In this document: piece by piece, positions 1-57,329 of the stretch
Layout of the letters: every line of letters begins with the position of its first letter
How positions within the stretch are numbered: position 1 is the stretch's first letter
Assembly: GCA_022843705.1 (NCBI GenBank)
Contig: JALHND010000004.1
Location: 1-57,329, forward strand
Length of the DNA: 57,329 bases
Direction: 5' to 3'
Source: Burkholderiales bacterium
GTDB lineage: Bacteria > Pseudomonadota > Gammaproteobacteria > Burkholderiales > SG8-41
Notes under the pieces: generated by a model
Told to the model about the DNA's origin: nothing
The model's input: the letters and a program-made list of their open reading frames with translations, nothing else
Databases searched by the model: none
Translations under genes and position numbers: made by a program

Positions 1-354
1 GTCGCGCTGAACACGGGCTTTGACCGCGAGACCACCGACCTGCTGCTCGATGCGCTGCGCTGGCGCGAGGGCGTGGTCGATGCCGTGGTCTGCGGCGATG
101 AGGTGGCTCAAGGCCGACCGGCGCCGTACATGATTTTCCGCTGCATGGAGGCGACCGGCGTCGTCAACCTGCGCTGTGTGGCCAATGCCGGCGATACCGT
201 GCTTGATCTGCAGGCGGGGCACAACGCCGGCGTCGCGCTGAATATCGGCGTGTTGTCCGGTGCCCACGGCCGCGACCAGATGCAGCCGCATCCGCATACC
301 CATCTCCTCGAGAGCGTGGCGGCCATTCCGGAGTTGCTGGCCCGTCGTCGTTAG
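1..354 (+). CDS. HAD-superfamily hydrolase (phosphonatase-like subgroup), C-terminal part; 5' end outside window
   Basis: Frame +1 is open from nt 1 to TAG 352-354. The translation contains VVCGDEVAQGRPAPYMIF and AGDTVLDLQAGHNAGV, typical of the C-terminal motifs of HAD-IA hydrolases. Codons are G/C-ending. Confidence 0.7.
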   Translation, partial: VALNTGFDRETTDLLLDALRWREGVVDAVVCGDEVAQGRPAPYMIFRCMEATGVVNLRCVANAGDTVLDLQAGHNAGVALNIGVLSGAHGRDQMQPHPHTHLLESVAAIPELLARRR

Positions 355-467
355 GCGACAGCAGCATCAGCGCCGTCCTTGGCTGTACTCCGGGCGGGCG
401 GCTCCGCGTTATACCGGTGCCATCTGCACGCTTGAACTTTTGTGATCGTCCCCGGCCCAACTGCCGC

Positions 468-1304
468 ATGCGTCTCCTCTCCCTGCTGATCCTGCTGTTG
501 CCGGCAATGTTGCCGGCCCACGCGACGACCGACGTCAAGGCGAAACCGTCGGCTGCCGCGGCAAAAAAACCTGCAGCCGCCGCAAAAAAATCCTGGCCGG
601 CCCAGCCTCTTCCCGTACTGCCGGCGGCGGTGACGGCCACCGCTGAGGGGCAGGCGGGTTATGTGCATTACTGGCTGATCACCGCGCCGGACGGCGAACA
701 GGAAATCCAGGTCGGCATCGAATTGCCGGACCAGCGCATCGCCTGGTCCTTTCCCGGGCTCGGCGTGCACGTCGCGGACTTTGTCGCCGATGGCGAGGTC
801 GATGTCCGGGGCCGGCCGTTCAAGGTGCAGCATCTCTACGGCCTGCGGCCCTATGCCAATGAGGCGGCGATGCGCACGCTGCGCAGTAACCTGATGCGCC
901 GGGTCACGCCGCTGGTCCGCCAGCGTGTGCCTTACTGCGAACTCAATGGTATGACCGCGGAACTGTGCATGAGCTGCATGGGTTTCGTGTCGCAGATCCT
1001 GTTTCCGGGACGGACGCCCGAGTACGCGAATTTTCCGCGCAACTTCCCGCGCATTGCCGGCGAGGACTATCACACCACCGAGGACTTGTTGCTGTACCTT
1101 GCGGGACTGCATGTCCTTCCCAACGAGGCGGCGCGCAAGCGGCGGATGGCGGCGATCGGCGGGCCGCCGGCGCTGCAGGAGGAACTGGTCCGGCTGGCGC
1201 AGCAGCTGGATACTGCCCCCGCAACCGTGGCTGCGCGCGTGAAAACACCCGCGAAGCGGCCGGTCCGCGCGGCGCCCAAAACCGCCATCCGGCGCGCAGG
1301 TTGA
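468..1304 (+). CDS. Secreted hypothetical protein, paralog A of a tandem pair (unrecognised family)
   Basis: ATG at 468 gives the signal peptide MRLLSLLILLLPAMLPAHA, followed by an Ala/Lys/Pro-rich linker. A core of about 190 aa (GYVHYWLITAPDGEQEIQVGIELP ... VQHLYGLRPYA ... ELCMSCMGFVSQILFPG ... TEDLLLYLAGLHVLPNEAARKRR ... GGPPALQEEL) is shared with the next gene. The tail is basic. Confidence 0.75.
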   Translation: MRLLSLLILLLPAMLPAHATTDVKAKPSAAAAKKPAAAAKKSWPAQPLPVLPAAVTATAEGQAGYVHYWLITAPDGEQEIQVGIELPDQRIAWSFPGLGVHVADFVADGEVDVRGRPFKVQHLYGLRPYANEAAMRTLRSNLMRRVTPLVRQRVPYCELNGMTAELCMSCMGFVSQILFPGRTPEYANFPRNFPRIAGEDYHTTEDLLLYLAGLHVLPNEAARKRRMAAIGGPPALQEELVRLAQQLDTAPATVAARVKTPAKRPVRAAPKTAIRRAG

Positions 1305-1402
1305 ACACGCGGTAGCTCCAGTGTCGTCGCCGATGTGCGACAAACAAAAATATAGTCAGGCCGCGGTACGCGTTTTGCCGCGGGCGGCGTTACAGCCGGA
1401 TC

Positions 1403-2320
1403 ATGATCATTTCCCGCCTGTTCAGGCGTCCCGTTTCCGCCCGTTTCAGTCAGCGCAGCTCAATCGCCCTCCTGATCCTTGCAACATCGATCCTCTGCGG
1501 GATGCCGCCGGCACAGGCAAGTTCCCGCAGCACGGTAGCCACCTTGTCGCCGGTGGCTGTGGCAGCCCGTGCCAAGCCGCGCGCCGTGCCGGCACGGTCA
1601 CCGGCGGCCGAAGTGGTGAAGGCACTGCCCGTGGTGACGGCAACCGGCATCGGCCAGACCGGTTATGTGCATTACTGGGTGATCACCGCGCCTGACGGCG
1701 AGGAGGAAATCCAGGTCGGCATTGAATTGCCCGGCGGCCGCGTTGCCTGGGCGTTTCCGGAACTCGGGGTCCAGGTCGTGCCCTTCATCGCGGCAGGCGC
1801 GGTCGATGCGCGGGGCCAGCGTTTCCGGGTGCAGCACCTGTACGGCATCCGCCCTTTTGCCGACGATGCGGCGATGCGTGCATTTCGTGAGCAGGTCGAG
1901 CACCGCGTGGCGTACTGGGTCGATAATGAAACGGCCTATTGTTACAGCGGCACCCGGGAACGCGAGATCTGCCTGAGCTGCATGGGCCTGGTGATGCAGC
2001 TGCTGTTTCCGGGGAAAACGCCGGCCCATCCTGCCATTCCGCAGGGTTTCCCGCGCATCGGTGGTGACCTGCAATACAGCACCGAAGACCTGTTGTTGTA
2101 CCTGACCCGCCTGCACCTGCTGCCGGACGAAGCGGCGCGCCGCCAGCGCATCACGACCCTGGGCGGGCCGCCGGCCTTGCAGGAGGAACTGACCCGCCTG
2201 TCGGCGCAGCTGGCCGATGAGCGTACGCCGGTGGCCGATGCCGTGAAGTCCCCGCTGAAACGTCGCATCAGCGTGCGTCCGCCGGCACCAAAGCCGCTGG
2301 TGCGACGGCCGGCCGGCTGA
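1403..2320 (+). CDS. Secreted hypothetical protein, paralog B of a tandem pair (unrecognised family)
   Basis: N-terminal hydrophobic signal (IALLILATSILCGMPPAQA). The same conserved core as 468-1304 is present (GYVHYWVITAPDGEEEIQVGIELP ... VQHLYGIRPFA ... EICLSCMGLVMQLLFPG ... TEDLLLYLTRLHLLPDEAARRQR ... GGPPALQEEL). Confidence 0.75.
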   Translation: MIISRLFRRPVSARFSQRSSIALLILATSILCGMPPAQASSRSTVATLSPVAVAARAKPRAVPARSPAAEVVKALPVVTATGIGQTGYVHYWVITAPDGEEEIQVGIELPGGRVAWAFPELGVQVVPFIAAGAVDARGQRFRVQHLYGIRPFADDAAMRAFREQVEHRVAYWVDNETAYCYSGTREREICLSCMGLVMQLLFPGKTPAHPAIPQGFPRIGGDLQYSTEDLLLYLTRLHLLPDEAARRQRITTLGGPPALQEELTRLSAQLADERTPVADAVKSPLKRRISVRPPAPKPLVRRPAG

Positions 2321-2330
2321 CGGCCTGGAT

Positions 2331-3062
2331 CTAGAAACTTTCGTCGTCGCGCAGGTAGCGCCACTGTCCGACCGGCAGGTCACCGAGCATGACCCTGCCG
2401 ATGCGTACCCGCTTCAGGCCGGTCACGGTCAGTCCCACCAGTTCGCACATGCGGCGGATCTGGCGCTTCTTGCCCTGGCGCAGCACAAAACGCAGCTGGT
2501 CGCGGTTCTGCCATGACACCTTGGCCGGACGCAGGGCCTCGCCGTCGAGGCTCAGGCCGTGATTCAGTTTGGCCAGGCCCTCGGCGTTGAGCCGGCCCGT
2601 CACCCGTACCAGGTATTCCTTTTCGACCCGCGAGTTTTCACCGATCAGCTGCTTGGCGATGCGCCCGTCCTGGGTCAGCACCAGCAGACCGGTGGAGTCG
2701 ATGTCGAGACGTCCGGCCGGGGCGAGGCCGCGCAGATGCTGGGGGCCGAAGCGCAGTGTGCTGCGGTCACCGCTGTAGTGGTTGTCTGCAATGACCAGGG
2801 TGGATGCCGGCTTGTAGTTTTTTTCCGCCTGGCCCGATACGAATCCCACGGGTTTGTGCAGCAATATCGTGACCCGCGCCTCCTGCCGGTCGCGTGCCGC
2901 CGCCGCCAGCGTGATGGTCTGGGTCGGCAGGATGCGGGTGCCCAGTTCGGTGACCGGCAGGCCGTCGACCAGCACCCAGCCGCGCTCGATATAACTGTCG
3001 GCTTCGCGCCTGGAACAGAGGCCCTGTTCCGACATCAGTTTGGAGAGGCGGATCTTTTCCAT
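2331..3062 (-). CDS. S4-domain pseudouridine synthase (RsuA/RluF family)
   Basis: [34 protein letters not shown] is an S4 RNA-binding domain. [17 protein letters not shown] is the catalytic-Asp motif of RsuA/RluB/E/F-type synthases. I use the ATG at 3062, because the longer ORF would start with TTG at 3089. Confidence 0.85.
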
Positions 3063-3091
3063 GTCAGGGCAGCAGTTTTGCTGCAACAAGC

Positions 3092-3135
3092 AGTATTATT
3101 ATAAGTGTTTGTTTTTATTGATATTTTTATTATGC
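3092..3135 (-). repeat. AT-rich module copy (between the hemL stop and the pseudouridine synthase start)
   Basis: The reverse complement reads GCATAATAAAAATATCAATAAAAACAAACACTTATAATAATACT. TATAAT lies 35 nt upstream of the ATG at 3062. Confidence 0.65.
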
Positions 3136-3141
3136 TGCGGA

Positions 3142-4419
3142 TCAAAGTGCAGCAAAGACCTTGGCCGCAGCCTTGACCGTGCGCTCGATTTCCGCGGTGC
3201 CATGGGCAGCAGAGACGAAGCCGGCCTCGTACGCTGAGGGTGCGAAGTAGATGCCCTCGGCCAGCATCGCATGGAAAAAGCGGTTGAAGGCGTCCTTGTC
3301 ACATTGCATCACCTCGGCGTACGAGGTCGGCGGTGTTTCGCGGAAATAGAGGCCGAACATGCCGCCGACGTTGCGCGCCGAAAACGGGATGCGCCGGGCC
3401 TGGGCCGCTTCGGCAAGACCGCTGCACAGCTGGTGCGTGGCGGCAGCGAGCCGGTCGTGGAAGCCCGGTGCCTGGATCAGTTGCAGCGTGGCGAGCCCGG
3501 CGGCGACGGCTACCGGGTTGCCGGACAGGGTGCCGGCCTGGTACACCGGCCCCACCGGCGCCAGGCATTGCATGATGTCGCGGCGTCCGCCGAAGGCCCC
3601 CACCGGCAGGCCGCCGCCGATGACCTTGCCCAGCGTGGTCAGGTCAGGTTTGATGTCATACAGTGCCTGCGCGCCGCCGAGCGCAACACGAAAGCCGGTC
3701 ATCACCTCGTCAAAAATCAGCACGGCGCCATGCTGCGTGCACAACCGGCGCAGCAACTCGAGGAATCCGGGGCGCGGCGCAACCAGGTTCATGTTGCCGG
3801 CGACGGGTTCGACGATCACTGCAGCAATTTCACCGCCTTCGCGCGCAAAGGCCGCTTCCAGACCGGCCGGGTCGTTGTAGTCCAGCACCAGCGTGTGTGC
3901 TGCGGTTTCGGCAGGTACTCCCGCCGATGAGGGTTGGCCAAAGGTCAGGGCGCCCGAGCCGGCCTTGACCAGCAGCGAGTCGGCATGGCCGTGGTAGCAG
4001 CCTTCGAACTTGATGATCCTACTGCGCCCGGTAAAGCCGCGGGCGAGCCGGATCGCGCTCATCGTGGCTTCGGTGCCGGAGCTGACCAGGCGGACCTGTT
4101 CCAGCGAGGGCACCAGCCGGCGCAGCAGATCGGCCATTTCGACCTCGGCTTCGGTGGGTGCACCGAAGGACAGGCCCCGTTCGGCCGCCTGCTGCACGGC
4201 CTTCACCACGTCAGGGTGGGCGTGGCCGCAGATCAGCGGCCCCCAGGAACCGACATAGTCGATGTAGCTGTTGCCATCGGCATCCCACACCAGCGCACCC
4301 TTGCCGCGCTGGAAAAACAGCGGCGTGCCGCCGACGGACTTGAAGGCGCGCACGGGAGAATTGACGCCGCCGGGGATGGTCAGCTGGGCATGGTTAAACA
4401 GCTTCTGGCTTTTTTTCAT
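3142..4419 (-). CDS. hemL: Glutamate-1-semialdehyde 2,1-aminomutase
   Basis: Full-length match to HemL signatures ([31 protein letters not shown], class-III aminotransferase PLP region FDEVMTGFR ... TLGKVIGGG). Confidence 0.95.
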
Positions 4420-5044
4420 GACGGGTTTCGAACAAGGTCTGGAAGTTGCGGGCGGCGACGGTGATGTTGTCCGCCGCGAACACCGCGGAAATCACGGCCA
4501 CCGCGTCCACTCCGGCAGCCAGCAATTGTGGCGCATTCTGCGGCGTGATGCCGCCGATGGCCACCACCGGCACCGCGAAGCGCTGTTTGGCGCGGCTGAC
4601 CAGGTCAAGCGGCGGACGCACGGCCCCGGGTTTGACGGTGGAGGGGAAAAAGCTGCCGAAGGCGATGTGGTCGGCGCCCGCGGCAATCGCCGCTGCGGCG
4701 AGTTCGATGCGGTCGTAGCAGGAGGCGCCGAGCAGCCGCTGCGGGCCCAGTCTCGCGCGGGCCGCGGCAATGTCGCCGTCGTCGCCGCCGAGATGCAGTC
4801 CGGCCGCGTTGCATTCGAGGGCGAGTTCGAGGTGGTCGTTGATGATCAGCGGCACGCCGGAGTCCCTGCACAAGGCCTGCAGGGCGCGGGCTTGCACGCT
4901 GCGCTGCGCCGGCGTTGCGATCTTGTTGCGGTACTGCAATACCCTGACGCCGCCGGCAAGGGCTGCGCGCACGCGGCGCAGCAGTTCCCCCGTGTCGGCG
5001 AGGTCGGGCGTGATTGCGTAGAGGCCTGCAATCCGCGCGTTCAC
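4394..5044 (-). CDS. thiE: Thiamine-phosphate synthase
   Basis: LYAITPD ... VLQYRNK ... [10 protein letters not shown] ... GASCY ... ADHIAFG ... VVAIGGI are typical ThiE motifs. The gene overlaps thiD by 4 nt and the hemL start by 26 nt. Confidence 0.9.
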
Positions 5045-5892
5045 GCCTGCGGCTCGCCGTCGCTTTCGGGGGTGCCGGAAGTGTCGTCTTCCCGCGCCCA
5101 GAACAGCCGGTCGGGGATGTGCTGGCCCATGCCGGGGCGAAACGCGAGTTTCAGCGACTGCCAGGTATATTCCTGCGCATCGCGCACGGCTTCCTGCATG
5201 TCGACGCCGTTGGCGATGGTGGCCGCCAGGGCCGAGGCCAGTGTGCAGCCCGAGCCGTGAAAACTCCCGGGCAGGCGCGGCCAGCTGTCGCTGCGCACCA
5301 CGCCGTCGCTGTTGTACAGCGTGTTGGTGACATCACCGGTATGTTCGTGGGTGCCGGTGATCAGCACGTACTCGCAGCCGGATTCGAGGATGCGCCGCGC
5401 GCATTCCGCCAGATCAGGATTGTCATTGTCATCGCTGTCATCCGCAGCGAGCCGGCGCGCCTCGATGCTGTTGGGCGTGACAATGGTGGTCTGCGGAATC
5501 AGCAGTTCGCGGATCGCGGCAAGCATTTCCTCGGAAGCCAGCTCGTCGCCGCGGCCCGAGGCCAGCACGGGATCGAGGATCAGCGGGATTTCCGGGTAGT
5601 CCGACACCACTTCGGCCACCGCGGCGATCGCCTCCAGGCTGCCGAGCACGCCGACCTTGAAGGCCGCAACCGGCATGTCTTCAAGGATGCAGCGTGCCTG
5701 GTCGGCCACCCATTCGCCGTCGATCGGCTGCACGGCATCGACACCGGTGGTGTCCTGGATGGTGATCGCGGTGACCACCGATACCGGATGGCAGCCCATG
5801 CTGGCGAGCGTCATGATGTCGGCCTGCAGGCCGGCGCCGCCGGTGGGATCGGTGGCTGCAAAAACCATGACAATGGGCGGTGAGTCAGTCAT
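5041..5892 (-). CDS. thiD: Hydroxymethylpyrimidine/phosphomethylpyrimidine kinase
   Basis: ATDPTGGAGLQADI ... VKVGVLGS ... LDPVLASG ... HGSGCTLASAL are ThiD (ribokinase-fold) signatures. Confidence 0.9.
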   Translation of the reverse strand: MTDSPPIVMVFAATDPTGGAGLQADIMTLASMGCHPVSVVTAITIQDTTGVDAVQPIDGEWVADQARCILEDMPVAAFKVGVLGSLEAIAAVAEVVSDYPEIPLILDPVLASGRGDELASEEMLAAIRELLIPQTTIVTPNSIEARRLAADDSDDNDNPDLAECARRILESGCEYVLITGTHEHTGDVTNTLYNSDGVVRSDSWPRLPGSFHGSGCTLASALAATIANGVDMQEAVRDAQEYTWQSLKLAFRPGMGQHIPDRLFWAREDDTSGTPESDGEPQA

Positions 5893-5993
5893 GCGCGGAG
5901 TTCCGGCGCGGGGATTGGGGCGCGGTGGGGGGATCAGCTAGAATGTCGAGGCGATTGTAGCTTAATAAACCAGAAGTCACCCAGAAGACGCTG

Positions 5994-6179
5994 ATGACCA
6001 CCGATAACGGGCAGTACCGTAAATACATGTGTTTGATCTGCGGCTATATCTATGACGAGGCTGCCGGTGTTCCGGACGAAGGCATCGCCGCGGGCACCAA
6101 GTGGGAAGACGTGCCGATGAACTGGACCTGTCCGGAGTGCGGCGCGCGCAAGGAAGATTTCGAGATGGTGCAGATCTGA
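5994..6179 (+). CDS. Rubredoxin
   Basis: 61 aa with the two CxxCG knuckles ([10 protein letters not shown] and [11 protein letters not shown]) and the WEDVP motif. Confidence 0.92.
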
Positions 6180-6192
6180 GGCGGCGCGCGCG

Positions 6193-6585
6193 ATGAGACT
6201 ACTGCATACCATGATCCGTGTCGGCGACCTGCAGCGCTCGATCGACTTCTACACCCAGGTGCTGGGCATGAAACTGCTGCGGAAGACCGATTATCCCGGC
6301 GGCCGTTTCACCAATGCCTTTGTCGGCTACGACGATGAGTCGCGCACCGCAGTGCTCGAGCTGACGCACAACTGGGACACGAAGTCCTATGACATGGGCA
6401 GCGGTTTCGGCCATGTCGCGGTGGAGGTCGAGGACGCCTACAAGACCTGCGACGAGGTGAAAAAACGCGGCGGCAGGGTCACCCGCGAGCCGGGACCGAT
6501 GAAACACGGCACCACGGTCATCGCTTTTGTCGAAGACCCGGACGGCTACAAGATCGAGTTCGTGCAGCGCAAGACGGCCGCCTGA
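6193..6585 (+). CDS. gloA: Lactoylglutathione lyase (glyoxalase I)
   Basis: [20 protein letters not shown] ... LELTHNW ... GFGHVAVEV ... [14 protein letters not shown] closely resembles E. coli-type GloA. Confidence 0.92.
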
Positions 6586-6588
6586 GTT

Positions 6589-7380
6589 TCAGGCCGGCGC
6601 CGCGACGGCGTCGGCAATACGCACGAAATCAGCGACGGCAAGTTCCTGTGCCCGCGCGCCGGCATCGATGCCGAGCTGAGCGAGCTGTTCCGCGGTAACC
6701 ATGCCCTTCAGCGTGTTGCGCAGGGTCTTGCGGCGCTGGCCGAAGGCGCGGGCGACGACTTCCGCCAGCATGCCCTCGTCGCGCGCAGGGTGCGGCAGTG
6801 TCGTGAACGGCATCAGCCGCACCACGGCCGAGTCGACCTTCGGCGCCGGCTCGAAGGACTCCGGCGGCACGTCGATCAGCTTTTCCATGTCAAAGCGGTA
6901 CTGCAGCATCACCGACAGCCGGCTGAATTCGGCATCGCCCGGCGCGGCGACCATGCGTTCGACCACTTCCTTCTGCAGCATCACGTGGATGTCGCGGATG
7001 CGGCCGGCGAATGCGGCGAGGCGGAACAGCAGCGGCGTGGAGATGTTGTAGGGCAGATTGCCGACCACGCGCAGGCTTTCCCCCAGTGCCGTGAAATCGA
7101 ATTCCAGCACGTCGCCCTCGTGGATCAGCAGCTGTTCCGGGTCGTGGAGTCCGCGCAGCCGCGCGATCAGGTCGCGGTCGATTTCGATGACATGCAGGCG
7201 GTCCAGCCGTTCGAGCAGCGGCGTGGTGAGTGCGCCGAGGCCGGGGCCGATTTCCACAAGATTGTCTCTGCGCTGCGGCCGGACGGCCTCGATGATGCCG
7301 GCGATGATGCCGTCGTCGACCAGGAAATTCTGGCCGAACCGTTTCCGCGGAATGTGCCGGGGTGTCGTGCGCCCGCTCAT
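6589..7380 (-). CDS. rsmA: 16S rRNA (adenine1518/1519-N6)-dimethyltransferase
   Basis: [12 protein letters not shown] ... [11 protein letters not shown] ... [10 protein letters not shown] are KsgA/RsmA motifs. The gene follows pdxA with a 4-nt overlap, as in the classical operon. Confidence 0.93.
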
Positions 7381-8369
7381 GCGGCGCGCCGGCTGCGCAG
7401 CGCCAGTTCGGCCGCGAGCTCGACTGCCGCCACCAGGCTTTCGCAGCTGGCCCTGCCGCTGCCGGCGAGTTCCAGCGCGGTGCCGTGGTCGACCGAGGTG
7501 CGGATGACCGGCAGGCCGAGCGTGATGTTGATGCCGCCGCCGAAACTCGCGTACTTGAGCACCGGCAGGCCCTGGTCGTGGTACATCGCCAGCACGCAGT
7601 CGCAGTGTTTCAGTTTTTCCGGCTGGAACAGCGTGTCGGCGGGCAGCGGGCCCTCGAGTGCGTAACCTTCAGCGCGCAGGCGATCGAGCACCGGCGTGAT
7701 GATGTCGATGTCCTCGCGGCCGAGATGCCCCGATTCCCCGGCGTGCGGGTTGAGCCCGGCAACGAGGATGCGCGGCCTGGTGATGGCGAAGCGGGTGACC
7801 AGGTCGCCGTGCAGCACCCGCAGCGTGCGCTCCAGCCCTTCGCGGGTGATCGCGGCGGCGACGTCCCGCAGCGGCAGGTGGGTGGTGGCCAGCGCGACGC
7901 GCATGCCGCCGCCGGCGAGCATCATCACCACCTGCGGTGCTCCCAGCCTGTCAGCGAGGAACTCGGTATGGCCGGTGAAGGCGATGCCGGCGTCGTTGAT
8001 GACGGCCTTGTGCACCGGTGCCGTCGCCATCGCGTCAAACCGGCCGTCGCGGCAGCCGTCGGCGGCGATTTCGAGGGTGCGCAGCACATAGGGACTGTTG
8101 GCCGGGTCGAGGAGCCCCGGTCGCGCAGGCCGGGCCAGCGGCACATGAAGCACGGAAAAACCGGCGGAATCGGCGGGGCCGTTCCAGTGCGGCAATACCG
8201 AACCCGGCCTGAGGGTCCGTTCCCGCAGCAACTGCTCGTCGGCGATGAACACCACCCGTGCCGGCAGTTTGCGCCGGGCCAGCATCATGCAAAGCTCCGG
8301 GCCGATGCCCGCGGGTTCACCGGCAGTGACGGCGACCAGCGGGGTGAGAGGCTGCCCGGCGGGGTTCAT
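7377..8369 (-). CDS. pdxA: 4-hydroxythreonine-4-phosphate dehydrogenase
   Basis: [13 protein letters not shown] ... TGHTEFLA ... AGLNPHAGE ... [12 protein letters not shown] ... TSVDHGTA are PdxA signatures. Confidence 0.93.
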
Positions 8370-8384
8370 GGCGTGCGCGGGGCT

Positions 8385-9698
8385 TTATCTTTCTTCAAGG
8401 CGCTGCTCCACGTACGCGCTGTCGCGCAGCTGGCGCACCCATTCCTGATAGGCCTCGTCGGTTTTTCGTTCGCGCAGCGCCTGGCGCGCGTTCATGCGCT
8501 GCCCTTCGCGGGTCATGTCCTGGCTGCGGCGTTCCAGCACTTCGATCACGTGCCAGCCGAAAGGGCTGCGCACCGGGGCGCTGATTTCGCCGGGCTTCAG
8601 CGCATTCATTGCCTGCTCGAACTCGGGCACGGTGTCGCCGGCATTGAGCCAGCCGAGGTCGCCGCCGCGCGAGGCACTGCTGTCCTCGGAATTGGCGCGC
8701 GCCAGCTCGCCGAAATCGGCCTTGTTGTCGAGCCGTTCCTTCAGCGCCAGCAGGCGGTTGCGGGCCTCGGTTTCGGACACCAGCTCGTTGGTCTTGATCA
8801 GGATGTGGCGGGCTCGGGTCTGCTGGACCATGATCGGCGCCTGCCCGCCGCGGCGTTCGTTGAGGCGGAGGATGTGGAAGCCGTTGGGGCTGCGCAGCAG
8901 GTCGGTCAGCTGGCCGGCCTGCAGCGGGCGCAGGGCTTCGAGAAACAGCGTGGGCAGCCGTTCGCTCTCCCGCCAGCCGAGCAGGCCACCCTGCAGCGCC
9001 TCCGGCGCGTCGGAAAATGCCGCTGCGACCTGGCGGAAATCAGCGCCGCCCTTGAGCTGCGCCAGCGCCTGCTCCGCCCGGGCGCGTCGCGTCTGCAGCT
9101 GCTCCGGCGAGGCGTTTTCCGGCACCGACACCAGCACGTGCGACACGTTGAATTCGTCGCCGCGCCCCGGCTGCGCCTGCTGGCTCTGGATGAAATTGTC
9201 GATCTCGGATTCGGTGATGACGATTTTCTGCGCGACTTCGCGTTCACGCAGCCGCGCCAGCGTGATTTCGCCGCGGATGTCCTCGCGGAATTTGTCGAAA
9301 GGCACGCCATCCCGCTCCAGAGTGGCGCGCAATTGCGCCGGCGAGAGCTTGTTGTCCGCGGCGATGCGCTCCAGTGCCTTGTCGAGCTCGGCATCATCGA
9401 CGCGCAGGCCGATGTTCCGCGCATGCTGCATCTGCACCCGGTCACCGATCAGGCGTTCGAGCAGCTGGCGTTCGATGACTTCGCGCGGCGGCGGCGGGGT
9501 GCCCTGCTGGCGCAGCTGCCGGAACGCGAAATCGACGCGGGCGGCGAGCTCCTGCCGGGTGATGATTTCGTCGTTGACGACGGCCACGATGCCGTCGATG
9601 GTGACGATGGCGCGCGGTTTGGCGGTCTGCGCGTGGGCCGCCGGTGCGGCGGCCAGCAAGGCAGTGCAAAACAGGAACAGTGAAAATCGCAGTTGCAT
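8385..9698 (-). CDS. surA: Periplasmic chaperone / peptidyl-prolyl isomerase SurA
   Basis: Signal peptide MQLRFSLFLFCTALLAAAPAAHA. An N-terminal SurA domain is followed by two parvulin domains (ARHILIK ... GGDLGW ... GWHIIEV-type motifs). The gene sits in lptD-surA-pdxA-rsmA synteny. The start is set at the ATG that begins the signal peptide. Confidence 0.9.
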   Translation of the reverse strand: MQLRFSLFLFCTALLAAAPAAHAQTAKPRAIVTIDGIVAVVNDEIITRQELAARVDFAFRQLRQQGTPPPPREVIERQLLERLIGDRVQMQHARNIGLRVDDAELDKALERIAADNKLSPAQLRATLERDGVPFDKFREDIRGEITLARLREREVAQKIVITESEIDNFIQSQQAQPGRGDEFNVSHVLVSVPENASPEQLQTRRARAEQALAQLKGGADFRQVAAAFSDAPEALQGGLLGWRESERLPTLFLEALRPLQAGQLTDLLRSPNGFHILRLNERRGGQAPIMVQQTRARHILIKTNELVSETEARNRLLALKERLDNKADFGELARANSEDSSASRGGDLGWLNAGDTVPEFEQAMNALKPGEISAPVRSPFGWHVIEVLERRSQDMTREGQRMNARQALRERKTDEAYQEWVRQLRDSAYVEQRLEER

Positions 9699-9747
9699 GT
9701 TGAATCCAGGGGGGTCAGGTTGTTCGGCGTGTTCCCGCCGGGCCGGG

Positions 9748-12048
9748 CTAGAACACGCCCGGTACATTGTATTGGACTGGTGCCGCGGCGCGGGGATCCA
9801 CCGTTTTGTAGCCGCTGATGTTGCGGAACAGGACGTCCATCGGGTTGGTGCCGATGCGTGAAATCCCGCTCAGCTCAAGCTGGACAAAAATCGAGGTACT
9901 GGCGGCCGAGGTCGTGGTGGCGAAGCGGTGGCCGACGATGCGCAGGGCCCAGCAGCGGTCATTGTATTCGACGCCGGCCAGCGCCTCGAGGGTCCGGTTG
10001 TCGCGGATCGAGTAGTTCCAGCGGGCGACGGCGGTCCAGCGACCGTCGATGGGCCATTGCGCCGAGAAGTCGGTCTGACGCAGCGTATTGATGGTTTCGC
10101 GGTAGGCCAGGTTCAGCACCTTGCCGGCCTGCGGCTGGTAACGCCCTGCGATGTTGAATTTCTGGACCTGTTTGAGGTCGGTGTTGTACTGCCAGCCGGC
10201 TTCGGTAGTCCAGTTTTTGGCGATGTTGCCGCTGATCACCGCGAGCAGGTCGGAACTGTTGCTGTCGCTTGCGCGGGGCGCAACCCCCGGCAGCGTTACC
10301 TGCTGCGGCTCAAAGTAAAAACGCTGGGCCAGCGCCACGCGCAGGCGCTCGATGCCGGTGCTGGCATCGATGAAGCGTGAGCTGACACCGGCAGTCAGCT
10401 GGTTGGCGTCATTGATGCGGTCGCTGCCGCTGAACTGGTTTTCCGTGAACAGCGTCGCAAAATTGATGTCCTGCAGTCCGCTCTCGAAATTCGGCAGGCG
10501 GCTCTGGTCCTTGTACGGGATGTAGACGTAGTAGGCCTTGGGTTCCAGCGTCTGGATCAGCGTCTGGCCACGGGCCTGCATTTCGCGCTCGAACACGACC
10601 CCCGCTTCCGCGCTGAACACCGGCAGCGTGCGCGTGCGGTCCTGCAGGTTCAATGTGTTGTTCTCGCCCATCGCATAACGCGTGATGTGGGCGCCGATTT
10701 TCGGCGTCACGAAGGCAAACGCATTCTGCAGGGGCAGCGAAAGGCTGGGATTGAGCACCACCCGCTGGCCGTTGACCAGCGAGGGATGGTCAAAAGCGGT
10801 GTAGCTGCCGAGAAGATCGAAATCGCCGACACGGGTGCCCAGGCGCTGCGCGGACAGTGTCAGCTGCGGCTGCCGGTTGTAGGGGGCCACCAGCGGCGCC
10901 AGCGGATCCGACTGCAGCGTCTGCCAGCGCTGGGCAAAGGCCGAGAAGCTGTAGGTGCCGCCATTGCCCCAGGTGCCGCCGCGGGCGAGGGTCAGGTCAT
11001 TGGTCAGGTAGACCTGGGAGGTCACGGCAACCTGTGTCGACAGGTCGGTGAAATAATTGCCGTCGGACACGCGGTTGACATTTAAGGTGCCGCTCCAGCC
11101 GCGTCCCAGGGTCTGCTGGTGTTTTGCGAAAATGCCCCAGCGGTCGCGGCTGACCTGCTGGTCGCTGGTGAGGATCTCGGTGCGTGCCTCGCCTTTCCAG
11201 CTCGGGTTCAGGTAACGGAACTCGCCGCCGAGTTGCAGGCCGCGCTTGGTCATGTAGCGCGGGTACAGCGTCGCGTCCATATCCGGCGCGATGTTCCAGT
11301 AATAGGGAACGGTGAACTCGAAACCGGTGGTGTTGGAGGTCCGGTAACTCGGCGTCAGGAATCCGGACTTGCGTTCCTGGTGCAGCGAAAACGACAGGTA
11401 GGGCGAATAAAAGATGGTCTGGTCGAAAAACACGATGCTGGCATCACGGGCGACGCCGACATCGCGGCTGCGGTCGATGTCGAGCTGGCGGGCCCGGATG
11501 AACCAGGCGTCGTTGCCCGGCTCGCAGGTTGTGTAGCTTGCTGTCTGCACGCGATACTGCCCCGGACCCTCGAACAGCAGCCGTTCTGCGGTGCCGCGAC
11601 CGTCAGTGTCGCCGAAACGGGCAGTACTGCCAGTGGTGATGCCGGGTGGCGTGCTGACCAGCAGGTAGCGCGGCTGTTCCATGTAGCCGCGATCAGTGCC
11701 GATTTCGTAGCGCAGCGCATCACCCTCGATGATTTCGCGGCCCTGTTCGATCCGCACGTTGCCCTTGGCCGTGAGCACGTCGGTCGGCGTGTCGTGGCGC
11801 ATCCAGTCCGCAAAAAACGCTTGGCCGCGCTTGCGCAGCCGCGCGCTGCCATGGGCTTCGATTTCCTTGTCCTGCGTGCCCTGCAGGCGGTCCGCTTCGA
11901 TGAACAGCGGCACTTCATCGCTGTTGTCCGGCGGAATCAGCATCAGGCCGGGCTGCGACTTGAGTTTGAGGCCCTGCTCCGCGCCAGCCATCAACGGCAG
12001 TGCGCACAGCACGGCAAGCGCAATCCGGGTTTTTCTCGAGGAGGGCAT
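9748..12048 (-). CDS. lptD: LPS-assembly outer-membrane protein LptD
   Basis: MPSSRKTRIALAVLCALPLMAGA is a signal peptide, followed by an OstA N-terminal domain and a large beta-barrel that ends in aromatic-rich strands. The 1115-aa ORF extension upstream of 12048 overlaps amgK and is rejected. Confidence 0.9.
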   Translation of the reverse strand: MPSSRKTRIALAVLCALPLMAGAEQGLKLKSQPGLMLIPPDNSDEVPLFIEADRLQGTQDKEIEAHGSARLRKRGQAFFADWMRHDTPTDVLTAKGNVRIEQGREIIEGDALRYEIGTDRGYMEQPRYLLVSTPPGITTGSTARFGDTDGRGTAERLLFEGPGQYRVQTASYTTCEPGNDAWFIRARQLDIDRSRDVGVARDASIVFFDQTIFYSPYLSFSLHQERKSGFLTPSYRTSNTTGFEFTVPYYWNIAPDMDATLYPRYMTKRGLQLGGEFRYLNPSWKGEARTEILTSDQQVSRDRWGIFAKHQQTLGRGWSGTLNVNRVSDGNYFTDLSTQVAVTSQVYLTNDLTLARGGTWGNGGTYSFSAFAQRWQTLQSDPLAPLVAPYNRQPQLTLSAQRLGTRVGDFDLLGSYTAFDHPSLVNGQRVVLNPSLSLPLQNAFAFVTPKIGAHITRYAMGENNTLNLQDRTRTLPVFSAEAGVVFEREMQARGQTLIQTLEPKAYYVYIPYKDQSRLPNFESGLQDINFATLFTENQFSGSDRINDANQLTAGVSSRFIDASTGIERLRVALAQRFYFEPQQVTLPGVAPRASDSNSSDLLAVISGNIAKNWTTEAGWQYNTDLKQVQKFNIAGRYQPQAGKVLNLAYRETINTLRQTDFSAQWPIDGRWTAVARWNYSIRDNRTLEALAGVEYNDRCWALRIVGHRFATTTSAASTSIFVQLELSGISRIGTNPMDVLFRNISGYKTVDPRAAAPVQYNVPGVF

Positions 12049-12093
12049 CGGGGGGGGTGTCAGGCGAGGTGCTAAAATCTCACAATTCACTGA

Positions 12094-13125
12094 TTGAAGC
12101 AACGCTTGAACCCATCTCCAGTGGCCGGGCGCGACGAGCGCCTCGAATTGCTCCGCGCATGGCTTGCGGGACTGCTGTCCGGAGCCGATTTTTCCCTTGC
12201 GCCGGCGTCCGCCGATGCGAGTTTCCGCCGCTATTTCCGGGTGACCTTTGATGGCGGCACGCGCATCGTGATGGATGCGCCTCCGGAGCGTGAAGATTGC
12301 CGTCCCTTCGTCAAGGTCGCGCGATTGATGGACGCGGCCGGGCTGCATGTGCCGGAAGTGCAGGAGGCCGATATTGATCGCGGATTCCTGCTGCTGTCCG
12401 ACCTCGGCGACACCACCTACCTGAAGGCGCTGGATGAGCACAATGCCGATGCGCTGTTCGGCGATGCGATCACGGCGCTGGTGGCCTGGCAGCAGGCGAG
12501 CCGTCCGGGAGTGCTGCCGCCGTATGACCGCGACCTTCTTCAGCGGGAAATGGACCTGTTTCCCGACTGGTACGTCGGCAAACACCTGGGTGTCACGCTG
12601 TCCTCCGCGCAGCGCGCGACGCTGGCGCGGATCAACGGCCTGCTGGCCGACAGTGCTCTGGCGCAGCCGGCGGTATACGTGCATCGGGATTACATGCCGC
12701 GCAACCTGATGCTGTCTTCGCCCAATCCCGGCATTCTCGATTTCCAGGACGCGGTGTATGGTCCCCTGAGCTACGATGTTGCTTCGCTGTTCCGCGATGC
12801 CTTCATCAGCTGGCCGGAGGAGCGCACGCTGGACTGGGTGGTCCGGTACTGGGAGCAGGCGAAACGCGCGGGACTGCCGGTCGACGGGGATTTCGGGGCG
12901 TTTTACCGTGCCTTTGAGTGGATGGGCTTGCAGCGCCATCTCAAGGTGCTGGGCATCTTTGCCCGCATCCGTTACCGCGACGGCAAACCCGCCTACCTCG
13001 AAGATGCGCCGCGTTTCCTCGGATATGCGCGCGCAGTTTGCACCCGGTATGCCGCGCTGGCTCCGCTCGCACAACTGCTCGACGAACTCGAGCAACGTCC
13101 GCCGCAGGTCGGTTACACCTTCTGA
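12094..13125 (+). CDS. amgK: Aminoglycoside-phosphotransferase-fold kinase, AmgK-like (MurNAc/GlcNAc anomeric kinase)
   Basis: The APH-fold motifs SFRRYFR, VHRDYMPRNLM and LDFQDA are present. The gene is divergent from lptD and followed by a MurU-like nucleotidyltransferase, the arrangement known from Pseudomonas putida amgK-murU. The TTG start is uncertain. Confidence 0.75.
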   Translation: MKQRLNPSPVAGRDERLELLRAWLAGLLSGADFSLAPASADASFRRYFRVTFDGGTRIVMDAPPEREDCRPFVKVARLMDAAGLHVPEVQEADIDRGFLLLSDLGDTTYLKALDEHNADALFGDAITALVAWQQASRPGVLPPYDRDLLQREMDLFPDWYVGKHLGVTLSSAQRATLARINGLLADSALAQPAVYVHRDYMPRNLMLSSPNPGILDFQDAVYGPLSYDVASLFRDAFISWPEERTLDWVVRYWEQAKRAGLPVDGDFGAFYRAFEWMGLQRHLKVLGIFARIRYRDGKPAYLEDAPRFLGYARAVCTRYAALAPLAQLLDELEQRPPQVGYTF

Positions 13126-13139
13126 ATGGACCTGCCGCG

Positions 13140-13823
13140 ATGAAGGCGATGATCCTGGCGGCGGGGCGCGGCGAACGCATGCGGCCGCTGACCGACCATC
13201 GGCCCAAGGCGCTGCTGCCCGTCGGCGGCCGGCCGCTGATCCAGCGCCTGGTGCAGGCGCTGGTCGGGGCCGGCATCCATGATCTGGTGGTCAATCTGGC
13301 CCATCTGGGCGAGCAGATCGCGGAGGCGCTCGGTGATGGCGGCAGTCTCGGCGCACGCATCGCCTATTCGCGCGAGGCACAGGCCCTGGAAACCGCCGGC
13401 GGCATTGCCAACGCCCTGCCCCTGCTCGGAACCGCGCCCTTCATTGCCGTCAATGCCGATGTCTGCACCGATTATGATTTTTCCGGGCTGGTGACGACGG
13501 CCCGCGGGCTGCCGCGGCAAGGCGCGCTGGCGCACCTGGTGCTGGTACCCAATCCGCCGCACCATCCTGCCGGCGATTTCGGCCTGTCCGGCGGGCGGGT
13601 CACGGCCGATGGCGCGGTGCGCCATACCTTCAGCGGCATCGGCGCCTACCAGCCGGCCTTGTTCGCCGGCATCGCACCGGGCAGCCGGGCGCGTCTTGCC
13701 GACCTGCTGTACTCGGGTATTTCACAGCGGCAGGTGACCGGGGAACTGTATCCGGGCTACTGGCAGGATGTCGGCACGCCGGAGCGCCTTGCGCAGGCGG
13801 ATCGCCGGGCAGCGGGCGGATGA
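13140..13823 (+). CDS. murU: N-acetylmuramate alpha-1-phosphate uridylyltransferase-like nucleotidyltransferase
   Basis: MKAMILAAGRGERMRPLTDHRPKALLPVGG is the sugar-nucleotidyltransferase G-loop. The size is 227 aa and the gene lies directly after amgK. Confidence 0.75.
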   Translation: MKAMILAAGRGERMRPLTDHRPKALLPVGGRPLIQRLVQALVGAGIHDLVVNLAHLGEQIAEALGDGGSLGARIAYSREAQALETAGGIANALPLLGTAPFIAVNADVCTDYDFSGLVTTARGLPRQGALAHLVLVPNPPHHPAGDFGLSGGRVTADGAVRHTFSGIGAYQPALFAGIAPGSRARLADLLYSGISQRQVTGELYPGYWQDVGTPERLAQADRRAAGG

Positions 13824-14254
13824 CGTCCCTGCCGGATGCGGCGGAGGTCGATGCCGCGCTGGCCTTTGATCCGGCATGGATCGCCGACCTGCGGTCGACC
13901 TGGCTGCAGTTGATGGATGCCGCGGTCTGGGATGATCCGGCGATGCAGCGTTTGGGCGATGCGCCGCGGCTGCGCAAGCGGCTGCTGGAACTTGGCGAGC
14001 GGCTGAAAAGCCTGACCGCCAGCCGCCACTGGATTCCGCATCCGCGCGAGCGGCTGAAGAGTGCGCTGGCGGCAGCGGCCGGTGTACGCGAAACGCTGGC
14101 CGCTGTGGAGCACCTGCTGGCAGGCCTGGCTCCCGGGGCCGGCGCGGAACACATGCGCGCGACGCTGCAAGGTCTGCGACTGGCCATCGACGGGCTGCTG
14201 CCGGCCCGCGAGAATGCCTGGGCGCAGTTGCTGGACGCGCAGGTCGGCGACTGA
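13820..14254 (+). CDS. Hypothetical protein (144 aa, predicted all-helical)
   Basis: The ATG overlaps the murU stop (ATGA). The frame has strong G/C third-position bias. No family is recognised. Confidence 0.6.
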   Translation: MTSLPDAAEVDAALAFDPAWIADLRSTWLQLMDAAVWDDPAMQRLGDAPRLRKRLLELGERLKSLTASRHWIPHPRERLKSALAAAAGVRETLAAVEHLLAGLAPGAGAEHMRATLQGLRLAIDGLLPARENAWAQLLDAQVGD

Positions 14255-14276
14255 AGCGCGCAGCTATAATCGATCC

Positions 14277-15599
14277 ATGCAGACACTTCCCCCATCGGCT
14301 GCAACTTACGCTGCACGCCGGGCGCGGCTGGCCGCGATGCTCGGCGACGGCATTGCCATCGTGCCCACCGCGCCGGAGCGCATCCGCAACCGCGATGCAC
14401 ACTATCCCTACCGCTACGACAGCTATTTTTATTACCTGACCGGATTTCGCGAGCCGGAAGCCGTGCTGGTGCTGGCCGGAGGGGCCACGCCGCAGAGCAT
14501 GCTTTTTTGCCGGGAAAAGAATGTGGAGCGCGAGATCTGGGACGGTCATCGTCATGGACCGGCGGCGGCGCGTGAAACCTTCGCCCTTGATGCGGCACAC
14601 GCCGTCAATGAACTCGACGCGCGCATGCCCGACCTGCTGGCGGACCGTCCCGCGGTACATGTGCATCTCGGCGCCGACGCAGCCTGGGATGCGCGGGTGC
14701 TGGGCTGGATCAACGCGGTGCGCAGCCGCTCGCGCAGCGGCGTGGCCGCTCCGCAGGACATCCGCGACGTGCGCGTGCTGCTCGACGACATGCGCCTGCT
14801 CAAGGACGAACACGAACTGGCGCTGATGCGCCGCGCCGGGGAGATATCCGGTGCCGCCCATCGCCTCGCCATGCAGGCCGCACGGCCCGGCGCCACGGAG
14901 TACGAAATCGAAGCCGTGCTCCAGCACGAGTTCCGCCGCTGCGGGGCACAGGCCCCCGCCTACACGCCGATCGTCGCGGGAGGAGCCAACGCCTGCGTGC
15001 TGCACTACGTCGAAAACAGCGCGACACTTGCCGACGGCGACCTGCTGCTGATCGATGCCGGTTGCGAGCTCGACGGATACGCGTCCGACATCACGCGCAC
15101 CTTCCCGGTCAACGGCTGTTTCAGCGGCCCGCAACGGGCGGTTTATGAACTGGTGCTGGCGGCGCAGGCCGCAGCGATTGCGGTCGTGAAGCCGGGCGCG
15201 CGCTGGAATGATCCGCATGATGCGGCGGTGCGGGTGCTGGCCCAGGGTTTCATCGACCTCGGGCTGCTGCAGGGCACGCTGGATGCCGTGCTTGAACAGG
15301 AAAGTTACCGCCAGTTCTACATGCATCGCACCGGGCACTGGCTGGGACTGGACGTGCATGATGCCGGTGAATACAAGGTCGGCGGCGCCTGGCGCGAACT
15401 GCGCCCGGGCATGGTGCTGACCGTGGAACCCGGCTGTTATGTCCGACCGGGCCCGGGCGTGCCCGAAGCTTTTGCCCATATCGGCGTGCGCATCGAGGAC
15501 GATGCGCTGGTGACTGCCGAAGGCTGTGAAATTCTCAGCAGCAGCGCGCCGAAAAGCGTCGCCGACATCGAGGCGCTGATGCGTGCCCGCGATGCCTGA
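14277..15599 (+). CDS. pepP: Xaa-Pro aminopeptidase
   Basis: The N-terminal creatinase-like domain (RRARLAAMLG ... YPYRYDSYFYYLTGF) is followed by the M24B metal-ligand motifs (LIDAG, DITRT, HGTGHWLGLDVHD-type, TVEPG, RIED). The start is set at the ATG at 14277 (MQTLPPS). Confidence 0.92.
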   Translation: MQTLPPSAATYAARRARLAAMLGDGIAIVPTAPERIRNRDAHYPYRYDSYFYYLTGFREPEAVLVLAGGATPQSMLFCREKNVEREIWDGHRHGPAAARETFALDAAHAVNELDARMPDLLADRPAVHVHLGADAAWDARVLGWINAVRSRSRSGVAAPQDIRDVRVLLDDMRLLKDEHELALMRRAGEISGAAHRLAMQAARPGATEYEIEAVLQHEFRRCGAQAPAYTPIVAGGANACVLHYVENSATLADGDLLLIDAGCELDGYASDITRTFPVNGCFSGPQRAVYELVLAAQAAAIAVVKPGARWNDPHDAAVRVLAQGFIDLGLLQGTLDAVLEQESYRQFYMHRTGHWLGLDVHDAGEYKVGGAWRELRPGMVLTVEPGCYVRPGPGVPEAFAHIGVRIEDDALVTAEGCEILSSSAPKSVADIEALMRARDA

Positions 15600-16725
15600 A
15601 TCTGCCGATATCGTGATTGTCGGCGGCGGGCCGGTCGGCAGCGCCCTGGCGCTGGCGTTGCGTGATCACGGCACGCGCACGCTGCTGCTGGAAGCGCAGG
15701 CGGCGCACAGTACGGACCGGCGTCCGCTGGCGCTGTCCTACGGCAGCCGGCTGATACTCGAACGCCTGGGAGTCTGGTCCGCGCTGGAATCCCTGGCAAC
15801 GCCGTTACGCAATATCCATGTGTCGCAGCGCGGCGGTTTTGGCCGGGTCCGGCTGGAGGCTGCCGAAACCGGTTTGCCCGAGCTGGGGTACGTCATTGAC
15901 TACGGCCAGCTTGCGCGGGAACTGGCACAGGCGGCGTCGGTCAGTGTGGGCTGCCGTCAAGGCGCGAGCGTGCTGGCCTGGGAGGGTGGTGATCCGGCAC
16001 GGGTTTGTTATGAATACGCGGGCGAACGGCAGGATCTTGCGGCGTCACTGGTGGTGATTGCGGACGGCGGCGCGGTGTCTGCCGCCGTGACCGAGGACTA
16101 CCGGCAATGCGCAGTGACGGCACGCGTGGTAAGTGAGCACCCGCATAACAATACGGCGTACGAACGGTTTACACGCAACGGCCCGCTGGCCCTGCTGCCC
16201 GACGGCGAGGGCTGGGCACTGGTGTGGACGACGACGCCCGAACGTGCACAGGATCTGTGCGCCGCGGATCCCGGCCGTTTTCTCCAGGAACTGCAGGAGG
16301 AGTTCGGCAATCGCGTCGGGCGATTTGTCGATGTGACGCTGCGTGCCAGCCATCCCCTGCAGCGGCGGCGCGCCGCTTCCGCCGCCGGACGCGTGGTTTT
16401 CATCGGCAATGCCGCGCAGACGCTGCATCCCGTCGCCGGGCAGGGTTTCAATCTCGGACTGCGCGATGCCTGGGAGCTGGCCGGGCATATCCGGGATGCC
16501 TCGTCCGACGCACCGGGTTCGCCGGCGTGGCTGCAGGCCTACGACAGGCGCCGCAGCATCGATCGCAGCGGCGGCATCGGCTTTACCCACGGCCTGGTGC
16601 GGCTGTTTTCCAACGACCTGCCGCCCCTCCGCTTCGCGCGCGGCACGGCGCTTGCTTTGCTGGGTTGCGTGCCGCCGCTGAAAAATTTTCTGGCTCGACG
16701 CATGACCTTCGGCGCGCGCGGCTGA
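15583..16725 (+). CDS. ubiH: FAD-dependent ubiquinone-biosynthesis hydroxylase (UbiH/UbiF/UbiI family)
   Basis: DIVIVGGGPVGSALA is the FAD fingerprint. GNAAQTLHPVAGQGFNLGLRD is the UbiH-family motif. The position directly after pepP matches E. coli. Confidence 0.8.
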   Translation: MPAMPESADIVIVGGGPVGSALALALRDHGTRTLLLEAQAAHSTDRRPLALSYGSRLILERLGVWSALESLATPLRNIHVSQRGGFGRVRLEAAETGLPELGYVIDYGQLARELAQAASVSVGCRQGASVLAWEGGDPARVCYEYAGERQDLAASLVVIADGGAVSAAVTEDYRQCAVTARVVSEHPHNNTAYERFTRNGPLALLPDGEGWALVWTTTPERAQDLCAADPGRFLQELQEEFGNRVGRFVDVTLRASHPLQRRRAASAAGRVVFIGNAAQTLHPVAGQGFNLGLRDAWELAGHIRDASSDAPGSPAWLQAYDRRRSIDRSGGIGFTHGLVRLFSNDLPPLRFARGTALALLGCVPPLKNFLARRMTFGARG

Positions 16726-16990
16726 TTTTCCCGCGAACCGTTGCGCCCGGACGGTTTGCCGGAGAATCTGCAGGTGGCTTTCGAGCAATGTGCACTAACA
16801 GTTTGTTGAAATTCTCGAATTATTGTCATTCGCGGGCGCACAGGATTTCCCGACTCTCGTTAAATCAATGGCTTGTACGCGTGTGCGCTTGGTCGCTACG
16901 CTCTCCACGCACTCGCGCATCATTTTTTCAACAGACTGCTAAAGGTATTCATCGCAAAGAAGATTTTGTGCGGCGAACGGAATTTAATCC

Positions 16991-17009
16991 GTTTGCACGT
17001 GGTGCAAAC
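16991..17009. promoter_or_regulatory. Perfect palindrome GTTTGCAC-GTG-GTGCAAAC upstream of the dusB promoter
   Basis: 8+3+8 inverted repeat read directly from the sequence, about 35 nt upstream of the proposed -35. It may be an operator or a hairpin. Confidence 0.4.
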
Positions 17010-17043
17010 GACACGACTGCCCAAAAAATAGGCACATTTTCCT

Positions 17044-17071
17044 TTGCATGCCGCGCCAGTGTGATTACAAT
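17044..17071 (+). promoter_or_regulatory. Candidate sigma70 promoter of dusB-fis
   Basis: TTGCAT-16 nt-TACAAT is followed by the GC-rich discriminator GGCGCCC, about 40 nt before the dusB GTG. The E. coli fis promoter is known for a GC-rich discriminator. Confidence 0.45.
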
Positions 17072-17110
17072 GGCGCCCTTTCTTCCGACACCCGCAAAAG
17101 AACAACACCG

Positions 17111-18118
17111 GTGCGTATTGGTTCCCATCAGCTGAAGAACAACCTCATCGTGGCACCGATGGCGGGCGTGACCGATCGTCCTTTCCGCCAGCTGTGCAAG
17201 ACAATGGGCGCCGGCATGGCGGTGTCGGAGATGGTGGCCAGCAATTCGCTGCTCTGGGGTTCCGAAAAAACCCGGCGTCGTGCCAACCACGACGGAGAAG
17301 TCGATCCGATTTCAGTGCAAATTGCCGGTGCCGATCCGCAGATGCTTGCCGATGCCGCACGCTACAACGTTGACCAGGGCGCGCAGATCATCGACATCAA
17401 CATGGGTTGCCCGGCGAAAAAAGTCTGCAACGTAATGGCGGGTTCGGCTCTGCTGAAGGACGAACCCTTGGTCGCGCGCATCCTTGATGCCGTGGTCGGC
17501 GCGGTTGACGTGCCGGTGACGCTGAAAATCCGCACCGGCTGGGACCGCGATCACCGCAATGCGCGCATGGTGGCGCGCATCGCCGAGAGCGCCGGCATCC
17601 AGGCGCTGGCGATCCACGGCCGCACCCGCGCCTGCGGCTACAGCGGCGAGGCCGAGTACGACACCATCGCCGCAGTCAAGGCCGAGATCCGCATCCCGGT
17701 GATCGCCAACGGCGACATCACCACGCCGGAGCGCGCGAAACACGTGCTCGAATACACCGGTGCCGACGCCGTGATGATCGGCCGCGCGGCCCAGGGGCGT
17801 CCGTGGATGTTCCGCGAAATCACCCACTTCCTGGAGACCGGCCGCCACCTGCCGCCGCCGGCAGTGGATGAAATCCACCGCGTGCTGGTCGCGCATCTGC
17901 ATGACCTCTACGGTTTTTACGGTGAACATACCGGCGTGCGTGTCGCGCGCAAGCACATCTCCTGGTACACCAAGGGACTGGCCGGGTCTGCGGCGTTCCG
18001 CCACGGCATGAACCAGTTGCAGACCTGTGCGGAACAGATCGATGCAGTGAACACCTTTTTTGCCGAACTTTCGGGTCTGGGCGAACGCCTGACCTATGTG
18101 GAGGAACTTGCAGCATGA
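17111..18118 (+). CDS. dusB: tRNA-dihydrouridine synthase B
   Basis: (V)RIGSHQLKNNLIVAPMAGVTDRPFR aligns with the E. coli DusB N-terminus. DINMGCPAKKV is present and fis lies downstream. The GTG start at 17111 is chosen by homology. Confidence 0.9.
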   Translation: MRIGSHQLKNNLIVAPMAGVTDRPFRQLCKTMGAGMAVSEMVASNSLLWGSEKTRRRANHDGEVDPISVQIAGADPQMLADAARYNVDQGAQIIDINMGCPAKKVCNVMAGSALLKDEPLVARILDAVVGAVDVPVTLKIRTGWDRDHRNARMVARIAESAGIQALAIHGRTRACGYSGEAEYDTIAAVKAEIRIPVIANGDITTPERAKHVLEYTGADAVMIGRAAQGRPWMFREITHFLETGRHLPPPAVDEIHRVLVAHLHDLYGFYGEHTGVRVARKHISWYTKGLAGSAAFRHGMNQLQTCAEQIDAVNTFFAELSGLGERLTYVEELAA

Positions 18119-18354
18119 TGAATGAAACCGAAATGGCCCGTGTCGTGCGCCGGGCGATCGACGGCTACTTCCGCGACCTCGACGGGGAAAAGGCCAGCGG
18201 CGTGTACGACATGGTCATCGGCAGCGTGGAAAAACCCCTGCTCGAATCGGTGCTGAACAAGGTGCGCGGCAACCAGTCCCACGCTGCGGCGATGCTGGGC
18301 ATCAACCGCAACACGCTGCGCAAGAAAATCAAGACCTACAACATCAAGTTCTGA
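18115..18354 (+). CDS. fis: DNA-binding protein Fis
   Basis: 79 aa with the C-terminal HTH GNQSHAAAMLGINRNTLRKKIK. The gene is overlap-coupled to dusB (ATGA). Confidence 0.92.
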   Translation: MMNETEMARVVRRAIDGYFRDLDGEKASGVYDMVIGSVEKPLLESVLNKVRGNQSHAAAMLGINRNTLRKKIKTYNIKF

Positions 18355-18418
18355 CGGGATCCGGGCCGTTCCCGCATTGTCGCAACACGTTTTGTCGTAA
18401 CTCCAGGCAGCCGCATCC

Positions 18419-19981
18419 ATGGCCATCATCAAACAGGCATTGATCAGCGTTTCCGACAAGGCCGGCGTCGTCGAATTCGCGCGCGGGCTGGCGGGTTTCG
18501 GCGTGGCGCTGCTGTCGACCGGCGGCACCGCGAAGCTGCTGCGCGATGCCGGCCTCAAGGTCACGGAAGTTGCGGATTACACGGGGTTTCCCGAGATGCT
18601 GGATGGCAGGGTCAAGACGCTGCACCCGAAAATCCACGGCGGCCTGCTCGGCCGGCGCGACCTGCCGCAACACGTCGCCGCGATGCAGCAGGCAGGCATC
18701 GCCGGCATCGACATGGCGGTGATCAATCTTTACCCCTTCACGCAAACCGTGGCGAGGGACGGTTGCACCCTCGCCGAGGCGATTGAAAACATCGACATCG
18801 GTGGACCGGCGATGGTGCGCAGCGCAGCGAAAAACCACCAGCACGTCGCCGTGGTCACGGACCCCGCAGACTACGCGGGCATCCTGAAGGAGATGTCCAG
18901 CGCCAGCGGTGCCCTCGGAGCGGAAACCCGTTTCCGCCTTGCCTGCAAGGCCTTCTCGCATACCGCCGCCTATGACGGCGCGATCAGCAATTACCTGACC
19001 GCTCTGCAGCCGGACGGCAAGTCCGCGGCCTTCCCGGGGCGGCTCAACCTGCAGCTTGAGCAGGTGCAGACGCTGCGTTACGGCGAGAATCCCCATCAGC
19101 AGGCCGCGTTCTACCGTGACGCCGTGCCGGCGCCGGGCAGTCTTGCCGGTTATCGCCAGCTGCAGGGCAAGGAGCTGTCGTACAACAACATTGCCGATGC
19201 CGATGCCGCCTGGGAATGCGTCAAGACCTTCGACGCGGCGGCCTGCGTGATCGTCAAACATGCCAATCCCTGCGGCGTGGCCGTCGGTGCCGATGTGGCG
19301 GCAGCCTATGACAAGGCCTTCGCCACCGATCCGACTTCCGCCTTCGGCGGCATCATTGCCGTCAACCGCGCGCTGGATGCGGCGACCGCGCAGGCGATTT
19401 CGAAGCAGTTCGTCGAAGTGATCATTGCGCCGGAAGTTGCGCCGGATGCGCTGGCGGTGTTTGCGCAGAAGGCCAACATCCGCGTGCTGGAGGTGCCGCT
19501 GACCGCGGGCGCCAACCGCTACGATCTCAAGCGTGTCGGCGGCGGCCTGCTGGTGCAGACGCCGGACGGCATGAATGTGGCTGCGGCACAGCTGAAAACG
19601 GTCACCCGGAAAAAACCGTCGGACGCGCAGCTTGCGGACCTGCTGCTCGCCTGGCGCGTCGCCAAGTTCGTCAAATCGAACGCCATCGTGTTCTGCGGCA
19701 ACGGTGCAACACTGGGCGTCGGTGCCGGCCAGATGAGCCGTGTCGATTCGGCGCGCATCGCCTCGATCAAGGCCGGAAACGCGGGATTGAAACTGGCCGG
19801 CTCGGTGGTGGCTTCGGACGCCTTTTTCCCGTTTCGCGACGGTGTCGACGTGGTTGCGGCAGCAGGCGCCACCGCGATCATCCAGCCTGGCGGCAGCCTG
19901 CGTGACGAAGAGGTCATCGCCGCCGCCGATGAACACGGCATCGCGATGGTGTTCACCGGCTTCCGGCATTTCCGGCACTGA
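18419..19981 (+). CDS. purH: Bifunctional AICAR transformylase / IMP cyclohydrolase
   Basis: ALISVSDK ... TGGTAK ... [13 protein letters not shown] ... VVNLYPF ... NIDIGGP ... [11 protein letters not shown] are PurH signatures. Confidence 0.95.
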
Positions 19982-21258
19982 TGAAAATCCTCGTCATCGG
20001 CGGCGGCGGCCGCGAACATGCGCTGGCCTGGAAGCTGGCGCAGTCGCCGCGGGTGCAGACGGTTTACGTCGCCCCGGGCAATGCCGGCACTGCGGGTGAA
20101 GACGGGCTGCATAATGTTGTGCTGGGCGATAATCAGCAAGTTATTGATTTCATTGATAAAAATGATATCGCGCTGACGGTGGTCGGCCCCGAGGCGCCGC
20201 TGGCGGCGGGTGTCGTCGATGCCGTGCGCGGAGCCGGGCATCGCATCTTCGGGCCGACGCAGAAGGCCGCGCAGCTCGAAAGCTCCAAGGATTTTGCCAA
20301 GCAGTTCATGGTACGCCACCGGATTCCGACGGCGAAACATTCGACGTTCACCGATGCCGCCGCGGCGCATGCCTACATTGACCGCGAAGGCGCGCCGATC
20401 GTGATCAAGGCCGACGGGCTTGCTGCGGGCAAGGGTGTGGTGGTGGCGATGGATGCCGCAGAAGCCCACGCCGCCGTTGACATGATGCTGGTCGGCAACA
20501 AGATGGGCAGCGCCGGCGCACGCGTCGTGATCGAGGAATTCCTCGACGGCGAGGAAGCCAGTTTCATTGTCCTCGCCGACGGCCGCAATGCGCTGGCGCT
20601 GGCCAGCAGCCAGGACCACAAGCGCCTGAAGGACGGCGATCAGGGTCCCAACACCGGCGGCATGGGCGCGTACTCGCCGGCGCCGGTGGTGACGCCGGAA
20701 GTACATGCACGGGTGATGCGCGAAGTGATACAGCCGGTGATCAACGGCATGGCTGCCGACGGCATTCCCTATACCGGTTTCCTCTATGCGGGACTGATGA
20801 TCTCCCCTGCGGGGACGCTGAAGGTTCTCGAGTTCAACTGTCGCATGGGCGACCCCGAAACCCAGCCGATCATGATGCGTCTGAAAAGCGACCTCGTCGG
20901 ACTGCTTGATGCCGCGATCGACGGCAAACTCGACAGCGCCGAGGCGGAATGGGATCCGCGGGTGGCGCTGGGTGTCGTGCTGGCGGCTGCGAATTATCCG
21001 GAGGACCCGCGCAAGGGCGACGTCATCCGCGGCCTGCCGCAGCCCGGCGAGGACTTTCACGTGTTCCATGCCGGCACCGCGCTGTCGGGCAGGGACGTGG
21101 TGACCAGCGGCGGCCGCGTGCTCTGCGTCACCGCGCTCGGCCACAACACGCGCACCGCGCAGAAACGCGCCTACGAGATCGTCGACCTGATCCGCTTTGA
21201 CGGCCTGCAGTGCCGCCGCGACATCGGCTATCGTGCGGTCGCCGCCGGACGCAAGTAG
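19981..21258 (+). CDS. purD: Phosphoribosylamine-glycine ligase
   Basis: [18 protein letters not shown] ... VAPGNAG ... VVGPEAPL ... [13 protein letters not shown] ... EEFLDGEE ... [12 protein letters not shown]. Colinear with E. coli PurD. Confidence 0.95.
20128..20168 (-). repeat. AT-rich module copy inside the purD coding sequence
   Basis: The reverse complement reads ATATCATTTTTATCAATGAAATCAATAACTTGCTGATTATC. It covers purD codons 50-62 ([13 protein letters not shown]), which use A/T-ending codons. Confidence 0.55.
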
Positions 21259-21289
21259 CGGCGGCCGCGGCAGATCACCGGATATCCCG

Positions 21290-22186
21290 ATGGACATTGC
21301 CGCAGTCAAGGTTTACCTGACCGGCCTGCAGTCGGCGATCGTCGATCGCCTTGCCGCGCTCGACGGCGGCAGCTTCATCCGCGACGAATGGCAGCGGCCA
21401 CAGGGCGGCGGCGGCATCACCCGGCTGATCGAGAACGGTGAGCTGTTCGAGCGCGGCGGCGTCGGCTTTTCGCATGTGTTTGGCGACAACCTGCCGCCCT
21501 CGGCCTCCGCCGCCCGGCCGGAACTCGCCGGCCGCTCCTTCCAGGCGATGGGCGTGTCGCTGGTGCTGCATCCGCGCAATCCGTACGTGCCCACGGTGCA
21601 CATGAACGTGCGCTGCTTCGTCGCGGAAAAGGCCGGCGCGGATCCGGTATGGTGGTTCGGCGGCGGCATGGATCTGACCCCGTACTACGGCTTCGAGGAC
21701 GACGCCGTGCATTTTCACCGCAGCTGCCGCGACGCTTTGACGCCCTTCGGCGCGGAATATCATCCGAAATTCAAGGCCTGGTGCGACCGCTATTTTTTCC
21801 TGAAGCACCGCAATGAGCCGCGCGGCATCGGCGGCATATTCTTCGATGACCTCGGAAGCCCGGATTTCAGCAGCTGCTTCGCGTTGATGCGCAGTGTCGG
21901 CGACCATTTTCTGCCGGCCTACGTCCCCATCGTCGAGCGCCGCCGGGGTCTGCCCTGGGGTGAGCGTGAACGCGATTTCCAGGCCTACCGCCGCGGCCGT
22001 TATGTCGAATTCAACCTGGTTTACGATCGCGGCACCCTGTTCGGCCTGCAGTCCGGCGGACGCACCGAGTCGATCCTGATGTCCCTGCCGCCGGTGGTGC
22101 GCTGGCGTTACGACTGGACGCCGCAACCCGGCACCCCGGAGGCCAGGCTTTACAGCGATTTCCTGGTGGAGAAGGACTGGGTCTGA
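21290..22186 (+). CDS. hemF: Oxygen-dependent coproporphyrinogen-III oxidase
   Basis: [24 protein letters not shown] ... [15 protein letters not shown] ... [12 protein letters not shown] ... [12 protein letters not shown] ... [21 protein letters not shown]. The start is set at the ATG at 21290 (MDIAAVK). Confidence 0.93.
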
Positions 22187-22207
22187 AGCGGAGAGCTGCC
22201 GTGTGTT

Positions 22208-24115
22208 TCAGCGGCCGCCGAACCAGGATTTCACCGAACGGATGCGATCCCGCAGCTGGGACAGCATCGACGACTCGGTTTCGGACGCCGCTGCCGCTGC
22301 AACGCGATGCTGTTTCAGCAGCTTCGGCGTTTTCCGGAACGACTGGTAACGGGCCAGGGCGGCATGCACATGCTGCTGCAGCAGTTTCAGGTTCAGCGGT
22401 TTGCTGAGGAAGCGGAACACCTGGGCCTGGTTGATCAGGTCGATCACCAGCTCCGAATCCGAGGCTTCCGTGGTCAGGATCGCAAGAATCTCGGGGTGGT
22501 CCTGTTTCAGCAGCTTGAAGGCGGCCAGTGATTTGCGGTCGCCGCTGCGGATGTCGGCGACGATGACGGCTATTTCCCGCTCGGCGAGGACGCCCAGCGC
22601 GCGATCCATGTCCAGCGCCTCGATGACCGGGCACACGCCGCCCATCAGTTCGCTGACGGCGCGGAAAACGCTCTGGTCGGGGTTGAGCACCAGGATGCCG
22701 AAGTCCACCTTGTCCGGCACGATGACCGGCGAGGTCGCCATGTCCGCCAGCTCCAGCGCGATGGCCGCGGCTTCGCCGATCGTTTTCTGGATTTCGGTGT
22801 TGTTCCACGGTTTGCTGATGAAGCGGAAGACCTCGCCGTCGTTGATCGAGCCGACGATGGACGCCAGGTCGGAGTAGCCGGTAAGCAGTATGCGCACGGT
22901 GTGCGGCGCCAGATCGCGGACCTCGCGCAGGAACTCGACACCGGTCATTTCCGGCATGCGCTGGTCGCTGATGACGACGTGCGGATGGAAGCGCTTCAGG
23001 AATTCCATGGCTTCCGGGCCGCTGCTGGCGGTAAACACGTTGTACTGGTTGCGGAATACCGAACGCAGCGCATTGAGGATGCGTTCCTCGTCATCCACGA
23101 ACAGCAGTTTCGCCTTCTTGCCGCCGGTATCGAAGGTGGGGGCCACCGCCGGCGCGACAGCGGGTTCGGCGGCCCTGGCCGCCTGCATGCCGGAGATCAC
23201 CCGCGCGGCGGACACCAGTTTCGGATCCAGGCGTTGCGTCGGCACTTCCCGGTTTTTTTCATCCTCGGCCGCCTTTGCCGTGCGCAGGCTGGCGGCAATT
23301 CCCTGCACGAAAGCCAGCGCGAATTCACGCGCGGTCTGGAAGCGGTCCTCGCGTTTTTTCGCCAGCGCCTTGTGCGTGGCCCAGTCGAGCTGCACCGATA
23401 TGCGCGGGTTGAACTCGGAGGGATTGGCGGGGCGCTCGCCGATGACCTGGCGCATGATTTCCACATTGCTGCCGGTGAAGGGCTTGCGGCCGGCGAGCAG
23501 TTCGTAGGCAATGACGCCGGCGGAATAGATGTCGGTGCGGGCATCCGGTTCGTCCCCGGTGAACTGCTCCGGCGACATGTAACCGGGTGAACCCATGATT
23601 TCTCCAACCTGGGTCAGCGAGGAGGAATCGAGGTGGGCGATGCCGAAATCGCTGATCTTGATGCGGCCGTCATCGTTGATCAGGATGTTCGACGGCTTGA
23701 TGTCGCGGTGGACGACGCCCTGCGCATGGGCATAACCGAGTCCGTCGAGCAGCTGGCGCACGATCTCGCCGATTTCCGCAAGATCGAATTTCGCCTTGTT
23801 CTGCAGGTGTTCGTACAGCGACTTGCCGTTGACCAGTTCCATCACGATGAAGGCAAGGTCGTCGTCCTCGCCGTAGTCGTAGATCGCCGCAATCCGCGGG
23901 TGGGTCAGGCGGCCGACCGCCTGCGCCTCGTGGCGAAAGCGCGCGACGGCATACTGCAGCTCGGAGGGATCGAGCGCCGACTTGGTGATGGTCTTGATCG
24001 CCACCTGGCGGTGGATCGCGGGATCAAAGGCCTTGTAGACGGTGCCCATGCCGCCACGGCCGAGGATGCCCTGCACCTCGTACTTGCCGATCTTCTGCGG
24101 GTAGCCGGCGCTCAT
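22208..24115 (-). CDS. Hanks-type Ser/Thr protein kinase fused to two C-terminal receiver (REC) domains
   Basis: The kinase subdomains are GRGGMGTVYKA, VAIK, HRDIKPSNIL, DFG and SPGYMSPE. REC1 has LLFVDDE ... VISDQRMPEMTG ... ISKPW. REC2 is degenerate (VLNPDQ ... VADIRSGD ... LSKPL). The start overlaps the stop of the upstream histidine kinase (ATGA at 24112-24115). Confidence 0.85.
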   Translation of the reverse strand: MSAGYPQKIGKYEVQGILGRGGMGTVYKAFDPAIHRQVAIKTITKSALDPSELQYAVARFRHEAQAVGRLTHPRIAAIYDYGEDDDLAFIVMELVNGKSLYEHLQNKAKFDLAEIGEIVRQLLDGLGYAHAQGVVHRDIKPSNILINDDGRIKISDFGIAHLDSSSLTQVGEIMGSPGYMSPEQFTGDEPDARTDIYSAGVIAYELLAGRKPFTGSNVEIMRQVIGERPANPSEFNPRISVQLDWATHKALAKKREDRFQTAREFALAFVQGIAASLRTAKAAEDEKNREVPTQRLDPKLVSAARVISGMQAARAAEPAVAPAVAPTFDTGGKKAKLLFVDDEERILNALRSVFRNQYNVFTASSGPEAMEFLKRFHPHVVISDQRMPEMTGVEFLREVRDLAPHTVRILLTGYSDLASIVGSINDGEVFRFISKPWNNTEIQKTIGEAAAIALELADMATSPVIVPDKVDFGILVLNPDQSVFRAVSELMGGVCPVIEALDMDRALGVLAEREIAVIVADIRSGDRKSLAAFKLLKQDHPEILAILTTEASDSELVIDLINQAQVFRFLSKPLNLKLLQQHVHAALARYQSFRKTPKLLKQHRVAAAAASETESSMLSQLRDRIRSVKSWFGGR

Positions 24116-25954
24116 GCGGCGTCATCCAGTGCTGCGGGCGGAACCAGCGGCAGCACGATGGTGAAGCGGGTGCCCTGGCCCACGGTGGAGTCGACGCTGA
24201 TCCTGCCGCCGTGCTGCTCCACGATCTTGTAGGAAATCGAGAGGCCGAGGCCGGTGCCCTTGCCGACGGCCTTGGTGGTGAAGAAGGGATCGAAAATCTT
24301 CGACATGATCTCCGGCGGGATGCCCTTGCCGTTGTCGGCGATTTCCACCGCGACATGGTCGGTGCCCTCGGCGCGCGTGCTCACCGTGATCTCTCCGGCT
24401 CCCGACTCGATCGCCTGTGCCGCGTTGTTGATCAGGTTGAGGAACACCTGGTTCAGCTGCGAGGGGGAGCAGGTGATGGCCGGGATGTCGCCGAGATGTT
24501 TGGTGACCTTGAGGTGCTTGAGTTCGTGTTTGGCCAGCACCAGTGCGCTTTCAATGCCTTCATTGAGGTTGAAGCTCGATACCTTGCTGCGGTCCAGCCG
24601 GCTGAAATTTTTCAGGTTCAGCACGATTTCCGAGATCTGTTCGATGCCGTAGAGACCGTCGTTGGCCAGCTGGCCGAGCTCGGCGAGTGCCTGCTGCTCG
24701 GCAAAATGGTTGACCAGGCCGCGTACTGCGGCGTATTTGGCCTGCAGCCGCTCCGGGTTCGGGCTCGGATCTTCCATCAGGCGCAGCAGCTTGTTGGTTT
24801 CGACCACCAGTTGCTTGACCTCGGGCAGCTTGCCCGCAACCGAGCCGAGGCTGTTCTTGACATAGGCCAGGGGTGTGTTGATTTCGTGGGCGATGCCGGC
24901 AACCATCTGTCCCAGCGACGACATTTTTTCCGTCTGGATCAGTTGCGCCTCGGATTCCTTGAGCTGCTGCAGCGCGTCTGACAATGCGCGGGTGCGTTCC
25001 TCCACCCGGGATTCAAGGACGCGGTTGGCTTCGTTGAGCAGCCGGTAGCTGACCGCCAGCTTGGACAGCAGCCAGCCGATCAGGATCAGCAGCGCACCGG
25101 CGTAGGCGATCAGGTAGATGCGGTAACGTTCACTGTCGGATTCGGTGTCTGCGGCCTCCCGGGTGAAGGCATCGGTCAGGCTGTTGATGCGCGGTCCCGC
25201 GGAAGATACGGAAATCTTCAGGAACAGCTCATCCTCCACCGGCTTGGCGCCGAGGACCTGCTGCACCGTGCTGTCCAGGCGGGCCAGTCCGTCGCGCAGC
25301 GCCGCGGGCAGTCCTTCGGATGACTTGCGCAGGTCGGCGGCAAAGGTTTCGACGGTTTTGCGCTGCGCCTCGGAAGGGTCGGCCGTGTAACGCATCAGGT
25401 GCGCGAACAGCAGCGCCGAGGTGCTTTCCACCGCAACCAGGCGGTCACGCTGGGGAAAACCCGCCCAGGCGCCGCGTACGAGGCCTGCGATCTCGGTATC
25501 GAACTCCACCAGGCGGCCCAGCGCCTGGGTCACCATCAGCTGGGCCGCCCGGTAACGCCGGAGCAGTTCCGCCTTCTGGTTGAAGGCCTGCAGCAGCGCC
25601 GGCAGTTCCCGGGCCAGCGCCTGGCTCGGAGATTCGGCGGCGACCTGCTGCAGCCGCTTCAGGAGCTCCGGCGCCCGCACCCCGCGGTCGTCCGCAACCT
25701 TGGCTTTGCCGGAATGGCCCTCGGTCCGGGCACGCAGCACCTCGAAGTCCCAGCGGCCGTCGATTTCCCTCAGTTCCCGGAGGTAACCGAGAATCTCGCC
25801 CTGACGCCGGTAATCGACACCCTGGCTCTTGATGTACAGAAAGCCGAGCAGCGCTACCAGGCCGACGGCCGCCAGCGCCATCAGCGGCAGGCGGGCCCTG
25901 CGCGGCGGCACCAGGCGCTGCCAGGGGGCAGCCGGCGCCGGCGGTTTCCGCAAC

Positions 25955-25965
<11 letters not shown>
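24112..25965 (-). CDS. Membrane sensor histidine kinase with a large all-helical extracytoplasmic domain (DAHL-like)
   Basis: Two TM segments ([17 protein letters not shown] and [18 protein letters not shown]) flank a domain of about 240 aa rich in helical heptads. A coiled coil follows, then the H-box [11 protein letters not shown], the N-box [10 protein letters not shown], and the G-boxes DNGKGIP and [10 protein letters not shown]. Starts are uncertain: TTG at 25965 (overlaps the livF end) or ATG at 25881. Confidence 0.85.
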
Positions 25966-26659
<694 letters not shown>

Positions 26660-26663
26660 GATC

Positions 26664-27429
<766 letters not shown>

Positions 27430-27443
<14 letters not shown>

Positions 27444-28512
27444 GCGTTTTCCCCTCCGCGGTGGCGGGCAGGACCGGATTGCGGCGGCGTGCCGGCAATA
27501 TCCCCGACGGCCGGAACAGCATCATCAGCACCAGCGCAAGGCCGAACAGCAGCATGCGCAGGTCCGAAGGATCGACGAAGACCTCGCCGAACCAGCGCTG
27601 CTGCAGCGGGCCGACGTAACGCAGCGCTTCCGGCAATGCGGTCAGCAGCACCGCGCCCAGCACGACGCCCCAGACATTGCCCATGCCGCCAAGCACCACC
27701 ATGCACAGCACCATGATGGAATCGATCAGGTGAAAGCTTTCCGGACTGATGAAACCCTGGAAGGACGCGAACAGGCCGCCGGCAACGCCGCCGAAAGTTG
27801 CGCCCATGGCGAAGGCCAGCAGCTTCATGTTGCGGGTGTTGATGCCCATCGCCGAGGCCGCGAGTTCGTCGTCGCGGATCGCCACCCAGGCGCGGCCGAT
27901 GCGCGAATTTTCCAGCCGCAGCGACACGGCGATCGACAGCAGGGCGCAGGCGAGGAAAACAAAGTAATAGTTGTGCACCGGCGTGAACGTGAGCCCGGCA
28001 ATGTTGTGGGTCTGCGCCAGTGAAAATCCGCCGAACTGCAGGGGGTCGATCAGCGTGATGCCCTGCGGCCCGTTGGTGATGTTGACCGGACGGTTCAGGT
28101 TGTTGAGGAAAACGCGGATGATTTCGCCGAAGCCGAGCGTGACGATGGCCAGGTAGTCGCCGCGCAGCCGCAGTGTCGGCGCGCCGAGCAGGATGCCGAA
28201 CACGGCGGCGACGGCCGCGCCCAGCGGCAGCAGCACATAGAAAGGCCAGTGCAACGCGAACTGCGGCGAGGCCAGCAGCGCATAACTGTAGGCACCGACC
28301 GCGAAGAAGGCGATGTAGCCGAGATCGAGCAGGCCGGCGAAACCGACCACGATGTTGAGCCCCAGCGCGAGCATGATGAACAGCAGCGCGACATCGGCGA
28401 TGCGCACCCAGGCACGGCCAAGCACCGCCTCGATCAGGAAGGGCGCGGCGAGCAGCAGCAGCGCGATGACGAGCCAGTTTGTCCAGCGCAGCGCGGGGTG
28501 AGCGGCGGTCAT
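27430..28512 (-). CDS. livM: Branched-chain amino-acid ABC transporter permease
   Basis: Polytopic membrane protein with LivM-type motifs ([30 protein letters not shown]). The start is set at ATG 28512, which overlaps the livH stop (ATGA). The longer ORF upstream is an Arg-rich artefact. Confidence 0.85.
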
Positions 28513-29432
28513 GCGCGGTCCCCGCCGGAGCGGCCCATCAGGCCCGAGGGTTTCAGCACCAGCACCAGCACCAGCACCAGGAAGGCGAAGATGTCGCGGT
28601 AGTTGCTGCCGAGCACACCGCCGGTGAGGTCGCCGATGTAGCCGGAGGCCAGGCTCTCGATGACGCCGAGCAGCAGCCCGCCGAGCACCGCGCCGGCGAC
28701 GTTGCCGATGCCGCCGAGCACCGCGGCGGTGAAGGCCTTGAGCCCGAGCATGAAACCCATGAAATAATGGCCGATGCCGTAATAGAGGACGACCATCAGT
28801 CCGGCGATGGCGCCGATGGCCGAGCCGAGCAGGAAAGTGAAGGCGATCACCGTGTTGGTGTTGACGCCCATCAGTCCTGCGACATCGGGATTCTGCTCGG
28901 TTGCGCGCATCGCGCGCCCCATGCGGCTGGCCTTGATGAACCACAGCAGTCCGCCCATGATCGTGCAGGCGAGCAGGAAGATCGCCGCCTGCAGCGCAGT
29001 GAGCTGCGCCCCGAACAGCGTGAAGCGCACAGGCTCGAAGATCTGGGGCAGCGAAATGTACTGCTTGCCCCAGATCAGCGCGGCCGAATACTGCAGCAGG
29101 ATCGACACACCGATGGCGGTGATCAGCGGCGCCAGCCGCGGTGCGCGGCGCAGCGGGCGGTAGGCCGCGCGCTCGATCGACAGCCCGAGCACCGCGCAGA
29201 CCAGCATCGCCCCGCAGGCGGCCAGCCCCAGCACCACCGGCGCCGGCAGGCCCGCGGCCGCCAGCAGCTGCAGCAGCGTCAGCGACACCAGCGCGCCGAT
29301 CATCGTGATGTCGCCGTGGGCGAAGTTGATCAGGCCGAGGATGCCGTAGACCATCGTGTAGCCGAGCGCGACCAGCGCGTAGATGCTGCCCAGCACCAGG
29401 CCATTGACGATTTGTTGGGCGAAAATTTCCAT
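28509..29432 (-). CDS. livH: Branched-chain amino-acid ABC transporter permease
   Basis: MEIFAQQIVNGLVLGSIYALVALGYTMVYG ... INFAHGD is the canonical LivH N-terminus. Confidence 0.88.
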   Translation of the reverse strand: MEIFAQQIVNGLVLGSIYALVALGYTMVYGILGLINFAHGDITMIGALVSLTLLQLLAAAGLPAPVVLGLAACGAMLVCAVLGLSIERAAYRPLRRAPRLAPLITAIGVSILLQYSAALIWGKQYISLPQIFEPVRFTLFGAQLTALQAAIFLLACTIMGGLLWFIKASRMGRAMRATEQNPDVAGLMGVNTNTVIAFTFLLGSAIGAIAGLMVVLYYGIGHYFMGFMLGLKAFTAAVLGGIGNVAGAVLGGLLLGVIESLASGYIGDLTGGVLGSNYRDIFAFLVLVLVLVLKPSGLMGRSGGDRA

Positions 29433-29486
29433 CGGCAGAGACGGCAACGGCACCCTGGAGGGTGCCGTTGTGCCGTTATTCGCGGG

Positions 29487-30716
29487 TTATTTCTTCTCGG
29501 TTGCCGCTTCTTTTGCCGGCGCGCCTGCAGCGTCGGGCTTGACCACCTCCAGCGGTTCCCACTTGCCGCCCTTGACCACGTAAATGGTGATCGGGCCGTT
29601 CTTGAGGTCGCCTTTTTCGTCGAAGGCGATCGGGCCGATGACGCCCTGGTAATCGGTCTTGCCGACTTCGGGCAGGAATTTCGCCGGGTCGGCCGAGCCG
29701 GCGCGCTTCATGGCTTCGACGAACACGAACACCGCGTCGTAGCCCATCGGCGCGAACAGCTCGACTTCCTGGTTGAACTTTGCCTTGTACTTGTCGAGGA
29801 AGGTCTTGCCGCCGGGCATCTGGTCCTTGGGCAATCCCGGGATCGACGCCATTGCGCCTTCCGCGGCATCACCCGCGAGTTTGATGAAGTTGGGCGTCTG
29901 CATGCCGTCACCGCCGATGAAGCCGGCCTTGATGCCGAGGTCCTTCATCTGCTTGATCATCGGTCCCGCCTGCGGGTCGATGCCGCCGAACATGATCAGG
30001 TCCGGCTTGCGGCCCTTGATCTTGGTCAGGATCGCCTTGAAGTCGGTGTCCTTGTCGGTGGTGTGCTCGCGGGCAACGATCTTGCCGCCCAGCGATTTCA
30101 CCGTCGTCTCGAAGTTGTCGGCGAGGCCCTGGCCGTAGGCGGTGCTGTCGTCGATCACCGCGATGTTTTTCGCCTTGAGATTGTTGATGGCGAAGCGTGC
30201 CAGCGTCGGCCCCTGCTGGCCGTCGTGGGCGACAACCCGGAAAGTGGTCTTGAAACCCTTCAGTGTGTAGTCGGGGTTGGTCGACGAGGGGGATATCTGC
30301 GGCACACCGCCGTCGGCGTAGACCTTGGAGGCGGGGATCGACGCGCCGGAATTGAAATGCCCCACCACCGCGGCAACTTTTGCATCCACCAGTTTCTGCG
30401 CCACCGTGGTTGCCTTGGTCGGATTGGCTTCGTCATCCTCGGCAACCATTTCGAACTTCACTTTCCTGCCGCCGATTTCGACACCCTGTGCATTGAGATC
30501 CTCGATCGCCAGTTGCACGCCGTTGCGGATGTCGATGCCGATGTGCGCCTGCGGTCCGGTCAGCGGCGAAGCCGAGCCGATTTTCACGGTCATCACTTCC
30601 GGCGGTTTCGGCGCTTCGGCCTTGGGCGCGGGCGGCGGCGCTTCCTGGCCGCAAGCGGTGATCAGGGTGGCGGCCAAAAGGGCGGCTAGGGCATGGCGTG
30701 ACTTGTGCATCGGCAT
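29487..30716 (-). CDS. Branched-chain amino-acid ABC transporter substrate-binding lipoprotein (LivJ/K family)
   Basis: The lipobox is LITAC, followed by a Pro/Ala linker and the type-I periplasmic-binding fold motifs (KIGSASPLTG ... VVGHFNSG ... ISPSSTNP). A GGAG Shine-Dalgarno lies 5 nt before the ATG. Confidence 0.88.
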   Translation of the reverse strand: MPMHKSRHALAALLAATLITACGQEAPPPAPKAEAPKPPEVMTVKIGSASPLTGPQAHIGIDIRNGVQLAIEDLNAQGVEIGGRKVKFEMVAEDDEANPTKATTVAQKLVDAKVAAVVGHFNSGASIPASKVYADGGVPQISPSSTNPDYTLKGFKTTFRVVAHDGQQGPTLARFAINNLKAKNIAVIDDSTAYGQGLADNFETTVKSLGGKIVAREHTTDKDTDFKAILTKIKGRKPDLIMFGGIDPQAGPMIKQMKDLGIKAGFIGGDGMQTPNFIKLAGDAAEGAMASIPGLPKDQMPGGKTFLDKYKAKFNQEVELFAPMGYDAVFVFVEAMKRAGSADPAKFLPEVGKTDYQGVIGPIAFDEKGDLKNGPITIYVVKGGKWEPLEVVKPDAAGAPAKEAATEKK

Positions 30717-30778
30717 GGGAGCTCCAATTCGAGGGGTCGGTGGGGCAATCGGTCCGCGGCTCAGGGCAGATCGCGGTT

Positions 30779-30822
30779 TCAGTATTTAACCCATTGTTAC
30801 TGAAAGGGATTTATTGATTATC
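30779..30822. repeat. Weaker, possibly split AT-rich module
   Basis: CAGTATTTAACCCATTGTTACTGAAAGGGATTTATTGATTATCC contains the AGTATTT and TTTATTGAT halves of the module, separated by about 20 nt. Confidence 0.3.
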
Positions 30823-30868
30823 CGGAGCAGGCCCGGCAATGTCAATTTCAGCGCCGGTGACAGTCATG

Positions 30869-30895
30869 AAAAAAGCCGGCGAGTGGCCGGCTTTT
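30869..30895 (-). terminator. Intrinsic terminator downstream of the cytochrome c gene
   Basis: AAAAAGCCGGC-GAGT-GGCCGGCTTTT is a GC stem flanked by A/T tracts, 18 nt after the stop codon. Confidence 0.7.
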
Positions 30896-30912
30896 CAGGA
30901 AGCGGGGACGCG

Positions 30913-31221
30913 TCATTTCAGCGTCAGTATCCACTGCACCATGGACTTGATGTCTTCTTCCTTGACGTGCGCGTTGGGCGGCATCGGTGCCGGTCCCCAG
31001 ACGCCGGAACCGCCGGCCTTCACTTTCTGGATCAGCTTGGCTTCGGCGCCCTTGTCGTTGCGGTATTTGGCGGCGATTTCCTTGTAGCCGGGACCGATGG
31101 CCTTGCGATCCATCGCATGGCAGGTCATGCAGCCGCTGGACTGCGCGAGTTTTTCCGTGGCAGCGACGCTGCCTGCGGACAGGACACCCAGTACGATGGA
31201 TGCGGCATAAACCAGTTTCAT
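30913..31221 (-). CDS. Class I c-type cytochrome (c551/c552-like)
   Basis: A signal peptide is followed by the heme motif CMTCH, the distal Met region GPAPMPPN, and the C-terminal helix IKSMVQWIL. ATG 31221 has GGAG 5 nt upstream. Confidence 0.9.
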   Translation of the reverse strand: MKLVYAASIVLGVLSAGSVAATEKLAQSSGCMTCHAMDRKAIGPGYKEIAAKYRNDKGAEAKLIQKVKAGGSGVWGPAPMPPNAHVKEEDIKSMVQWILTLK

Positions 31222-31327
31222 GAACACTCCTTGGCGATCGGCTCTGGAAAATGAGCGGCGATTGTAGCCGAAGCATGGCCTCGCCGGAAACGCGCCGGGC
31301 CTTTGCCTCCTGGGGCTGCGGGTCTTG

Positions 31328-31373
31328 GAAAATTATATATAAGTATTTGTTTTTATTAAATATTCTATGAATG
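31328..31373 (-). repeat. AT-rich module copy (divergent cytochrome c / metY intergenic region)
   Basis: The reverse complement reads CATTCATAGAATATTTAATAAAAACAAATACTTATATATAATTTTC. Confidence 0.65.
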
Positions 31374-31446
31374 GTCGAGATACCCCGGCGCGGACCTGCT
31401 TATACTTCCATCATCACATTGAATCCCTGCATATCCCGGAGGACAG

Positions 31447-32718
31447 ATGAAAATCGACACCATTGCAGTACATGGCGGCTACCAGCCTGATCCGACCACC
31501 AAAGCGGTCGCTGTTCCGGTCTACCAGACAACCTCATATGCCTTCGACAGCACCCAGCATGCTGCCGACCTGTTCGACCTCAAGGTCCAGGGCAACATCT
31601 ATACCCGAATCATGAACCCGACCACCGACGTGCTCGAAAAGCGCGTCGCCGAAATGGAGGGCGGCATTGCCGGACTGGGCCTGGCCTCGGGCATGGCCGC
31701 GATCACCTACGCGATCATGACCATTGCCGAGGCCGGCGACAATATCGTCACCTCGAGCGCGCTCTACGGCGGCACCTACAACCTGTTTGCGCACACCTTT
31801 CCGCAGTACGGCATCGAGGTGCGCTTTGCCGATTACCGCGAACCCAGGGCCTGGCAGAAACTGATCGACGGCAAGACCAAGGCGGTGTTCTGCGAATCGG
31901 TGGGCAATCCGCTGGGCAATGTCGTCGACTTCGGCGAACTCGCGAAAATCGCCCACGAGCGCGGTGTGCCGGTAATCGTCGACAACACCGTGCCGACGCC
32001 CTATCTGTGCCGGCCTTTCGAGCATGGCGCCGACATCGTCGTGCATTCGCTGACCAAGTATCTCGGCGGCCACGGCAATTCCATCGGCGGCGCGATCGTC
32101 GACTCCGGCAACTTTCCCTGGGCCGGGCACAAGCAGAAGTTCCGCCGGCTCAACGAGCCCGACGTGTCCTACCACGGCGTGGTCTATACCGAGGCGCTGG
32201 GCGCCGCAGCCTACATCGGCCGCGCCCGCGTGGTTCCCCTGCGCAACATGGGCGCCGCGCTGTCGCCGTTCAATGCCTTCCTGATCCTGCAGGGCATCGA
32301 AACCCTGGCAGTGCGCATGGACCGCATCTGCGACAACGCGCAGGCCGTCGCCCGTCACCTGCAGGGCCATGCGAAAGTGGGCTGGGTGCGTTATGCCGGC
32401 CTGCCCGACCACCCGGACAAGCCGCTGGTCGACAAATACATGGGGGGGCGCGCCTCGGGCATTCTCAGCTTCGGCATCAAGTCCGGCAGCGCCGGCGGGG
32501 CGCGTTTCATCGACGCGCTGAAACTGGTGACGCGACTGGTCAACATCGGCGACGCGAAGTCGCTGGCCTGCCACCCTGCGAGCACCACCCACCGCCAGCT
32601 GTCGCCGCAGGAACTGGCGAGCGCCGGCGTCAGCGAGGACATGGTGCGCCTGTCGATCGGCATCGAGCACATCGACGACATCATCGCCGACCTCGAGCAG
32701 GCGCTCGCTGCCGCGTGA
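31447..32718 (+). CDS. metY: O-acetylhomoserine aminocarboxypropyltransferase (sulfhydrylase)
   Basis: [12 protein letters not shown] ... VYQTTSYAF ... [11 protein letters not shown] ... [11 protein letters not shown] (the PLP lysine). The 423-aa length is MetY-type. Confidence 0.92.
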
Positions 32719-32727
32719 CGGCCCGGT

Positions 32728-33672
32728 TCAGTTTGAACCGCTGATGCTGTCCAGGGTTTTCCGGTAGAGCGCAGCGCGCGGGCCGCCCAGCGCCACGGCC
32801 CGCTGCGCGGCCGCCAGCGCCTCGCTCTTTCGGCCCAGCTCGAAACGGACCTGTGCCAGATTGTTCCAGGCATCCCCGGCCTGCGGATGTTGCAGGGTGG
32901 CCTCATGGTAGGCCGTTTCCGCTTCGGCCAGCCGCCCTTGTGCGTAGGCGGCATTGCCGAGACCCAGGCGCGCAATGAGGTTTGCCGGCCAGCGCAGGAG
33001 TGCGCTTGCGTATGCGCGTTGTGCGGCGGCGGGGGAACTGCGCTCCAGTGCTGCGGCCGCGGCGACATGCTCCGCTTCGGTTGCGGTGGCCGCCAGCCGG
33101 TCGGGCTGCAGCACGACCATGGCCCAGTGCCTGCTGCGTGCCCAGGTGCGTTCAAAAGTCGACAGCGACATGGCCAGCCGGCGTGTGGTGCCTGAACGCA
33201 GGATGATTTCCCCGCGTTCGCGGTCGTAACCCACGACCACGGCGTAATGCCAGACCGGCGCAAATGCCAGGGAAAGGTTCTGCAGCACGATGACCGGATT
33301 GCCGGCGGCAACTTCCAGCAGCAGGTCCTGCAGCCGGGGCGCCAGCGGATACGCCAGCAGGCCCTGGCGCCGGGTTGCGGCGAGCATCTCGGCCTGCAGC
33401 GAGCCTTCGCGTGCCGGCAGGTAGACCTGCGACACCAGGGTCTCAGGGGACACCGGCACACCCGCATGCGTCAATGCCGTGGCCAGTGCGGCCGGCCCGC
33501 ATTGATAGTCCTGCTGCGGAAAAAACGGTACCGCGACGAGTTCAGCCTGCGGCGGCAGCGCTGCCGGCGGATGTTCGAGCAGTGTCCGGACCTGGGGAGC
33601 CGCACATCCTGCAAGCAGAATCGACAGGAGCAGGACACCCGTGATCGCGGGTGTCCTGAGACTGCGCAACAC
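32728..33672 (-). CDS. PA2778-family lipoprotein cysteine peptidase (C39-like domain plus TPR repeats)
   Basis: The lipobox is LLAGC. The C39-like catalytic Cys context is QQDYQCGPAALATAL and the His context is VWHYAVVVGYD. The C-terminal TPR-like repeats include AYAQGRLAEAETAY and NLAQVRFELGR. Confidence 0.75.
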   Translation of the reverse strand: MLRSLRTPAITGVLLLSILLAGCAAPQVRTLLEHPPAALPPQAELVAVPFFPQQDYQCGPAALATALTHAGVPVSPETLVSQVYLPAREGSLQAEMLAATRRQGLLAYPLAPRLQDLLLEVAAGNPVIVLQNLSLAFAPVWHYAVVVGYDRERGEIILRSGTTRRLAMSLSTFERTWARSRHWAMVVLQPDRLAATATEAEHVAAAAALERSSPAAAQRAYASALLRWPANLIARLGLGNAAYAQGRLAEAETAYHEATLQHPQAGDAWNNLAQVRFELGRKSEALAAAQRAVALGGPRAALYRKTLDSISGSN

Positions 33673-33675
33673 CGT

Positions 33676-34053
33676 CTAGCGGACGGACCGCGTGAACGGG
33701 AAGACCTTGGTCAGGCCGAGAATGTCGGTGACCAGCAGGATGATGAAGACGGCGAACAGCACGCCGACAATGCCGGCGCCGGCGGGCAGTTGGTCGATGC
33801 GCCCTGCAAGCTCCCCGACCTCCTGGTCCGACAACGCGTCGACGCGCGCCTTTGCCGCTTCGGCATCAACACCGAAGGACTGCAGCTGTGAACGCACATC
33901 CTCCCGCTCCAGAAAACTGCGGACGCGCTCGCGTTCGGAGCTGGCATAGATCTGGTCGGTGGTGACGATATCCGCCGACGCAGGCAGCGGCAATCCGAGC
34001 GCAAAAGTGCAGACAACAAGCAGGCGGGCGATGGCGCGGTTAAAACGGTTCAT
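33676..34053 (-). CDS. PA2779-family small membrane-anchored protein
   Basis: 125 aa: a signal peptide, an acidic helical region, then the C-terminal TM helix GIVGVLFAVFIILLVTDILGL followed by TKVFPFTRSVR. The gene lies directly upstream of the PA2778-like peptidase, with a 3-nt gap. Confidence 0.7.
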   Translation of the reverse strand: MNRFNRAIARLLVVCTFALGLPLPASADIVTTDQIYASSERERVRSFLEREDVRSQLQSFGVDAEAAKARVDALSDQEVGELAGRIDQLPAGAGIVGVLFAVFIILLVTDILGLTKVFPFTRSVR

Positions 34054-34153
34054 AGGGTAGCTCCTTGTGAGGTTGACACGGAATCTCAGGCATTACCCCC
34101 GGGCGACGGAATATCTTGTTGTGTGGTTCCGGTTTTGTTTGAGGTCGCCGCTC

Positions 34154-34189
34154 GGCCGGAGCGGATCACTGGCGCGATCCGCTCCGGCC
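34154..34189. other. 14-bp perfect GC-rich hairpin in a 210-bp intergenic spacer
   Basis: GGCCGGAGCGGATC-ACTGGCGC-GATCCGCTCCGGCC. No U-tract follows on either strand. Confidence 0.6.
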
Positions 34190-34263
34190 TGGCCTGCAGT
34201 TTACCTGCATTGCCGACGCAGCGCAGCCATGCCACGGCGTCGCGGATGCTGCACGCTGCGTAC

Positions 34264-34908
34264 TCAGGTCCAGCGCACGGTGTCGGCGCGGTCTTCGGCC
34301 TGGAGCAGGGTGGTGGTGTAGACCCAGGTGGCGTCGCAGAGATCGTAGCGCCGGCTCAGCTGGCGGCGCACTTCGTTCTCTGCTTCACCCGCGGGTATCT
34401 TGGAGCGCTCCCACATTGCGAGGTCGGGCCGGCGGGTGATCATCAGCGCGCTCGCGCGTCCGGGTTTATCGTCGACGCAGCGCCACAGGCCTATGACCTG
34501 TGAGTCGTAGGCGGCTTCGAATCCCGGCCAGGCGGCCGCGCACAGCGACAGGAACTCCGTCCAGTGCGCGTCCGGCAGTTCGAACCAGCGGAAGGCGTAG
34601 TTGCCCTGGCGCCGCGGCGGCTGCGGCGATTCGGGGCGCAGCGTCGCCCGCATCGGACGGCTGCGGATCTGGCGCAGGTTTTCCACGCCGCGCATCAGTT
34701 CTTCGGCGATGCCGGCATCGCCGGCCGAAGGCCAGACGGTGATCGCGTTCAGTTCGTCACGGGGGCAACCGATTTGCGAGCGCCAGACGCCAAACAGCGC
34801 GCCGCCGCGCCCGGCCCAGTGAAGGCGGCCAAGTTCATCGGCCACCGTGGCAAAGGTCCGCGGGGCGCAGCTGATCGAGTGATGGACGTAAATCAGGGTG
34901 TCCGCCAT
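34264..34908 (-). CDS. Hypothetical protein with an internal two-fold repeat (possibly NIPSNAP / dimeric alpha-beta-barrel-like)
   Basis: 214 aa with G/C-ending codons. There are two similar halves (ALFGVWRSQIG ... AITVWPS and QVIGLWRCVDD ... LMITRRPDLAMWE). The family assignment is tentative. Confidence 0.55.
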   Translation of the reverse strand: MADTLIYVHHSISCAPRTFATVADELGRLHWAGRGGALFGVWRSQIGCPRDELNAITVWPSAGDAGIAEELMRGVENLRQIRSRPMRATLRPESPQPPRRQGNYAFRWFELPDAHWTEFLSLCAAAWPGFEAAYDSQVIGLWRCVDDKPGRASALMITRRPDLAMWERSKIPAGEAENEVRRQLSRRYDLCDATWVYTTTLLQAEDRADTVRWT

Positions 34909-34935
34909 GGTCCTGCGCCTCGGGCTCCTGCGCGA

Positions 34936-36609
34936 TCAGTCGGTGACCGCGCCCTTGCTGGCGGTGGAAACCAGCCGCGCGAACTTGGCCAGCGCGCCGC
35001 GGGTGTAACGCGGCTTCGGCTGTTTCCATTTTTTCCTGCGCGCCGCGAGCTCCTTCGCCGGGACGTTGAGCTGGATCAGCCGCTTGATGGCGTCGATGGT
35101 GATCGAATCGCCTTCCTTGACCAGCGCGATCGGCCCCCCCTCGAAGGCCTCCGGCGCGACGTGGCCGACGACCATGCCCCAGGTGCCGCCGGAGAAACGG
35201 CCGTCGGTGATCAGTCCGACCGATTCGCCAAGACCCTGGCCGATCAGCGCGCCGGTGGGCGCCAGCATCTCCTGCATGCCGGGACCGCCCTTCGGTCCTT
35301 CGTAGCGGATGACGACGACGTCGCCGGCCTTGATCTTCTTCGCCATGATCGCCTTCATGCAGGCCACTTCGGAATCGAAGACGCGGGCGGGGCCGGTGAT
35401 CTTCGGTGATTTCAGACCGGTGATCTTGGCGACGCAGCCTTCGGGGGCAAGGTTGCCCTTGAGGATCGCGAGATGGCCCTGTTTGTACATCGGGTTGGAC
35501 CACGGCCGGATCACGTCCTGGTCGGCACGCGGCGTGTCGGGCACGTTTTTCAGTTCCTGCGCCAGCGTTTTGCCGGTGATGGTCAGGCAGTCGCCGTGGA
35601 GCAGGCCTTGTTTCAGCAACATCTTCAGCACCTGCGGCACACCGCCGGCGCGGTGGAAATCGACCGCGACATAACGCCCCGAAGGCTTGAGGTCGCAGAG
35701 CACCGGCACCTTCTTGCGCACGCGCTCGAAGTCGTCGATGGTCCATTTGACCTGCGCCGCGTGGGCGATCGCGAGGTAGTGCAGCACCGCGTTGGTCGAG
35801 CCGCCGGTGGCCATGATCAGCGCCACCGCGTTTTCGATCGACTTGCGGGTGACGATGTCGCGCGGCTTGATGTCCTGTTTGATCGCGTTGACCAGCACGC
35901 GCGCCGATTCGGCGGCGGAGTCGGCCTTTTCCGGGTCGGGCGAGGCCATCTGCGAGGAACCGAGCACGCTCATGCCCAGCGCTTCGAAGGACGAGGACAT
36001 CGTGTTCGCGGTGTACATGCCGCCACAGGCGCCGACCGAGGGACAGGCGTTTTTCTCGATGCCGATGAAATCCTCGTCGCTCATCTTGCCGGCGGCGTAG
36101 GAGCCTACCGCCTCGAAGGCGCTGACGATGGTCAGGTCCTGGCCCTTCCAGCGGCCCGGCTTGATGGTGCCGGCGTAGACGTAGATGCCGGGCACGTTCA
36201 TGCGCAGCATCGCGATCATGCCGCCGGGCATGTTCTTGTCGCAGCCGCCGCAGACCAGCACGCCGTCCATGGCCTGGCCGTTGACCGCGGTCTCGATGCA
36301 GTCGGCGATGACTTCGCGCGACACCAGCGAGTATTTCATCGCCTCGGTGCCCATGCCGATGCCGTCGGTGATGGTCGGCACGCCGAAGACCTGCGGCATC
36401 GCGCCGGCGGACTTCAATTCGGCGATTGCGCGGTCGACCAGCGGCTGGATGCCGGCATTGCAGGGGTTCATCGTCGAGTGGCCGTTGGCGACGCCGACGA
36501 TGGGTTTGTCGAAGTCGCCGTCGCCGAAACCGACGGCGCGCAGCATCGCGCGGTTGGGCGAGCGGGCGACGCCGGCGGTGATCAGCTGGCTGCGTTTGTT
36601 GAGCGGCAT
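34936..36609 (-). CDS. ilvD: Dihydroxy-acid dehydratase
   Basis: [28 protein letters not shown] ... [10 protein letters not shown] ... CDKNMPG ... [12 protein letters not shown] ... [11 protein letters not shown] are IlvD/Edd signatures. The start is set at ATG 36609. Confidence 0.94.
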
Positions 36610-36709
36610 GGTTGTTCTCCGTTGGGCCGGCGGCGGCCATCCGGTGATGGCGGCCGGGCGGGCCACGTATAATGAGCGCAATATTTTATCGCATCCTCCC
36701 GCCTTCCCC

Positions 36710-37495
36710 ATGTTCGTTCATCCCCAGTTTGACCCGATTGCCCTGCAGCTCGGGCCCGTGGCCCTGCGCTGGTACGGCCTGATGTACCTGCTCGGCTTCG
36801 CGCTGATCTGGCTGGTCGGCCGTTACCGCATCGACCGCAACCCGGGCGGCGGCTGGGTGCGCAATGACCTCGACGACGTGTTGTTCTACGGCATCGTCGG
36901 CACCATACTCGGCGGCCGGCTCGGTTACGTGCTGTTCTACAAGTTTGGCGACTATCTCGCGGCGCCGTGGAAGGTGTTCTACGTCTGGGAGGGCGGCATG
37001 TCCTTCCACGGCGGCTTCCTCGGCGTGGTGATCGCGATGATTTTGTTTGCGCGCAGCCGCCGCCGCGACTGGCTGCAGATCACCGACTTCATCGCGCCGC
37101 TGGTGCCGCTGGGGCTGGCCGCCGGGCGGATGGGCAATTTCATCAATGCCGAACTGTGGGGGCGTCCGGCCGAAGTGCCCTGGGCGATGGTGTTTCCGAA
37201 CGTCGATGGCGTGGCGCGCCACCCGTCCCAGCTCTACGAATTTGCGCTGGAAGGCGTCGTGCTGTTCGTGATCCTGTGGTGGTTCACGCTGAAGCCACGC
37301 CCCCGCGGCGCGGCCTCGGCGCTGTTCCTGATCGGTTACGGCGTGTTCCGCTTCGGCGTTGAATACACCCGCGAACCCGACAGCTTCCTCGGTTTCCTGG
37401 CGCTGGGACTGACCATGGGTCAGTGGCTGTCGCTGCCGATGGTGCTTGCAGGGGCCGGGCTGCTGGCCTGGGCGTGGAAACGCCCGCCGGCCTAA
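36710..37495 (+). CDS. lgt: Prolipoprotein diacylglyceryl transferase
   Basis: [13 protein letters not shown] ... [10 protein letters not shown] ... [11 protein letters not shown] ... [14 protein letters not shown] ... HPSQLYE are Lgt signatures. Confidence 0.93.
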
Positions 37496-38271
37496 TTCAG
37501 TTTCTTGGGATCGACTTTCCGGCCCTGGCCGTCCCCCGCCCGTCGCGCGGCGCGGCGGTCGAGCAGGCGCTGGAAGTTGTCCAGCGACAGCAGGTGGGCA
37601 TAGATGCGGGACAGCATGCCGTTCTGTGCCAGCTGCTGCAGCCGGTCTCCCGGCAGGGCCTGCAGCTTTGTTTCCGACACGCGGTGCATGCCGGTCAGCG
37701 TGATCGGTGATTCACCGGTCGGCGCCGCCTGCGCCGAAAACGGCTCCAGCAGCTGGAGGTCCTTCAGCGTGCGGCACATCTCCTCGGTGCGCGCGAGATC
37801 CGCCTCGAATTCGAACAGCAGCTTGCTCAGTCGCTGCCACACCGGCAGGGCTTCACCCTTGTCGTCGTACAGTGCTTCGCCCCTGGCTTTCAACGCGCGT
37901 TTCTCGACGCAGGCGACACGCTCCGCCTGTTCCTGCCCGTCGACGGTGACGCGGGTCATGCAGAAGGGGTAACGGCGCACGTAGGCGGGCAGGTAGGCCT
38001 GCGCATCCCAGGTGTCGTCCGCGGTGACGAAAAGATTCTGCTGCGGTTCGACGCCGAGGATGGCCATCGCGACAAAGCTGGCGCCGCCGTCCCCGGAAAT
38101 GAAGGTGATCGGGTAATCGCGCACGGCCACTGCCAGTTCGGCGAAGGACAGGGGCAGTGCAGTGAGGTTGCGGAACAACACCGGCAGCCGCCTTTCCCCG
38201 GGCAGCAGCACCCGGTGGGTCTTGCTGAGCGGGACGATTTCCTGGTAACCGTAGGGCGGTTTGATATCCAT
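37492..38271 (-). CDS. SapC-family protein
   Basis: The 259-aa product has [19 protein letters not shown] ... [12 protein letters not shown], characteristic of the SapC family. The start is set at ATG 38271, because the longer ORF runs across tRNA-Ala. Confidence 0.7.
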
Positions 38272-38335
38272 GGCGGGCTTCGTTGTTCCGGAATCCGGCC
38301 GATTATATCTGCCCGCCCCGCGGCGGCAGGCTGAT

Positions 38336-38364
38336 TTGCCGCCTGCACGGCAAGCGGGTAAAAT
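38336..38364 (+). promoter_or_regulatory. Candidate sigma70 promoter of tRNA-Ala
   Basis: TTGCCG-17 nt-TAAAAT is followed by the GC-rich discriminator CCGCCCC, about 15 nt before the mature tRNA 5' end. Confidence 0.45.
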
Positions 38365-38378
38365 CCGCCCCTCTTTTA

Positions 38379-38454
<76 letters not shown>

Positions 38455-38489
38455 AAACAAAAAAGCCGGCGCATGCGCCGGCTTTTTTA
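38455..38489. terminator. Bidirectional intrinsic terminator
   Basis: AAAAAA-AGCCGGCGCATGCGCCGGCT-TTTTTT is a perfect 20-nt palindrome flanked by A- and T-tracts. It serves tRNA-Ala on the + strand and the DUF2062 gene on the - strand. Confidence 0.8.
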
Positions 38490-39050
38490 TGGCCGCTCCT
38501 GCCGCCGCCGCGGCACTTGCCGGAGGCTGCGCCGGCGCCAGCGGCGTGCAGTCCGCCAGCGCCACAGCCAGTCAATGACAAAGTAGGTCAGCATACCGAT
38601 TGAAAAGGCCATCACCGCAAGCCCGGTGAGCAGCGGCTTGCCCAGTGCCTTGATGCGCTCGAGCAGCGTCCTGTCTTCGGCGCCGTCCTCCACAGGCAGT
38701 GAATCTCCGGACGGCGGCAGCGTAGTGTCGCCGGTGATCCAGCTGCCGAGTTTGTAGGCGGCGAAATAAACCGGGCCGAAGGTCACGGGATTGGTCACCA
38801 GTGTGCTCGCCGCTGCTGCCGGCAGGTTGGCGCGCAGGATGATGGCTGCCGCCGCAGTCAGCGGAATCTGCGCCAGCGGAATCAGCAGACCGAAAAAAAT
38901 GCCGAGCGCGACGCCGAGTGCAACGCCGCGGCGCGACCATTGCCACAGGCGCGGATGCCCCAGCCACGGCGCGAGCCAGCGCAGCCAGCGGTTATTCTCG
39001 AGTTTCTCCCGCGTGGGCAGCAGCCCGCGCAGGCGTTTGTTTCGGGCCAT
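38487..39050 (-). CDS. DUF2062-family membrane protein
   Basis: RWLRWLAPWLGHPRLWQWSRRGVALGVALGIFFGLLIP ... NPVTFGPVYFAAYKLG is the typical DUF2062 layout, with a basic C-terminal tail. Confidence 0.7.
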   Translation of the reverse strand: MARNKRLRGLLPTREKLENNRWLRWLAPWLGHPRLWQWSRRGVALGVALGIFFGLLIPLAQIPLTAAAAIILRANLPAAAASTLVTNPVTFGPVYFAAYKLGSWITGDTTLPPSGDSLPVEDGAEDRTLLERIKALGKPLLTGLAVMAFSIGMLTYFVIDWLWRWRTARRWRRRSLRQVPRRRQERP

Positions 39051-39077
39051 GGGCCGGGTCTGACGGTGTTTCGGGGA

Positions 39078-39905
39078 TTATCGGGCGGACCGGCTCTCCA
39101 GCGCGTGACGCAGTTCCTGCAGCTCGATCCGCATGGCGCGGATTTCTTCGTGCAGTGCGGCTTCCGGCGTTGGCGCTGCGTTTTTGTCCTTGATCTCGAC
39201 CTCGTGTTCGGCCTGGATCGCGTTGACGATCACCGCGATGAACAGGTTGAGCATGGTGAAGGTCGAGATCAGGATGAACAGCACGAAGAATATCCAGGCC
39301 TGCGGAAACGCCTCGATCACCGGCCTCGCGATGCCCATCGACCAGCTCTCCAGCGTCATCACCTGGAACAGGGTGTAGGCGCTGCTGCCCAGGGTGCCGA
39401 ACCATTCCGGAAACTGGGCCCCGAAGAGTTTGGTGGCGATCACCGACGCGACATAAAAAATGATCGACAGGATGCCGAACACCGAGGCGAGCCCCGGAAT
39501 CGCCGCCAGCAGTCCGCCGACCACGCGCCGCATGTTGGGTACCATGGTCAGCAGGCGCAGCACCCTCAGCACCCGCAGGGCGCGCAGCACCGCGAAGGGG
39601 CCGGTGGCCGGCAGCAGCGCGATGGCGATGACGATGAAATCAAACACGCTCCACGGATCGCGGAAAAAGCGCCAGCCATGGGCGAAAAGGCGGATCACCA
39701 GTTCGATCACGAACACCGCGAGGATGGCCTGGTCGAGCCGCATCAGCAGTCCGCCCCAGTTGGCCATCACGGTCGGGCTGGTTTCGAGGCCGAGGATCAC
39801 GGCATTGACCAGGATCAGCGCGATGATCAGGCTTTGCGCATGGGGCGCTTCGATGCTCGCGGCCAGCTTGGCGCGCGTATTCGGGGATTCTGCTTGTGAG
39901 GTCAT
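39078..39905 (-). CDS. Bacterial voltage-gated sodium channel (BacNaV / NaChBac family)
   Basis: Six TM segments. S4 carries Arg at every third position (RALRVLRVLRLLTMVPNMRR). The selectivity filter is FQVMTLESWSMGI and there is a C-terminal coiled coil. The start is set at MTSQAES (ATG 39905). Confidence 0.85.
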   Translation of the reverse strand: MTSQAESPNTRAKLAASIEAPHAQSLIIALILVNAVILGLETSPTVMANWGGLLMRLDQAILAVFVIELVIRLFAHGWRFFRDPWSVFDFIVIAIALLPATGPFAVLRALRVLRVLRLLTMVPNMRRVVGGLLAAIPGLASVFGILSIIFYVASVIATKLFGAQFPEWFGTLGSSAYTLFQVMTLESWSMGIARPVIEAFPQAWIFFVLFILISTFTMLNLFIAVIVNAIQAEHEVEIKDKNAAPTPEAALHEEIRAMRIELQELRHALESRSAR

Positions 39906-40034
39906 GGTTTCCGTAAGGGGAAATAAAAAGCGGGATTGTGCGGTACTTCGACGGCCTGCGTGCCGGTTTCGCATGGTGTTGCAGACCGTAGCCGCAGCGA
40001 CTGCGATTCGGTAAGCTATCCGGACGCAGGCCCT

Positions 40035-40076
40035 CTATAAAAATATTCAATAAAATCAAATACTTAAAACATATCT
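40035..40076 (+). repeat. AT-rich module copy (divergent BacNaV / acyl-CoA dehydrogenase intergenic region)
   Basis: CTATAAAAATATTCAATAAAATCAAATACTTAAAACATATCT contains AATCAAATACTTA, an exact match to the E. coli IHF core WATCAANNNNTTR. Confidence 0.65.
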
Positions 40077-40097
40077 CCCTTCGGACAGGCAAGCACG

Positions 40098-41240
40098 ATG
40101 AATGAACACGGCATGGATCATGGGGCGTTGCTGGCGCAGAGCGTCGGCGATTTTGTGCAGCACGGCGCGGATCTGCCGCGGGTGCGCGCGCTGGCACAGG
40201 GCCGCGCCGAATTCGATGCCGCGCAGTGGCGCCAGCTGGCCGAACTGGGCTGGCTCGGCGTGCTGGTGCCGGAATCCTGCGGCGGATTGGGTCTGGGCCT
40301 CGCCGAGGCGGCGATTGTTGCCGAGGGTCTCGGCCGCGCACTGACGCCGGAACCTTATACTGCCGTTGCCGTGCTGGCGGCGCGGACGCTGGAAGGCGCT
40401 GCCGCATCACCGCTGCGCGAAGAATTGCTGGCCGGCCTGGCCGCCGGTTCGCGCCTGCCGGTGCTGGCCTGGCAGGAACAGCCTGATGATTTCGGCGGAC
40501 TGCAACTGGCAACAACAGCGATGCCCTTCGAGGGCGGCTTCCGCGTCAGCGGCGAAAAAAGTTTTGTGGTCGGCGCCGCTGCGGCCGACGGTTATGTCGT
40601 CAGCGCGCTGGCCGGCGGCGAACTGCAGCTGCTGTGGATTCCGCGCGATGCCGGCGGCTGCAGCACGGCCGCGCAGCCGCTCGCCGACGGCCGCAGTTAT
40701 GGCCGCCTTGCGCTGCGCGACGTCGTGGTGCCGCGCGAACATCTGCTGGCTTCGGGTGCCGCAGCGCGTGCTGCGCTCGACCGCGCGCTGGACCATGCAG
40801 CGACGGTGACGGCCGCCGAACTCTGCGGCGTGATGAAGCGGGCGCATGAAATGAGCCTTGATTACATGAAGACGCGGGTGCAGTTCGGCAAACCCATCGG
40901 CAGTTTCCAGGCCTTGCAGCACCGCGCAGTTGACCTGCACATCCAGCAGGAACTGGCCGACGCCGTGTTGCGTGAAGTGGTCGCCGAACTGGATGCCGGC
41001 CCCGATCCGGCGGCACGCGCGCGGGCCGCGAGCCGCGCCAAGTCGCGCTGTGCCGAGGCCGCGCTGGCGATCACCCGCGCCGCGATCCAGTTCCATGGCG
41101 CGATCGGCTTCACCGAGGACTGCGATGTCGGGCTGTATGCCAAACGCGCGATGACACTGTCGGCCTGGCTCGGCAACGGCCGCGCTCATCGCGCGCGTTA
41201 TGCGCGGCTTTCGGCGCCCGCCGCCCGGGAGGCCGCATGA
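40098..41240 (+). CDS. Acyl-CoA dehydrogenase-family protein (likely non-catalytic partner subunit)
   Basis: ACAD fold (WRQLAELGWLGVLVPE ... RVQFGKPIGSFQALQHR ... IQFHGAIGFTED), but the C-terminal YEG-type catalytic segment is absent. Overlap-coupled to the next ACAD gene (ATGA). Confidence 0.8.
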   Translation: MNEHGMDHGALLAQSVGDFVQHGADLPRVRALAQGRAEFDAAQWRQLAELGWLGVLVPESCGGLGLGLAEAAIVAEGLGRALTPEPYTAVAVLAARTLEGAAASPLREELLAGLAAGSRLPVLAWQEQPDDFGGLQLATTAMPFEGGFRVSGEKSFVVGAAAADGYVVSALAGGELQLLWIPRDAGGCSTAAQPLADGRSYGRLALRDVVVPREHLLASGAAARAALDRALDHAATVTAAELCGVMKRAHEMSLDYMKTRVQFGKPIGSFQALQHRAVDLHIQQELADAVLREVVAELDAGPDPAARARAASRAKSRCAEAALAITRAAIQFHGAIGFTEDCDVGLYAKRAMTLSAWLGNGRAHRARYARLSAPAAREAA

Positions 41241-42388
41241 GCGACTGGAACGCGCTGAGCGACGAGGATTTCCGCAAGGAGGTCCGCGCCTTTTTCGAGA
41301 ACGAATTTCCGGAAGAATACAAATTCCTGCCGCGGCGCATGCGCTGGCATGAATGCCGCGACTGGTACCTGAAGCTGTCGAAAAAAGGCTGGATCGCGCC
41401 GAACTGGCCGCGCGAACACGGCGGCATGGGCCTGACGCCGGCGAAGCTGCTGATCTATTACGAGGAAACCGAACGCGCCGGCGTCGGCCGCATGCCCGAC
41501 CAGGGACTGACCATGGTCGGGCCGACGCTGATCCGTTTCGGCAACGATGCCCAGCGCGCGTACTTCCTGCCCAAAATCATCGCCGGCGAGGCGATCTGGT
41601 GCCAGGGGTACTCCGAGCCGAATGCCGGTTCCGACCTCGCCAGCCTGCGCACCGAGGCGGTGCCCGACGGGGACGATTACGTCATCAACGGCAGCAAGAT
41701 CTGGACCTCGATGGCGCATGACGCGACGCACATCTACGTGCTGGCGCGCACCGACAAGGCAGCGAAGAAAAAACAGGAGGGCATCAGCTTTTTCCTGGTC
41801 GACATGAAGACGCCGGGCATCACGCTGCGCACCATCCGCAACATCGCCGGGCACGAGGAGTTCTGCCAGGTATTTTTCGACAACGTGCGCACGCCGAAAC
41901 ACAATCTCGTCGGCGAACTGCACAAGGGCTGGACCATTGCCAAGGGACTGCTCGGTTTCGAGCGCCTGAACATCGGCAGCCCGCGGCGGCCGCTGCAGGC
42001 GATGGAGAAGCTCGAGACGCTGGCGCAGGCGCGCGGCCTGATGGCCGACCCGGCTTTCGTCGAGCGCCTGACGCAGCTGCAGCTCGACCTCGCCGACCTC
42101 GGTTCGCTTTATCGCCGTTATGTCGACAAGGTGCGCCGCGGCGAGGCGCTGGGCCCCGATGTGTCGATGCTCAAGGTGTGGTCGATGGACACCTACCAGC
42201 GCCTGTCCGAGCTGCTGATCGAGGCTGCCGGCGAATACGGCGCGGTCGAGGGCGAGGTGGCGATCGGCGGGGAAAATGTCGACGTGCTGTCGCCGTTCTA
42301 CAACTCCCGTCCCGGCACGATCTACGGCGGCTCCAACGAGATCCAGCGCAACATCCTCGCCAAATATGTGCTGAACCTGCCGTCCTGA
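41237..42388 (+). CDS. Acyl-CoA dehydrogenase-family protein
   Basis: WCQGYSEPNAGSDLASL ... INGSKIWTSMAH ... ISFFLVDM ... IYGGSNEIQRNILAKYVL are ACAD signatures. Confidence 0.85.
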   Translation: MSDWNALSDEDFRKEVRAFFENEFPEEYKFLPRRMRWHECRDWYLKLSKKGWIAPNWPREHGGMGLTPAKLLIYYEETERAGVGRMPDQGLTMVGPTLIRFGNDAQRAYFLPKIIAGEAIWCQGYSEPNAGSDLASLRTEAVPDGDDYVINGSKIWTSMAHDATHIYVLARTDKAAKKKQEGISFFLVDMKTPGITLRTIRNIAGHEEFCQVFFDNVRTPKHNLVGELHKGWTIAKGLLGFERLNIGSPRRPLQAMEKLETLAQARGLMADPAFVERLTQLQLDLADLGSLYRRYVDKVRRGEALGPDVSMLKVWSMDTYQRLSELLIEAAGEYGAVEGEVAIGGENVDVLSPFYNSRPGTIYGGSNEIQRNILAKYVLNLPS

Positions 42389-42466
42389 GCGCTTATCCCG
42401 CTTTAAAATCCGCGGTACTGCGCAGCAAGACAGCGCAGTTGCCGAAATGACAATGCTGGAGCTCCC

Positions 42467-42847
42467 ATGACAAGACAGCCGGTACACACGAAAGCCGCAC
42501 CGCAGGCCATCGGCACCTATTCCCAGGCCGTGCGCTGCGGCGACACCATTTATCTTTCGGGCCAGATCGGCCTCGATCCGGTGACGATGCAGATGGTCGA
42601 GGGCATCGACGCGCAGATCCGCCGCGTGTTCGACAACCTGAAGGCGGTCGCGGCCGCCGCCGGTGGCAGCCTCGACGACTGCGTCAAGGTGAATGTGTAC
42701 CTCACTGATCTTGGCCATTTCGCGAAGGTCAACGAAATCATGGCGACGTACTTCCGCGAGCCCTATCCGGCGCGCGCCGCGATTGGTGTCGCCAGCCTGC
42801 CGCGCAACGCGCTGGTCGAAGTCGATGCCGTGATGCACCTCGGCTGA
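42467..42847 (+). CDS. ridA: RidA-family reactive-intermediate (enamine/imine) deaminase
   Basis: [12 protein letters not shown] ... [11 protein letters not shown] ... [10 protein letters not shown] ... [22 protein letters not shown] are YjgF/RidA signatures. A GGAG Shine-Dalgarno is present. Confidence 0.9.
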
Positions 42848-42859
42848 GGATGCGCCGGC

Positions 42860-44962
42860 GTGGCGGCTGAGGGACGCAGACCCGCGGCACCTCCGCGCCG
42901 TCCGGCCGCCGCCGCGAAGCCGGCGCTGCCCGGCATCGGCGGCGCCACCGCCGACAAGCTGGCGAAACTCGGCATCCGCCGCCGTTTCGACCTGGTGCTG
43001 CACCTGCCGCTGCGTTACGACGACGAAACGCGGCTCTGTCCCCTCGGTGAGGCATTGCCCGGCGCCGAGCTGCTGGTGCAGGGCGAGGTCATCGACTGCG
43101 ACATCAAGTACCGGCCCCGGCGCCAGCTGGTCTGCCGCATCAGCGACGGCAGTGGCGAACTGACGCTGCGTTTCCTCAATTTCTACGGCAGCCAGGTGAA
43201 GACGCTGGCGGTCGGCAACCATGTGCGTGTTTATGGCGTCCTGCGCATCGGCCATTTCGGGCCGGAGATGGTGCATCCGCGTTATCGCGTGATGGACCCC
43301 GGCGCGGCAGTGGCACAGGCGCTGACGCCGGTGTATCCGACCACCGCGGGCCTGGGCCAGGACAGCCTGCGGCGGATGATCGCGCGCGCGCTCGCCGACG
43401 AGCCGCTGGGCGAAACGTTGCCGCAGGCGCTGCTCGACGGACTCGGCCTGCCGGGTTTCGAATCCGCGGTGCGCCTGCTGCACAACCCGCCGCCCGATGT
43501 CGCGCAGGCTGCGCTGCAGGGGCGCGTGCATCCGGCCTGGCGGCGCATGAAATTCGACGAGCTGCTGGCGCAGCAGCTGTCGATGCGGGTGCATTACCGG
43601 CGGCGACGCGCGGCCGGTGCGCCGGTTCTTGCCGTGCGCGGGCAACTGGTCGATGCGCTGTTGAAGCGCCTGCCGTTCCGGCTGACCCGCGCGCAGAACA
43701 CGGTGCTGGCACAGATCCGCGACGACCTCGGCCAGGCGCATCCGATGCAGCGCCTGCTGCAGGGCGATGTCGGCAGCGGCAAGACCGTGGTTGCCGCGCT
43801 CGCGGCGCTGCAATGCGTCGAAAACGGTTATCAGGCGGCGGTGATGGCGCCCACCGAAATCCTTGCCGAGCAGCATTACCGCAAGTTTGCCGACTGGCTG
43901 GAGCCGCTCGGTATCCGTGTCGCCTGGCTGTCCGGTGGAATAAAAAATAGTGTTAAAAAACAAGAACTTATAAATGTATCCGGAGGGGAGGCGCAGGTTG
44001 TCGTCGGCACCCATGCCCTGTTCGAAGACGCCGTGGTGTTCAAGCGGCTGGGGCTGGCGATCATCGACGAGCAGCACCGGTTCGGCGTGCACCAGCGGCT
44101 TGCATTGCGCCAGAAGGGCACGCAGTCGACGAAAGGGCTGCAGCCGCACCAGTTGATGATGAGTGCGACGCCGATCCCGCGCACGCTGGCGATGAGTTAT
44201 TACGCCGATCTCGACGTGTCGGTGATCGACGAGTTGCCGCCCGGACGCACGCCGGTGGCGACGCGGCTGGTGTCCGAGGAGCGCCGCGACGAAGTGATCC
44301 AGCGCGTGCGCGACGCCTGCATCGCCGGGCGCCAGGCCTACTGGGTCTGCCCGCTGATCGAGGAGTCCGAAAAGCTGCAGCTGCAGACCGCGCTCGACAC
44401 CCATGCCCATCTGCAGCAGACCTTTCCCGAATTGCGTGTAGGCCTGGTGCACGGCCGCATGAAGGTCGCAGAAAAACAGGCGGTGATGGCCTCGTTCAAG
44501 GCGGGCGATGTGCAACTGCTGGTGGCGACCACGGTGATCGAGGTCGGCGTCGACGTGCCCAATGCCTCGCTGATGGTGATCGAGCACGCTGAACGCATGG
44601 GATTGTCGCAGTTGCACCAGTTGCGCGGCCGTGTCGGGCGTGGCGCCGCCGAGAGCACCTGCGTGCTGCTCTACCAGGCGCCGCTGTCGCCGCTGGCGAA
44701 GGAGCGGCTGAAGGTGATTTATGAACAGACCGACGGTTTCGAGATCGCGCGCCAGGACCTGAACCTTCGCGGTCCCGGCGAGCTGCTCGGCGCGAGGCAG
44801 AGCGGGGTGCCGATGCTGCGTTTCGCCGATCTTGCGGTCGACCTCGATCTGCTCGACGCGGCGCGTGATGCGGCGGAGCATTTGCTGCGCGAACAGCCGG
44901 ATTCGGCGAAAGCGCATCTCGCGCGCTGGCTCGGCGGGCGCAACGAATACCTGAAGGTGTGA
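42860..44962 (+). CDS. recG: ATP-dependent DNA helicase RecG
   Basis: The wedge domain (LHLPLRYDDET) is followed by helicase motifs (LLQGDVGSGKT, IIDEQHRFGV, MSATPIPRTL, VIEVGVDVPNA, QLHQLRGRVGRG). Colinear with E. coli RecG. The GTG start is uncertain. Confidence 0.92.
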   Translation: MAAEGRRPAAPPRRPAAAAKPALPGIGGATADKLAKLGIRRRFDLVLHLPLRYDDETRLCPLGEALPGAELLVQGEVIDCDIKYRPRRQLVCRISDGSGELTLRFLNFYGSQVKTLAVGNHVRVYGVLRIGHFGPEMVHPRYRVMDPGAAVAQALTPVYPTTAGLGQDSLRRMIARALADEPLGETLPQALLDGLGLPGFESAVRLLHNPPPDVAQAALQGRVHPAWRRMKFDELLAQQLSMRVHYRRRRAAGAPVLAVRGQLVDALLKRLPFRLTRAQNTVLAQIRDDLGQAHPMQRLLQGDVGSGKTVVAALAALQCVENGYQAAVMAPTEILAEQHYRKFADWLEPLGIRVAWLSGGIKNSVKKQELINVSGGEAQVVVGTHALFEDAVVFKRLGLAIIDEQHRFGVHQRLALRQKGTQSTKGLQPHQLMMSATPIPRTLAMSYYADLDVSVIDELPPGRTPVATRLVSEERRDEVIQRVRDACIAGRQAYWVCPLIEESEKLQLQTALDTHAHLQQTFPELRVGLVHGRMKVAEKQAVMASFKAGDVQLLVATTVIEVGVDVPNASLMVIEHAERMGLSQLHQLRGRVGRGAAESTCVLLYQAPLSPLAKERLKVIYEQTDGFEIARQDLNLRGPGELLGARQSGVPMLRFADLAVDLDLLDAARDAAEHLLREQPDSAKAHLARWLGGRNEYLKV
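43938..43980 (+). repeat. AT-rich module copy inside the recG coding sequence
   Basis: GAATAAAAAATAGTGTTAAAAAACAAGAACTTATAAATGTATC covers recG codons 360-374 (GIKNSVKKQELINVS), which use rare A/T-ending codons including two ATA. Confidence 0.6.
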
Positions 44963-44975
44963 TGCAGGCGGTCCG

Positions 44976-45557
44976 GTGCCGTGGAATGAAGATGCGATAA
45001 TCAGCCATTCAGACATTTCCGCCGTGAATTCCATTCCCCGAGATTTCCTGTGGTGCGCCGCGCCGGTCGCCGCCGGCCGGCTGCGCCGCTGGCTGACCGA
45101 CCGCGGTTCGCTGACGGCGCGGCTGCAGGGGCATGCCGGCAGCATCACCGTGAAGGTGCTGTTCCAGGGGCGCCGCCGGCCCAATGCCGACGAGGTTTTC
45201 CTGTTCGCGGGCCGGACATCGCAGGTCATCGTGCGCGAGGTGCTGCTGCTGCGCGGCGCGACGCCGCTGGTGTTCGCGCATACGGTGTTCGATGCCGCGT
45301 CGCTGCGCGGCGCCTGGCGCGGGGTGTCGGTGCTGGGCAACCGGCCGCTGGGCGCGGCGCTGTTCGCCGACCCGCGCATCGCGCGGTTTCCGCTGCGCCA
45401 GAAAAAACTCGGCAGCGGCCATCCGCTGTACCGCCGTGCCGCGGCGCGGTTGAAGCGTCCGCCGTCCGCGCTGTGGGCGCGGCGCTCGATATTTGCCGCG
45501 GGCAAATCGCCTATACTGGTCAGCGAAGTATTCCTGCCCGCGGTACTCGATCTGTGA
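44976..45557 (+). CDS. ubiC: Chorismate pyruvate-lyase
   Basis: WLTDRGSLTARL ... REVLL ... PLVFAHTV ... LGAALFADP. The position directly before ubiA and the overlap with it support the call. The GTG start is uncertain. Confidence 0.7.
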   Translation: MPWNEDAIISHSDISAVNSIPRDFLWCAAPVAAGRLRRWLTDRGSLTARLQGHAGSITVKVLFQGRRRPNADEVFLFAGRTSQVIVREVLLLRGATPLVFAHTVFDAASLRGAWRGVSVLGNRPLGAALFADPRIARFPLRQKKLGSGHPLYRRAAARLKRPPSALWARRSIFAAGKSPILVSEVFLPAVLDL

Positions 45558-46438
45558 CCCTGACGCTCAAGCAGCGACTGAACGCCTACGAGCAGCTGAT
45601 GCGGCTCGACAAGCCCATCGGCATCCTGCTGCTGCTGTGGCCGACGCTGTGGGGGCTGTGGTTCGCCGCCGGCGGCCTGCCGCAGCCCGACATCCTGCTG
45701 ATCTTTGTCACCGGCACCGTGCTGATGCGTTCGGCCGGTTGCGTGATCAACGATTACGCCGACCGCCACTTCGATCCGCATGTCGAGCGCACCCGCAACC
45801 GGCCGCTGGCCGCCGGCGTGATTGCGCCGAACGAGGCGCTGGCGCTGGCCGGTGTGCTGCTGCTGCTGGCTTTCGTGCTGGTGCTGCTGCTCAATCCGCT
45901 GACCCTCAAACTCGCATTCGCCGCGGCAGCGATCGCGGTGATTTATCCCTTCGTCAAGCGCGTATTTCCGCTGCCCCAGGCCTGGCTCGGGGTGGCTTTC
46001 GGTTTCGGCATCCCGATGGCCTATGCCGCGGAATGGAATGCCCTGCCGAAGGTGGCCTGGCTGCTGCTGCTGGCAACGATGTTCTGGGCGATCGCCTACG
46101 ACACCGCCTACGCGATGGTCGATCGCGACGATGACCGCAGGATCGGCGTCAAGTCCTCGGCGATCCTGTTCGGCCGTCATGACGTGTCGGCGGTGATGGC
46201 CTGCCATGCGGCCTTCCTCGGCCTGATGGCCTGGATCGGCTGGTGGCAGATGCGCGACATCCTCTATTTCTGCGGGCTGGTGATTGCCGCGGGACTGGTG
46301 ATCCATCAGTACGGCCTCATCCGCACCCGGACGCGCGAAGGCTGTTTCAAGGCCTTTCTGCACAACAACTGGGTGGGCTGCGCGATTTTCATCGGACTTG
46401 CCGCCGACCTCGCGTTGAACCTGCGGGTGCTGCGATGA
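45554..46438 (+). CDS. ubiA: 4-hydroxybenzoate polyprenyltransferase
   Basis: [20 protein letters not shown] ... [21 protein letters not shown] ... [13 protein letters not shown] are UbiA prenyltransferase Asp-rich motifs. GTG 45554 overlaps the ubiC stop. Confidence 0.9.
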
Positions 46439-47898
46439 GTTACCGCGACCTGCGCGATTTCATCACCGGCCTTGAACGCGACGGCGATCTGAAACGCATC
46501 GGCGTCGAGGTCGATCCGAAACTGGAAATGACCGAGATCTGCGACCGCGTGCTGAAGGCCGGCGGCCCGGCCCTGCTGTTCGAAAAACCGAAGGGCCACG
46601 GAATGCCGGTACTCGGCAACCTGTTCGGCACGCCGCAACGCGTCGCGCGCGGCATGGGCCGCGATTCGGTGGCCGCGCTGCGTGAACTGGGCCAGCTGCT
46701 GGCGCAGCTGAAGGAGCCCGAGCCGCCGAAAGGCCTGAAGGATGCCTGGGACAAGCTGCCGCTGCTGCGGCAGGTGTTGTCGATGTCACCGAAACTTGTG
46801 CGTGCTCCCGTCTGCCAGGACGTCCTGTGGGAGGGCAAAGACGTCGATCTTGCGCGCCTGCCGGTGCAAACCTGCTGGCCCGGCGATGCCGGACCGCTGG
46901 TCACCTGGGGCCTGACGGTGACGCGCGGTCCCAACAAGACGCGGCAGAACCTCGGCATCTACCGCCAGCAGGTGATCGGCCGCAACAAACTGATCATGCG
47001 CTGGCTCGCGCATCGCGGCGGCGCACTCGATTACCGCGACCATTGCCTGGCCCATCCGCGCGAACCCTTCCCGGTGGCGGTGGCGCTGGGCGCCGATCCG
47101 GCAACCATGCTCGGTGCGGTGACGCCGGTGCCGGATGCACTGTCCGAGTACCAGTTTGCCGGGCTGTTGCGCGGGGAAAAAACCGAAATCGCCCGCTGCA
47201 TCGGCCACGACCTGCAGGTGCCGGCGCGCGCCGAGATCGTGCTCGAAGGCCACATTCATCCCGGCGAAACGGCTGTCGAGGGGCCCTTCGGCGACCACAC
47301 CGGTTATTACAACGAGCAGGAGAAGTTTCCGGTGTTCACCGTAGATCGCATCACGCTGCGCCGCGATGCGATCTATCACTCGACCTATACCGGCAAACCG
47401 CCGGACGAGCCGGCGGTGCTGGGTGAGGCGTTGAACGAAGTTTTCGTGCCGCTGCTGGTGAAGCAGTTTCCGGAGATTGTCGATTTCCACCTGCCACCCG
47501 AGGGCTGCTCCTACCGCATCGCCTGCGTCAGCATCAGGAAACAGTATCCGGGCCATGCCAAACGCGTGATGTTCGGCATCTGGAGTTTTCTGCGCCAGTT
47601 CATGTACACCAAGTTCATCATCGTCACCGATGACGACGTCAATGTGCGCGACTGGAAAGAGGTCATTTGGGCGCTGACCACGCGTGTTGATCCCAAACGC
47701 GACACGCTGATTGCCGACGCGACGCCGATCGACAGCCTCGACTTCGCCAGCCCCGTTGCGGGACTCGGTTCGAAGATGGGCATCGACGCCACCAACAAAT
47801 GGCCGGCGGAAACGAACCGCGAGTGGGGCACGCCGATCGCGATGAGTGACGAGGTGAAGAAACGCGTCGATGCGCTGTGGTCGACGCTGGGGCTGTAA
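46435..47898 (+). CDS. ubiD: UbiD-family decarboxylase (3-polyprenyl-4-hydroxybenzoate carboxy-lyase)
   Basis: [22 protein letters not shown] ... [11 protein letters not shown] ... NLGIYRQQ ... [10 protein letters not shown] ... [12 protein letters not shown]. The ATG overlaps the ubiA stop (ATGA). Confidence 0.92.
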
Positions 47899-47905
47899 GG
47901 CGCCC

Positions 47906-47945
47906 AATCAAATAATCATGAATATCTGCTTTTATTGATTTTCAA
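47906..47945 (-). repeat. Diverged AT-rich module copy (between ubiD and the membrane-protein gene)
   Basis: The reverse complement reads TTGAAAATCAATAAAAGCAGATATTCATGATTATTTGATT. Confidence 0.45.
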
Positions 47946-48004
47946 GCGGCCGGTAAATCAAGAGCCGCTGCAGATTCTCCATCACCGAAAACCGAAAGCC
48001 CTGC

Positions 48005-48793
48005 TTGAATACCGTCCTGTTGCTGAAGCTGGTGCTGGTGCCTGCGCTGATCGCGGGTGTGACCCTTGCCGGCCGGCGCTGGGGGCCGGCAGTGGCGGGC
48101 TGGCTGTCGGCCTTCCCGATCGTCGCGGGGCCGATCCTCTGGTTCATCGCTCTGGAGCAGGGCGTGGCTTTCGCCGCGCAGGCGGCGGTGGGGACGCTGT
48201 CGGCAGTGCTGGGCATGCTCGCCTTCGGCTTGAGTTACGCCTGGGCGGCGACACGGTTTTCCTGGCCGCTGAGCCTGCCGCTGGCCTATCTCGGTTATGC
48301 CTTCGCCGTCGTGCTGCTGGAATGGTGGAATGCCACCTTGCCTGCGGCCGCGGTGGGTGTGCTGCTCGGACTGTGGATCGCGCCGCGTTTTTATCCCCGC
48401 CTGAATGCAGCCGCTGCGTCTGCGGCGAAGCCGCCGCGCGACATGCTGCTGCGGATGATGCTCGGTGCCCTGCTGGTGCTGGGGGTGACTTATTCCGCCG
48501 CGCAGCTGGGGCCGTCGCTGAGCGGCATTCTCGCGATGTTTCCGGTGATGGGCACGGTGCTGGTGCTGTTCACCCATCGCAGCGCCGGTGCCGCGGCGAC
48601 CGTGCAGCTGCTGCGCGGCATGGTGCTCGGTTTTTATGCCTTCAGCACTTTTTGTGCAGTGCTGGCCTGGGCACTGGCGGATAACGGTATTGGCATGGCT
48701 TTCCTGTGGGCGCTGGCCGCCGCCGGTCTGGTGCAACTGCTGTCGCGGCTGTGGATGACCCGCCACGGCCTCGCGGTTGTGAGGCGTTCCTAG
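48005..48793 (+). CDS. Hypothetical polytopic inner-membrane protein
   Basis: 262 aa, about 8 hydrophobic segments, G/C-ending codons. The TTG start is uncertain. No family is recognised. Its TAG stop shares the palindrome CTAG with the dacB stop on the other strand. Confidence 0.6.
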   Translation: MNTVLLLKLVLVPALIAGVTLAGRRWGPAVAGWLSAFPIVAGPILWFIALEQGVAFAAQAAVGTLSAVLGMLAFGLSYAWAATRFSWPLSLPLAYLGYAFAVVLLEWWNATLPAAAVGVLLGLWIAPRFYPRLNAAAASAAKPPRDMLLRMMLGALLVLGVTYSAAQLGPSLSGILAMFPVMGTVLVLFTHRSAGAAATVQLLRGMVLGFYAFSTFCAVLAWALADNGIGMAFLWALAAAGLVQLLSRLWMTRHGLAVVRRS

Positions 48794-50262
48794 CCTGCGA
48801 CCGGTTTCCGGCCCTGCCGCCGCCGCTCCTGGCGTCCGCAGCAGCTGTCGCGGTTGTGCACCCACTGCAGCAGGGCATCCATCGCCGCCTGCGCGTTCGC
48901 TGCGTTGGCATGGTTGACCATGAACACCACCACCGAGCGGTTGCCCTGCGCATCAAGCACGTAACCGGCGATCGAACGCACGCCTGACAGCGAGCCGGTC
49001 TTGATATGGGCCTGGCCGGCGATTTCCGCGCTTTTAAGGCGGCGGCGCATGGTGCCGTCGACGGCGGCCACCGGCAGCGAGGCCATCAGCTCCGGCATCA
49101 CCGGGCTGGCCCAGGCATTGAGCAGCACCGTGCCGAGATTGCGCGCGCTGATGCGTTCGATGCGCGACAGACCGGAGCCGTTTTCCAGCACCAGTTCGGG
49201 GAAGGACAGGCCTTTCAGCGCCAGCCATTGTTTGACCGCGTTGCCCGCGGCGGCGGTGCTGGCGCCGGCATCGTTGAAGCCCAGGGCCATGAACAGCTGC
49301 CGCGACATCACGTTGTTGGAGTACTTGTTGACGTCGCGCACGATCTCGGACAGCGACGGCGACCTGTTCACGGCCAGCGCGCGTGCGCCGGGCGGCACCA
49401 CGCCATCGCGCACCTGGCCGCTGAAACTGCCGCCGAGTTCGCGCCACAAAAGGGCGAACAGCGCGCCGACGTACTGGCGGTGGCCGAGCACGCTGAAGCT
49501 GCGCAGGCGTTCGCCGCAGTCGAGGGTGTAGCTGCCGGAGAAGGCGAGGCGCGCCGAATCGGCGTTGCCCTGGGCATCGATTTTCATCCGGCCCAGCCAG
49601 TCGCCGCAGGTACCGTCGACCACTTTCAGGTTGTTGGTGATCTGCAGCTGCGGCAAGGGCGGTTCGGCGATGATGCGCACCGTGCGCGTCGCCGCGTCCG
49701 GGATGAACTGCAGCGTGACGGCCTTGAAGTTGACCAGCAGCGCGTTCGGCGCGGTGTTGTAGGGGCGGGTCGGCTGGTCGTCGAACTGGCCGGGATCCGG
49801 CGCCTCGTCGGCAAACAGCCGGCGGTCGAGCACCAGGTCGCCGCGGATCTCGCGCAGGCCAAGAGCGCGCAGCTTGCGCAGCAGCAGCCAGAAATTTTCC
49901 AGCGTCAGCTTCGGATCGCCTGCGCCACGCAGGTAGAGGTTGCCGTTGAGTACATCCTGTACGGGCAGCCCGTCGGCGAGCGCCTCGGTGTTCCAGGTAT
50001 ACGCCGGCCCGAGCAGTTCCAGCCCGGCATAGGTGGTGACGATTTTCATGCTCGACGCCGGATTGAGCGATCGTTCGGCGCCGACGGCGAGCACCGGCTC
50101 GCCGCCGATCTCGTGCACATAGACGCCGACCGCCGCTTCGGGGATGCCGGCCCGCGCCAGCGCCTGGGCGACCGGTTCGGGCAGTGTCGCGGCGGGTTGC
50201 GCGCCGGCGGAAACGCCGGCCAGCGCGAGTATCAGGATGACGAGAAAGCGGGGAAGGCGCAT
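48790..50262 (-). CDS. dacB: D-alanyl-D-alanine carboxypeptidase/endopeptidase (PBP4 family)
   Basis: The signal peptide MRLPRFLVILILALAGVSAGA is followed by the active-site SxxK (ASSMKIVT), YSNN (the SxN box) and KTGS (the KTG box). The start is set at ATG 50262. Confidence 0.88.
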   Translation of the reverse strand: MRLPRFLVILILALAGVSAGAQPAATLPEPVAQALARAGIPEAAVGVYVHEIGGEPVLAVGAERSLNPASSMKIVTTYAGLELLGPAYTWNTEALADGLPVQDVLNGNLYLRGAGDPKLTLENFWLLLRKLRALGLREIRGDLVLDRRLFADEAPDPGQFDDQPTRPYNTAPNALLVNFKAVTLQFIPDAATRTVRIIAEPPLPQLQITNNLKVVDGTCGDWLGRMKIDAQGNADSARLAFSGSYTLDCGERLRSFSVLGHRQYVGALFALLWRELGGSFSGQVRDGVVPPGARALAVNRSPSLSEIVRDVNKYSNNVMSRQLFMALGFNDAGASTAAAGNAVKQWLALKGLSFPELVLENGSGLSRIERISARNLGTVLLNAWASPVMPELMASLPVAAVDGTMRRRLKSAEIAGQAHIKTGSLSGVRSIAGYVLDAQGNRSVVVFMVNHANAANAQAAMDALLQWVHNRDSCCGRQERRRQGRKPVAG

Positions 50263-50282
50263 GGGGGAGGGGTGAATGAGGT

Positions 50283-51674
50283 TCAGAGGATGACCGCGCT
50301 GTGCAGGGCCGGGATGTCGATGCCCCCCCAGCCGAGCCGGTCGCGGATGGTGGTTGCGAAAATTTCCGCGGTGTCCTGTTCGCCGTGGACGACGAAGGTG
50401 CGCTGCGGCGGGCGTTTGAAATGTTTCAGCCATTCGAGCAGGGCGGCCTGGTCGGCGTGGGCCGACAGGCCGCCGATGGTGTAGATGTCGGCCTTGACCG
50501 GCACCGGGATGCCGAAGAGGCGGACGGTTTTCGCGCCATCGACGATGCGGCGGCCCAGCGTGCCGGCTGCCTGGAAGCCGGCGATGATCACGCTGCAGTC
50601 GCGGCGGCCGAGGTTGTGGCGCAGGTGGTGCTTGATGCGGCCGGCATTGCACATGCCGCTCGCCGAAATGATCACCGCGCCCTGCTTGATGCGCTGCAGG
50701 CTGGTGGACTCCATCACGTCCTGCACGAAATGGATCCTTGGCCTCCCGCGCCGGCCCTTCATCCACTGCAGCATCGCCGCGGCGTCCTTGTCGAGCAGCT
50801 CCCAGTGTTTCGCCGTGATCTCGGTCGCCTTCAGCGCCATCGGTGAATCGACATAGATGTCCATATCAGGCAGCCGGTCACGGCGATAGAGGTCGACCAG
50901 CAGGTAGAGGATTTCCTGGGTACGGCCGACGGCGAAGGCGGGGATGATGACATTGCCCTTCTTGCGCGTCAGCGTGTCACTGACCGCGTGCTCGAGTTCG
51001 GCCAGCGTGTCGTCCATCGACTTGTGCAGCCGGTTGCCGTAGGTCGATTCGACCACCAGCACATCGGCCTCGGCGACCGCTGCGGGGTCGCGCACCAGAG
51101 GCCTGCAGGGCTGGCCGAGGTCCCCGGAAAAAACCAGCTTGCGCGTGCTGCCGCCGTCGCGCACCCACAGCTCAATGATTGCCGAGCCGATGATGTGTCC
51201 GGCATCGCGGAACACGCAGCGCACCGCCGGATGCGGCTGCAGCTCGCTGTCGTATTCCGCGCGCCGCAGCTGCTGCAGCGTGCGGTTGACCTGGGCAATG
51301 GTGTACAGCGGCGGCCGGTCAGAGCCGCGCAGCCCGGCCTTTTTTTTCCACTCCTGTTCCTTCTGCTGGATGTGCGCCGAGTCGGCGAGCATCACTTCAA
51401 GCAGGTCGGCGGTGGCGGCCGTGGCATGTATCGGGCCGCGGAAACCCTGCGCCACCAGCCGCGGCAGCAGGCCGGAATGGTCGATATGGGCATGGGTCAG
51501 CAGCACGAAATCCAGCGTTTCCGGCGCGAAACCGAAACGCGCGTAATTCCTGGCGTCGGCATCGCGGCCGCCCTGGAACATGCCGCAGTCGACGAGGAAG
51601 CAGACCTCCTCGGTCTCGACCAGGAAGCTTGAACCGGTGACTTCGCCGGCGGCGCCGAGGAAGGTCAGCTTCAT
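50283..51674 (-). CDS. MBL-fold beta-CASP family nuclease (RNA-metabolising metallo-beta-lactamase)
   Basis: LLTHAHIDHSG is the HxHxDH motif. The beta-CASP region and the C-terminal RNA-specificity-type domain (SAHADQAALLEW) are present. The start overlaps the SLOG gene stop (ATGA). Confidence 0.85.
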   Translation of the reverse strand: MKLTFLGAAGEVTGSSFLVETEEVCFLVDCGMFQGGRDADARNYARFGFAPETLDFVLLTHAHIDHSGLLPRLVAQGFRGPIHATAATADLLEVMLADSAHIQQKEQEWKKKAGLRGSDRPPLYTIAQVNRTLQQLRRAEYDSELQPHPAVRCVFRDAGHIIGSAIIELWVRDGGSTRKLVFSGDLGQPCRPLVRDPAAVAEADVLVVESTYGNRLHKSMDDTLAELEHAVSDTLTRKKGNVIIPAFAVGRTQEILYLLVDLYRRDRLPDMDIYVDSPMALKATEITAKHWELLDKDAAAMLQWMKGRRGRPRIHFVQDVMESTSLQRIKQGAVIISASGMCNAGRIKHHLRHNLGRRDCSVIIAGFQAAGTLGRRIVDGAKTVRLFGIPVPVKADIYTIGGLSAHADQAALLEWLKHFKRPPQRTFVVHGEQDTAEIFATTIRDRLGWGGIDIPALHSAVIL

Positions 51675-52114
51675 GCGGCTGCCCTGATGTCGGCGAGGAA
51701 AAGTGCCATGACGGCGCGCGCCCAGCCGTAGATCTGCGCTTGCTTGCTGGCGCGCGGGCCGGCGATGTTGAGCCTGCGGATGCCGTGCCGGGCGACGAAA
51801 CCGGCAATGGCCGTGGCAGCGCCGGCTTCATCCGTTTCCCCGCGCGCGATCACCAGCGAGGGTTTGCCGAGTTCTTCGCAGAACCTGAGGGTTTGCAGCG
51901 TGCCGTCGCTGTCCGCGACATTGGCGCGGGTGCGCTCGATGTAGCCGCTGCCGGGAATTTCGGTCAACGGGTAATGCTCCGGGATCGGCCCGTCCTCGGC
52001 CATGCGGCCGCCCGGACACCAGCCGCCGCAGGGGATGCCTGCGGCCAGTGCGGCATCCAGCGCCGCGCGGTCAACCCCCGTCTGTCCGCCGGAGACGATG
52101 GTGAACCTGCTCAT
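51671..52114 (-). CDS. SLOG-superfamily protein (YpsA / putative molybdenum-carrier family)
   Basis: IVSGGQTGVDRAALDAALAAGIPCGGWCPGGRMAEDGPIPEHYPL ... RTRANVADSDGTL ... LNIAGPRAS. The start overlaps the bioA stop (ATGA). Confidence 0.75.
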   Translation of the reverse strand: MSRFTIVSGGQTGVDRAALDAALAAGIPCGGWCPGGRMAEDGPIPEHYPLTEIPGSGYIERTRANVADSDGTLQTLRFCEELGKPSLVIARGETDEAGAATAIAGFVARHGIRRLNIAGPRASKQAQIYGWARAVMALFLADIRAAA

Positions 52115-53433
52115 GCGGCGTTGACCAGTCCGAGGGTGCGCGCCGCGAGCAGCGCCATTTCGTCATCACTGATCGAATACGGCGGCATGAAGTAGACCGT
52201 GTTGCCGATCGGGCGCAGCAGCAGCTCCTGCCGGAGCGCGGCCTCGAACAGCCTGTGGCCGAAGCCGGGTCCTGCACCGCCGACTTCGAAAGCCCAGATC
52301 ATGCCGGTGTTGCGGAAGTCGCGGACCCGCGGATGGGCGGCCAGTTCGCGGGTCAGTGCCGTCATGCGCGCCGCCTTGCCGCGGTTGGCCTCGATGACCT
52401 GATCCTCATCGAAGATGTCCAGCGTTGCCAGCGCCGCCCGGCAGGCGAGTGCGTTGCCGGTGTAGGAATGGGAATGCAGGAAGCCGCGGGTGGTGTCATC
52501 GTCGTAGAACGCATCGTACACGGCATCGGTGGTGAGCACGGCCGACAGCGGCAGATAGCCGCCGGTGATGCCTTTCGACAGGCAGAGAAAATCCGGAACG
52601 ATGGCGGCCTGCTGATGCGCGAAAAAGGTCCCGGTGCGCCCGAAGCCGGTCATGATCTCGTCGGCGATCAGATGCACCCCGTAACGGTCGCAGAGCAGTC
52701 GCGCCTGGCGCAGGTACTCGGCATCGTACATTGCCATGCCGGTGGCGCCCTGCACCAGTGGCTCGACAATCAGCGCGGCGGTGTTTGCATGGTGCTGTTC
52801 GAGGTGACGCTCCAGTGCCTGCGCGCAGGCCATCGCATGCTCTCGCGGCGACTCGCCGGGCGCGGCCTGCCGCCAGTCGGGGCTCGGCACCTGCGCGCTG
52901 TGGCGCAGCAGCGGCGCATAGGTGTCCTTGAACAGCGCGACGTCGGTCACCGACAGCGCGCCGAGGGTTTCGCCGTGGTAGCTGCCGGCGAGGCTGATGA
53001 ATTCCGTCTTTCCCGGCCTGCCGCGGTTGCGCCAGTAATGGAAACTCATTTTCAGCGCGATCTCGGTGGCCGAGGCGCCGTCGCTGCCGTAGAAGCAGTG
53101 GCCCAGCGCATGGCCGGTCAGCGCTGACAGCCGCTCCGACAGCTGCACCACCGGCTCGTGGGTGAAGCCCGCGAGCATCACGTGTTCCAGCTGCTGCAGC
53201 TGGTCGATCAGCGCCGCATTGATGCGCGGCTCCGCATGACCGAAGAGATTGACCCACCAGGAACTGACGGCGTCGAGGTAGCGCCTGCCGTCACAGTCGT
53301 AGAGCCAGCAGCCCTGTGCGCGCGCGACCGGAATGATCGGCAGCGTCTCGTGCTGCTTCATCTGTGTGCAGGGATGCCACACCGCGGTGCGGCTGCGTGT
53401 TAGCAGCACAGTGTTGCGAGTGCTGGTTTGCAT
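52111..53433 (-). CDS. bioA: Adenosylmethionine-8-amino-7-oxononanoate aminotransferase
   Basis: VWHPCTQM ... DAVSSWWVNLFGH ... SDGASATEIALKM ... SYHGETLGALS ... ADEIMTGFGRTG ... CLSKGITGG aligns along the whole of E. coli BioA. Confidence 0.93.
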   Translation of the reverse strand: MQTSTRNTVLLTRSRTAVWHPCTQMKQHETLPIIPVARAQGCWLYDCDGRRYLDAVSSWWVNLFGHAEPRINAALIDQLQQLEHVMLAGFTHEPVVQLSERLSALTGHALGHCFYGSDGASATEIALKMSFHYWRNRGRPGKTEFISLAGSYHGETLGALSVTDVALFKDTYAPLLRHSAQVPSPDWRQAAPGESPREHAMACAQALERHLEQHHANTAALIVEPLVQGATGMAMYDAEYLRQARLLCDRYGVHLIADEIMTGFGRTGTFFAHQQAAIVPDFLCLSKGITGGYLPLSAVLTTDAVYDAFYDDDTTRGFLHSHSYTGNALACRAALATLDIFDEDQVIEANRGKAARMTALTRELAAHPRVRDFRNTGMIWAFEVGGAGPGFGHRLFEAALRQELLLRPIGNTVYFMPPYSISDDEMALLAARTLGLVNAA

Positions 53434-53615
53434 TTCGGGACGGCCCTATCGAATACTTTGCAGCGTTCAACCTGCGTGCATCCCGGCCGTTATGCAGTCT
53501 GTGGCCGTTGTGCCGAGCCGGTTGTGCCGGCGCCCCGCAGTGGCACCGAATTTGCTCTGAATGTTTTCGGCGGTTGTTGTTGAGTTTAACAGCACACTAC
53601 AGGAGATGTTTGCGC

Positions 53616-54269
53616 ATGCAGATTCTAGAACGCATCGAAAGCCAGATGTCCGCCACCGGCCTGCCCCTGGTCGGCATCACGCTTGCCGCAGTGCCCTGTC
53701 CCGACACGCCGGTGATCCTGACCCTGCACTGGCACGGCTTCATCAAGCAGAAGCTCGTTGATATCGAAGAGGCGGAGGCCGTGGCCTATACGCCGATTCC
53801 GAGCTCGACGCTGCAGCTGAACGAGCGCTGGCATGACCTGGTGGCGGTGGATCGTGCGGCGATGGACGCGGGCTGGGAACTCGGCGCCTGGGATGTGGCG
53901 CGCTCGGAACAGCCCGGTTGCCTGCGTCCGGGTGCGGCGCCCACCGAAGCGCTGGAATGTCTGCAGGCTTTCGGCGCCTACCCCCACAGTGTCAATGGCG
54001 CGCAGGTGGCGGTATCCGATGCGCCGGACACCGACGATCTGGTCGAACTGGCGGCCAACCGCGGCTATCTGCTGTGGTCTTTCCGGCCGGTCTGCGGCGG
54101 CATCTGGAAAGAACTGGCGGACGATGCGACGCTGACCCGCGAAGGCCGCCGGCCTTCGCCCTGTCCTCATCTGCCGGTACCGCCAGCCTGCAGTGGCAAA
54201 CGCAGGACGGTTTACCGTTTCGGCTTCCCGGTCCATCGGGCCTTGCCGGTACCACAGACCAGAATGTGA
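53616..54269 (+). CDS. Hypothetical protein (217 aa)
   Basis: ATG 53616 lies 10 nt after AGGAG. Codons are G/C-ending. No family is recognised, and no signal peptide or TM segment is evident. Confidence 0.6.
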   Translation: MQILERIESQMSATGLPLVGITLAAVPCPDTPVILTLHWHGFIKQKLVDIEEAEAVAYTPIPSSTLQLNERWHDLVAVDRAAMDAGWELGAWDVARSEQPGCLRPGAAPTEALECLQAFGAYPHSVNGAQVAVSDAPDTDDLVELAANRGYLLWSFRPVCGGIWKELADDATLTREGRRPSPCPHLPVPPACSGKRRTVYRFGFPVHRALPVPQTRM

Positions 54270-54303
54270 TATAACTGATTGTTTTTAAACATATTTTAGA
54301 CTA
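54262..54303 (-). repeat. AT-rich module copy upstream of the groES control region
   Basis: The reverse complement reads TAGTCTAAAATATGTTTAAAAACAATCAGTTATATCACATTC. Confidence 0.5.
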
Positions 54304-54317
54304 ACCCCCGGTTAGTC
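54299..54317 (+). other. Perfect 8-bp hairpin GACTAACC-CCC-GGTTAGTC
   Basis: Inverted repeat read directly from the sequence, between the hypothetical gene and the groES control region. Confidence 0.5.
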
Positions 54318-54331
54318 AGTACTCACACCCG

Positions 54332-54360
54332 GAGGGGCGGCATTGCCGCCCCTCTTGCTT
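54332..54360 (+). terminator. Candidate intrinsic terminator of the upstream gene
   Basis: GAGGGGCGGC-ATT-GCCGCCCCTC is a perfect 10-bp GC stem, followed by TTGCTTT. It overlaps the proposed sigma32 -35 element. Confidence 0.4.
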
Positions 54361-54380
54361 TGGGGCGGGTACGCCCCTAT
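54354..54380 (+). promoter_or_regulatory. Candidate sigma32 (RpoH)-type heat-shock promoter of groESL
   Basis: CTTGCTT-13 nt-CCCCTAT resembles the RpoH consensus CTTGAAA-N13-15-CCCCATNT. It lies immediately upstream of CIRCE. Confidence 0.45.
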
Positions 54381-54382
54381 TA

Positions 54383-54409
54383 TTAGCACTCGCTAGAGCT
54401 GAGTGCTAA
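54383..54409. promoter_or_regulatory. CIRCE operator (HrcA binding site)
   Basis: TTAGCACTC-GCTAGAGCT-GAGTGCTAA is an exact match to the consensus TTAGCACTC-N9-GAGTGCTAA. It ends 65 nt before the groES ATG. Confidence 0.9.
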
Positions 54410-54473
54410 CAGCATCGCTCGCGGTAAACCCCGATTTATTCGATTCATCCAACTGATCTGAGGAGAATTACCC

Positions 54474-54761
54474 ATGAAGATTCGTCCGTTGCACGACCGC
54501 ATCATCGTGAAGCGGCTGGAAGAGGAACGCAAAACCGCTTCCGGAATCGTGATCCCCGACACCGCTGCCGAAAAACCCGATCAGGGTGAAGTGAAGGCGG
54601 TCGGCAAAGGCAAGAAGGCCGACGACGGCAAGATCATCCCGATCGACGTCAAGGTTGGCGACAAGGTCCTCTTCGGCAAGTACTCCGGCCAGACCGTGAA
54701 GGTCGAAGGCGAGGAACTGCTCGTGATGCGCGAAGAAGACATCATGGGCGTCATCGAGTAA
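54474..54761 (+). CDS. groES: Co-chaperonin GroES
   Basis: [35 protein letters not shown] ... with GGAG upstream. Confidence 0.97.
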
Positions 54762-56441
<1,680 letters not shown>

Positions 56442-56456
<15 letters not shown>

Positions 56457-56561
56457 GGAGGCTGGACGAGCAGGAGGGAACCGACGGTTCCCTCCCGTGC
56501 CTTCCCTCCTTCGGGATATAGGTTGTTCAGGAAGCCCCGCGAAAGCGGGGCTTCTTTATTT
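56442..56561 (+). repeat. Structured CU-rich element, tandem copy 1 (candidate 3'UTR element or sRNA)
   Basis: Starts with GCGAATTACATTCCC and contains the hairpin GGAGGGAACC-GAC-GGTTCCCTCC and CCCTCC-type tracts. It ends in terminator 1. About 85 percent identical by eye to copy 2. Confidence 0.7.
56531..56561 (+). terminator. Intrinsic terminator 1 downstream of groEL
   Basis: GAAGCCCCGC-GAAA-GCGGGGCTTC followed by TTTATTT. Confidence 0.8.
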
Positions 56562-56569
56562 GCAGCTTC

Positions 56570-56691
56570 GCGAATTACATTCCCCCCTGGAAGGTGAACG
56601 AGCAGGGGGAACCGGTGGTTCCCTCCCGTGCCCTCCCTCCCTTGGGTCATCGGTTGTTCAAGAAACCCCGCTTCGGCGGGGTTTCTTTTTT
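56570..56691 (+). repeat. Structured CU-rich element, tandem copy 2
   Basis: It has the same architecture as copy 1, with the hairpin GGGGGAACC-GGT-GGTTCCCTCC, and ends in terminator 2. Confidence 0.7.
56662..56691 (+). terminator. Intrinsic terminator 2
   Basis: GAAACCCCGC-TTCG-GCGGGGTTTC followed by TTTTTT. Confidence 0.8.
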
Positions 56692-56739
56692 GGGGCGGGC
56701 TGCGCTTACAATGTGGCAGACCGTCCGGACACTGCAAAC

Positions 56740-57042
56740 ATGCCCATCGAATACACCGTGGTTTCCATCCTGCTGGCGCTGGTGCAGGTCGCGATTTACC
56801 TGTTTCTCGGCCGCGGCGCCATGTACATCCTCGCCGGCGCAGGGCGGGAACAGAACTTCATCTATCAGCTGTTCAAAAAGGGCACCGAGCCGCTGGTGAA
56901 AGCAACGCGCGTCATCTCGCCGAAGTTCGTCGTGGACCGCCATGTGCCGTTTGCGACATTGGCGCTGCTGGTGCTTGCCGGCTTGCTGCTGATCCAGGGC
57001 CGGCGCGCCATTTGTGTGGCCCAGCAGCTGGTCTGCGGCTGA
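56740..57042 (+). CDS. Small hypothetical membrane protein (100 aa, two predicted TM helices)
   Basis: MPIEYTVVSILLALVQVAIYLFLG ... FATLALLVLAGLLLIQG. Codons are G/C-ending. TACAAT lies about 30 nt upstream. The longer ORF from 56353 overlaps groEL and the repeats. Confidence 0.55.
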   Translation: MPIEYTVVSILLALVQVAIYLFLGRGAMYILAGAGREQNFIYQLFKKGTEPLVKATRVISPKFVVDRHVPFATLALLVLAGLLLIQGRRAICVAQQLVCG

Positions 57043-57054
57043 AGCGCTATTGCC

Positions 57055-57083
57055 TTGACGCAAAACGCTTTTGAGGTTTAAAT
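57055..57083 (+). promoter_or_regulatory. Candidate sigma70 promoter of tRNA-Phe
   Basis: TTGACG-17 nt-TTAAAT with the GC-rich discriminator AGCGCCC, which is typical of stable-RNA promoters. Confidence 0.45.
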
Positions 57084-57157
57084 AGCGCCCTTTCGCACGG
57101 TCTCGCTGGCCGGCGGAACCCCTTCCGCAGCAGTTTCTGTAACACCTCGCAGCACGG

Positions 57158-57233
57158 GGCCGGGTAGCTCAGTTGGTAGAGCAGAGGATTGAAAATCCTT
57201 GTGTCGGCGGTTCAATTCCGTCCCCGGCCACCA
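57158..57233 (+). tRNA. tRNA-Phe (anticodon GAA)
   Basis: 76-nt cloverleaf folded by hand: acceptor GGCCGGG/CCCGGCC, D-arm GCTC-AGTTGGTA-GAGC, anticodon stem-loop GAGGA-TTGAAAA-TCCTT, T-arm GGCGG-TTCAATT-CCGTC, and an encoded CCA. Confidence 0.93.
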
Positions 57234-57270
57234 TCGATTTGCGGAGCGCAGCGAGGCAAAATCGATACAG
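57232..57270 (+). repeat. 39-bp direct repeat, copy 1 (starts at the CA of the tRNA-Phe CCA end)
   Basis: CATCGATTTGCGGAGCGCAGCGAGGCAAAATCGATACAG is identical to 57291-57329 and contains an imperfect internal palindrome (TCGATTTGC ... GCAAAATCGA). Confidence 0.85.
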
Positions 57271-57290
57271 GTCAATCCGGCAACCCGGAT

Positions 57291-57329
57291 CATCGATTTG
57301 CGGAGCGCAGCGAGGCAAAATCGATACAG
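57291..57329 (+). repeat. 39-bp direct repeat, copy 2 (truncated by window end)
   Basis: Identical 39-mer, separated from copy 1 by the 20-nt spacer GTCAATCCGGCAACCCGGAT, which is itself a small hairpin (ATCCGG-CAAC-CCGGAT). Confidence 0.85.

Follow-up and report, generated by a model that had tools for sequence, protein, structure and literature searches.

A clade-enriched family of A/T islands with the anatomy of IHF-type sites in GC-rich Burkholderiales DNA

The DNABII protein IHF, a heterodimer, recognises DNA through the minor groove and bends a segment of about 35 bp into a U-turn, with ApA steps serving as its sites of proline intercalation. Repeated IHF sites occur in the RIB/RIP elements of E. 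coli, reportedly described in 1993 by Boccard and Prentki and by Oppenheim et al., which lie inside BIME-1/REP clusters at the 3' ends of transcription units. Four elements define a canonical IHF site (PMC1874591): WATCAA; TTR, placed four bp 3' of it; a pair of ApA steps separated by nine bp; and, in the 5' half, a run of 4-6 A. The consensus is also given as WATCARnnnnTTR (10.1101/382655), and the known E. coli sites are conserved over less than half of their 34 bp (PMC1874591). The lambda H' site, whose sequence string was confirmed, has an A6 tract, 8 bp and then TATCAA.

The window analysed here, a 57,329-nt stretch of DNA from a Burkholderiales bacterium, has a GC content of 65%, a background against which IHF-type sites would be visible as isolated A/T patches. 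A scan of the whole window for 20-nt segments with at least 16 A/T letters returned 153, compared with 2.5 in base shuffles, and these merged into exactly seven patches (3085-3137, 20138-20169, 31322-31375, 40032-40077, 43936-43979, 47905-47942 and 54267-54305). The same seven had been listed as clear copies in a first-pass annotation, whose nine quoted sequences were all correctly placed by coordinate and strand. Best 20-mer matches among the seven patches sum to 322, whereas shuffling the patches with their composition preserved gives 262 +/- 4.7, and the best pair is identical at 19/20 positions, the highest value in 300 shuffles being 17. Because the patches match each other beyond composition-matched shuffles, the shared core exceeds mere A/T richness, which upholds the earlier view that they are not random AT and share a common core. 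Enrichment in the window was also evident against shuffled controls: the pattern WAWCARNNNNTTR has 11 matches where 1.3 are expected, with a maximum of 6 in 100 dinucleotide shuffles, and the strict pattern WATCARNNNNTTR has 5 where 0.8 are expected. The patches are not assembly artefacts, because the same sequences recur in independent assemblies L001-L003 and L122. The A/T islands are real and related to each other. The copies, labelled s1 to s7 apart from one weaker copy, are as follows.

3092-3135, minus strand (s1): A-tract, ATCAAT and core AAACAA-ACAC-TTA (3102-3114)
20128-20168, minus strand (s5): inside purD (19981-21258, plus strand), antisense; core AATCAA-TAAC-TTG (20137-20149)
30779-30822, minus strand (weaker copy): core TAACAA-TGGG-TTA (30787-30799), consensus match TAACAATGGGTTA
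31328-31373, minus strand (s2): core AAACAA-ATAC-TTA (31340-31352)
40041-40070, plus strand (s3): core AATCAA-ATAC-TTA (40054-40066); fits the consensus exactly and has all four IHF elements
43941-43975, plus strand (s4): inside recG (42860-44962, plus strand), sense; A-tract and AAAAAACAA-GAAC-TTA (core 43958-43970)
47906-47945, minus strand (s7): the most degenerate copy, AAGCAG-ATAT-TCA
54262-54303, minus strand (s6): core AAACAA-TCAG-TTA (54272-54284)

Two weaker copies had been proposed in addition to the seven. The one at 30779-30822 matches the consensus and is kept in relatives, its core being present in L207 and L208 with the spacer CAAG; its upstream A/T tract, GATAAT, doubles as the -10 hexamer of TTGACA-17-GATAAT (30845-30817), a strong sigma-70-like promoter for a liv-like ABC operon. 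The other, at 1339-1357, does not fit the consensus and was rejected as a family member. Membership is uncertain for s7, which lies between the ubiD stop codon (47898), directly behind it, and a hypothetical gene (48005-48793, plus strand); its counterpart in L204 (15322-15350) is a similar patch in the same place and is likewise off-consensus.

The shared core consists of W-A-(A/T)-C-A-A, four free bases and T-T-R; upstream of it lie a second ApA step, at 9 bp, and an A-tract, at 9-14 bp. In a column profile of 41 further copies, aligned from GC-rich metagenome contigs, the island extends from -13 to +25 (about 39 bp) and contains AAAA at -9 to -6 (83-93% A) followed by WW, AA at 0-1, WAWCAA at 5-10 and TTA at 15-17; the AA pairs at positions 0-1 and 9-10 provide ApA steps nine bp apart. 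Given the distance from A6 to core in H', its tract coincides with the 6-bp window that AAAAWW occupies in the islands. Core position 3 is T in 21 and A in 20 of these copies, a near-equal use that fits minor-groove readout. A Gibbs search run without a prior pattern on 50 other A/T patches, from the window and related contigs, returned TAA-NNNN-TTG(A/T)TTTTAWT in 23 of the 50, which is the reverse complement of the IHF consensus; shuffled controls gave at most 5 sites. In the resulting profile the information content of the spacer is 0.04-0.55 bits per position, and the letters of CAA/TT reach 0.86-0.99. The core has C at 0.98, its two A at 0.99 and 0.86 and A/T at 0.39/0.56 in the T position; TTR has T at 0.86 and 0.94 and R as A at 0.82. 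A makes up 0.73 of position 0, position 1 is split between A and T (0.60/0.39), and T-AAAA before the core is conserved at 0.82-0.99.

Each element of the published site can be recognized. WATCAA is exact in two listed copies, and four more plus the weak copy read W-A-A-C-A-A, as the annotation had stated for its two exact IHF cores and four AACAA variants; the family as a whole agrees with WATCAA only when T is relaxed to W, because about half of the copies have A in place of that T. TTR is located exactly four bp 3' of the core behind an unconstrained spacer, the 5' half has its run of 4-6 A, and the ApA steps are present. From this anatomy the A/T islands are probably high-affinity IHF-type sites.

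Conservation was evaluated in 10 orthologous comparisons with relatives that are uncultured Burkholderiales MAGs. With orthologous sites found by the consensus pattern itself, and a match in all orthologous clade regions examined, invariant letters were altered at 0/50 positions, consensus positions at 4/90 (all W to W or R to R) and spacer positions at 18/40 (Fisher p = 7e-8); the comparison with related genomes that had been suggested earlier thus found the sites kept at orthologous positions. Copies hold the same positions in genomes about 20% diverged. An orthologous copy of s1 is present at the same place in L191 (flanks 78% identical in nucleotides), of s3 in L199 (AAACAA-ATAC-TTA) and of s6 upstream of groES in L205 (AAACAA-TGAG-TTA), and s2 is identical in independent assemblies L001-L003.

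The two copies inside genes, s4 in recG and s5 in purD, are informative about the level at which selection operates. Across s4, 13/13 codons end in A/T (recG GC3 0.83). L199, L204 and L205 all keep the site, their spacers being TCAC, ATGG and CAGG, and the four clade members retain the A-tract and AAAAAACAA-N4-TT(A/G) as the amino acids vary (E-L, S-L, M-V, Q-V); it is absent from recG of the outgroup L206, which encodes LGRKEKRAAL there with GC-rich codons. The purD site, whose core is an exact WATCAA-N4-TTR match and whose upstream tract is T-rich (a T-tract in place of the A-tract), behaves in the same way: it is kept in L207 and L208 (PurD 90-91% identical), where 11/11 codons at the site end in A/T (GC3 of these genes 0.68). 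Since both sites are kept while amino acids differ, selection appears to act on the DNA rather than on the protein. Judging from these sequences, codons, and even amino acids, are shifted so that the site stays. Anatomy, the free N4 spacer, the equivalence of A and T at core position 3 and conservation in orthologues all back the original proposal of a dispersed cis element of the IHF-like bending type.

Spread within the clade of a self-propagating or drive-generated signal (a DNA uptake sequence, for example, or a miniature mobile repeat) would be in keeping with islands that are abundant only in this clade, lie in either orientation and are tolerated in genes through codon adaptation, and with at least 41 copies in GC-rich metagenome contigs where base composition leads one to estimate about none by chance. 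However, orthologous copies differ by 1-2/20 letters, about as much as copies at different loci (1-4/20), which fits selection toward one consensus and not recent copying. Conserved flanks, terminal inverted repeats and duplications are lacking beyond the 39-bp island, and GC-rich viral contigs are essentially without the motif (1/72 matches). The density of 0.05-0.3 per kb is below that of known uptake sequences, which number about one per kb, and the degenerate internal spacer is also unlike them. A signal of this kind is most improbable. A MITE or other small mobile repeat is likewise disfavoured: the A-rich strand is strongly asymmetric, termini are not repeated and positions are the same in genomes about 20% diverged.

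Most copies occupy short intergenic gaps, and many end 1-35 nt before a start codon. A frequent position is directly past a stop codon, convergent gene pairs included; a few copies lie 75-100 bp upstream of promoters (groES, the cytochrome c gene), and at least two are within coding sequence (recG, purD). In the window, s1 occupies the gap between an aminotransferase gene (3142-4419, minus strand) and an RluB-like pseudouridine synthase gene (2331-3062, minus strand); s2 is in the divergent region between the cytochrome c gene (30913-31221, minus strand) and metY (31447-32718, plus strand); s3 is between an ion-channel gene (39078-39905, minus strand) and an acyl-CoA dehydrogenase gene (40098-41240, plus strand); and s6, antisense to groES, precedes the groES transcription signals by about 100 bp. 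The 22 fully resolved contexts comprise 12 sense and 4 antisense copies between co-directional genes, 4 convergent and 2 divergent; the window, L205, L207 and L208 all contain antisense copies. The mixed orientation reported for the window therefore extends to further copies, which lie on either strand relative to flanking genes.

These positions bear on whether the islands are sigma-70 promoters with UP-like A-tracts, in which case the TATAAT-like end would serve as the -10 hexamer, with transcription starting some 7 nt beyond it. Copies s1 and s2 do end in perfect TATAAT (3103-3098 and 31337-31332), 35 nt and 110 nt upstream of start codons (ATG at 3062 and 31221), as had been noted; s2, whose A-tract is weak, scores promoter-like as TTAATA-16-TATAAT, and the A-rich strand in co-directional pairs is mostly sense (12 versus 4). 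Across the family, however, the would-be -7 position is T in only 12/41 copies (29%), and +20 to +25 is merely A/T-rich. The -35 hexamer is not conserved: s2 alone passes the scan, with 4/6 (TTAATA), s1 reaches at best 3/6 as read from its sequence, and the consensus at the would-be -35 place is AATAAA/ATCAAT. Orthologues keep TTR but not the bases after it, nor the -7 T; copies lie antisense between co-directional genes (4), between convergent genes (4/22) and inside genes; and groES has its own sigma-32-type promoter 70-100 bp from s6. Because orientation is free, some copies are convergent, a -35 is lacking and the -7 T is not conserved, the shared promoter/UP module offered by the annotation is not supported as a property of the family. 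We regard the promoter reading as very unlikely, although individual copies (e.g., the 31.3 kb copy) may overlap a promoter.

An element that acts in RNA, as an A/U-rich unstructured segment for Hfq (ARN)n binding, for RNase E or ribosomal protein S1 entry, or for relief of mRNA structure before start codons, would suit the many copies that end just ahead of a start codon, and the sense-strand RNA AAUAAAAACAAAUAC can, in our own reading, be divided into four ARN triplets. Against this, the transcribed strand can be either one, and the conservation of CAA and TT around a free N4, with A/T equivalence at one position, fits recognition of a duplex minor groove and not an RNA motif. An RNA-level role has very little probability.

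Full sites occur at 5-32 per 100 kb in the clade, a density about 15-100 times that of other GC-rich Proteobacteria, of which 603 kb gave 0.3 per 100 kb; the nearest outgroup locus has zero, and the 20-mer with up to 2 mismatches is absent from 1.4 Mb of 80 other genomes. Other GC-rich Proteobacteria also have IHF; as they carry almost no full sites, generic IHF biology fails to explain the abundance in the clade. The clade consists of uncultured freshwater and drinking-water Burkholderiales. A tblastn search with E. coli IhfA, IhfB and HupA gave no match in the window or the clade loci (about 0.4 Mb of clade DNA). That IHF is the binding protein, and that the sites have an architectural role, we infer. 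The clade-specific abundance, the conserved T-AAAA outside the classical consensus and the frequent A at the T of WATCAA count against a simple IHF reading, and the first two would suit a different, possibly clade-specific protein with an IHF-like preference, such as a second DNABII paralogue, an H-NS-like protein or a global regulator. The ATCAATAAAT-like stretches also resemble the H-NS nucleation motif, TCGATAAATT. However, H-NS-type silencing typically involves extended A/T-rich tracts, and the islands are isolated 39-bp patches; for an unrelated protein, four published IHF elements at canonical spacing around a degenerate spacer would be a striking coincidence. We consider a different protein unlikely.

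Under the preferred IHF-type reading, a putative IHF would bind the minor groove of each island of about 39 bp and bend the DNA; in one orientation the island reads as an A-tract, then after about 9 bp an ApA step, after a further 9 bp W-A-(A/T)-C-A-A with the second ApA, then four free bases and T-T-R. Selection on the DNA itself would keep sites at fixed chromosomal positions across the clade, and bending would aid some promoters and otherwise organise the nucleoid, rather than serve promoter recognition. It is possible, though we hold this only tentatively, that the clade has multiplied near-optimal four-element IHF-type sites into several hundred genome-wide fixed bend points (a number extrapolated from 5-32 per 100 kb) that fill minimal gaps, mark gene ends and enter housekeeping coding sequence at amino-acid cost. 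If so, IHF or a paralogue would have a lineage-specific role in chromosome organisation or transcription-unit insulation; we know of no such role described for other Proteobacteria. The abundance raises the question of what use many fixed, sharp DNA bends would be to a chromosome. If IHF binds, strong IHF sites can be studied in this lineage as an unusually clean natural collection: the eye can pick them out from the GC-rich DNA, and the orthologous series show which letters selection protects. The recG and purD sites are clear cases of a putative DNA-binding signal constraining codon choice and protein sequence, and for annotation, isolated A/T islands in GC-rich genomes should not be taken as promoters by default.

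Among known systems, the uptake sequences of Pasteurellaceae and Neisseriaceae are likewise clade-specific, over-represented, orientation-independent and tolerated in genes, whereas the islands are about ten times sparser, have a degenerate spacer and match a known protein-binding consensus. Sigma-70 promoters with UP elements share the A/T richness and A-tracts, and two islands end in TATAAT at distances from start codons that would suit a promoter, but the islands have no -35, -7 T or fixed orientation and are present where no gene starts. The RIB/RIP elements are closer, being reiterated, near-identical IHF-type sites in intergenic DNA, often right after stop codons; the islands differ in having no flanking REP-type palindromes or conserved flank (column composition in the 41-copy alignment is at background outside -13 to +25) and in being conserved in some cases inside coding sequence. 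Canonical IHF sites such as lambda attP H' resemble the islands in extent (35-39 bp), in a 5' A-tract in the same 6-bp window, in ApA (or TpT) steps 9 bp apart, and in the WATCAR core, four free bases and TTR. The islands differ from these in having A for the T of WATCAA in about half of the copies and a conserved T-AAAA 5' of the core, and they are far more uniform than the known IHF sites of E. coli.

A scan of the window for segments with at least 16 A/T in 20 positions returned exactly the seven clear patches reported in the first-pass annotation (at 3.1, 31.3, 40.05 and 47.9 kb, within recG and purD, and near groES), and each sequence quoted there was found where it had been placed. The copies are related beyond A/T richness: summed over all pairs, the best 20-mer matches give 322, compared with 262 ± 4.7 for composition-matched shuffles, and the best pair matches at 19/20 positions (shuffle maximum 17). 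One register aligns all seven patches; the 47.9-kb copy is degenerate. WAWCARNNNNTTR occurs 11 times in the window (1.3 expected), and the strict pattern WATCARNNNNTTR occurs five times (0.8 expected). Of the two weaker copies proposed, that at 30779-30822 is a true consensus match and that at 1339-1357 does not match. A PWM with an A/T-rich background was overfitted to the seven sequences, rewarded G/C letters and was useless for the weak copies; IUPAC patterns with mismatch counts took its place. The window contains a family of related A/T modules, as had been observed.

Because a 20-mer search fixes its own letters, an unbiased set was assembled from all other A/T patches of the window and of 40 related contigs (50 patches in 288 kb). 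A Gibbs sampler run on this set with no starting pattern found TAA-NNNN-TTG(A/T)TTTTAWT, the reverse complement of WA(A/T)CAA-NNNN-TTA, in 23 of the 50 patches. In this profile the four spacer positions were nearly uninformative (0.04-0.55 bits each), and the C, A-A and T-T frequencies were 0.86-0.99. Shuffled patches gave at most five sites with one quarter of the score.

An exact search for the 20-mer AATAAAAWCAAAYACTTAWA in metagenome contigs returned at least 120 loci. Among the matches listed, 41 contigs of 58-67% GC, including the window's own locus, carry the 20-mer as an isolated A/T island; about none would be expected by chance in such GC-rich contigs, as estimated from base composition. 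With the AA step numbered 0-1, the core 5-10, the spacer 11-14 and the TTR 15-17, the island in these 41 listed copies spans -13 to +25 outside the 20 letters searched, with AAAA at -9 to -6, where 83-93% of the letters are A, and with T and C at -2 and -1; beyond +25 the composition is that of the background. Eighty comparison loci gathered via MetY (best hit 85% identical) served only as a negative control; MetY is too conserved or mobile for finding syntenic relatives, and none of the 80 held a syntenic locus or the motif. Across 1.4 Mb of sequence drawn from 80 other proteobacterial genomes, no copy of the 20-mer with two or fewer mismatches was found. A phage-borne element was ruled out, since 63 of 72 hits in viral contigs lay in contigs below 50% GC and only one in a contig with ≥58% GC. 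The motif string had no match in the literature searched, and a broad keyword search turned up unrelated papers only.

The 20-mer also occurs in other settings. Eight metagenome contigs of 51-58% GC (L099, L130, L138, L147, L154, L167, L169, L187) share a longer block around it, ..ggagtttcggatggatc..ATAAAAATCCACAATAAAATCAAATACTTAAAAGTACCTACCTATGA, which is unrelated to the A/T family of the window and had no Rfam match in the four contigs searched. In an A/T-rich contig (L139, 34% GC), it occurs three times with a 109-bp period within a tandem repeat (3420-3657); these copies are most likely unrelated to the family.

Relatives L199, L204, L205, L207 and L208 and the outgroup L206 were obtained via RecG and PurD homologues, and relative L191 from the motif scan. 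The copies at 3.1 kb, 40.05 kb, in recG, in purD and near groES, together with the weak copy at 30.8 kb, each have an orthologous counterpart, at the corresponding position, in one to three relatives, with flanks ∼17-23% diverged. Over 10 orthologous comparisons, 0/50 invariant letters and 4/90 consensus positions (all within W or R) had changed, against 18/40 spacer positions (p = 7e-8); the consensus pattern itself served to locate these sites, yet a site was present in every orthologous clade region examined.

The window (57.3 kb, 65% GC, third-codon-position GC ∼0.8) is a betaproteobacterial housekeeping region with the following genes, in order:
thiE, thiD, gloA, ksgA, pdxA, surA, lptD
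pepP, ubiH, dusB, fis, purH, purD, hemF
a Ser/Thr-kinase and histidine-kinase pair; a liv-type ABC transporter
cytochrome c, metY, ilvD, lgt, tRNA-Ala
two acyl-CoA dehydrogenases, ridA, recG, ubiC, ubiA, ubiD
PBP4, an RNase J-like beta-CASP protein, an aminotransferase, groES, groEL, tRNA-Phe

An Rfam search of the window found two tRNAs and nothing else. The nearest named proteins belong to MAGs that carry the label Burkholderiales or Betaproteobacteria bacterium, and the window DNA is also present in metagenomes from activated carbon, drinking water and freshwater. Crude GC3-based gene calling was confounded by antisense shadow frames; adding the condition GC1 > GC2 refined it, and wherever possible it gave way to precomputed gene calls and Pfam. 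The longest ORFs of recG (GTG at 42860; window 42860-42950) and lptD (9748-13095, 1115 aa, Pfam domains only from residue 560) seem too long at their 5' ends when set beside relatives (RecG 693 aa, LptD 764 aa). In L205, the ridA homologue upstream of recG was called as two ORFs (9473-9954; 106 + 58 aa), which may reflect a frameshift or an assembly error.

The modules had also been proposed to form a shared promoter/UP element. Among the 41 further copies in the matches listed, those with resolvable neighbours lie between co-directional genes in sense (12 copies) or antisense (4) orientation, between convergent genes (4) or between divergent genes (2). The island is often the entire intergenic gap, with stop codons in its flanks, and the mixed orientation noted earlier holds for the window and likewise for L205, L207 and L208. 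The would-be -7 T is T in 12/41 of the listed copies, no -35 element is found in the family, and the bases following TTR are not conserved among orthologues. Moreover, groES is served by a sigma-32-type promoter and a CIRCE operator of its own, 50-100 bp away from the island, and the liv-like operon likewise has a strong promoter of its own, TTGACA-17-GATAAT. For these reasons the promoter reading fails as a family property and is largely rejected; the 31.3-kb copy scores as a promoter-like site, and single copies may double as promoters. In metatranscriptome runs, only 20-30% of groEL words were found, as contigs from relatives. Judged on sequence, Fur and FNR/CRP boxes, sigma-E, sigma-54 and Bacteroidetes-type promoters, Fis sites and dif/Ter sites were each rejected as identities for the modules. 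Other elements in the window are:
54354-54409, promoter and CIRCE operator together: sigma-32-type promoter before groES, CTTGCTT, 13 nt, CCCCTATTAT (CCCCTATTAT at 54374-54383)
54383-54409: perfect CIRCE operator before groES, TTAGCACTC-N9-GAGTGCTAA, overlapping that promoter by one base
30817-30845, minus strand: near-consensus sigma-70 promoter driving the liv-like ABC transporter operon
about 30868-30895, minus strand: hairpin and T-run terminator ending the cytochrome c gene, directly before the liv-like promoter (read from sequence)
16796-16808 and 16863-16875: two further IHF pattern matches, one exact (AATCAATGGCTTG), in the 322 bp of intergenic DNA that precede the dusB-fis operon (fis, 18115-18354, Pfam HTH_8)

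The groES gene of L206 has TTGACA...TATTAT and CIRCE in place of the sigma-32-type promoter. The matches upstream of dusB-fis are without an A/T island, and neither L207 nor L208 has an equivalent. In E. coli the region upstream of the fis promoter is a site of IHF action.

Full sites, comprising the pattern and the A4 tract, differ in density between the clade and other DNA.
Full sites per 100 kb
Window: 12
Related metagenome contigs: 4.8
Relative L204: 13.6
Relative L205: 31.7
Outgroup L206: 0
603 kb of other GC-rich Proteobacteria: 0.3

To our knowledge IHF occurs throughout the Proteobacteria; on its own it therefore does not account for the density seen here, and the same is true of the additional conserved T-AAAA that precedes the core. 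Neither ihfA nor ihfB was found in the window or the clade loci searched (∼0.4 Mb of clade DNA).

Both copies described inside genes, in recG and purD, are kept in relatives. In recG, four clade members share an A-tract, 7-9 bases, AAAAAACAA, four free bases and TT(A/G), encoding K-K/N-x-x-K-K-Q-x-(L/V); in the window, 13/13 codons of the site end in A/T, although GC3 for the gene as a whole is 0.83. The recG of L206 has no site and encodes LGRKEKRAAL there with GC-rich codons. The TT is kept with either codon, CTT (Leu) or GTT (Val), and the constraint is therefore on the DNA. The purD site behaves likewise in L207 and L208. Within an NTP-transferase gene, L207 (3709-3751) and L208 (3721-3768) also share another conserved IHF-type site, AATCAATGATTTA, in antisense orientation; the corresponding 13-15 kb region of the window has no patch of ≥16/20 A/T.

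The canonical IHF site consists of WATCAA, a TTR four bp 3' of it, a pair of proline intercalation points, usually AA steps, separated by nine bp and, in some sites only, a 4-6 A tract in the 5' half (PMC1874591); the consensus is also written WATCARnnnnTTR (10.1101/382655; PMC2709558). All four elements are present in the family consensus, with the core at 5-10, TTA at 15-17, AA at 0-1 and 9-10, and AAAAWW at -9 to -4. The lambda H' site reads AAAAAA-GCATTGCT-TATCAA-TTTG-TTG (string confirmed), which places its A-tract at the six positions, counted from the core, that AAAAWW occupies in the family. At the third core position A and T are about equally frequent in the 41 listed copies, which fits a minor-groove-reading protein, and the island, at ∼39 bp, matches in length an IHF site of roughly 35 bp. 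Taken together, the four-element anatomy and the conserved consensus letters make the IHF-like reading offered at the outset the best supported one, and we consider it reasonably probable that the modules are IHF-type binding sites, as predicted from their sequence. This kind of element is already known; the interest lies in its clade-wide multiplication and its conserved intragenic sites.

Follow-up and report, generated by a model that had tools for sequence, protein, structure and literature searches.

An AT-Rich Patch Written into the Codons of recG as a Candidate Site for a DNA-Bending Protein in an Uncultured Burkholderiales Lineage

The recG Gene and Its AT-Rich Patch

The stretch of DNA studied here (57,329 nucleotides at its full length, referred to below as the window) belongs to an uncultured lineage of Burkholderiales, whose genome is a MAG. 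Its genes were called with a codon-likelihood caller, and start sites are approximate. One of them is recG, which follows a ridA-like gene and precedes ubiC, ubiA and ubiD, and whose product matches the RecG proteins of E. coli (9wm0, E 2e-218) and T. maritima (1gm5). Codon reading, composition and homologue alignments all single out a short AT-rich patch within this gene:

42860..44962, plus strand: recG, coding sequence (open reading frame) of 700 amino acids
43937..43984, plus strand: AT-rich patch, recG codons 360-375, GIKNSVKKQELINVSG

The patch reads GGA ATA AAA AAT AGT GTT AAA AAA CAA GAA CTT ATA AAT GTA TCC GGA. The original prediction, made from the letters of the window, described a run of 16 codons of which 15 end in A or T, and both the count and the place were confirmed, with 43937-43984 as the exact span. 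Runs of this kind are very scarce, as at least 15 A/T-ending codons occur in 8 of the 864,948 windows of 16 codons in the called genes of the genome, spread over 6 genes. The GC content of 40-nt windows reaches its minimum at 0.15, against 0.65 for the window as a whole, and the GC3 of recG is 0.06 in the patch and 0.845 outside it. Genome-wide codon shares are 0.05 for ATA, 0.06 for AGT, 0.086 for GTT, 0.06 for CTT, 0.047 for GTA, 0.084 for GGA and 0.10 for CAA, and 36% for AAA.

The patch occupies a poorly conserved surface segment of RecG, between helicase motif Ia and motif II. That it is not an insertion, as had also been proposed, holds in all the comparisons made: there are no gaps against either the E. 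coli or the T. maritima protein, and no indels in alignments with 25 relatives or with 10 other families of the order. Elsewhere in the gene, an Rfam search gave a sub-threshold match to Ysr141 (33.7 vs 196 bits) over helicase motif I, which is probably coding homology.

A Family of 36-bp Motifs

The same genome contains about 276 copies of a 36-bp motif, ATAAGTATTTGWTTTTATTGATATTTTTA, nearly all of them just past stop codons and in either orientation. The count comes from a position matrix run over the genome (276 matches of at least 35 bits), with the reversed genome as a control, where no match reached 35 bits and the maximum was 33 bits. Over 3.4 Mb of a chromosome with 64% GC, this corresponds to about one copy per 12 kb. 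The information of the family extends over 36 positions without dyad symmetry and ends abruptly at GC-rich flanks, in which we found no conserved sequence, promoter consensus included. About 25 of the 36 positions are informative in the intergenic copies, whose internal four-nucleotide spacer (N4, see below) is mostly GTAT. Both strands are used equally, orientation is random relative to the genes, and 46 copies lie between convergent genes. Copies in the window are the following:

43943..43978, minus strand: recG copy, T-rich strand on minus, TACATTTATAAGTTCTTGTTTTTTAACACTATTTTT; 38-43 bits
40039..40074, minus strand: nearest upstream copy, in a divergent intergenic region; 52.7-60.1 bits
47911..47946, plus strand: decayed copy immediately past the ubiD stop codon; 21.4 bits
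3094..3129, plus strand: copy between two minus-strand genes; 63.4 bits
31332..31367, plus strand: intergenic copy; 58.6 bits
54264..54299, plus strand: copy overlapping a stop codon; 38.5 bits

With a matrix that leaves it out and draws on extragenic copies only, the recG copy reaches 42.9 bits; the refined matrix gives it 38.5 bits. Judged by this profile, the recG patch is shown to be a codon-embedded member of the motif family. The earlier proposal that it matches the core of intergenic AT-rich modules therefore stands at the level of the profile, on the minus strand, but not as an exact word, since the 21-mer AAAAAACAAGAACTTATAAAT occurs within the window only at its own site, even when 3 mismatches are allowed. 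The placement of the recG copy is atypical: it is one of 13 copies among the 276 (5%) that lie deep inside open reading frames, and its nearest gene end is 984 nt away instead of the usual position just past a stop codon. Three of these 13 are held by recG, polA and hrpA. A few copies show preferred reading frames and sit in tolerant protein segments, where they encode the peptides INKNNxL and SIKTxTY.

Each of the 25 genomes sampled from the genus has the motif, and of 16 other families of the order 15 lack it. In the other motif-bearing family (genome G025), an antisense copy of 34.7 bits likewise sits in the recG loop of the patch, at an offset of 9 nt, and none of 8 motif-free lineages had a copy in this loop.

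Conserved Bases and Selection on the Patch

An alignment of recG from 16 members of the genus leaves AAAAA...AAAAAACAA-N4-TTR as the invariant bases of the patch, whose elements are as follows:

43942..43947, plus strand: 5′ A-tract AAAAAA; 43943-43947 invariant in the 16 genus members, in register with that of lambda H′
43955..43963, plus strand: AAAAAACAA, the Lys-Lys-Gln codons AAA AAA CAA; invariant in 16/16, synonymous sites included
43958-43963, plus strand: WAWCAA element AAACAA, within AAAAAACAA
43964..43967, plus strand: N4 spacer GAAC; varies freely among genus members
43968..43970, plus strand: TTR element TTA; TT invariant, followed by A or G, in 16/16

The spacer appears as GAAC, CAAC, ATGG, ATAG, TCAC, TGGC, CGAC or GCAC across the genus, and the length of the A-run is not conserved among relatives. 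Codon 370 is CTT or GTT in all 16 genes (codon shares of 6% and 8.6%). The bias extends to the other codons of the patch, where lysine is written AAA in 62 of 62 cases (42/116 outside) and glutamine CAA in 20 of 20 (45/280 outside), and GC3 over the 16 genes is 0.15 in the patch and 0.79 in the rest of recG. Synonymous variation was seen in 129 of 147 comparable codons (88%). Among the 225 codons with an invariant amino acid, four are frozen on a non-preferred codon: K362, which falls in the 5′ A-tract, and K366, K367 and Q368, which make up AAAAAACAA. Of 19 genus-level genomes, 17 carry the patch at identical codon positions, and a sister lineage of 72% identity shares its core; in G044 the core of the site has decayed.

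As far as sequence comparison goes, these patterns show the patch to be under purifying selection at the nucleotide level. The original prediction had advanced that selection on the DNA outweighs codon and amino-acid preference at this place, and had proposed an alignment of recG from relatives as its test; in that alignment, the motif is conserved while the flanks drift.

Natural Loss of the Site in One Relative

In the relative G041, whose recG is 93% identical and nested within the crown clade, the patch is replaced by GGCTTGAAAAGCAGCGTCAAGAAGCAGGAACTCGCCCAT. The replacement is the divergence peak of the gene, and 17 of its 18 differences from the patch go from AT to GC. The alignment shows a loss of the site followed by reversion to GC-rich codons. 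This genome keeps the motif elsewhere, with 135 copies of its 20-mer core, and no replacement site was found within 1 kb of its recG. A near-identical recG without the patch had been named beforehand as evidence against selection, and one does exist, but as a secondary loss nested among patch-bearing genomes, which shows that the site is dispensable and not that selection is absent. Given this loss, and the decay of the core in G044, any benefit that the site confers is small.

A compensation between the recG site and the one at the ubiD stop codon was also considered and rejected, for there is no strict reciprocity. The orthologous ubiD-stop site scores 39-66 bits in G041, G003, G005, G016 and G004, and is absent from G011, G009, G002 and G018. 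In G041 the recG site is gone and the ubiD-stop site is strong, and G000 shows the reverse; G003, G005, G016 and G004 keep both sites, and G011, G009, G002 and G018 only that of recG. The nearest upstream copy (40039..40074) has orthologues in G041, G007, G003, G010 and G011.

Resemblance to IHF Sites and the DNABII Proteins of the Lineage

A site for the integration host factor (IHF) spans 34 bp, with WATCAA, TTR and a 5′ A-tract (PMC1874591). The sequence AAACAAGAACTTA of recG matches the 13-bp IHF consensus, WATCAANNNNTTR, at 12 of 13 positions, with A for T at position 3. The core is accordingly AAACAA instead of WATCAA in all 16 genomes, and exact WATCAA occurs in 44% of the family copies. 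Moreover, the tract of 4-6 A expected in the 5′ half at lambda H′ spacing is present as AAAAA (43943-47), and a length of about 34 bp with an asymmetric layout is matched by a family motif of 36 positions and no dyad. Of the putative ApA intercalation steps, 9 bp apart, the AA of CAA is present, and the upstream step is TT here and AT in the genus consensus. Among the 1132 positions of lambda attP over which the family matrix was run, the best score fell on H1 and the third best on H′, each in exact register and with matching orientation, and the T-run of the family lay on the A-tract of H′; in absolute terms the scores of these lambda sites are negative, and the consensus is built into the matrix, so that the rank and the register are the informative part.

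The genome encodes both ihfA (C24 26956-27264) and ihfB (C41 11995-12279), each an NCBIfam equivalog above cut-off. In the motif-bearing lineages (the genus, G025, G042 and G045) no HU-type gene was found. Each of the 15 motif-free families carries three or more DNABII genes; where the additional gene was typed, it proved to be of the HU type (5 of 5, and also G046). The association of the motif with HU absence may go back to only one or two evolutionary events.

Of the three functions that the original prediction had put forward (an internal promoter, a protein-binding or bending site, and an unwinding-prone site), the second is the one that this evidence favours. We consider it moderately probable that the patch is a dispensable architectural site of the IHF type, a candidate binding site for a DNA-bending protein.

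Alternative Explanations

The motif could instead be read by another factor, such as a lineage-specific DNA-binding protein, or by none, acting physically as an AT island that melts easily or is intrinsically bent (a supercoil sink). This is unlikely in our opinion, although the conservation of ~25/36 positions in the intergenic copies is above what IHF needs, few AT islands in this genome are as extreme, and the family is restricted to a lineage while IHF is universal. Melting or bending alone would leave unexplained the invariant C and the fixed CAA-N4-TT spacing around a free N4 at orthologous sites; the register of lambda H1 and H′ and the correlation with HU absence point to the DNABII system. 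A merely unwinding-prone site, as first suggested, likewise fails to account for the position-specific conservation of C and G and the free N4 spacer. A DNA uptake signal of the USS or DUS kind, accumulated via biased uptake and recombination and tolerated in some coding regions, would fit a lineage-specific motif that is equal on both strands and near gene ends, with a few copies (recG, polA, hrpA) in tolerant protein segments and preferred frames (INKNNxL, SIKTxTY), and USS within codons are known (PMC2817400). We judge it quite improbable, since the density of ~1 per 12 kb compares with roughly 1 per kb for USS or DUS, and the 5% of copies deep in ORFs with 34.5-65% in the table headings of that study. 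Furthermore, USS placement tracks preferred codons, whereas the patch forces non-preferred ones, and a free N4 at orthologous sites suits a bipartite site for a bending protein better than a receptor word.

Signals at the levels of translation or transcription are both very improbable. The cluster of rare codons (ATA, AGT, GTT, CTT, GTA, GGA) and its conserved position across the genus would be expected from a ribosome pause between RecG subdomains, or from an A-rich slippery or unstructured stretch of mRNA. What is kept, though, is a set of specific bases and not rarity, as AAA has a share of 36% and the codon of the N4 spacer varies freely; the patch also matches a profile built from extragenic copies only, on the opposite strand, it is totally lost in G041, the length of its A-run is not conserved, and the RNA fold is unremarkable (z -1.7), with 0 Rfam families at threshold. 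For a promoter inside the gene, directed toward ubiC-ubiA-ubiD on the sense strand or into recG on the antisense strand, this genome offers the hexamer-like TATAAAT (sense, 43970-43976) and TATAAGT (antisense). Neither is conserved, relatives reading TACAGAT, TGCAAAT or GTAACCA, and 43700-44200 contains no sigma-70 -35/-10 pair at 16-18 bp. The lack of a promoter consensus in the family flanks, the 46 copies between convergent genes and the random orientation of the family relative to genes speak against it too, and the proposed promoter toward the ubi genes is not supported. There is no nearby sigma-54 site, and looping to a sigma-54 promoter was discarded, with the nearest good -24/-12 site at 53541. 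No conserved terminator or RNA structure was found at the patch. Lastly, foreign or mobile DNA, whether a short tract recombined from a low-GC source or a miniature element inserted in frame (RPE/MITE-like), is scarcely credible and already effectively refuted. The abrupt change in composition and the TCCGG(T/A)GG direct repeats that flank the patch in this genome would agree with such an origin, but no homologue differs in length here, no inverted repeats occur at the patch, and the same codons carry it in nearly all genus-level genomes and, as a core, in the sister lineage. A low-GC recombination tract, which had been named as a possible refutation of selection, is excluded because the patch is conserved genus-wide. 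A target-site duplication was rejected as well: the flanking repeat TCCGGNGG encodes a conserved Ser-Gly-Gly, and several relatives, G011 and G009 among them, do not keep it.

A Possible Architectural Role

If the patch is a site of the IHF type, the target of selection would be the double-stranded DNA itself, with its two A-tracts and CAA-N4-TTR, and the binder a DNA-bending protein with sequence specificity, the likeliest candidate being the IhfA/IhfB heterodimer, which would bind and bend the DNA at this point. The site would have arisen by point substitutions into a Lys-rich, weakly constrained surface segment of RecG, where its codons spell Lys, Asn, Ile and Gln because the A-rich version is on the sense strand. 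No specific consequence of the patch for recG or its neighbours was identified, and its role would be architectural, in nucleoid folding or in the insulation of transcription units, rather than a regulation of recG or ubiCAD. A single site would be dispensable since neighbouring sites are partly redundant. Against IHF as the reader, the uniformity of the intergenic copies goes far beyond the known needs of IHF recognition, and another protein, or something beyond IHF, may read these copies.

A broader picture can be drawn, which we put forward tentatively and regard as somewhat unlikely as a whole. A GC-rich uncultured clade of Burkholderiales would have lost HU and would rely instead on ~280 hard-wired high-affinity IHF sites per chromosome, with selection dictating codons and amino acids in housekeeping genes. 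The same RecG loop would have been recruited twice (in the genus and, with a 9-nt offset, in G025), and abandoned sites, such as that of G041, would be erased by GC pressure within ~12% nucleotide divergence. The common view of the sites of nucleoid-associated proteins is that they are loose, intergenic and under weak selection; here, in contrast, a 36-bp site is kept nearly base for base genus-wide within a repair helicase, despite GC and codon pressure. G041 is a natural knock-out that reveals the outcome when the constraint lapses and, together with the absence of HU, the clade offers a testable system for chromosome architecture when the non-specific bender is missing, which could show how far DNA-level signals shape protein sequence. 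For genome annotation, such patches carry a warning, as they are neither horizontal transfer nor assembly errors.

Comparison with Known Systems

In the literature, we found no account of the motif family or of codon-embedded IHF sites. The canonical IHF sites of lambda attP (H′, H1 and H2; WATCAANNNNTTR plus a 5′ A-tract, ~34 bp) share with the recG patch the CAA-N4-TTR core, the A-tract at H′ spacing and an asymmetric layout of ~36 bp. The patch differs from them in lying inside a conserved coding sequence and in having A for T at consensus position 3, and the motif in its ~276 near-identical copies, the intergenic ones being much more uniform.

Boccard and Prentki are said to have placed, in 1993, elements of the RIB/RIP type at the 3′ ends of transcription units. 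RIB/RIP (BIME-1) of E. coli and the Correia elements of Neisseria are repeated chromosomal elements with an IHF site (PMC3184786). The motif family resembles them as a repeated element with an IHF-type site, and it hugs stop codons, but it is a bare site, without REP palindromes or terminal inverted repeats, and does not look mobile; its recG copy is intragenic, adds no residues and forms no hairpin beyond chance (z -1.7).

The Haemophilus USS and the Neisseria DUS are, in Findlay and Redfield 2009 (PMC2817400), words of 1,471-1,892 copies, 34.5-65% of them in ORFs. The likeness lies in a genome-wide word within codons, at poorly conserved protein positions and in favoured frames, which shifts peptide composition; the motif family differs by its tenfold lower density, its 5% in ORFs, the non-preferred codons that it forces and its free spacer. 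Rickettsia palindromic elements are also repeated elements that are found, and translated, inside conserved genes. They are palindromic and add residues, whereas the recG patch has no palindrome and leaves the length of the protein unchanged.

An AT-rich patch in recG

The window has a GC content of 65%. Within its recG gene, 16 codons depart from the usual codon choice, and GC there falls to a minimum of 0.15 (40-nt).

42860-44962, plus strand: recG, 700 aa, GC3 0.845 except codons 360-375
43937-43984, plus strand: AT-rich patch, recG codons 360-375
43943-43978, minus strand: copy of the 36-bp AT-rich repeat family, 42.9 bits with a matrix built without this copy

The patch reads GGA ATA AAA AAT AGT GTT AAA AAA CAA GAA CTT ATA AAT GTA TCC GGA, and 15 of these 16 codons end in A or T, within a gene whose other codons are mostly G/C-ending, as the original prediction had it. 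Many are rare in the genome (ATA 5%, AGT 6%, GTT 8.6%, CTT 6%, GTA 4.7%, GGA 8.4%, CAA 10%), and at least 15 A/T-ending codons occur in only 8 of the 864,948 16-codon windows of its called genes, in six genes. Alignments with the RecG proteins of E. coli (9wm0) and T. maritima (1gm5) and of 25 relatives show no gap in the segment, so that the proposed absence of an insertion holds and the residues are, by alignment, a substitution. Placed between motifs Ia and II of the helicase, the segment is the least conserved part of that region. On the minus strand, positions 43704-43950, spanning helicase motif I, give a sub-threshold Rfam match to the Yersinia sRNA Ysr141 (33.7 vs 196 bits, E 3e-7), which probably reflects an overlap of the Ysr141 family with recG-like coding sequence.

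Selection on the DNA of recG

The patch occupies the same codons in 16 same-genus recG genes (protein identity 82-94%), where GC3 is 0.15 in codons 360-373 and 0.79 outside. Lysine is encoded by AAA in 62 of 62 cases inside the patch against 42 of 116 outside, and glutamine by CAA in 20 of 20 against 45 of 280. Over 225 aligned codons of these genes, synonymous variation was found in 129 of the 147 with an invariant degenerate amino acid; 14 of the 18 synonymously invariant codons are preferred ones, and just four (K362, K366, K367 and Q368) are frozen on a non-preferred codon. Codon 370 is CTT or GTT throughout. The conservation in relatives that the original prediction called for is thus found as fixed AAAAA (43943-47), AAAAAACAA (43955-63) and TT (43968-69) plus a purine (A or G), amid drifting comparable codons, whereas the 4-nt spacer from CAA to TT is free (GAAC, CAAC, ATGG, ATAG, TCAC, TGGC, CGAC, GCAC). 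The sister lineage G042, with 72% RecG identity, keeps TAAAAAACAATCCCTTG; in another genome, G044, the A-runs are kept and the core has decayed to CAG...CAC.

The motif family in the genome

The proposed kinship with the intergenic repeats stands at the level of the profile, not of the 21-mer first put forward, which occurs once in the window: it is the reverse complement of the patch that aligns with the motif, ATAAGTATTTGWTTTTATTGATATTTTTA. When the 3.4-Mb assembly was scanned with the family matrix at a threshold of 35 bits, 276 matches reached at least this score, against none in a reversed-sequence control. According to our own gene calls, based on codon likelihood, 136 copies fall between genes, 127 overlap a gene end and 13 are deep inside ORFs. 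In either orientation the motif keeps close to stop codons, and it often supplies the stop itself, either as the TAA within ATAAGT or through its terminal TTTTTA in reverse complement. By gene arrangement, 46 copies are convergent, 85 and 89 tandem, and 33 divergent. A weak family-like match below threshold (24.9 bits) occurs at 20129-20164 on the plus strand, inside a gene originally called purD.

WAWCAA-N4-TTR, with a variable N4, is present in most of the extreme AT3 patches within the genes of this genome. The sense strand is the A-rich one in 12 of the 13 deep copies, and the peptides are rich in Lys, Asn and Ile: INKNNxL in an oxoprolinase, an ABC-type binding protein, NuoG and an aldo-keto reductase, and SIKTxTY in PolA and two others (gene names are our reading of the sequences; the Pfam check covered the recG neighbours). 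The sole T-rich-sense copy, in a NuoM-like membrane protein, encodes ILQVFVFIAFFMAF. Three of the 13, recG included, lie in nucleic-acid enzymes, a sample too small for a claim of bias.

C26 7831-7866: T-rich-sense copy, NuoM-like gene
C241 263-298: in-codon copy, gene read as polA
C17 28489-28524: in-codon copy, gene read as hrpA
C2 56820-56855: in-codon copy, gene read as oxoprolinase

The same RecG loop carries an antisense copy (34.7 bits; L018 2500-2545) in G025, a 53% GC genome from another family of the order, offset by 9 nt in the same reading phase (AAA CAA ATT GTT AAA), and none was found there in eight motif-free lineages; the G025 copy is ancient or else convergent. At the patch position, sequences ancestral in the order were already Lys-rich (AAGAAGAAGGAA...CTT), and we infer that point substitutions built the recG site in a loop that was tolerant and pre-adapted.

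Distribution of the motif and absence of HU

All compared genomes are MAGs, and the lineage is one of uncultured Burkholderiales. The 20-mer core, allowing two mismatches, occurs in each of 25 same-genus genomes (15-178 copies) and in G025 (20 copies), against 0-1 copies in 15 other families of the order. The more than tenfold spread within the genus suggests either drift of the motif into “dialects” or rapid turnover.

The DNABII genes of the 25 genus genomes are IHF-type only, exactly two in near-complete genomes; G025 has ihfA and ihfB only, and no HU-type match was found in G041-G045, whose DNABII genes are likewise of the IHF-alpha and IHF-beta types. In each of the 15 motif-free families there are 3-5 DNABII genes; the additional one proved to be of HU type in all five families tested, and also in G046. 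Three HU-less lineages, G045, G042 and the genus, share a single clade of the RecG tree, along which motif counts rise (4, 15, 15-178), and G025 stands apart with moderate support, so that the association between the motif and the absence of HU rests on perhaps two independent events.

Natural loss of the recG site

One relative has lost the site. In the RecG tree, MAG ACE_PRO63 (G041), whose RecG is 93% identical to that of the window, is nested in the crown clade (support 100/100) beside G007. Its GC-rich codons, GGCTTGAAAAGCAGCGTCAAGAAGCAGGAACTCGCCCAT, specify an almost unchanged peptide. This segment is the gene-wide peak of divergence from relatives (15-20 differences per 45 nt vs a mean of 5.4-6.8), and of the 18 positions at which it differs from G007, 17 have gone from AT to GC. 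G041 retains 135 copies of the 20-mer core, and the neighbouring sites at ~40.0 and ~47.9 kb. The AT state of the patch is thus actively maintained in the other genomes, and the recG site is dispensable.

47911-47946: decayed family copy immediately past the stop codon of ubiD, 21 bits in the genome of the window

The orthologue of this copy is strong (39-66 bits) in G041, G003, G005, G016 and G004, and four other genomes lack it, a pattern that reads as turnover within the genus. Compensation by this site for the loss in recG was considered and rejected, there being no strict reciprocity.

Alternative explanations

A sense or antisense promoter at the patch finds little footing, since no sigma-70-like site was found there, the local TATAAAT is not conserved in relatives, and family copies also lie between convergent genes; the internal promoter toward ubiC-ubiA-ubiD originally proposed is therefore not supported. 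The motif flanks hold no promoter consensus, and no sigma-54 site was found near the patch. Elsewhere in the window, a perfect sigma-54 -24/-12 consensus, TGGCACCGAATTTGCT, occurs at 53541-53556, 60 nt upstream of an ORF starting at 53616. Neither a terminator nor an RNA element was found at the patch, where the fold z is -1.7 and the one Rfam match is sub-threshold.

Insertion or transfer from a low-GC source is ruled out by the unchanged length and genus-wide conservation. Against a rare-codon pause, what is conserved are specific bases, and these match, on the opposite strand, a profile drawn from extragenic copies. An uptake sequence of the USS/DUS kind is unlikely: family copies occur at 1 per 12 kb, with 5% of them in ORFs, both figures far off USS/DUS values (PMC2817400); the motif also imposes non-preferred codons and leaves the spacer unconstrained.

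IHF as the candidate reader

The A-rich strand of the family, AAAAATATCAATAAAAWCAAATACTTAT, holds WAWCAA-N4-TTR and a 5′ A-tract over 36 bp, and the canonical IHF site combines WATCAA, TTR, two kink steps and a tract of 4-6 A within 34 bp (PMC1874591). The invariance in recG fits this layout, with A-tracts, CAA and TTR fixed and N4 free, and the same pattern recurs among orthologues of the intergenic sites at 40.0 and 47.9 kb. IhfA and IhfB, each an NCBIfam equivalog scoring above cut-off, are the only DNABII proteins found in the genome.

C24 26956-27264: ihfA
C41 11995-12279: ihfB

A different or additional reader is plausible, because the intergenic copies resemble one another more closely than IHF requires. 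With IHF as reader, the protein would clamp the A-tract on one side, at its narrow minor groove, and read CAA...TTR on the other, kinking the DNA twice. At a chromosomal GC content of 64%, chance cannot produce such sites, and they must therefore be built and maintained. In HU-less lineages they may do much of the bending of DNA, parked, as we picture it, just past stop codons and away from promoters, with a few in tolerant coding loops such as that of recG. The recG site would then probably be architectural, and partly redundant with the sites ~4 kb to either side.

As a blind check, the family matrix was re-expressed for the composition of lambda attP and slid over 1132 positions (NC_001416, 27400-28000). 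The scores are negative in absolute terms and, by construction, the matrix already includes the IHF consensus; at the level of sequence, the scan shows compatibility of the family with IHF sites rather than binding. H2 ranks 17th of the 1132 positions, H′ third, with the family T-run on its A-tract, and H1 first, in exact register and orientation.
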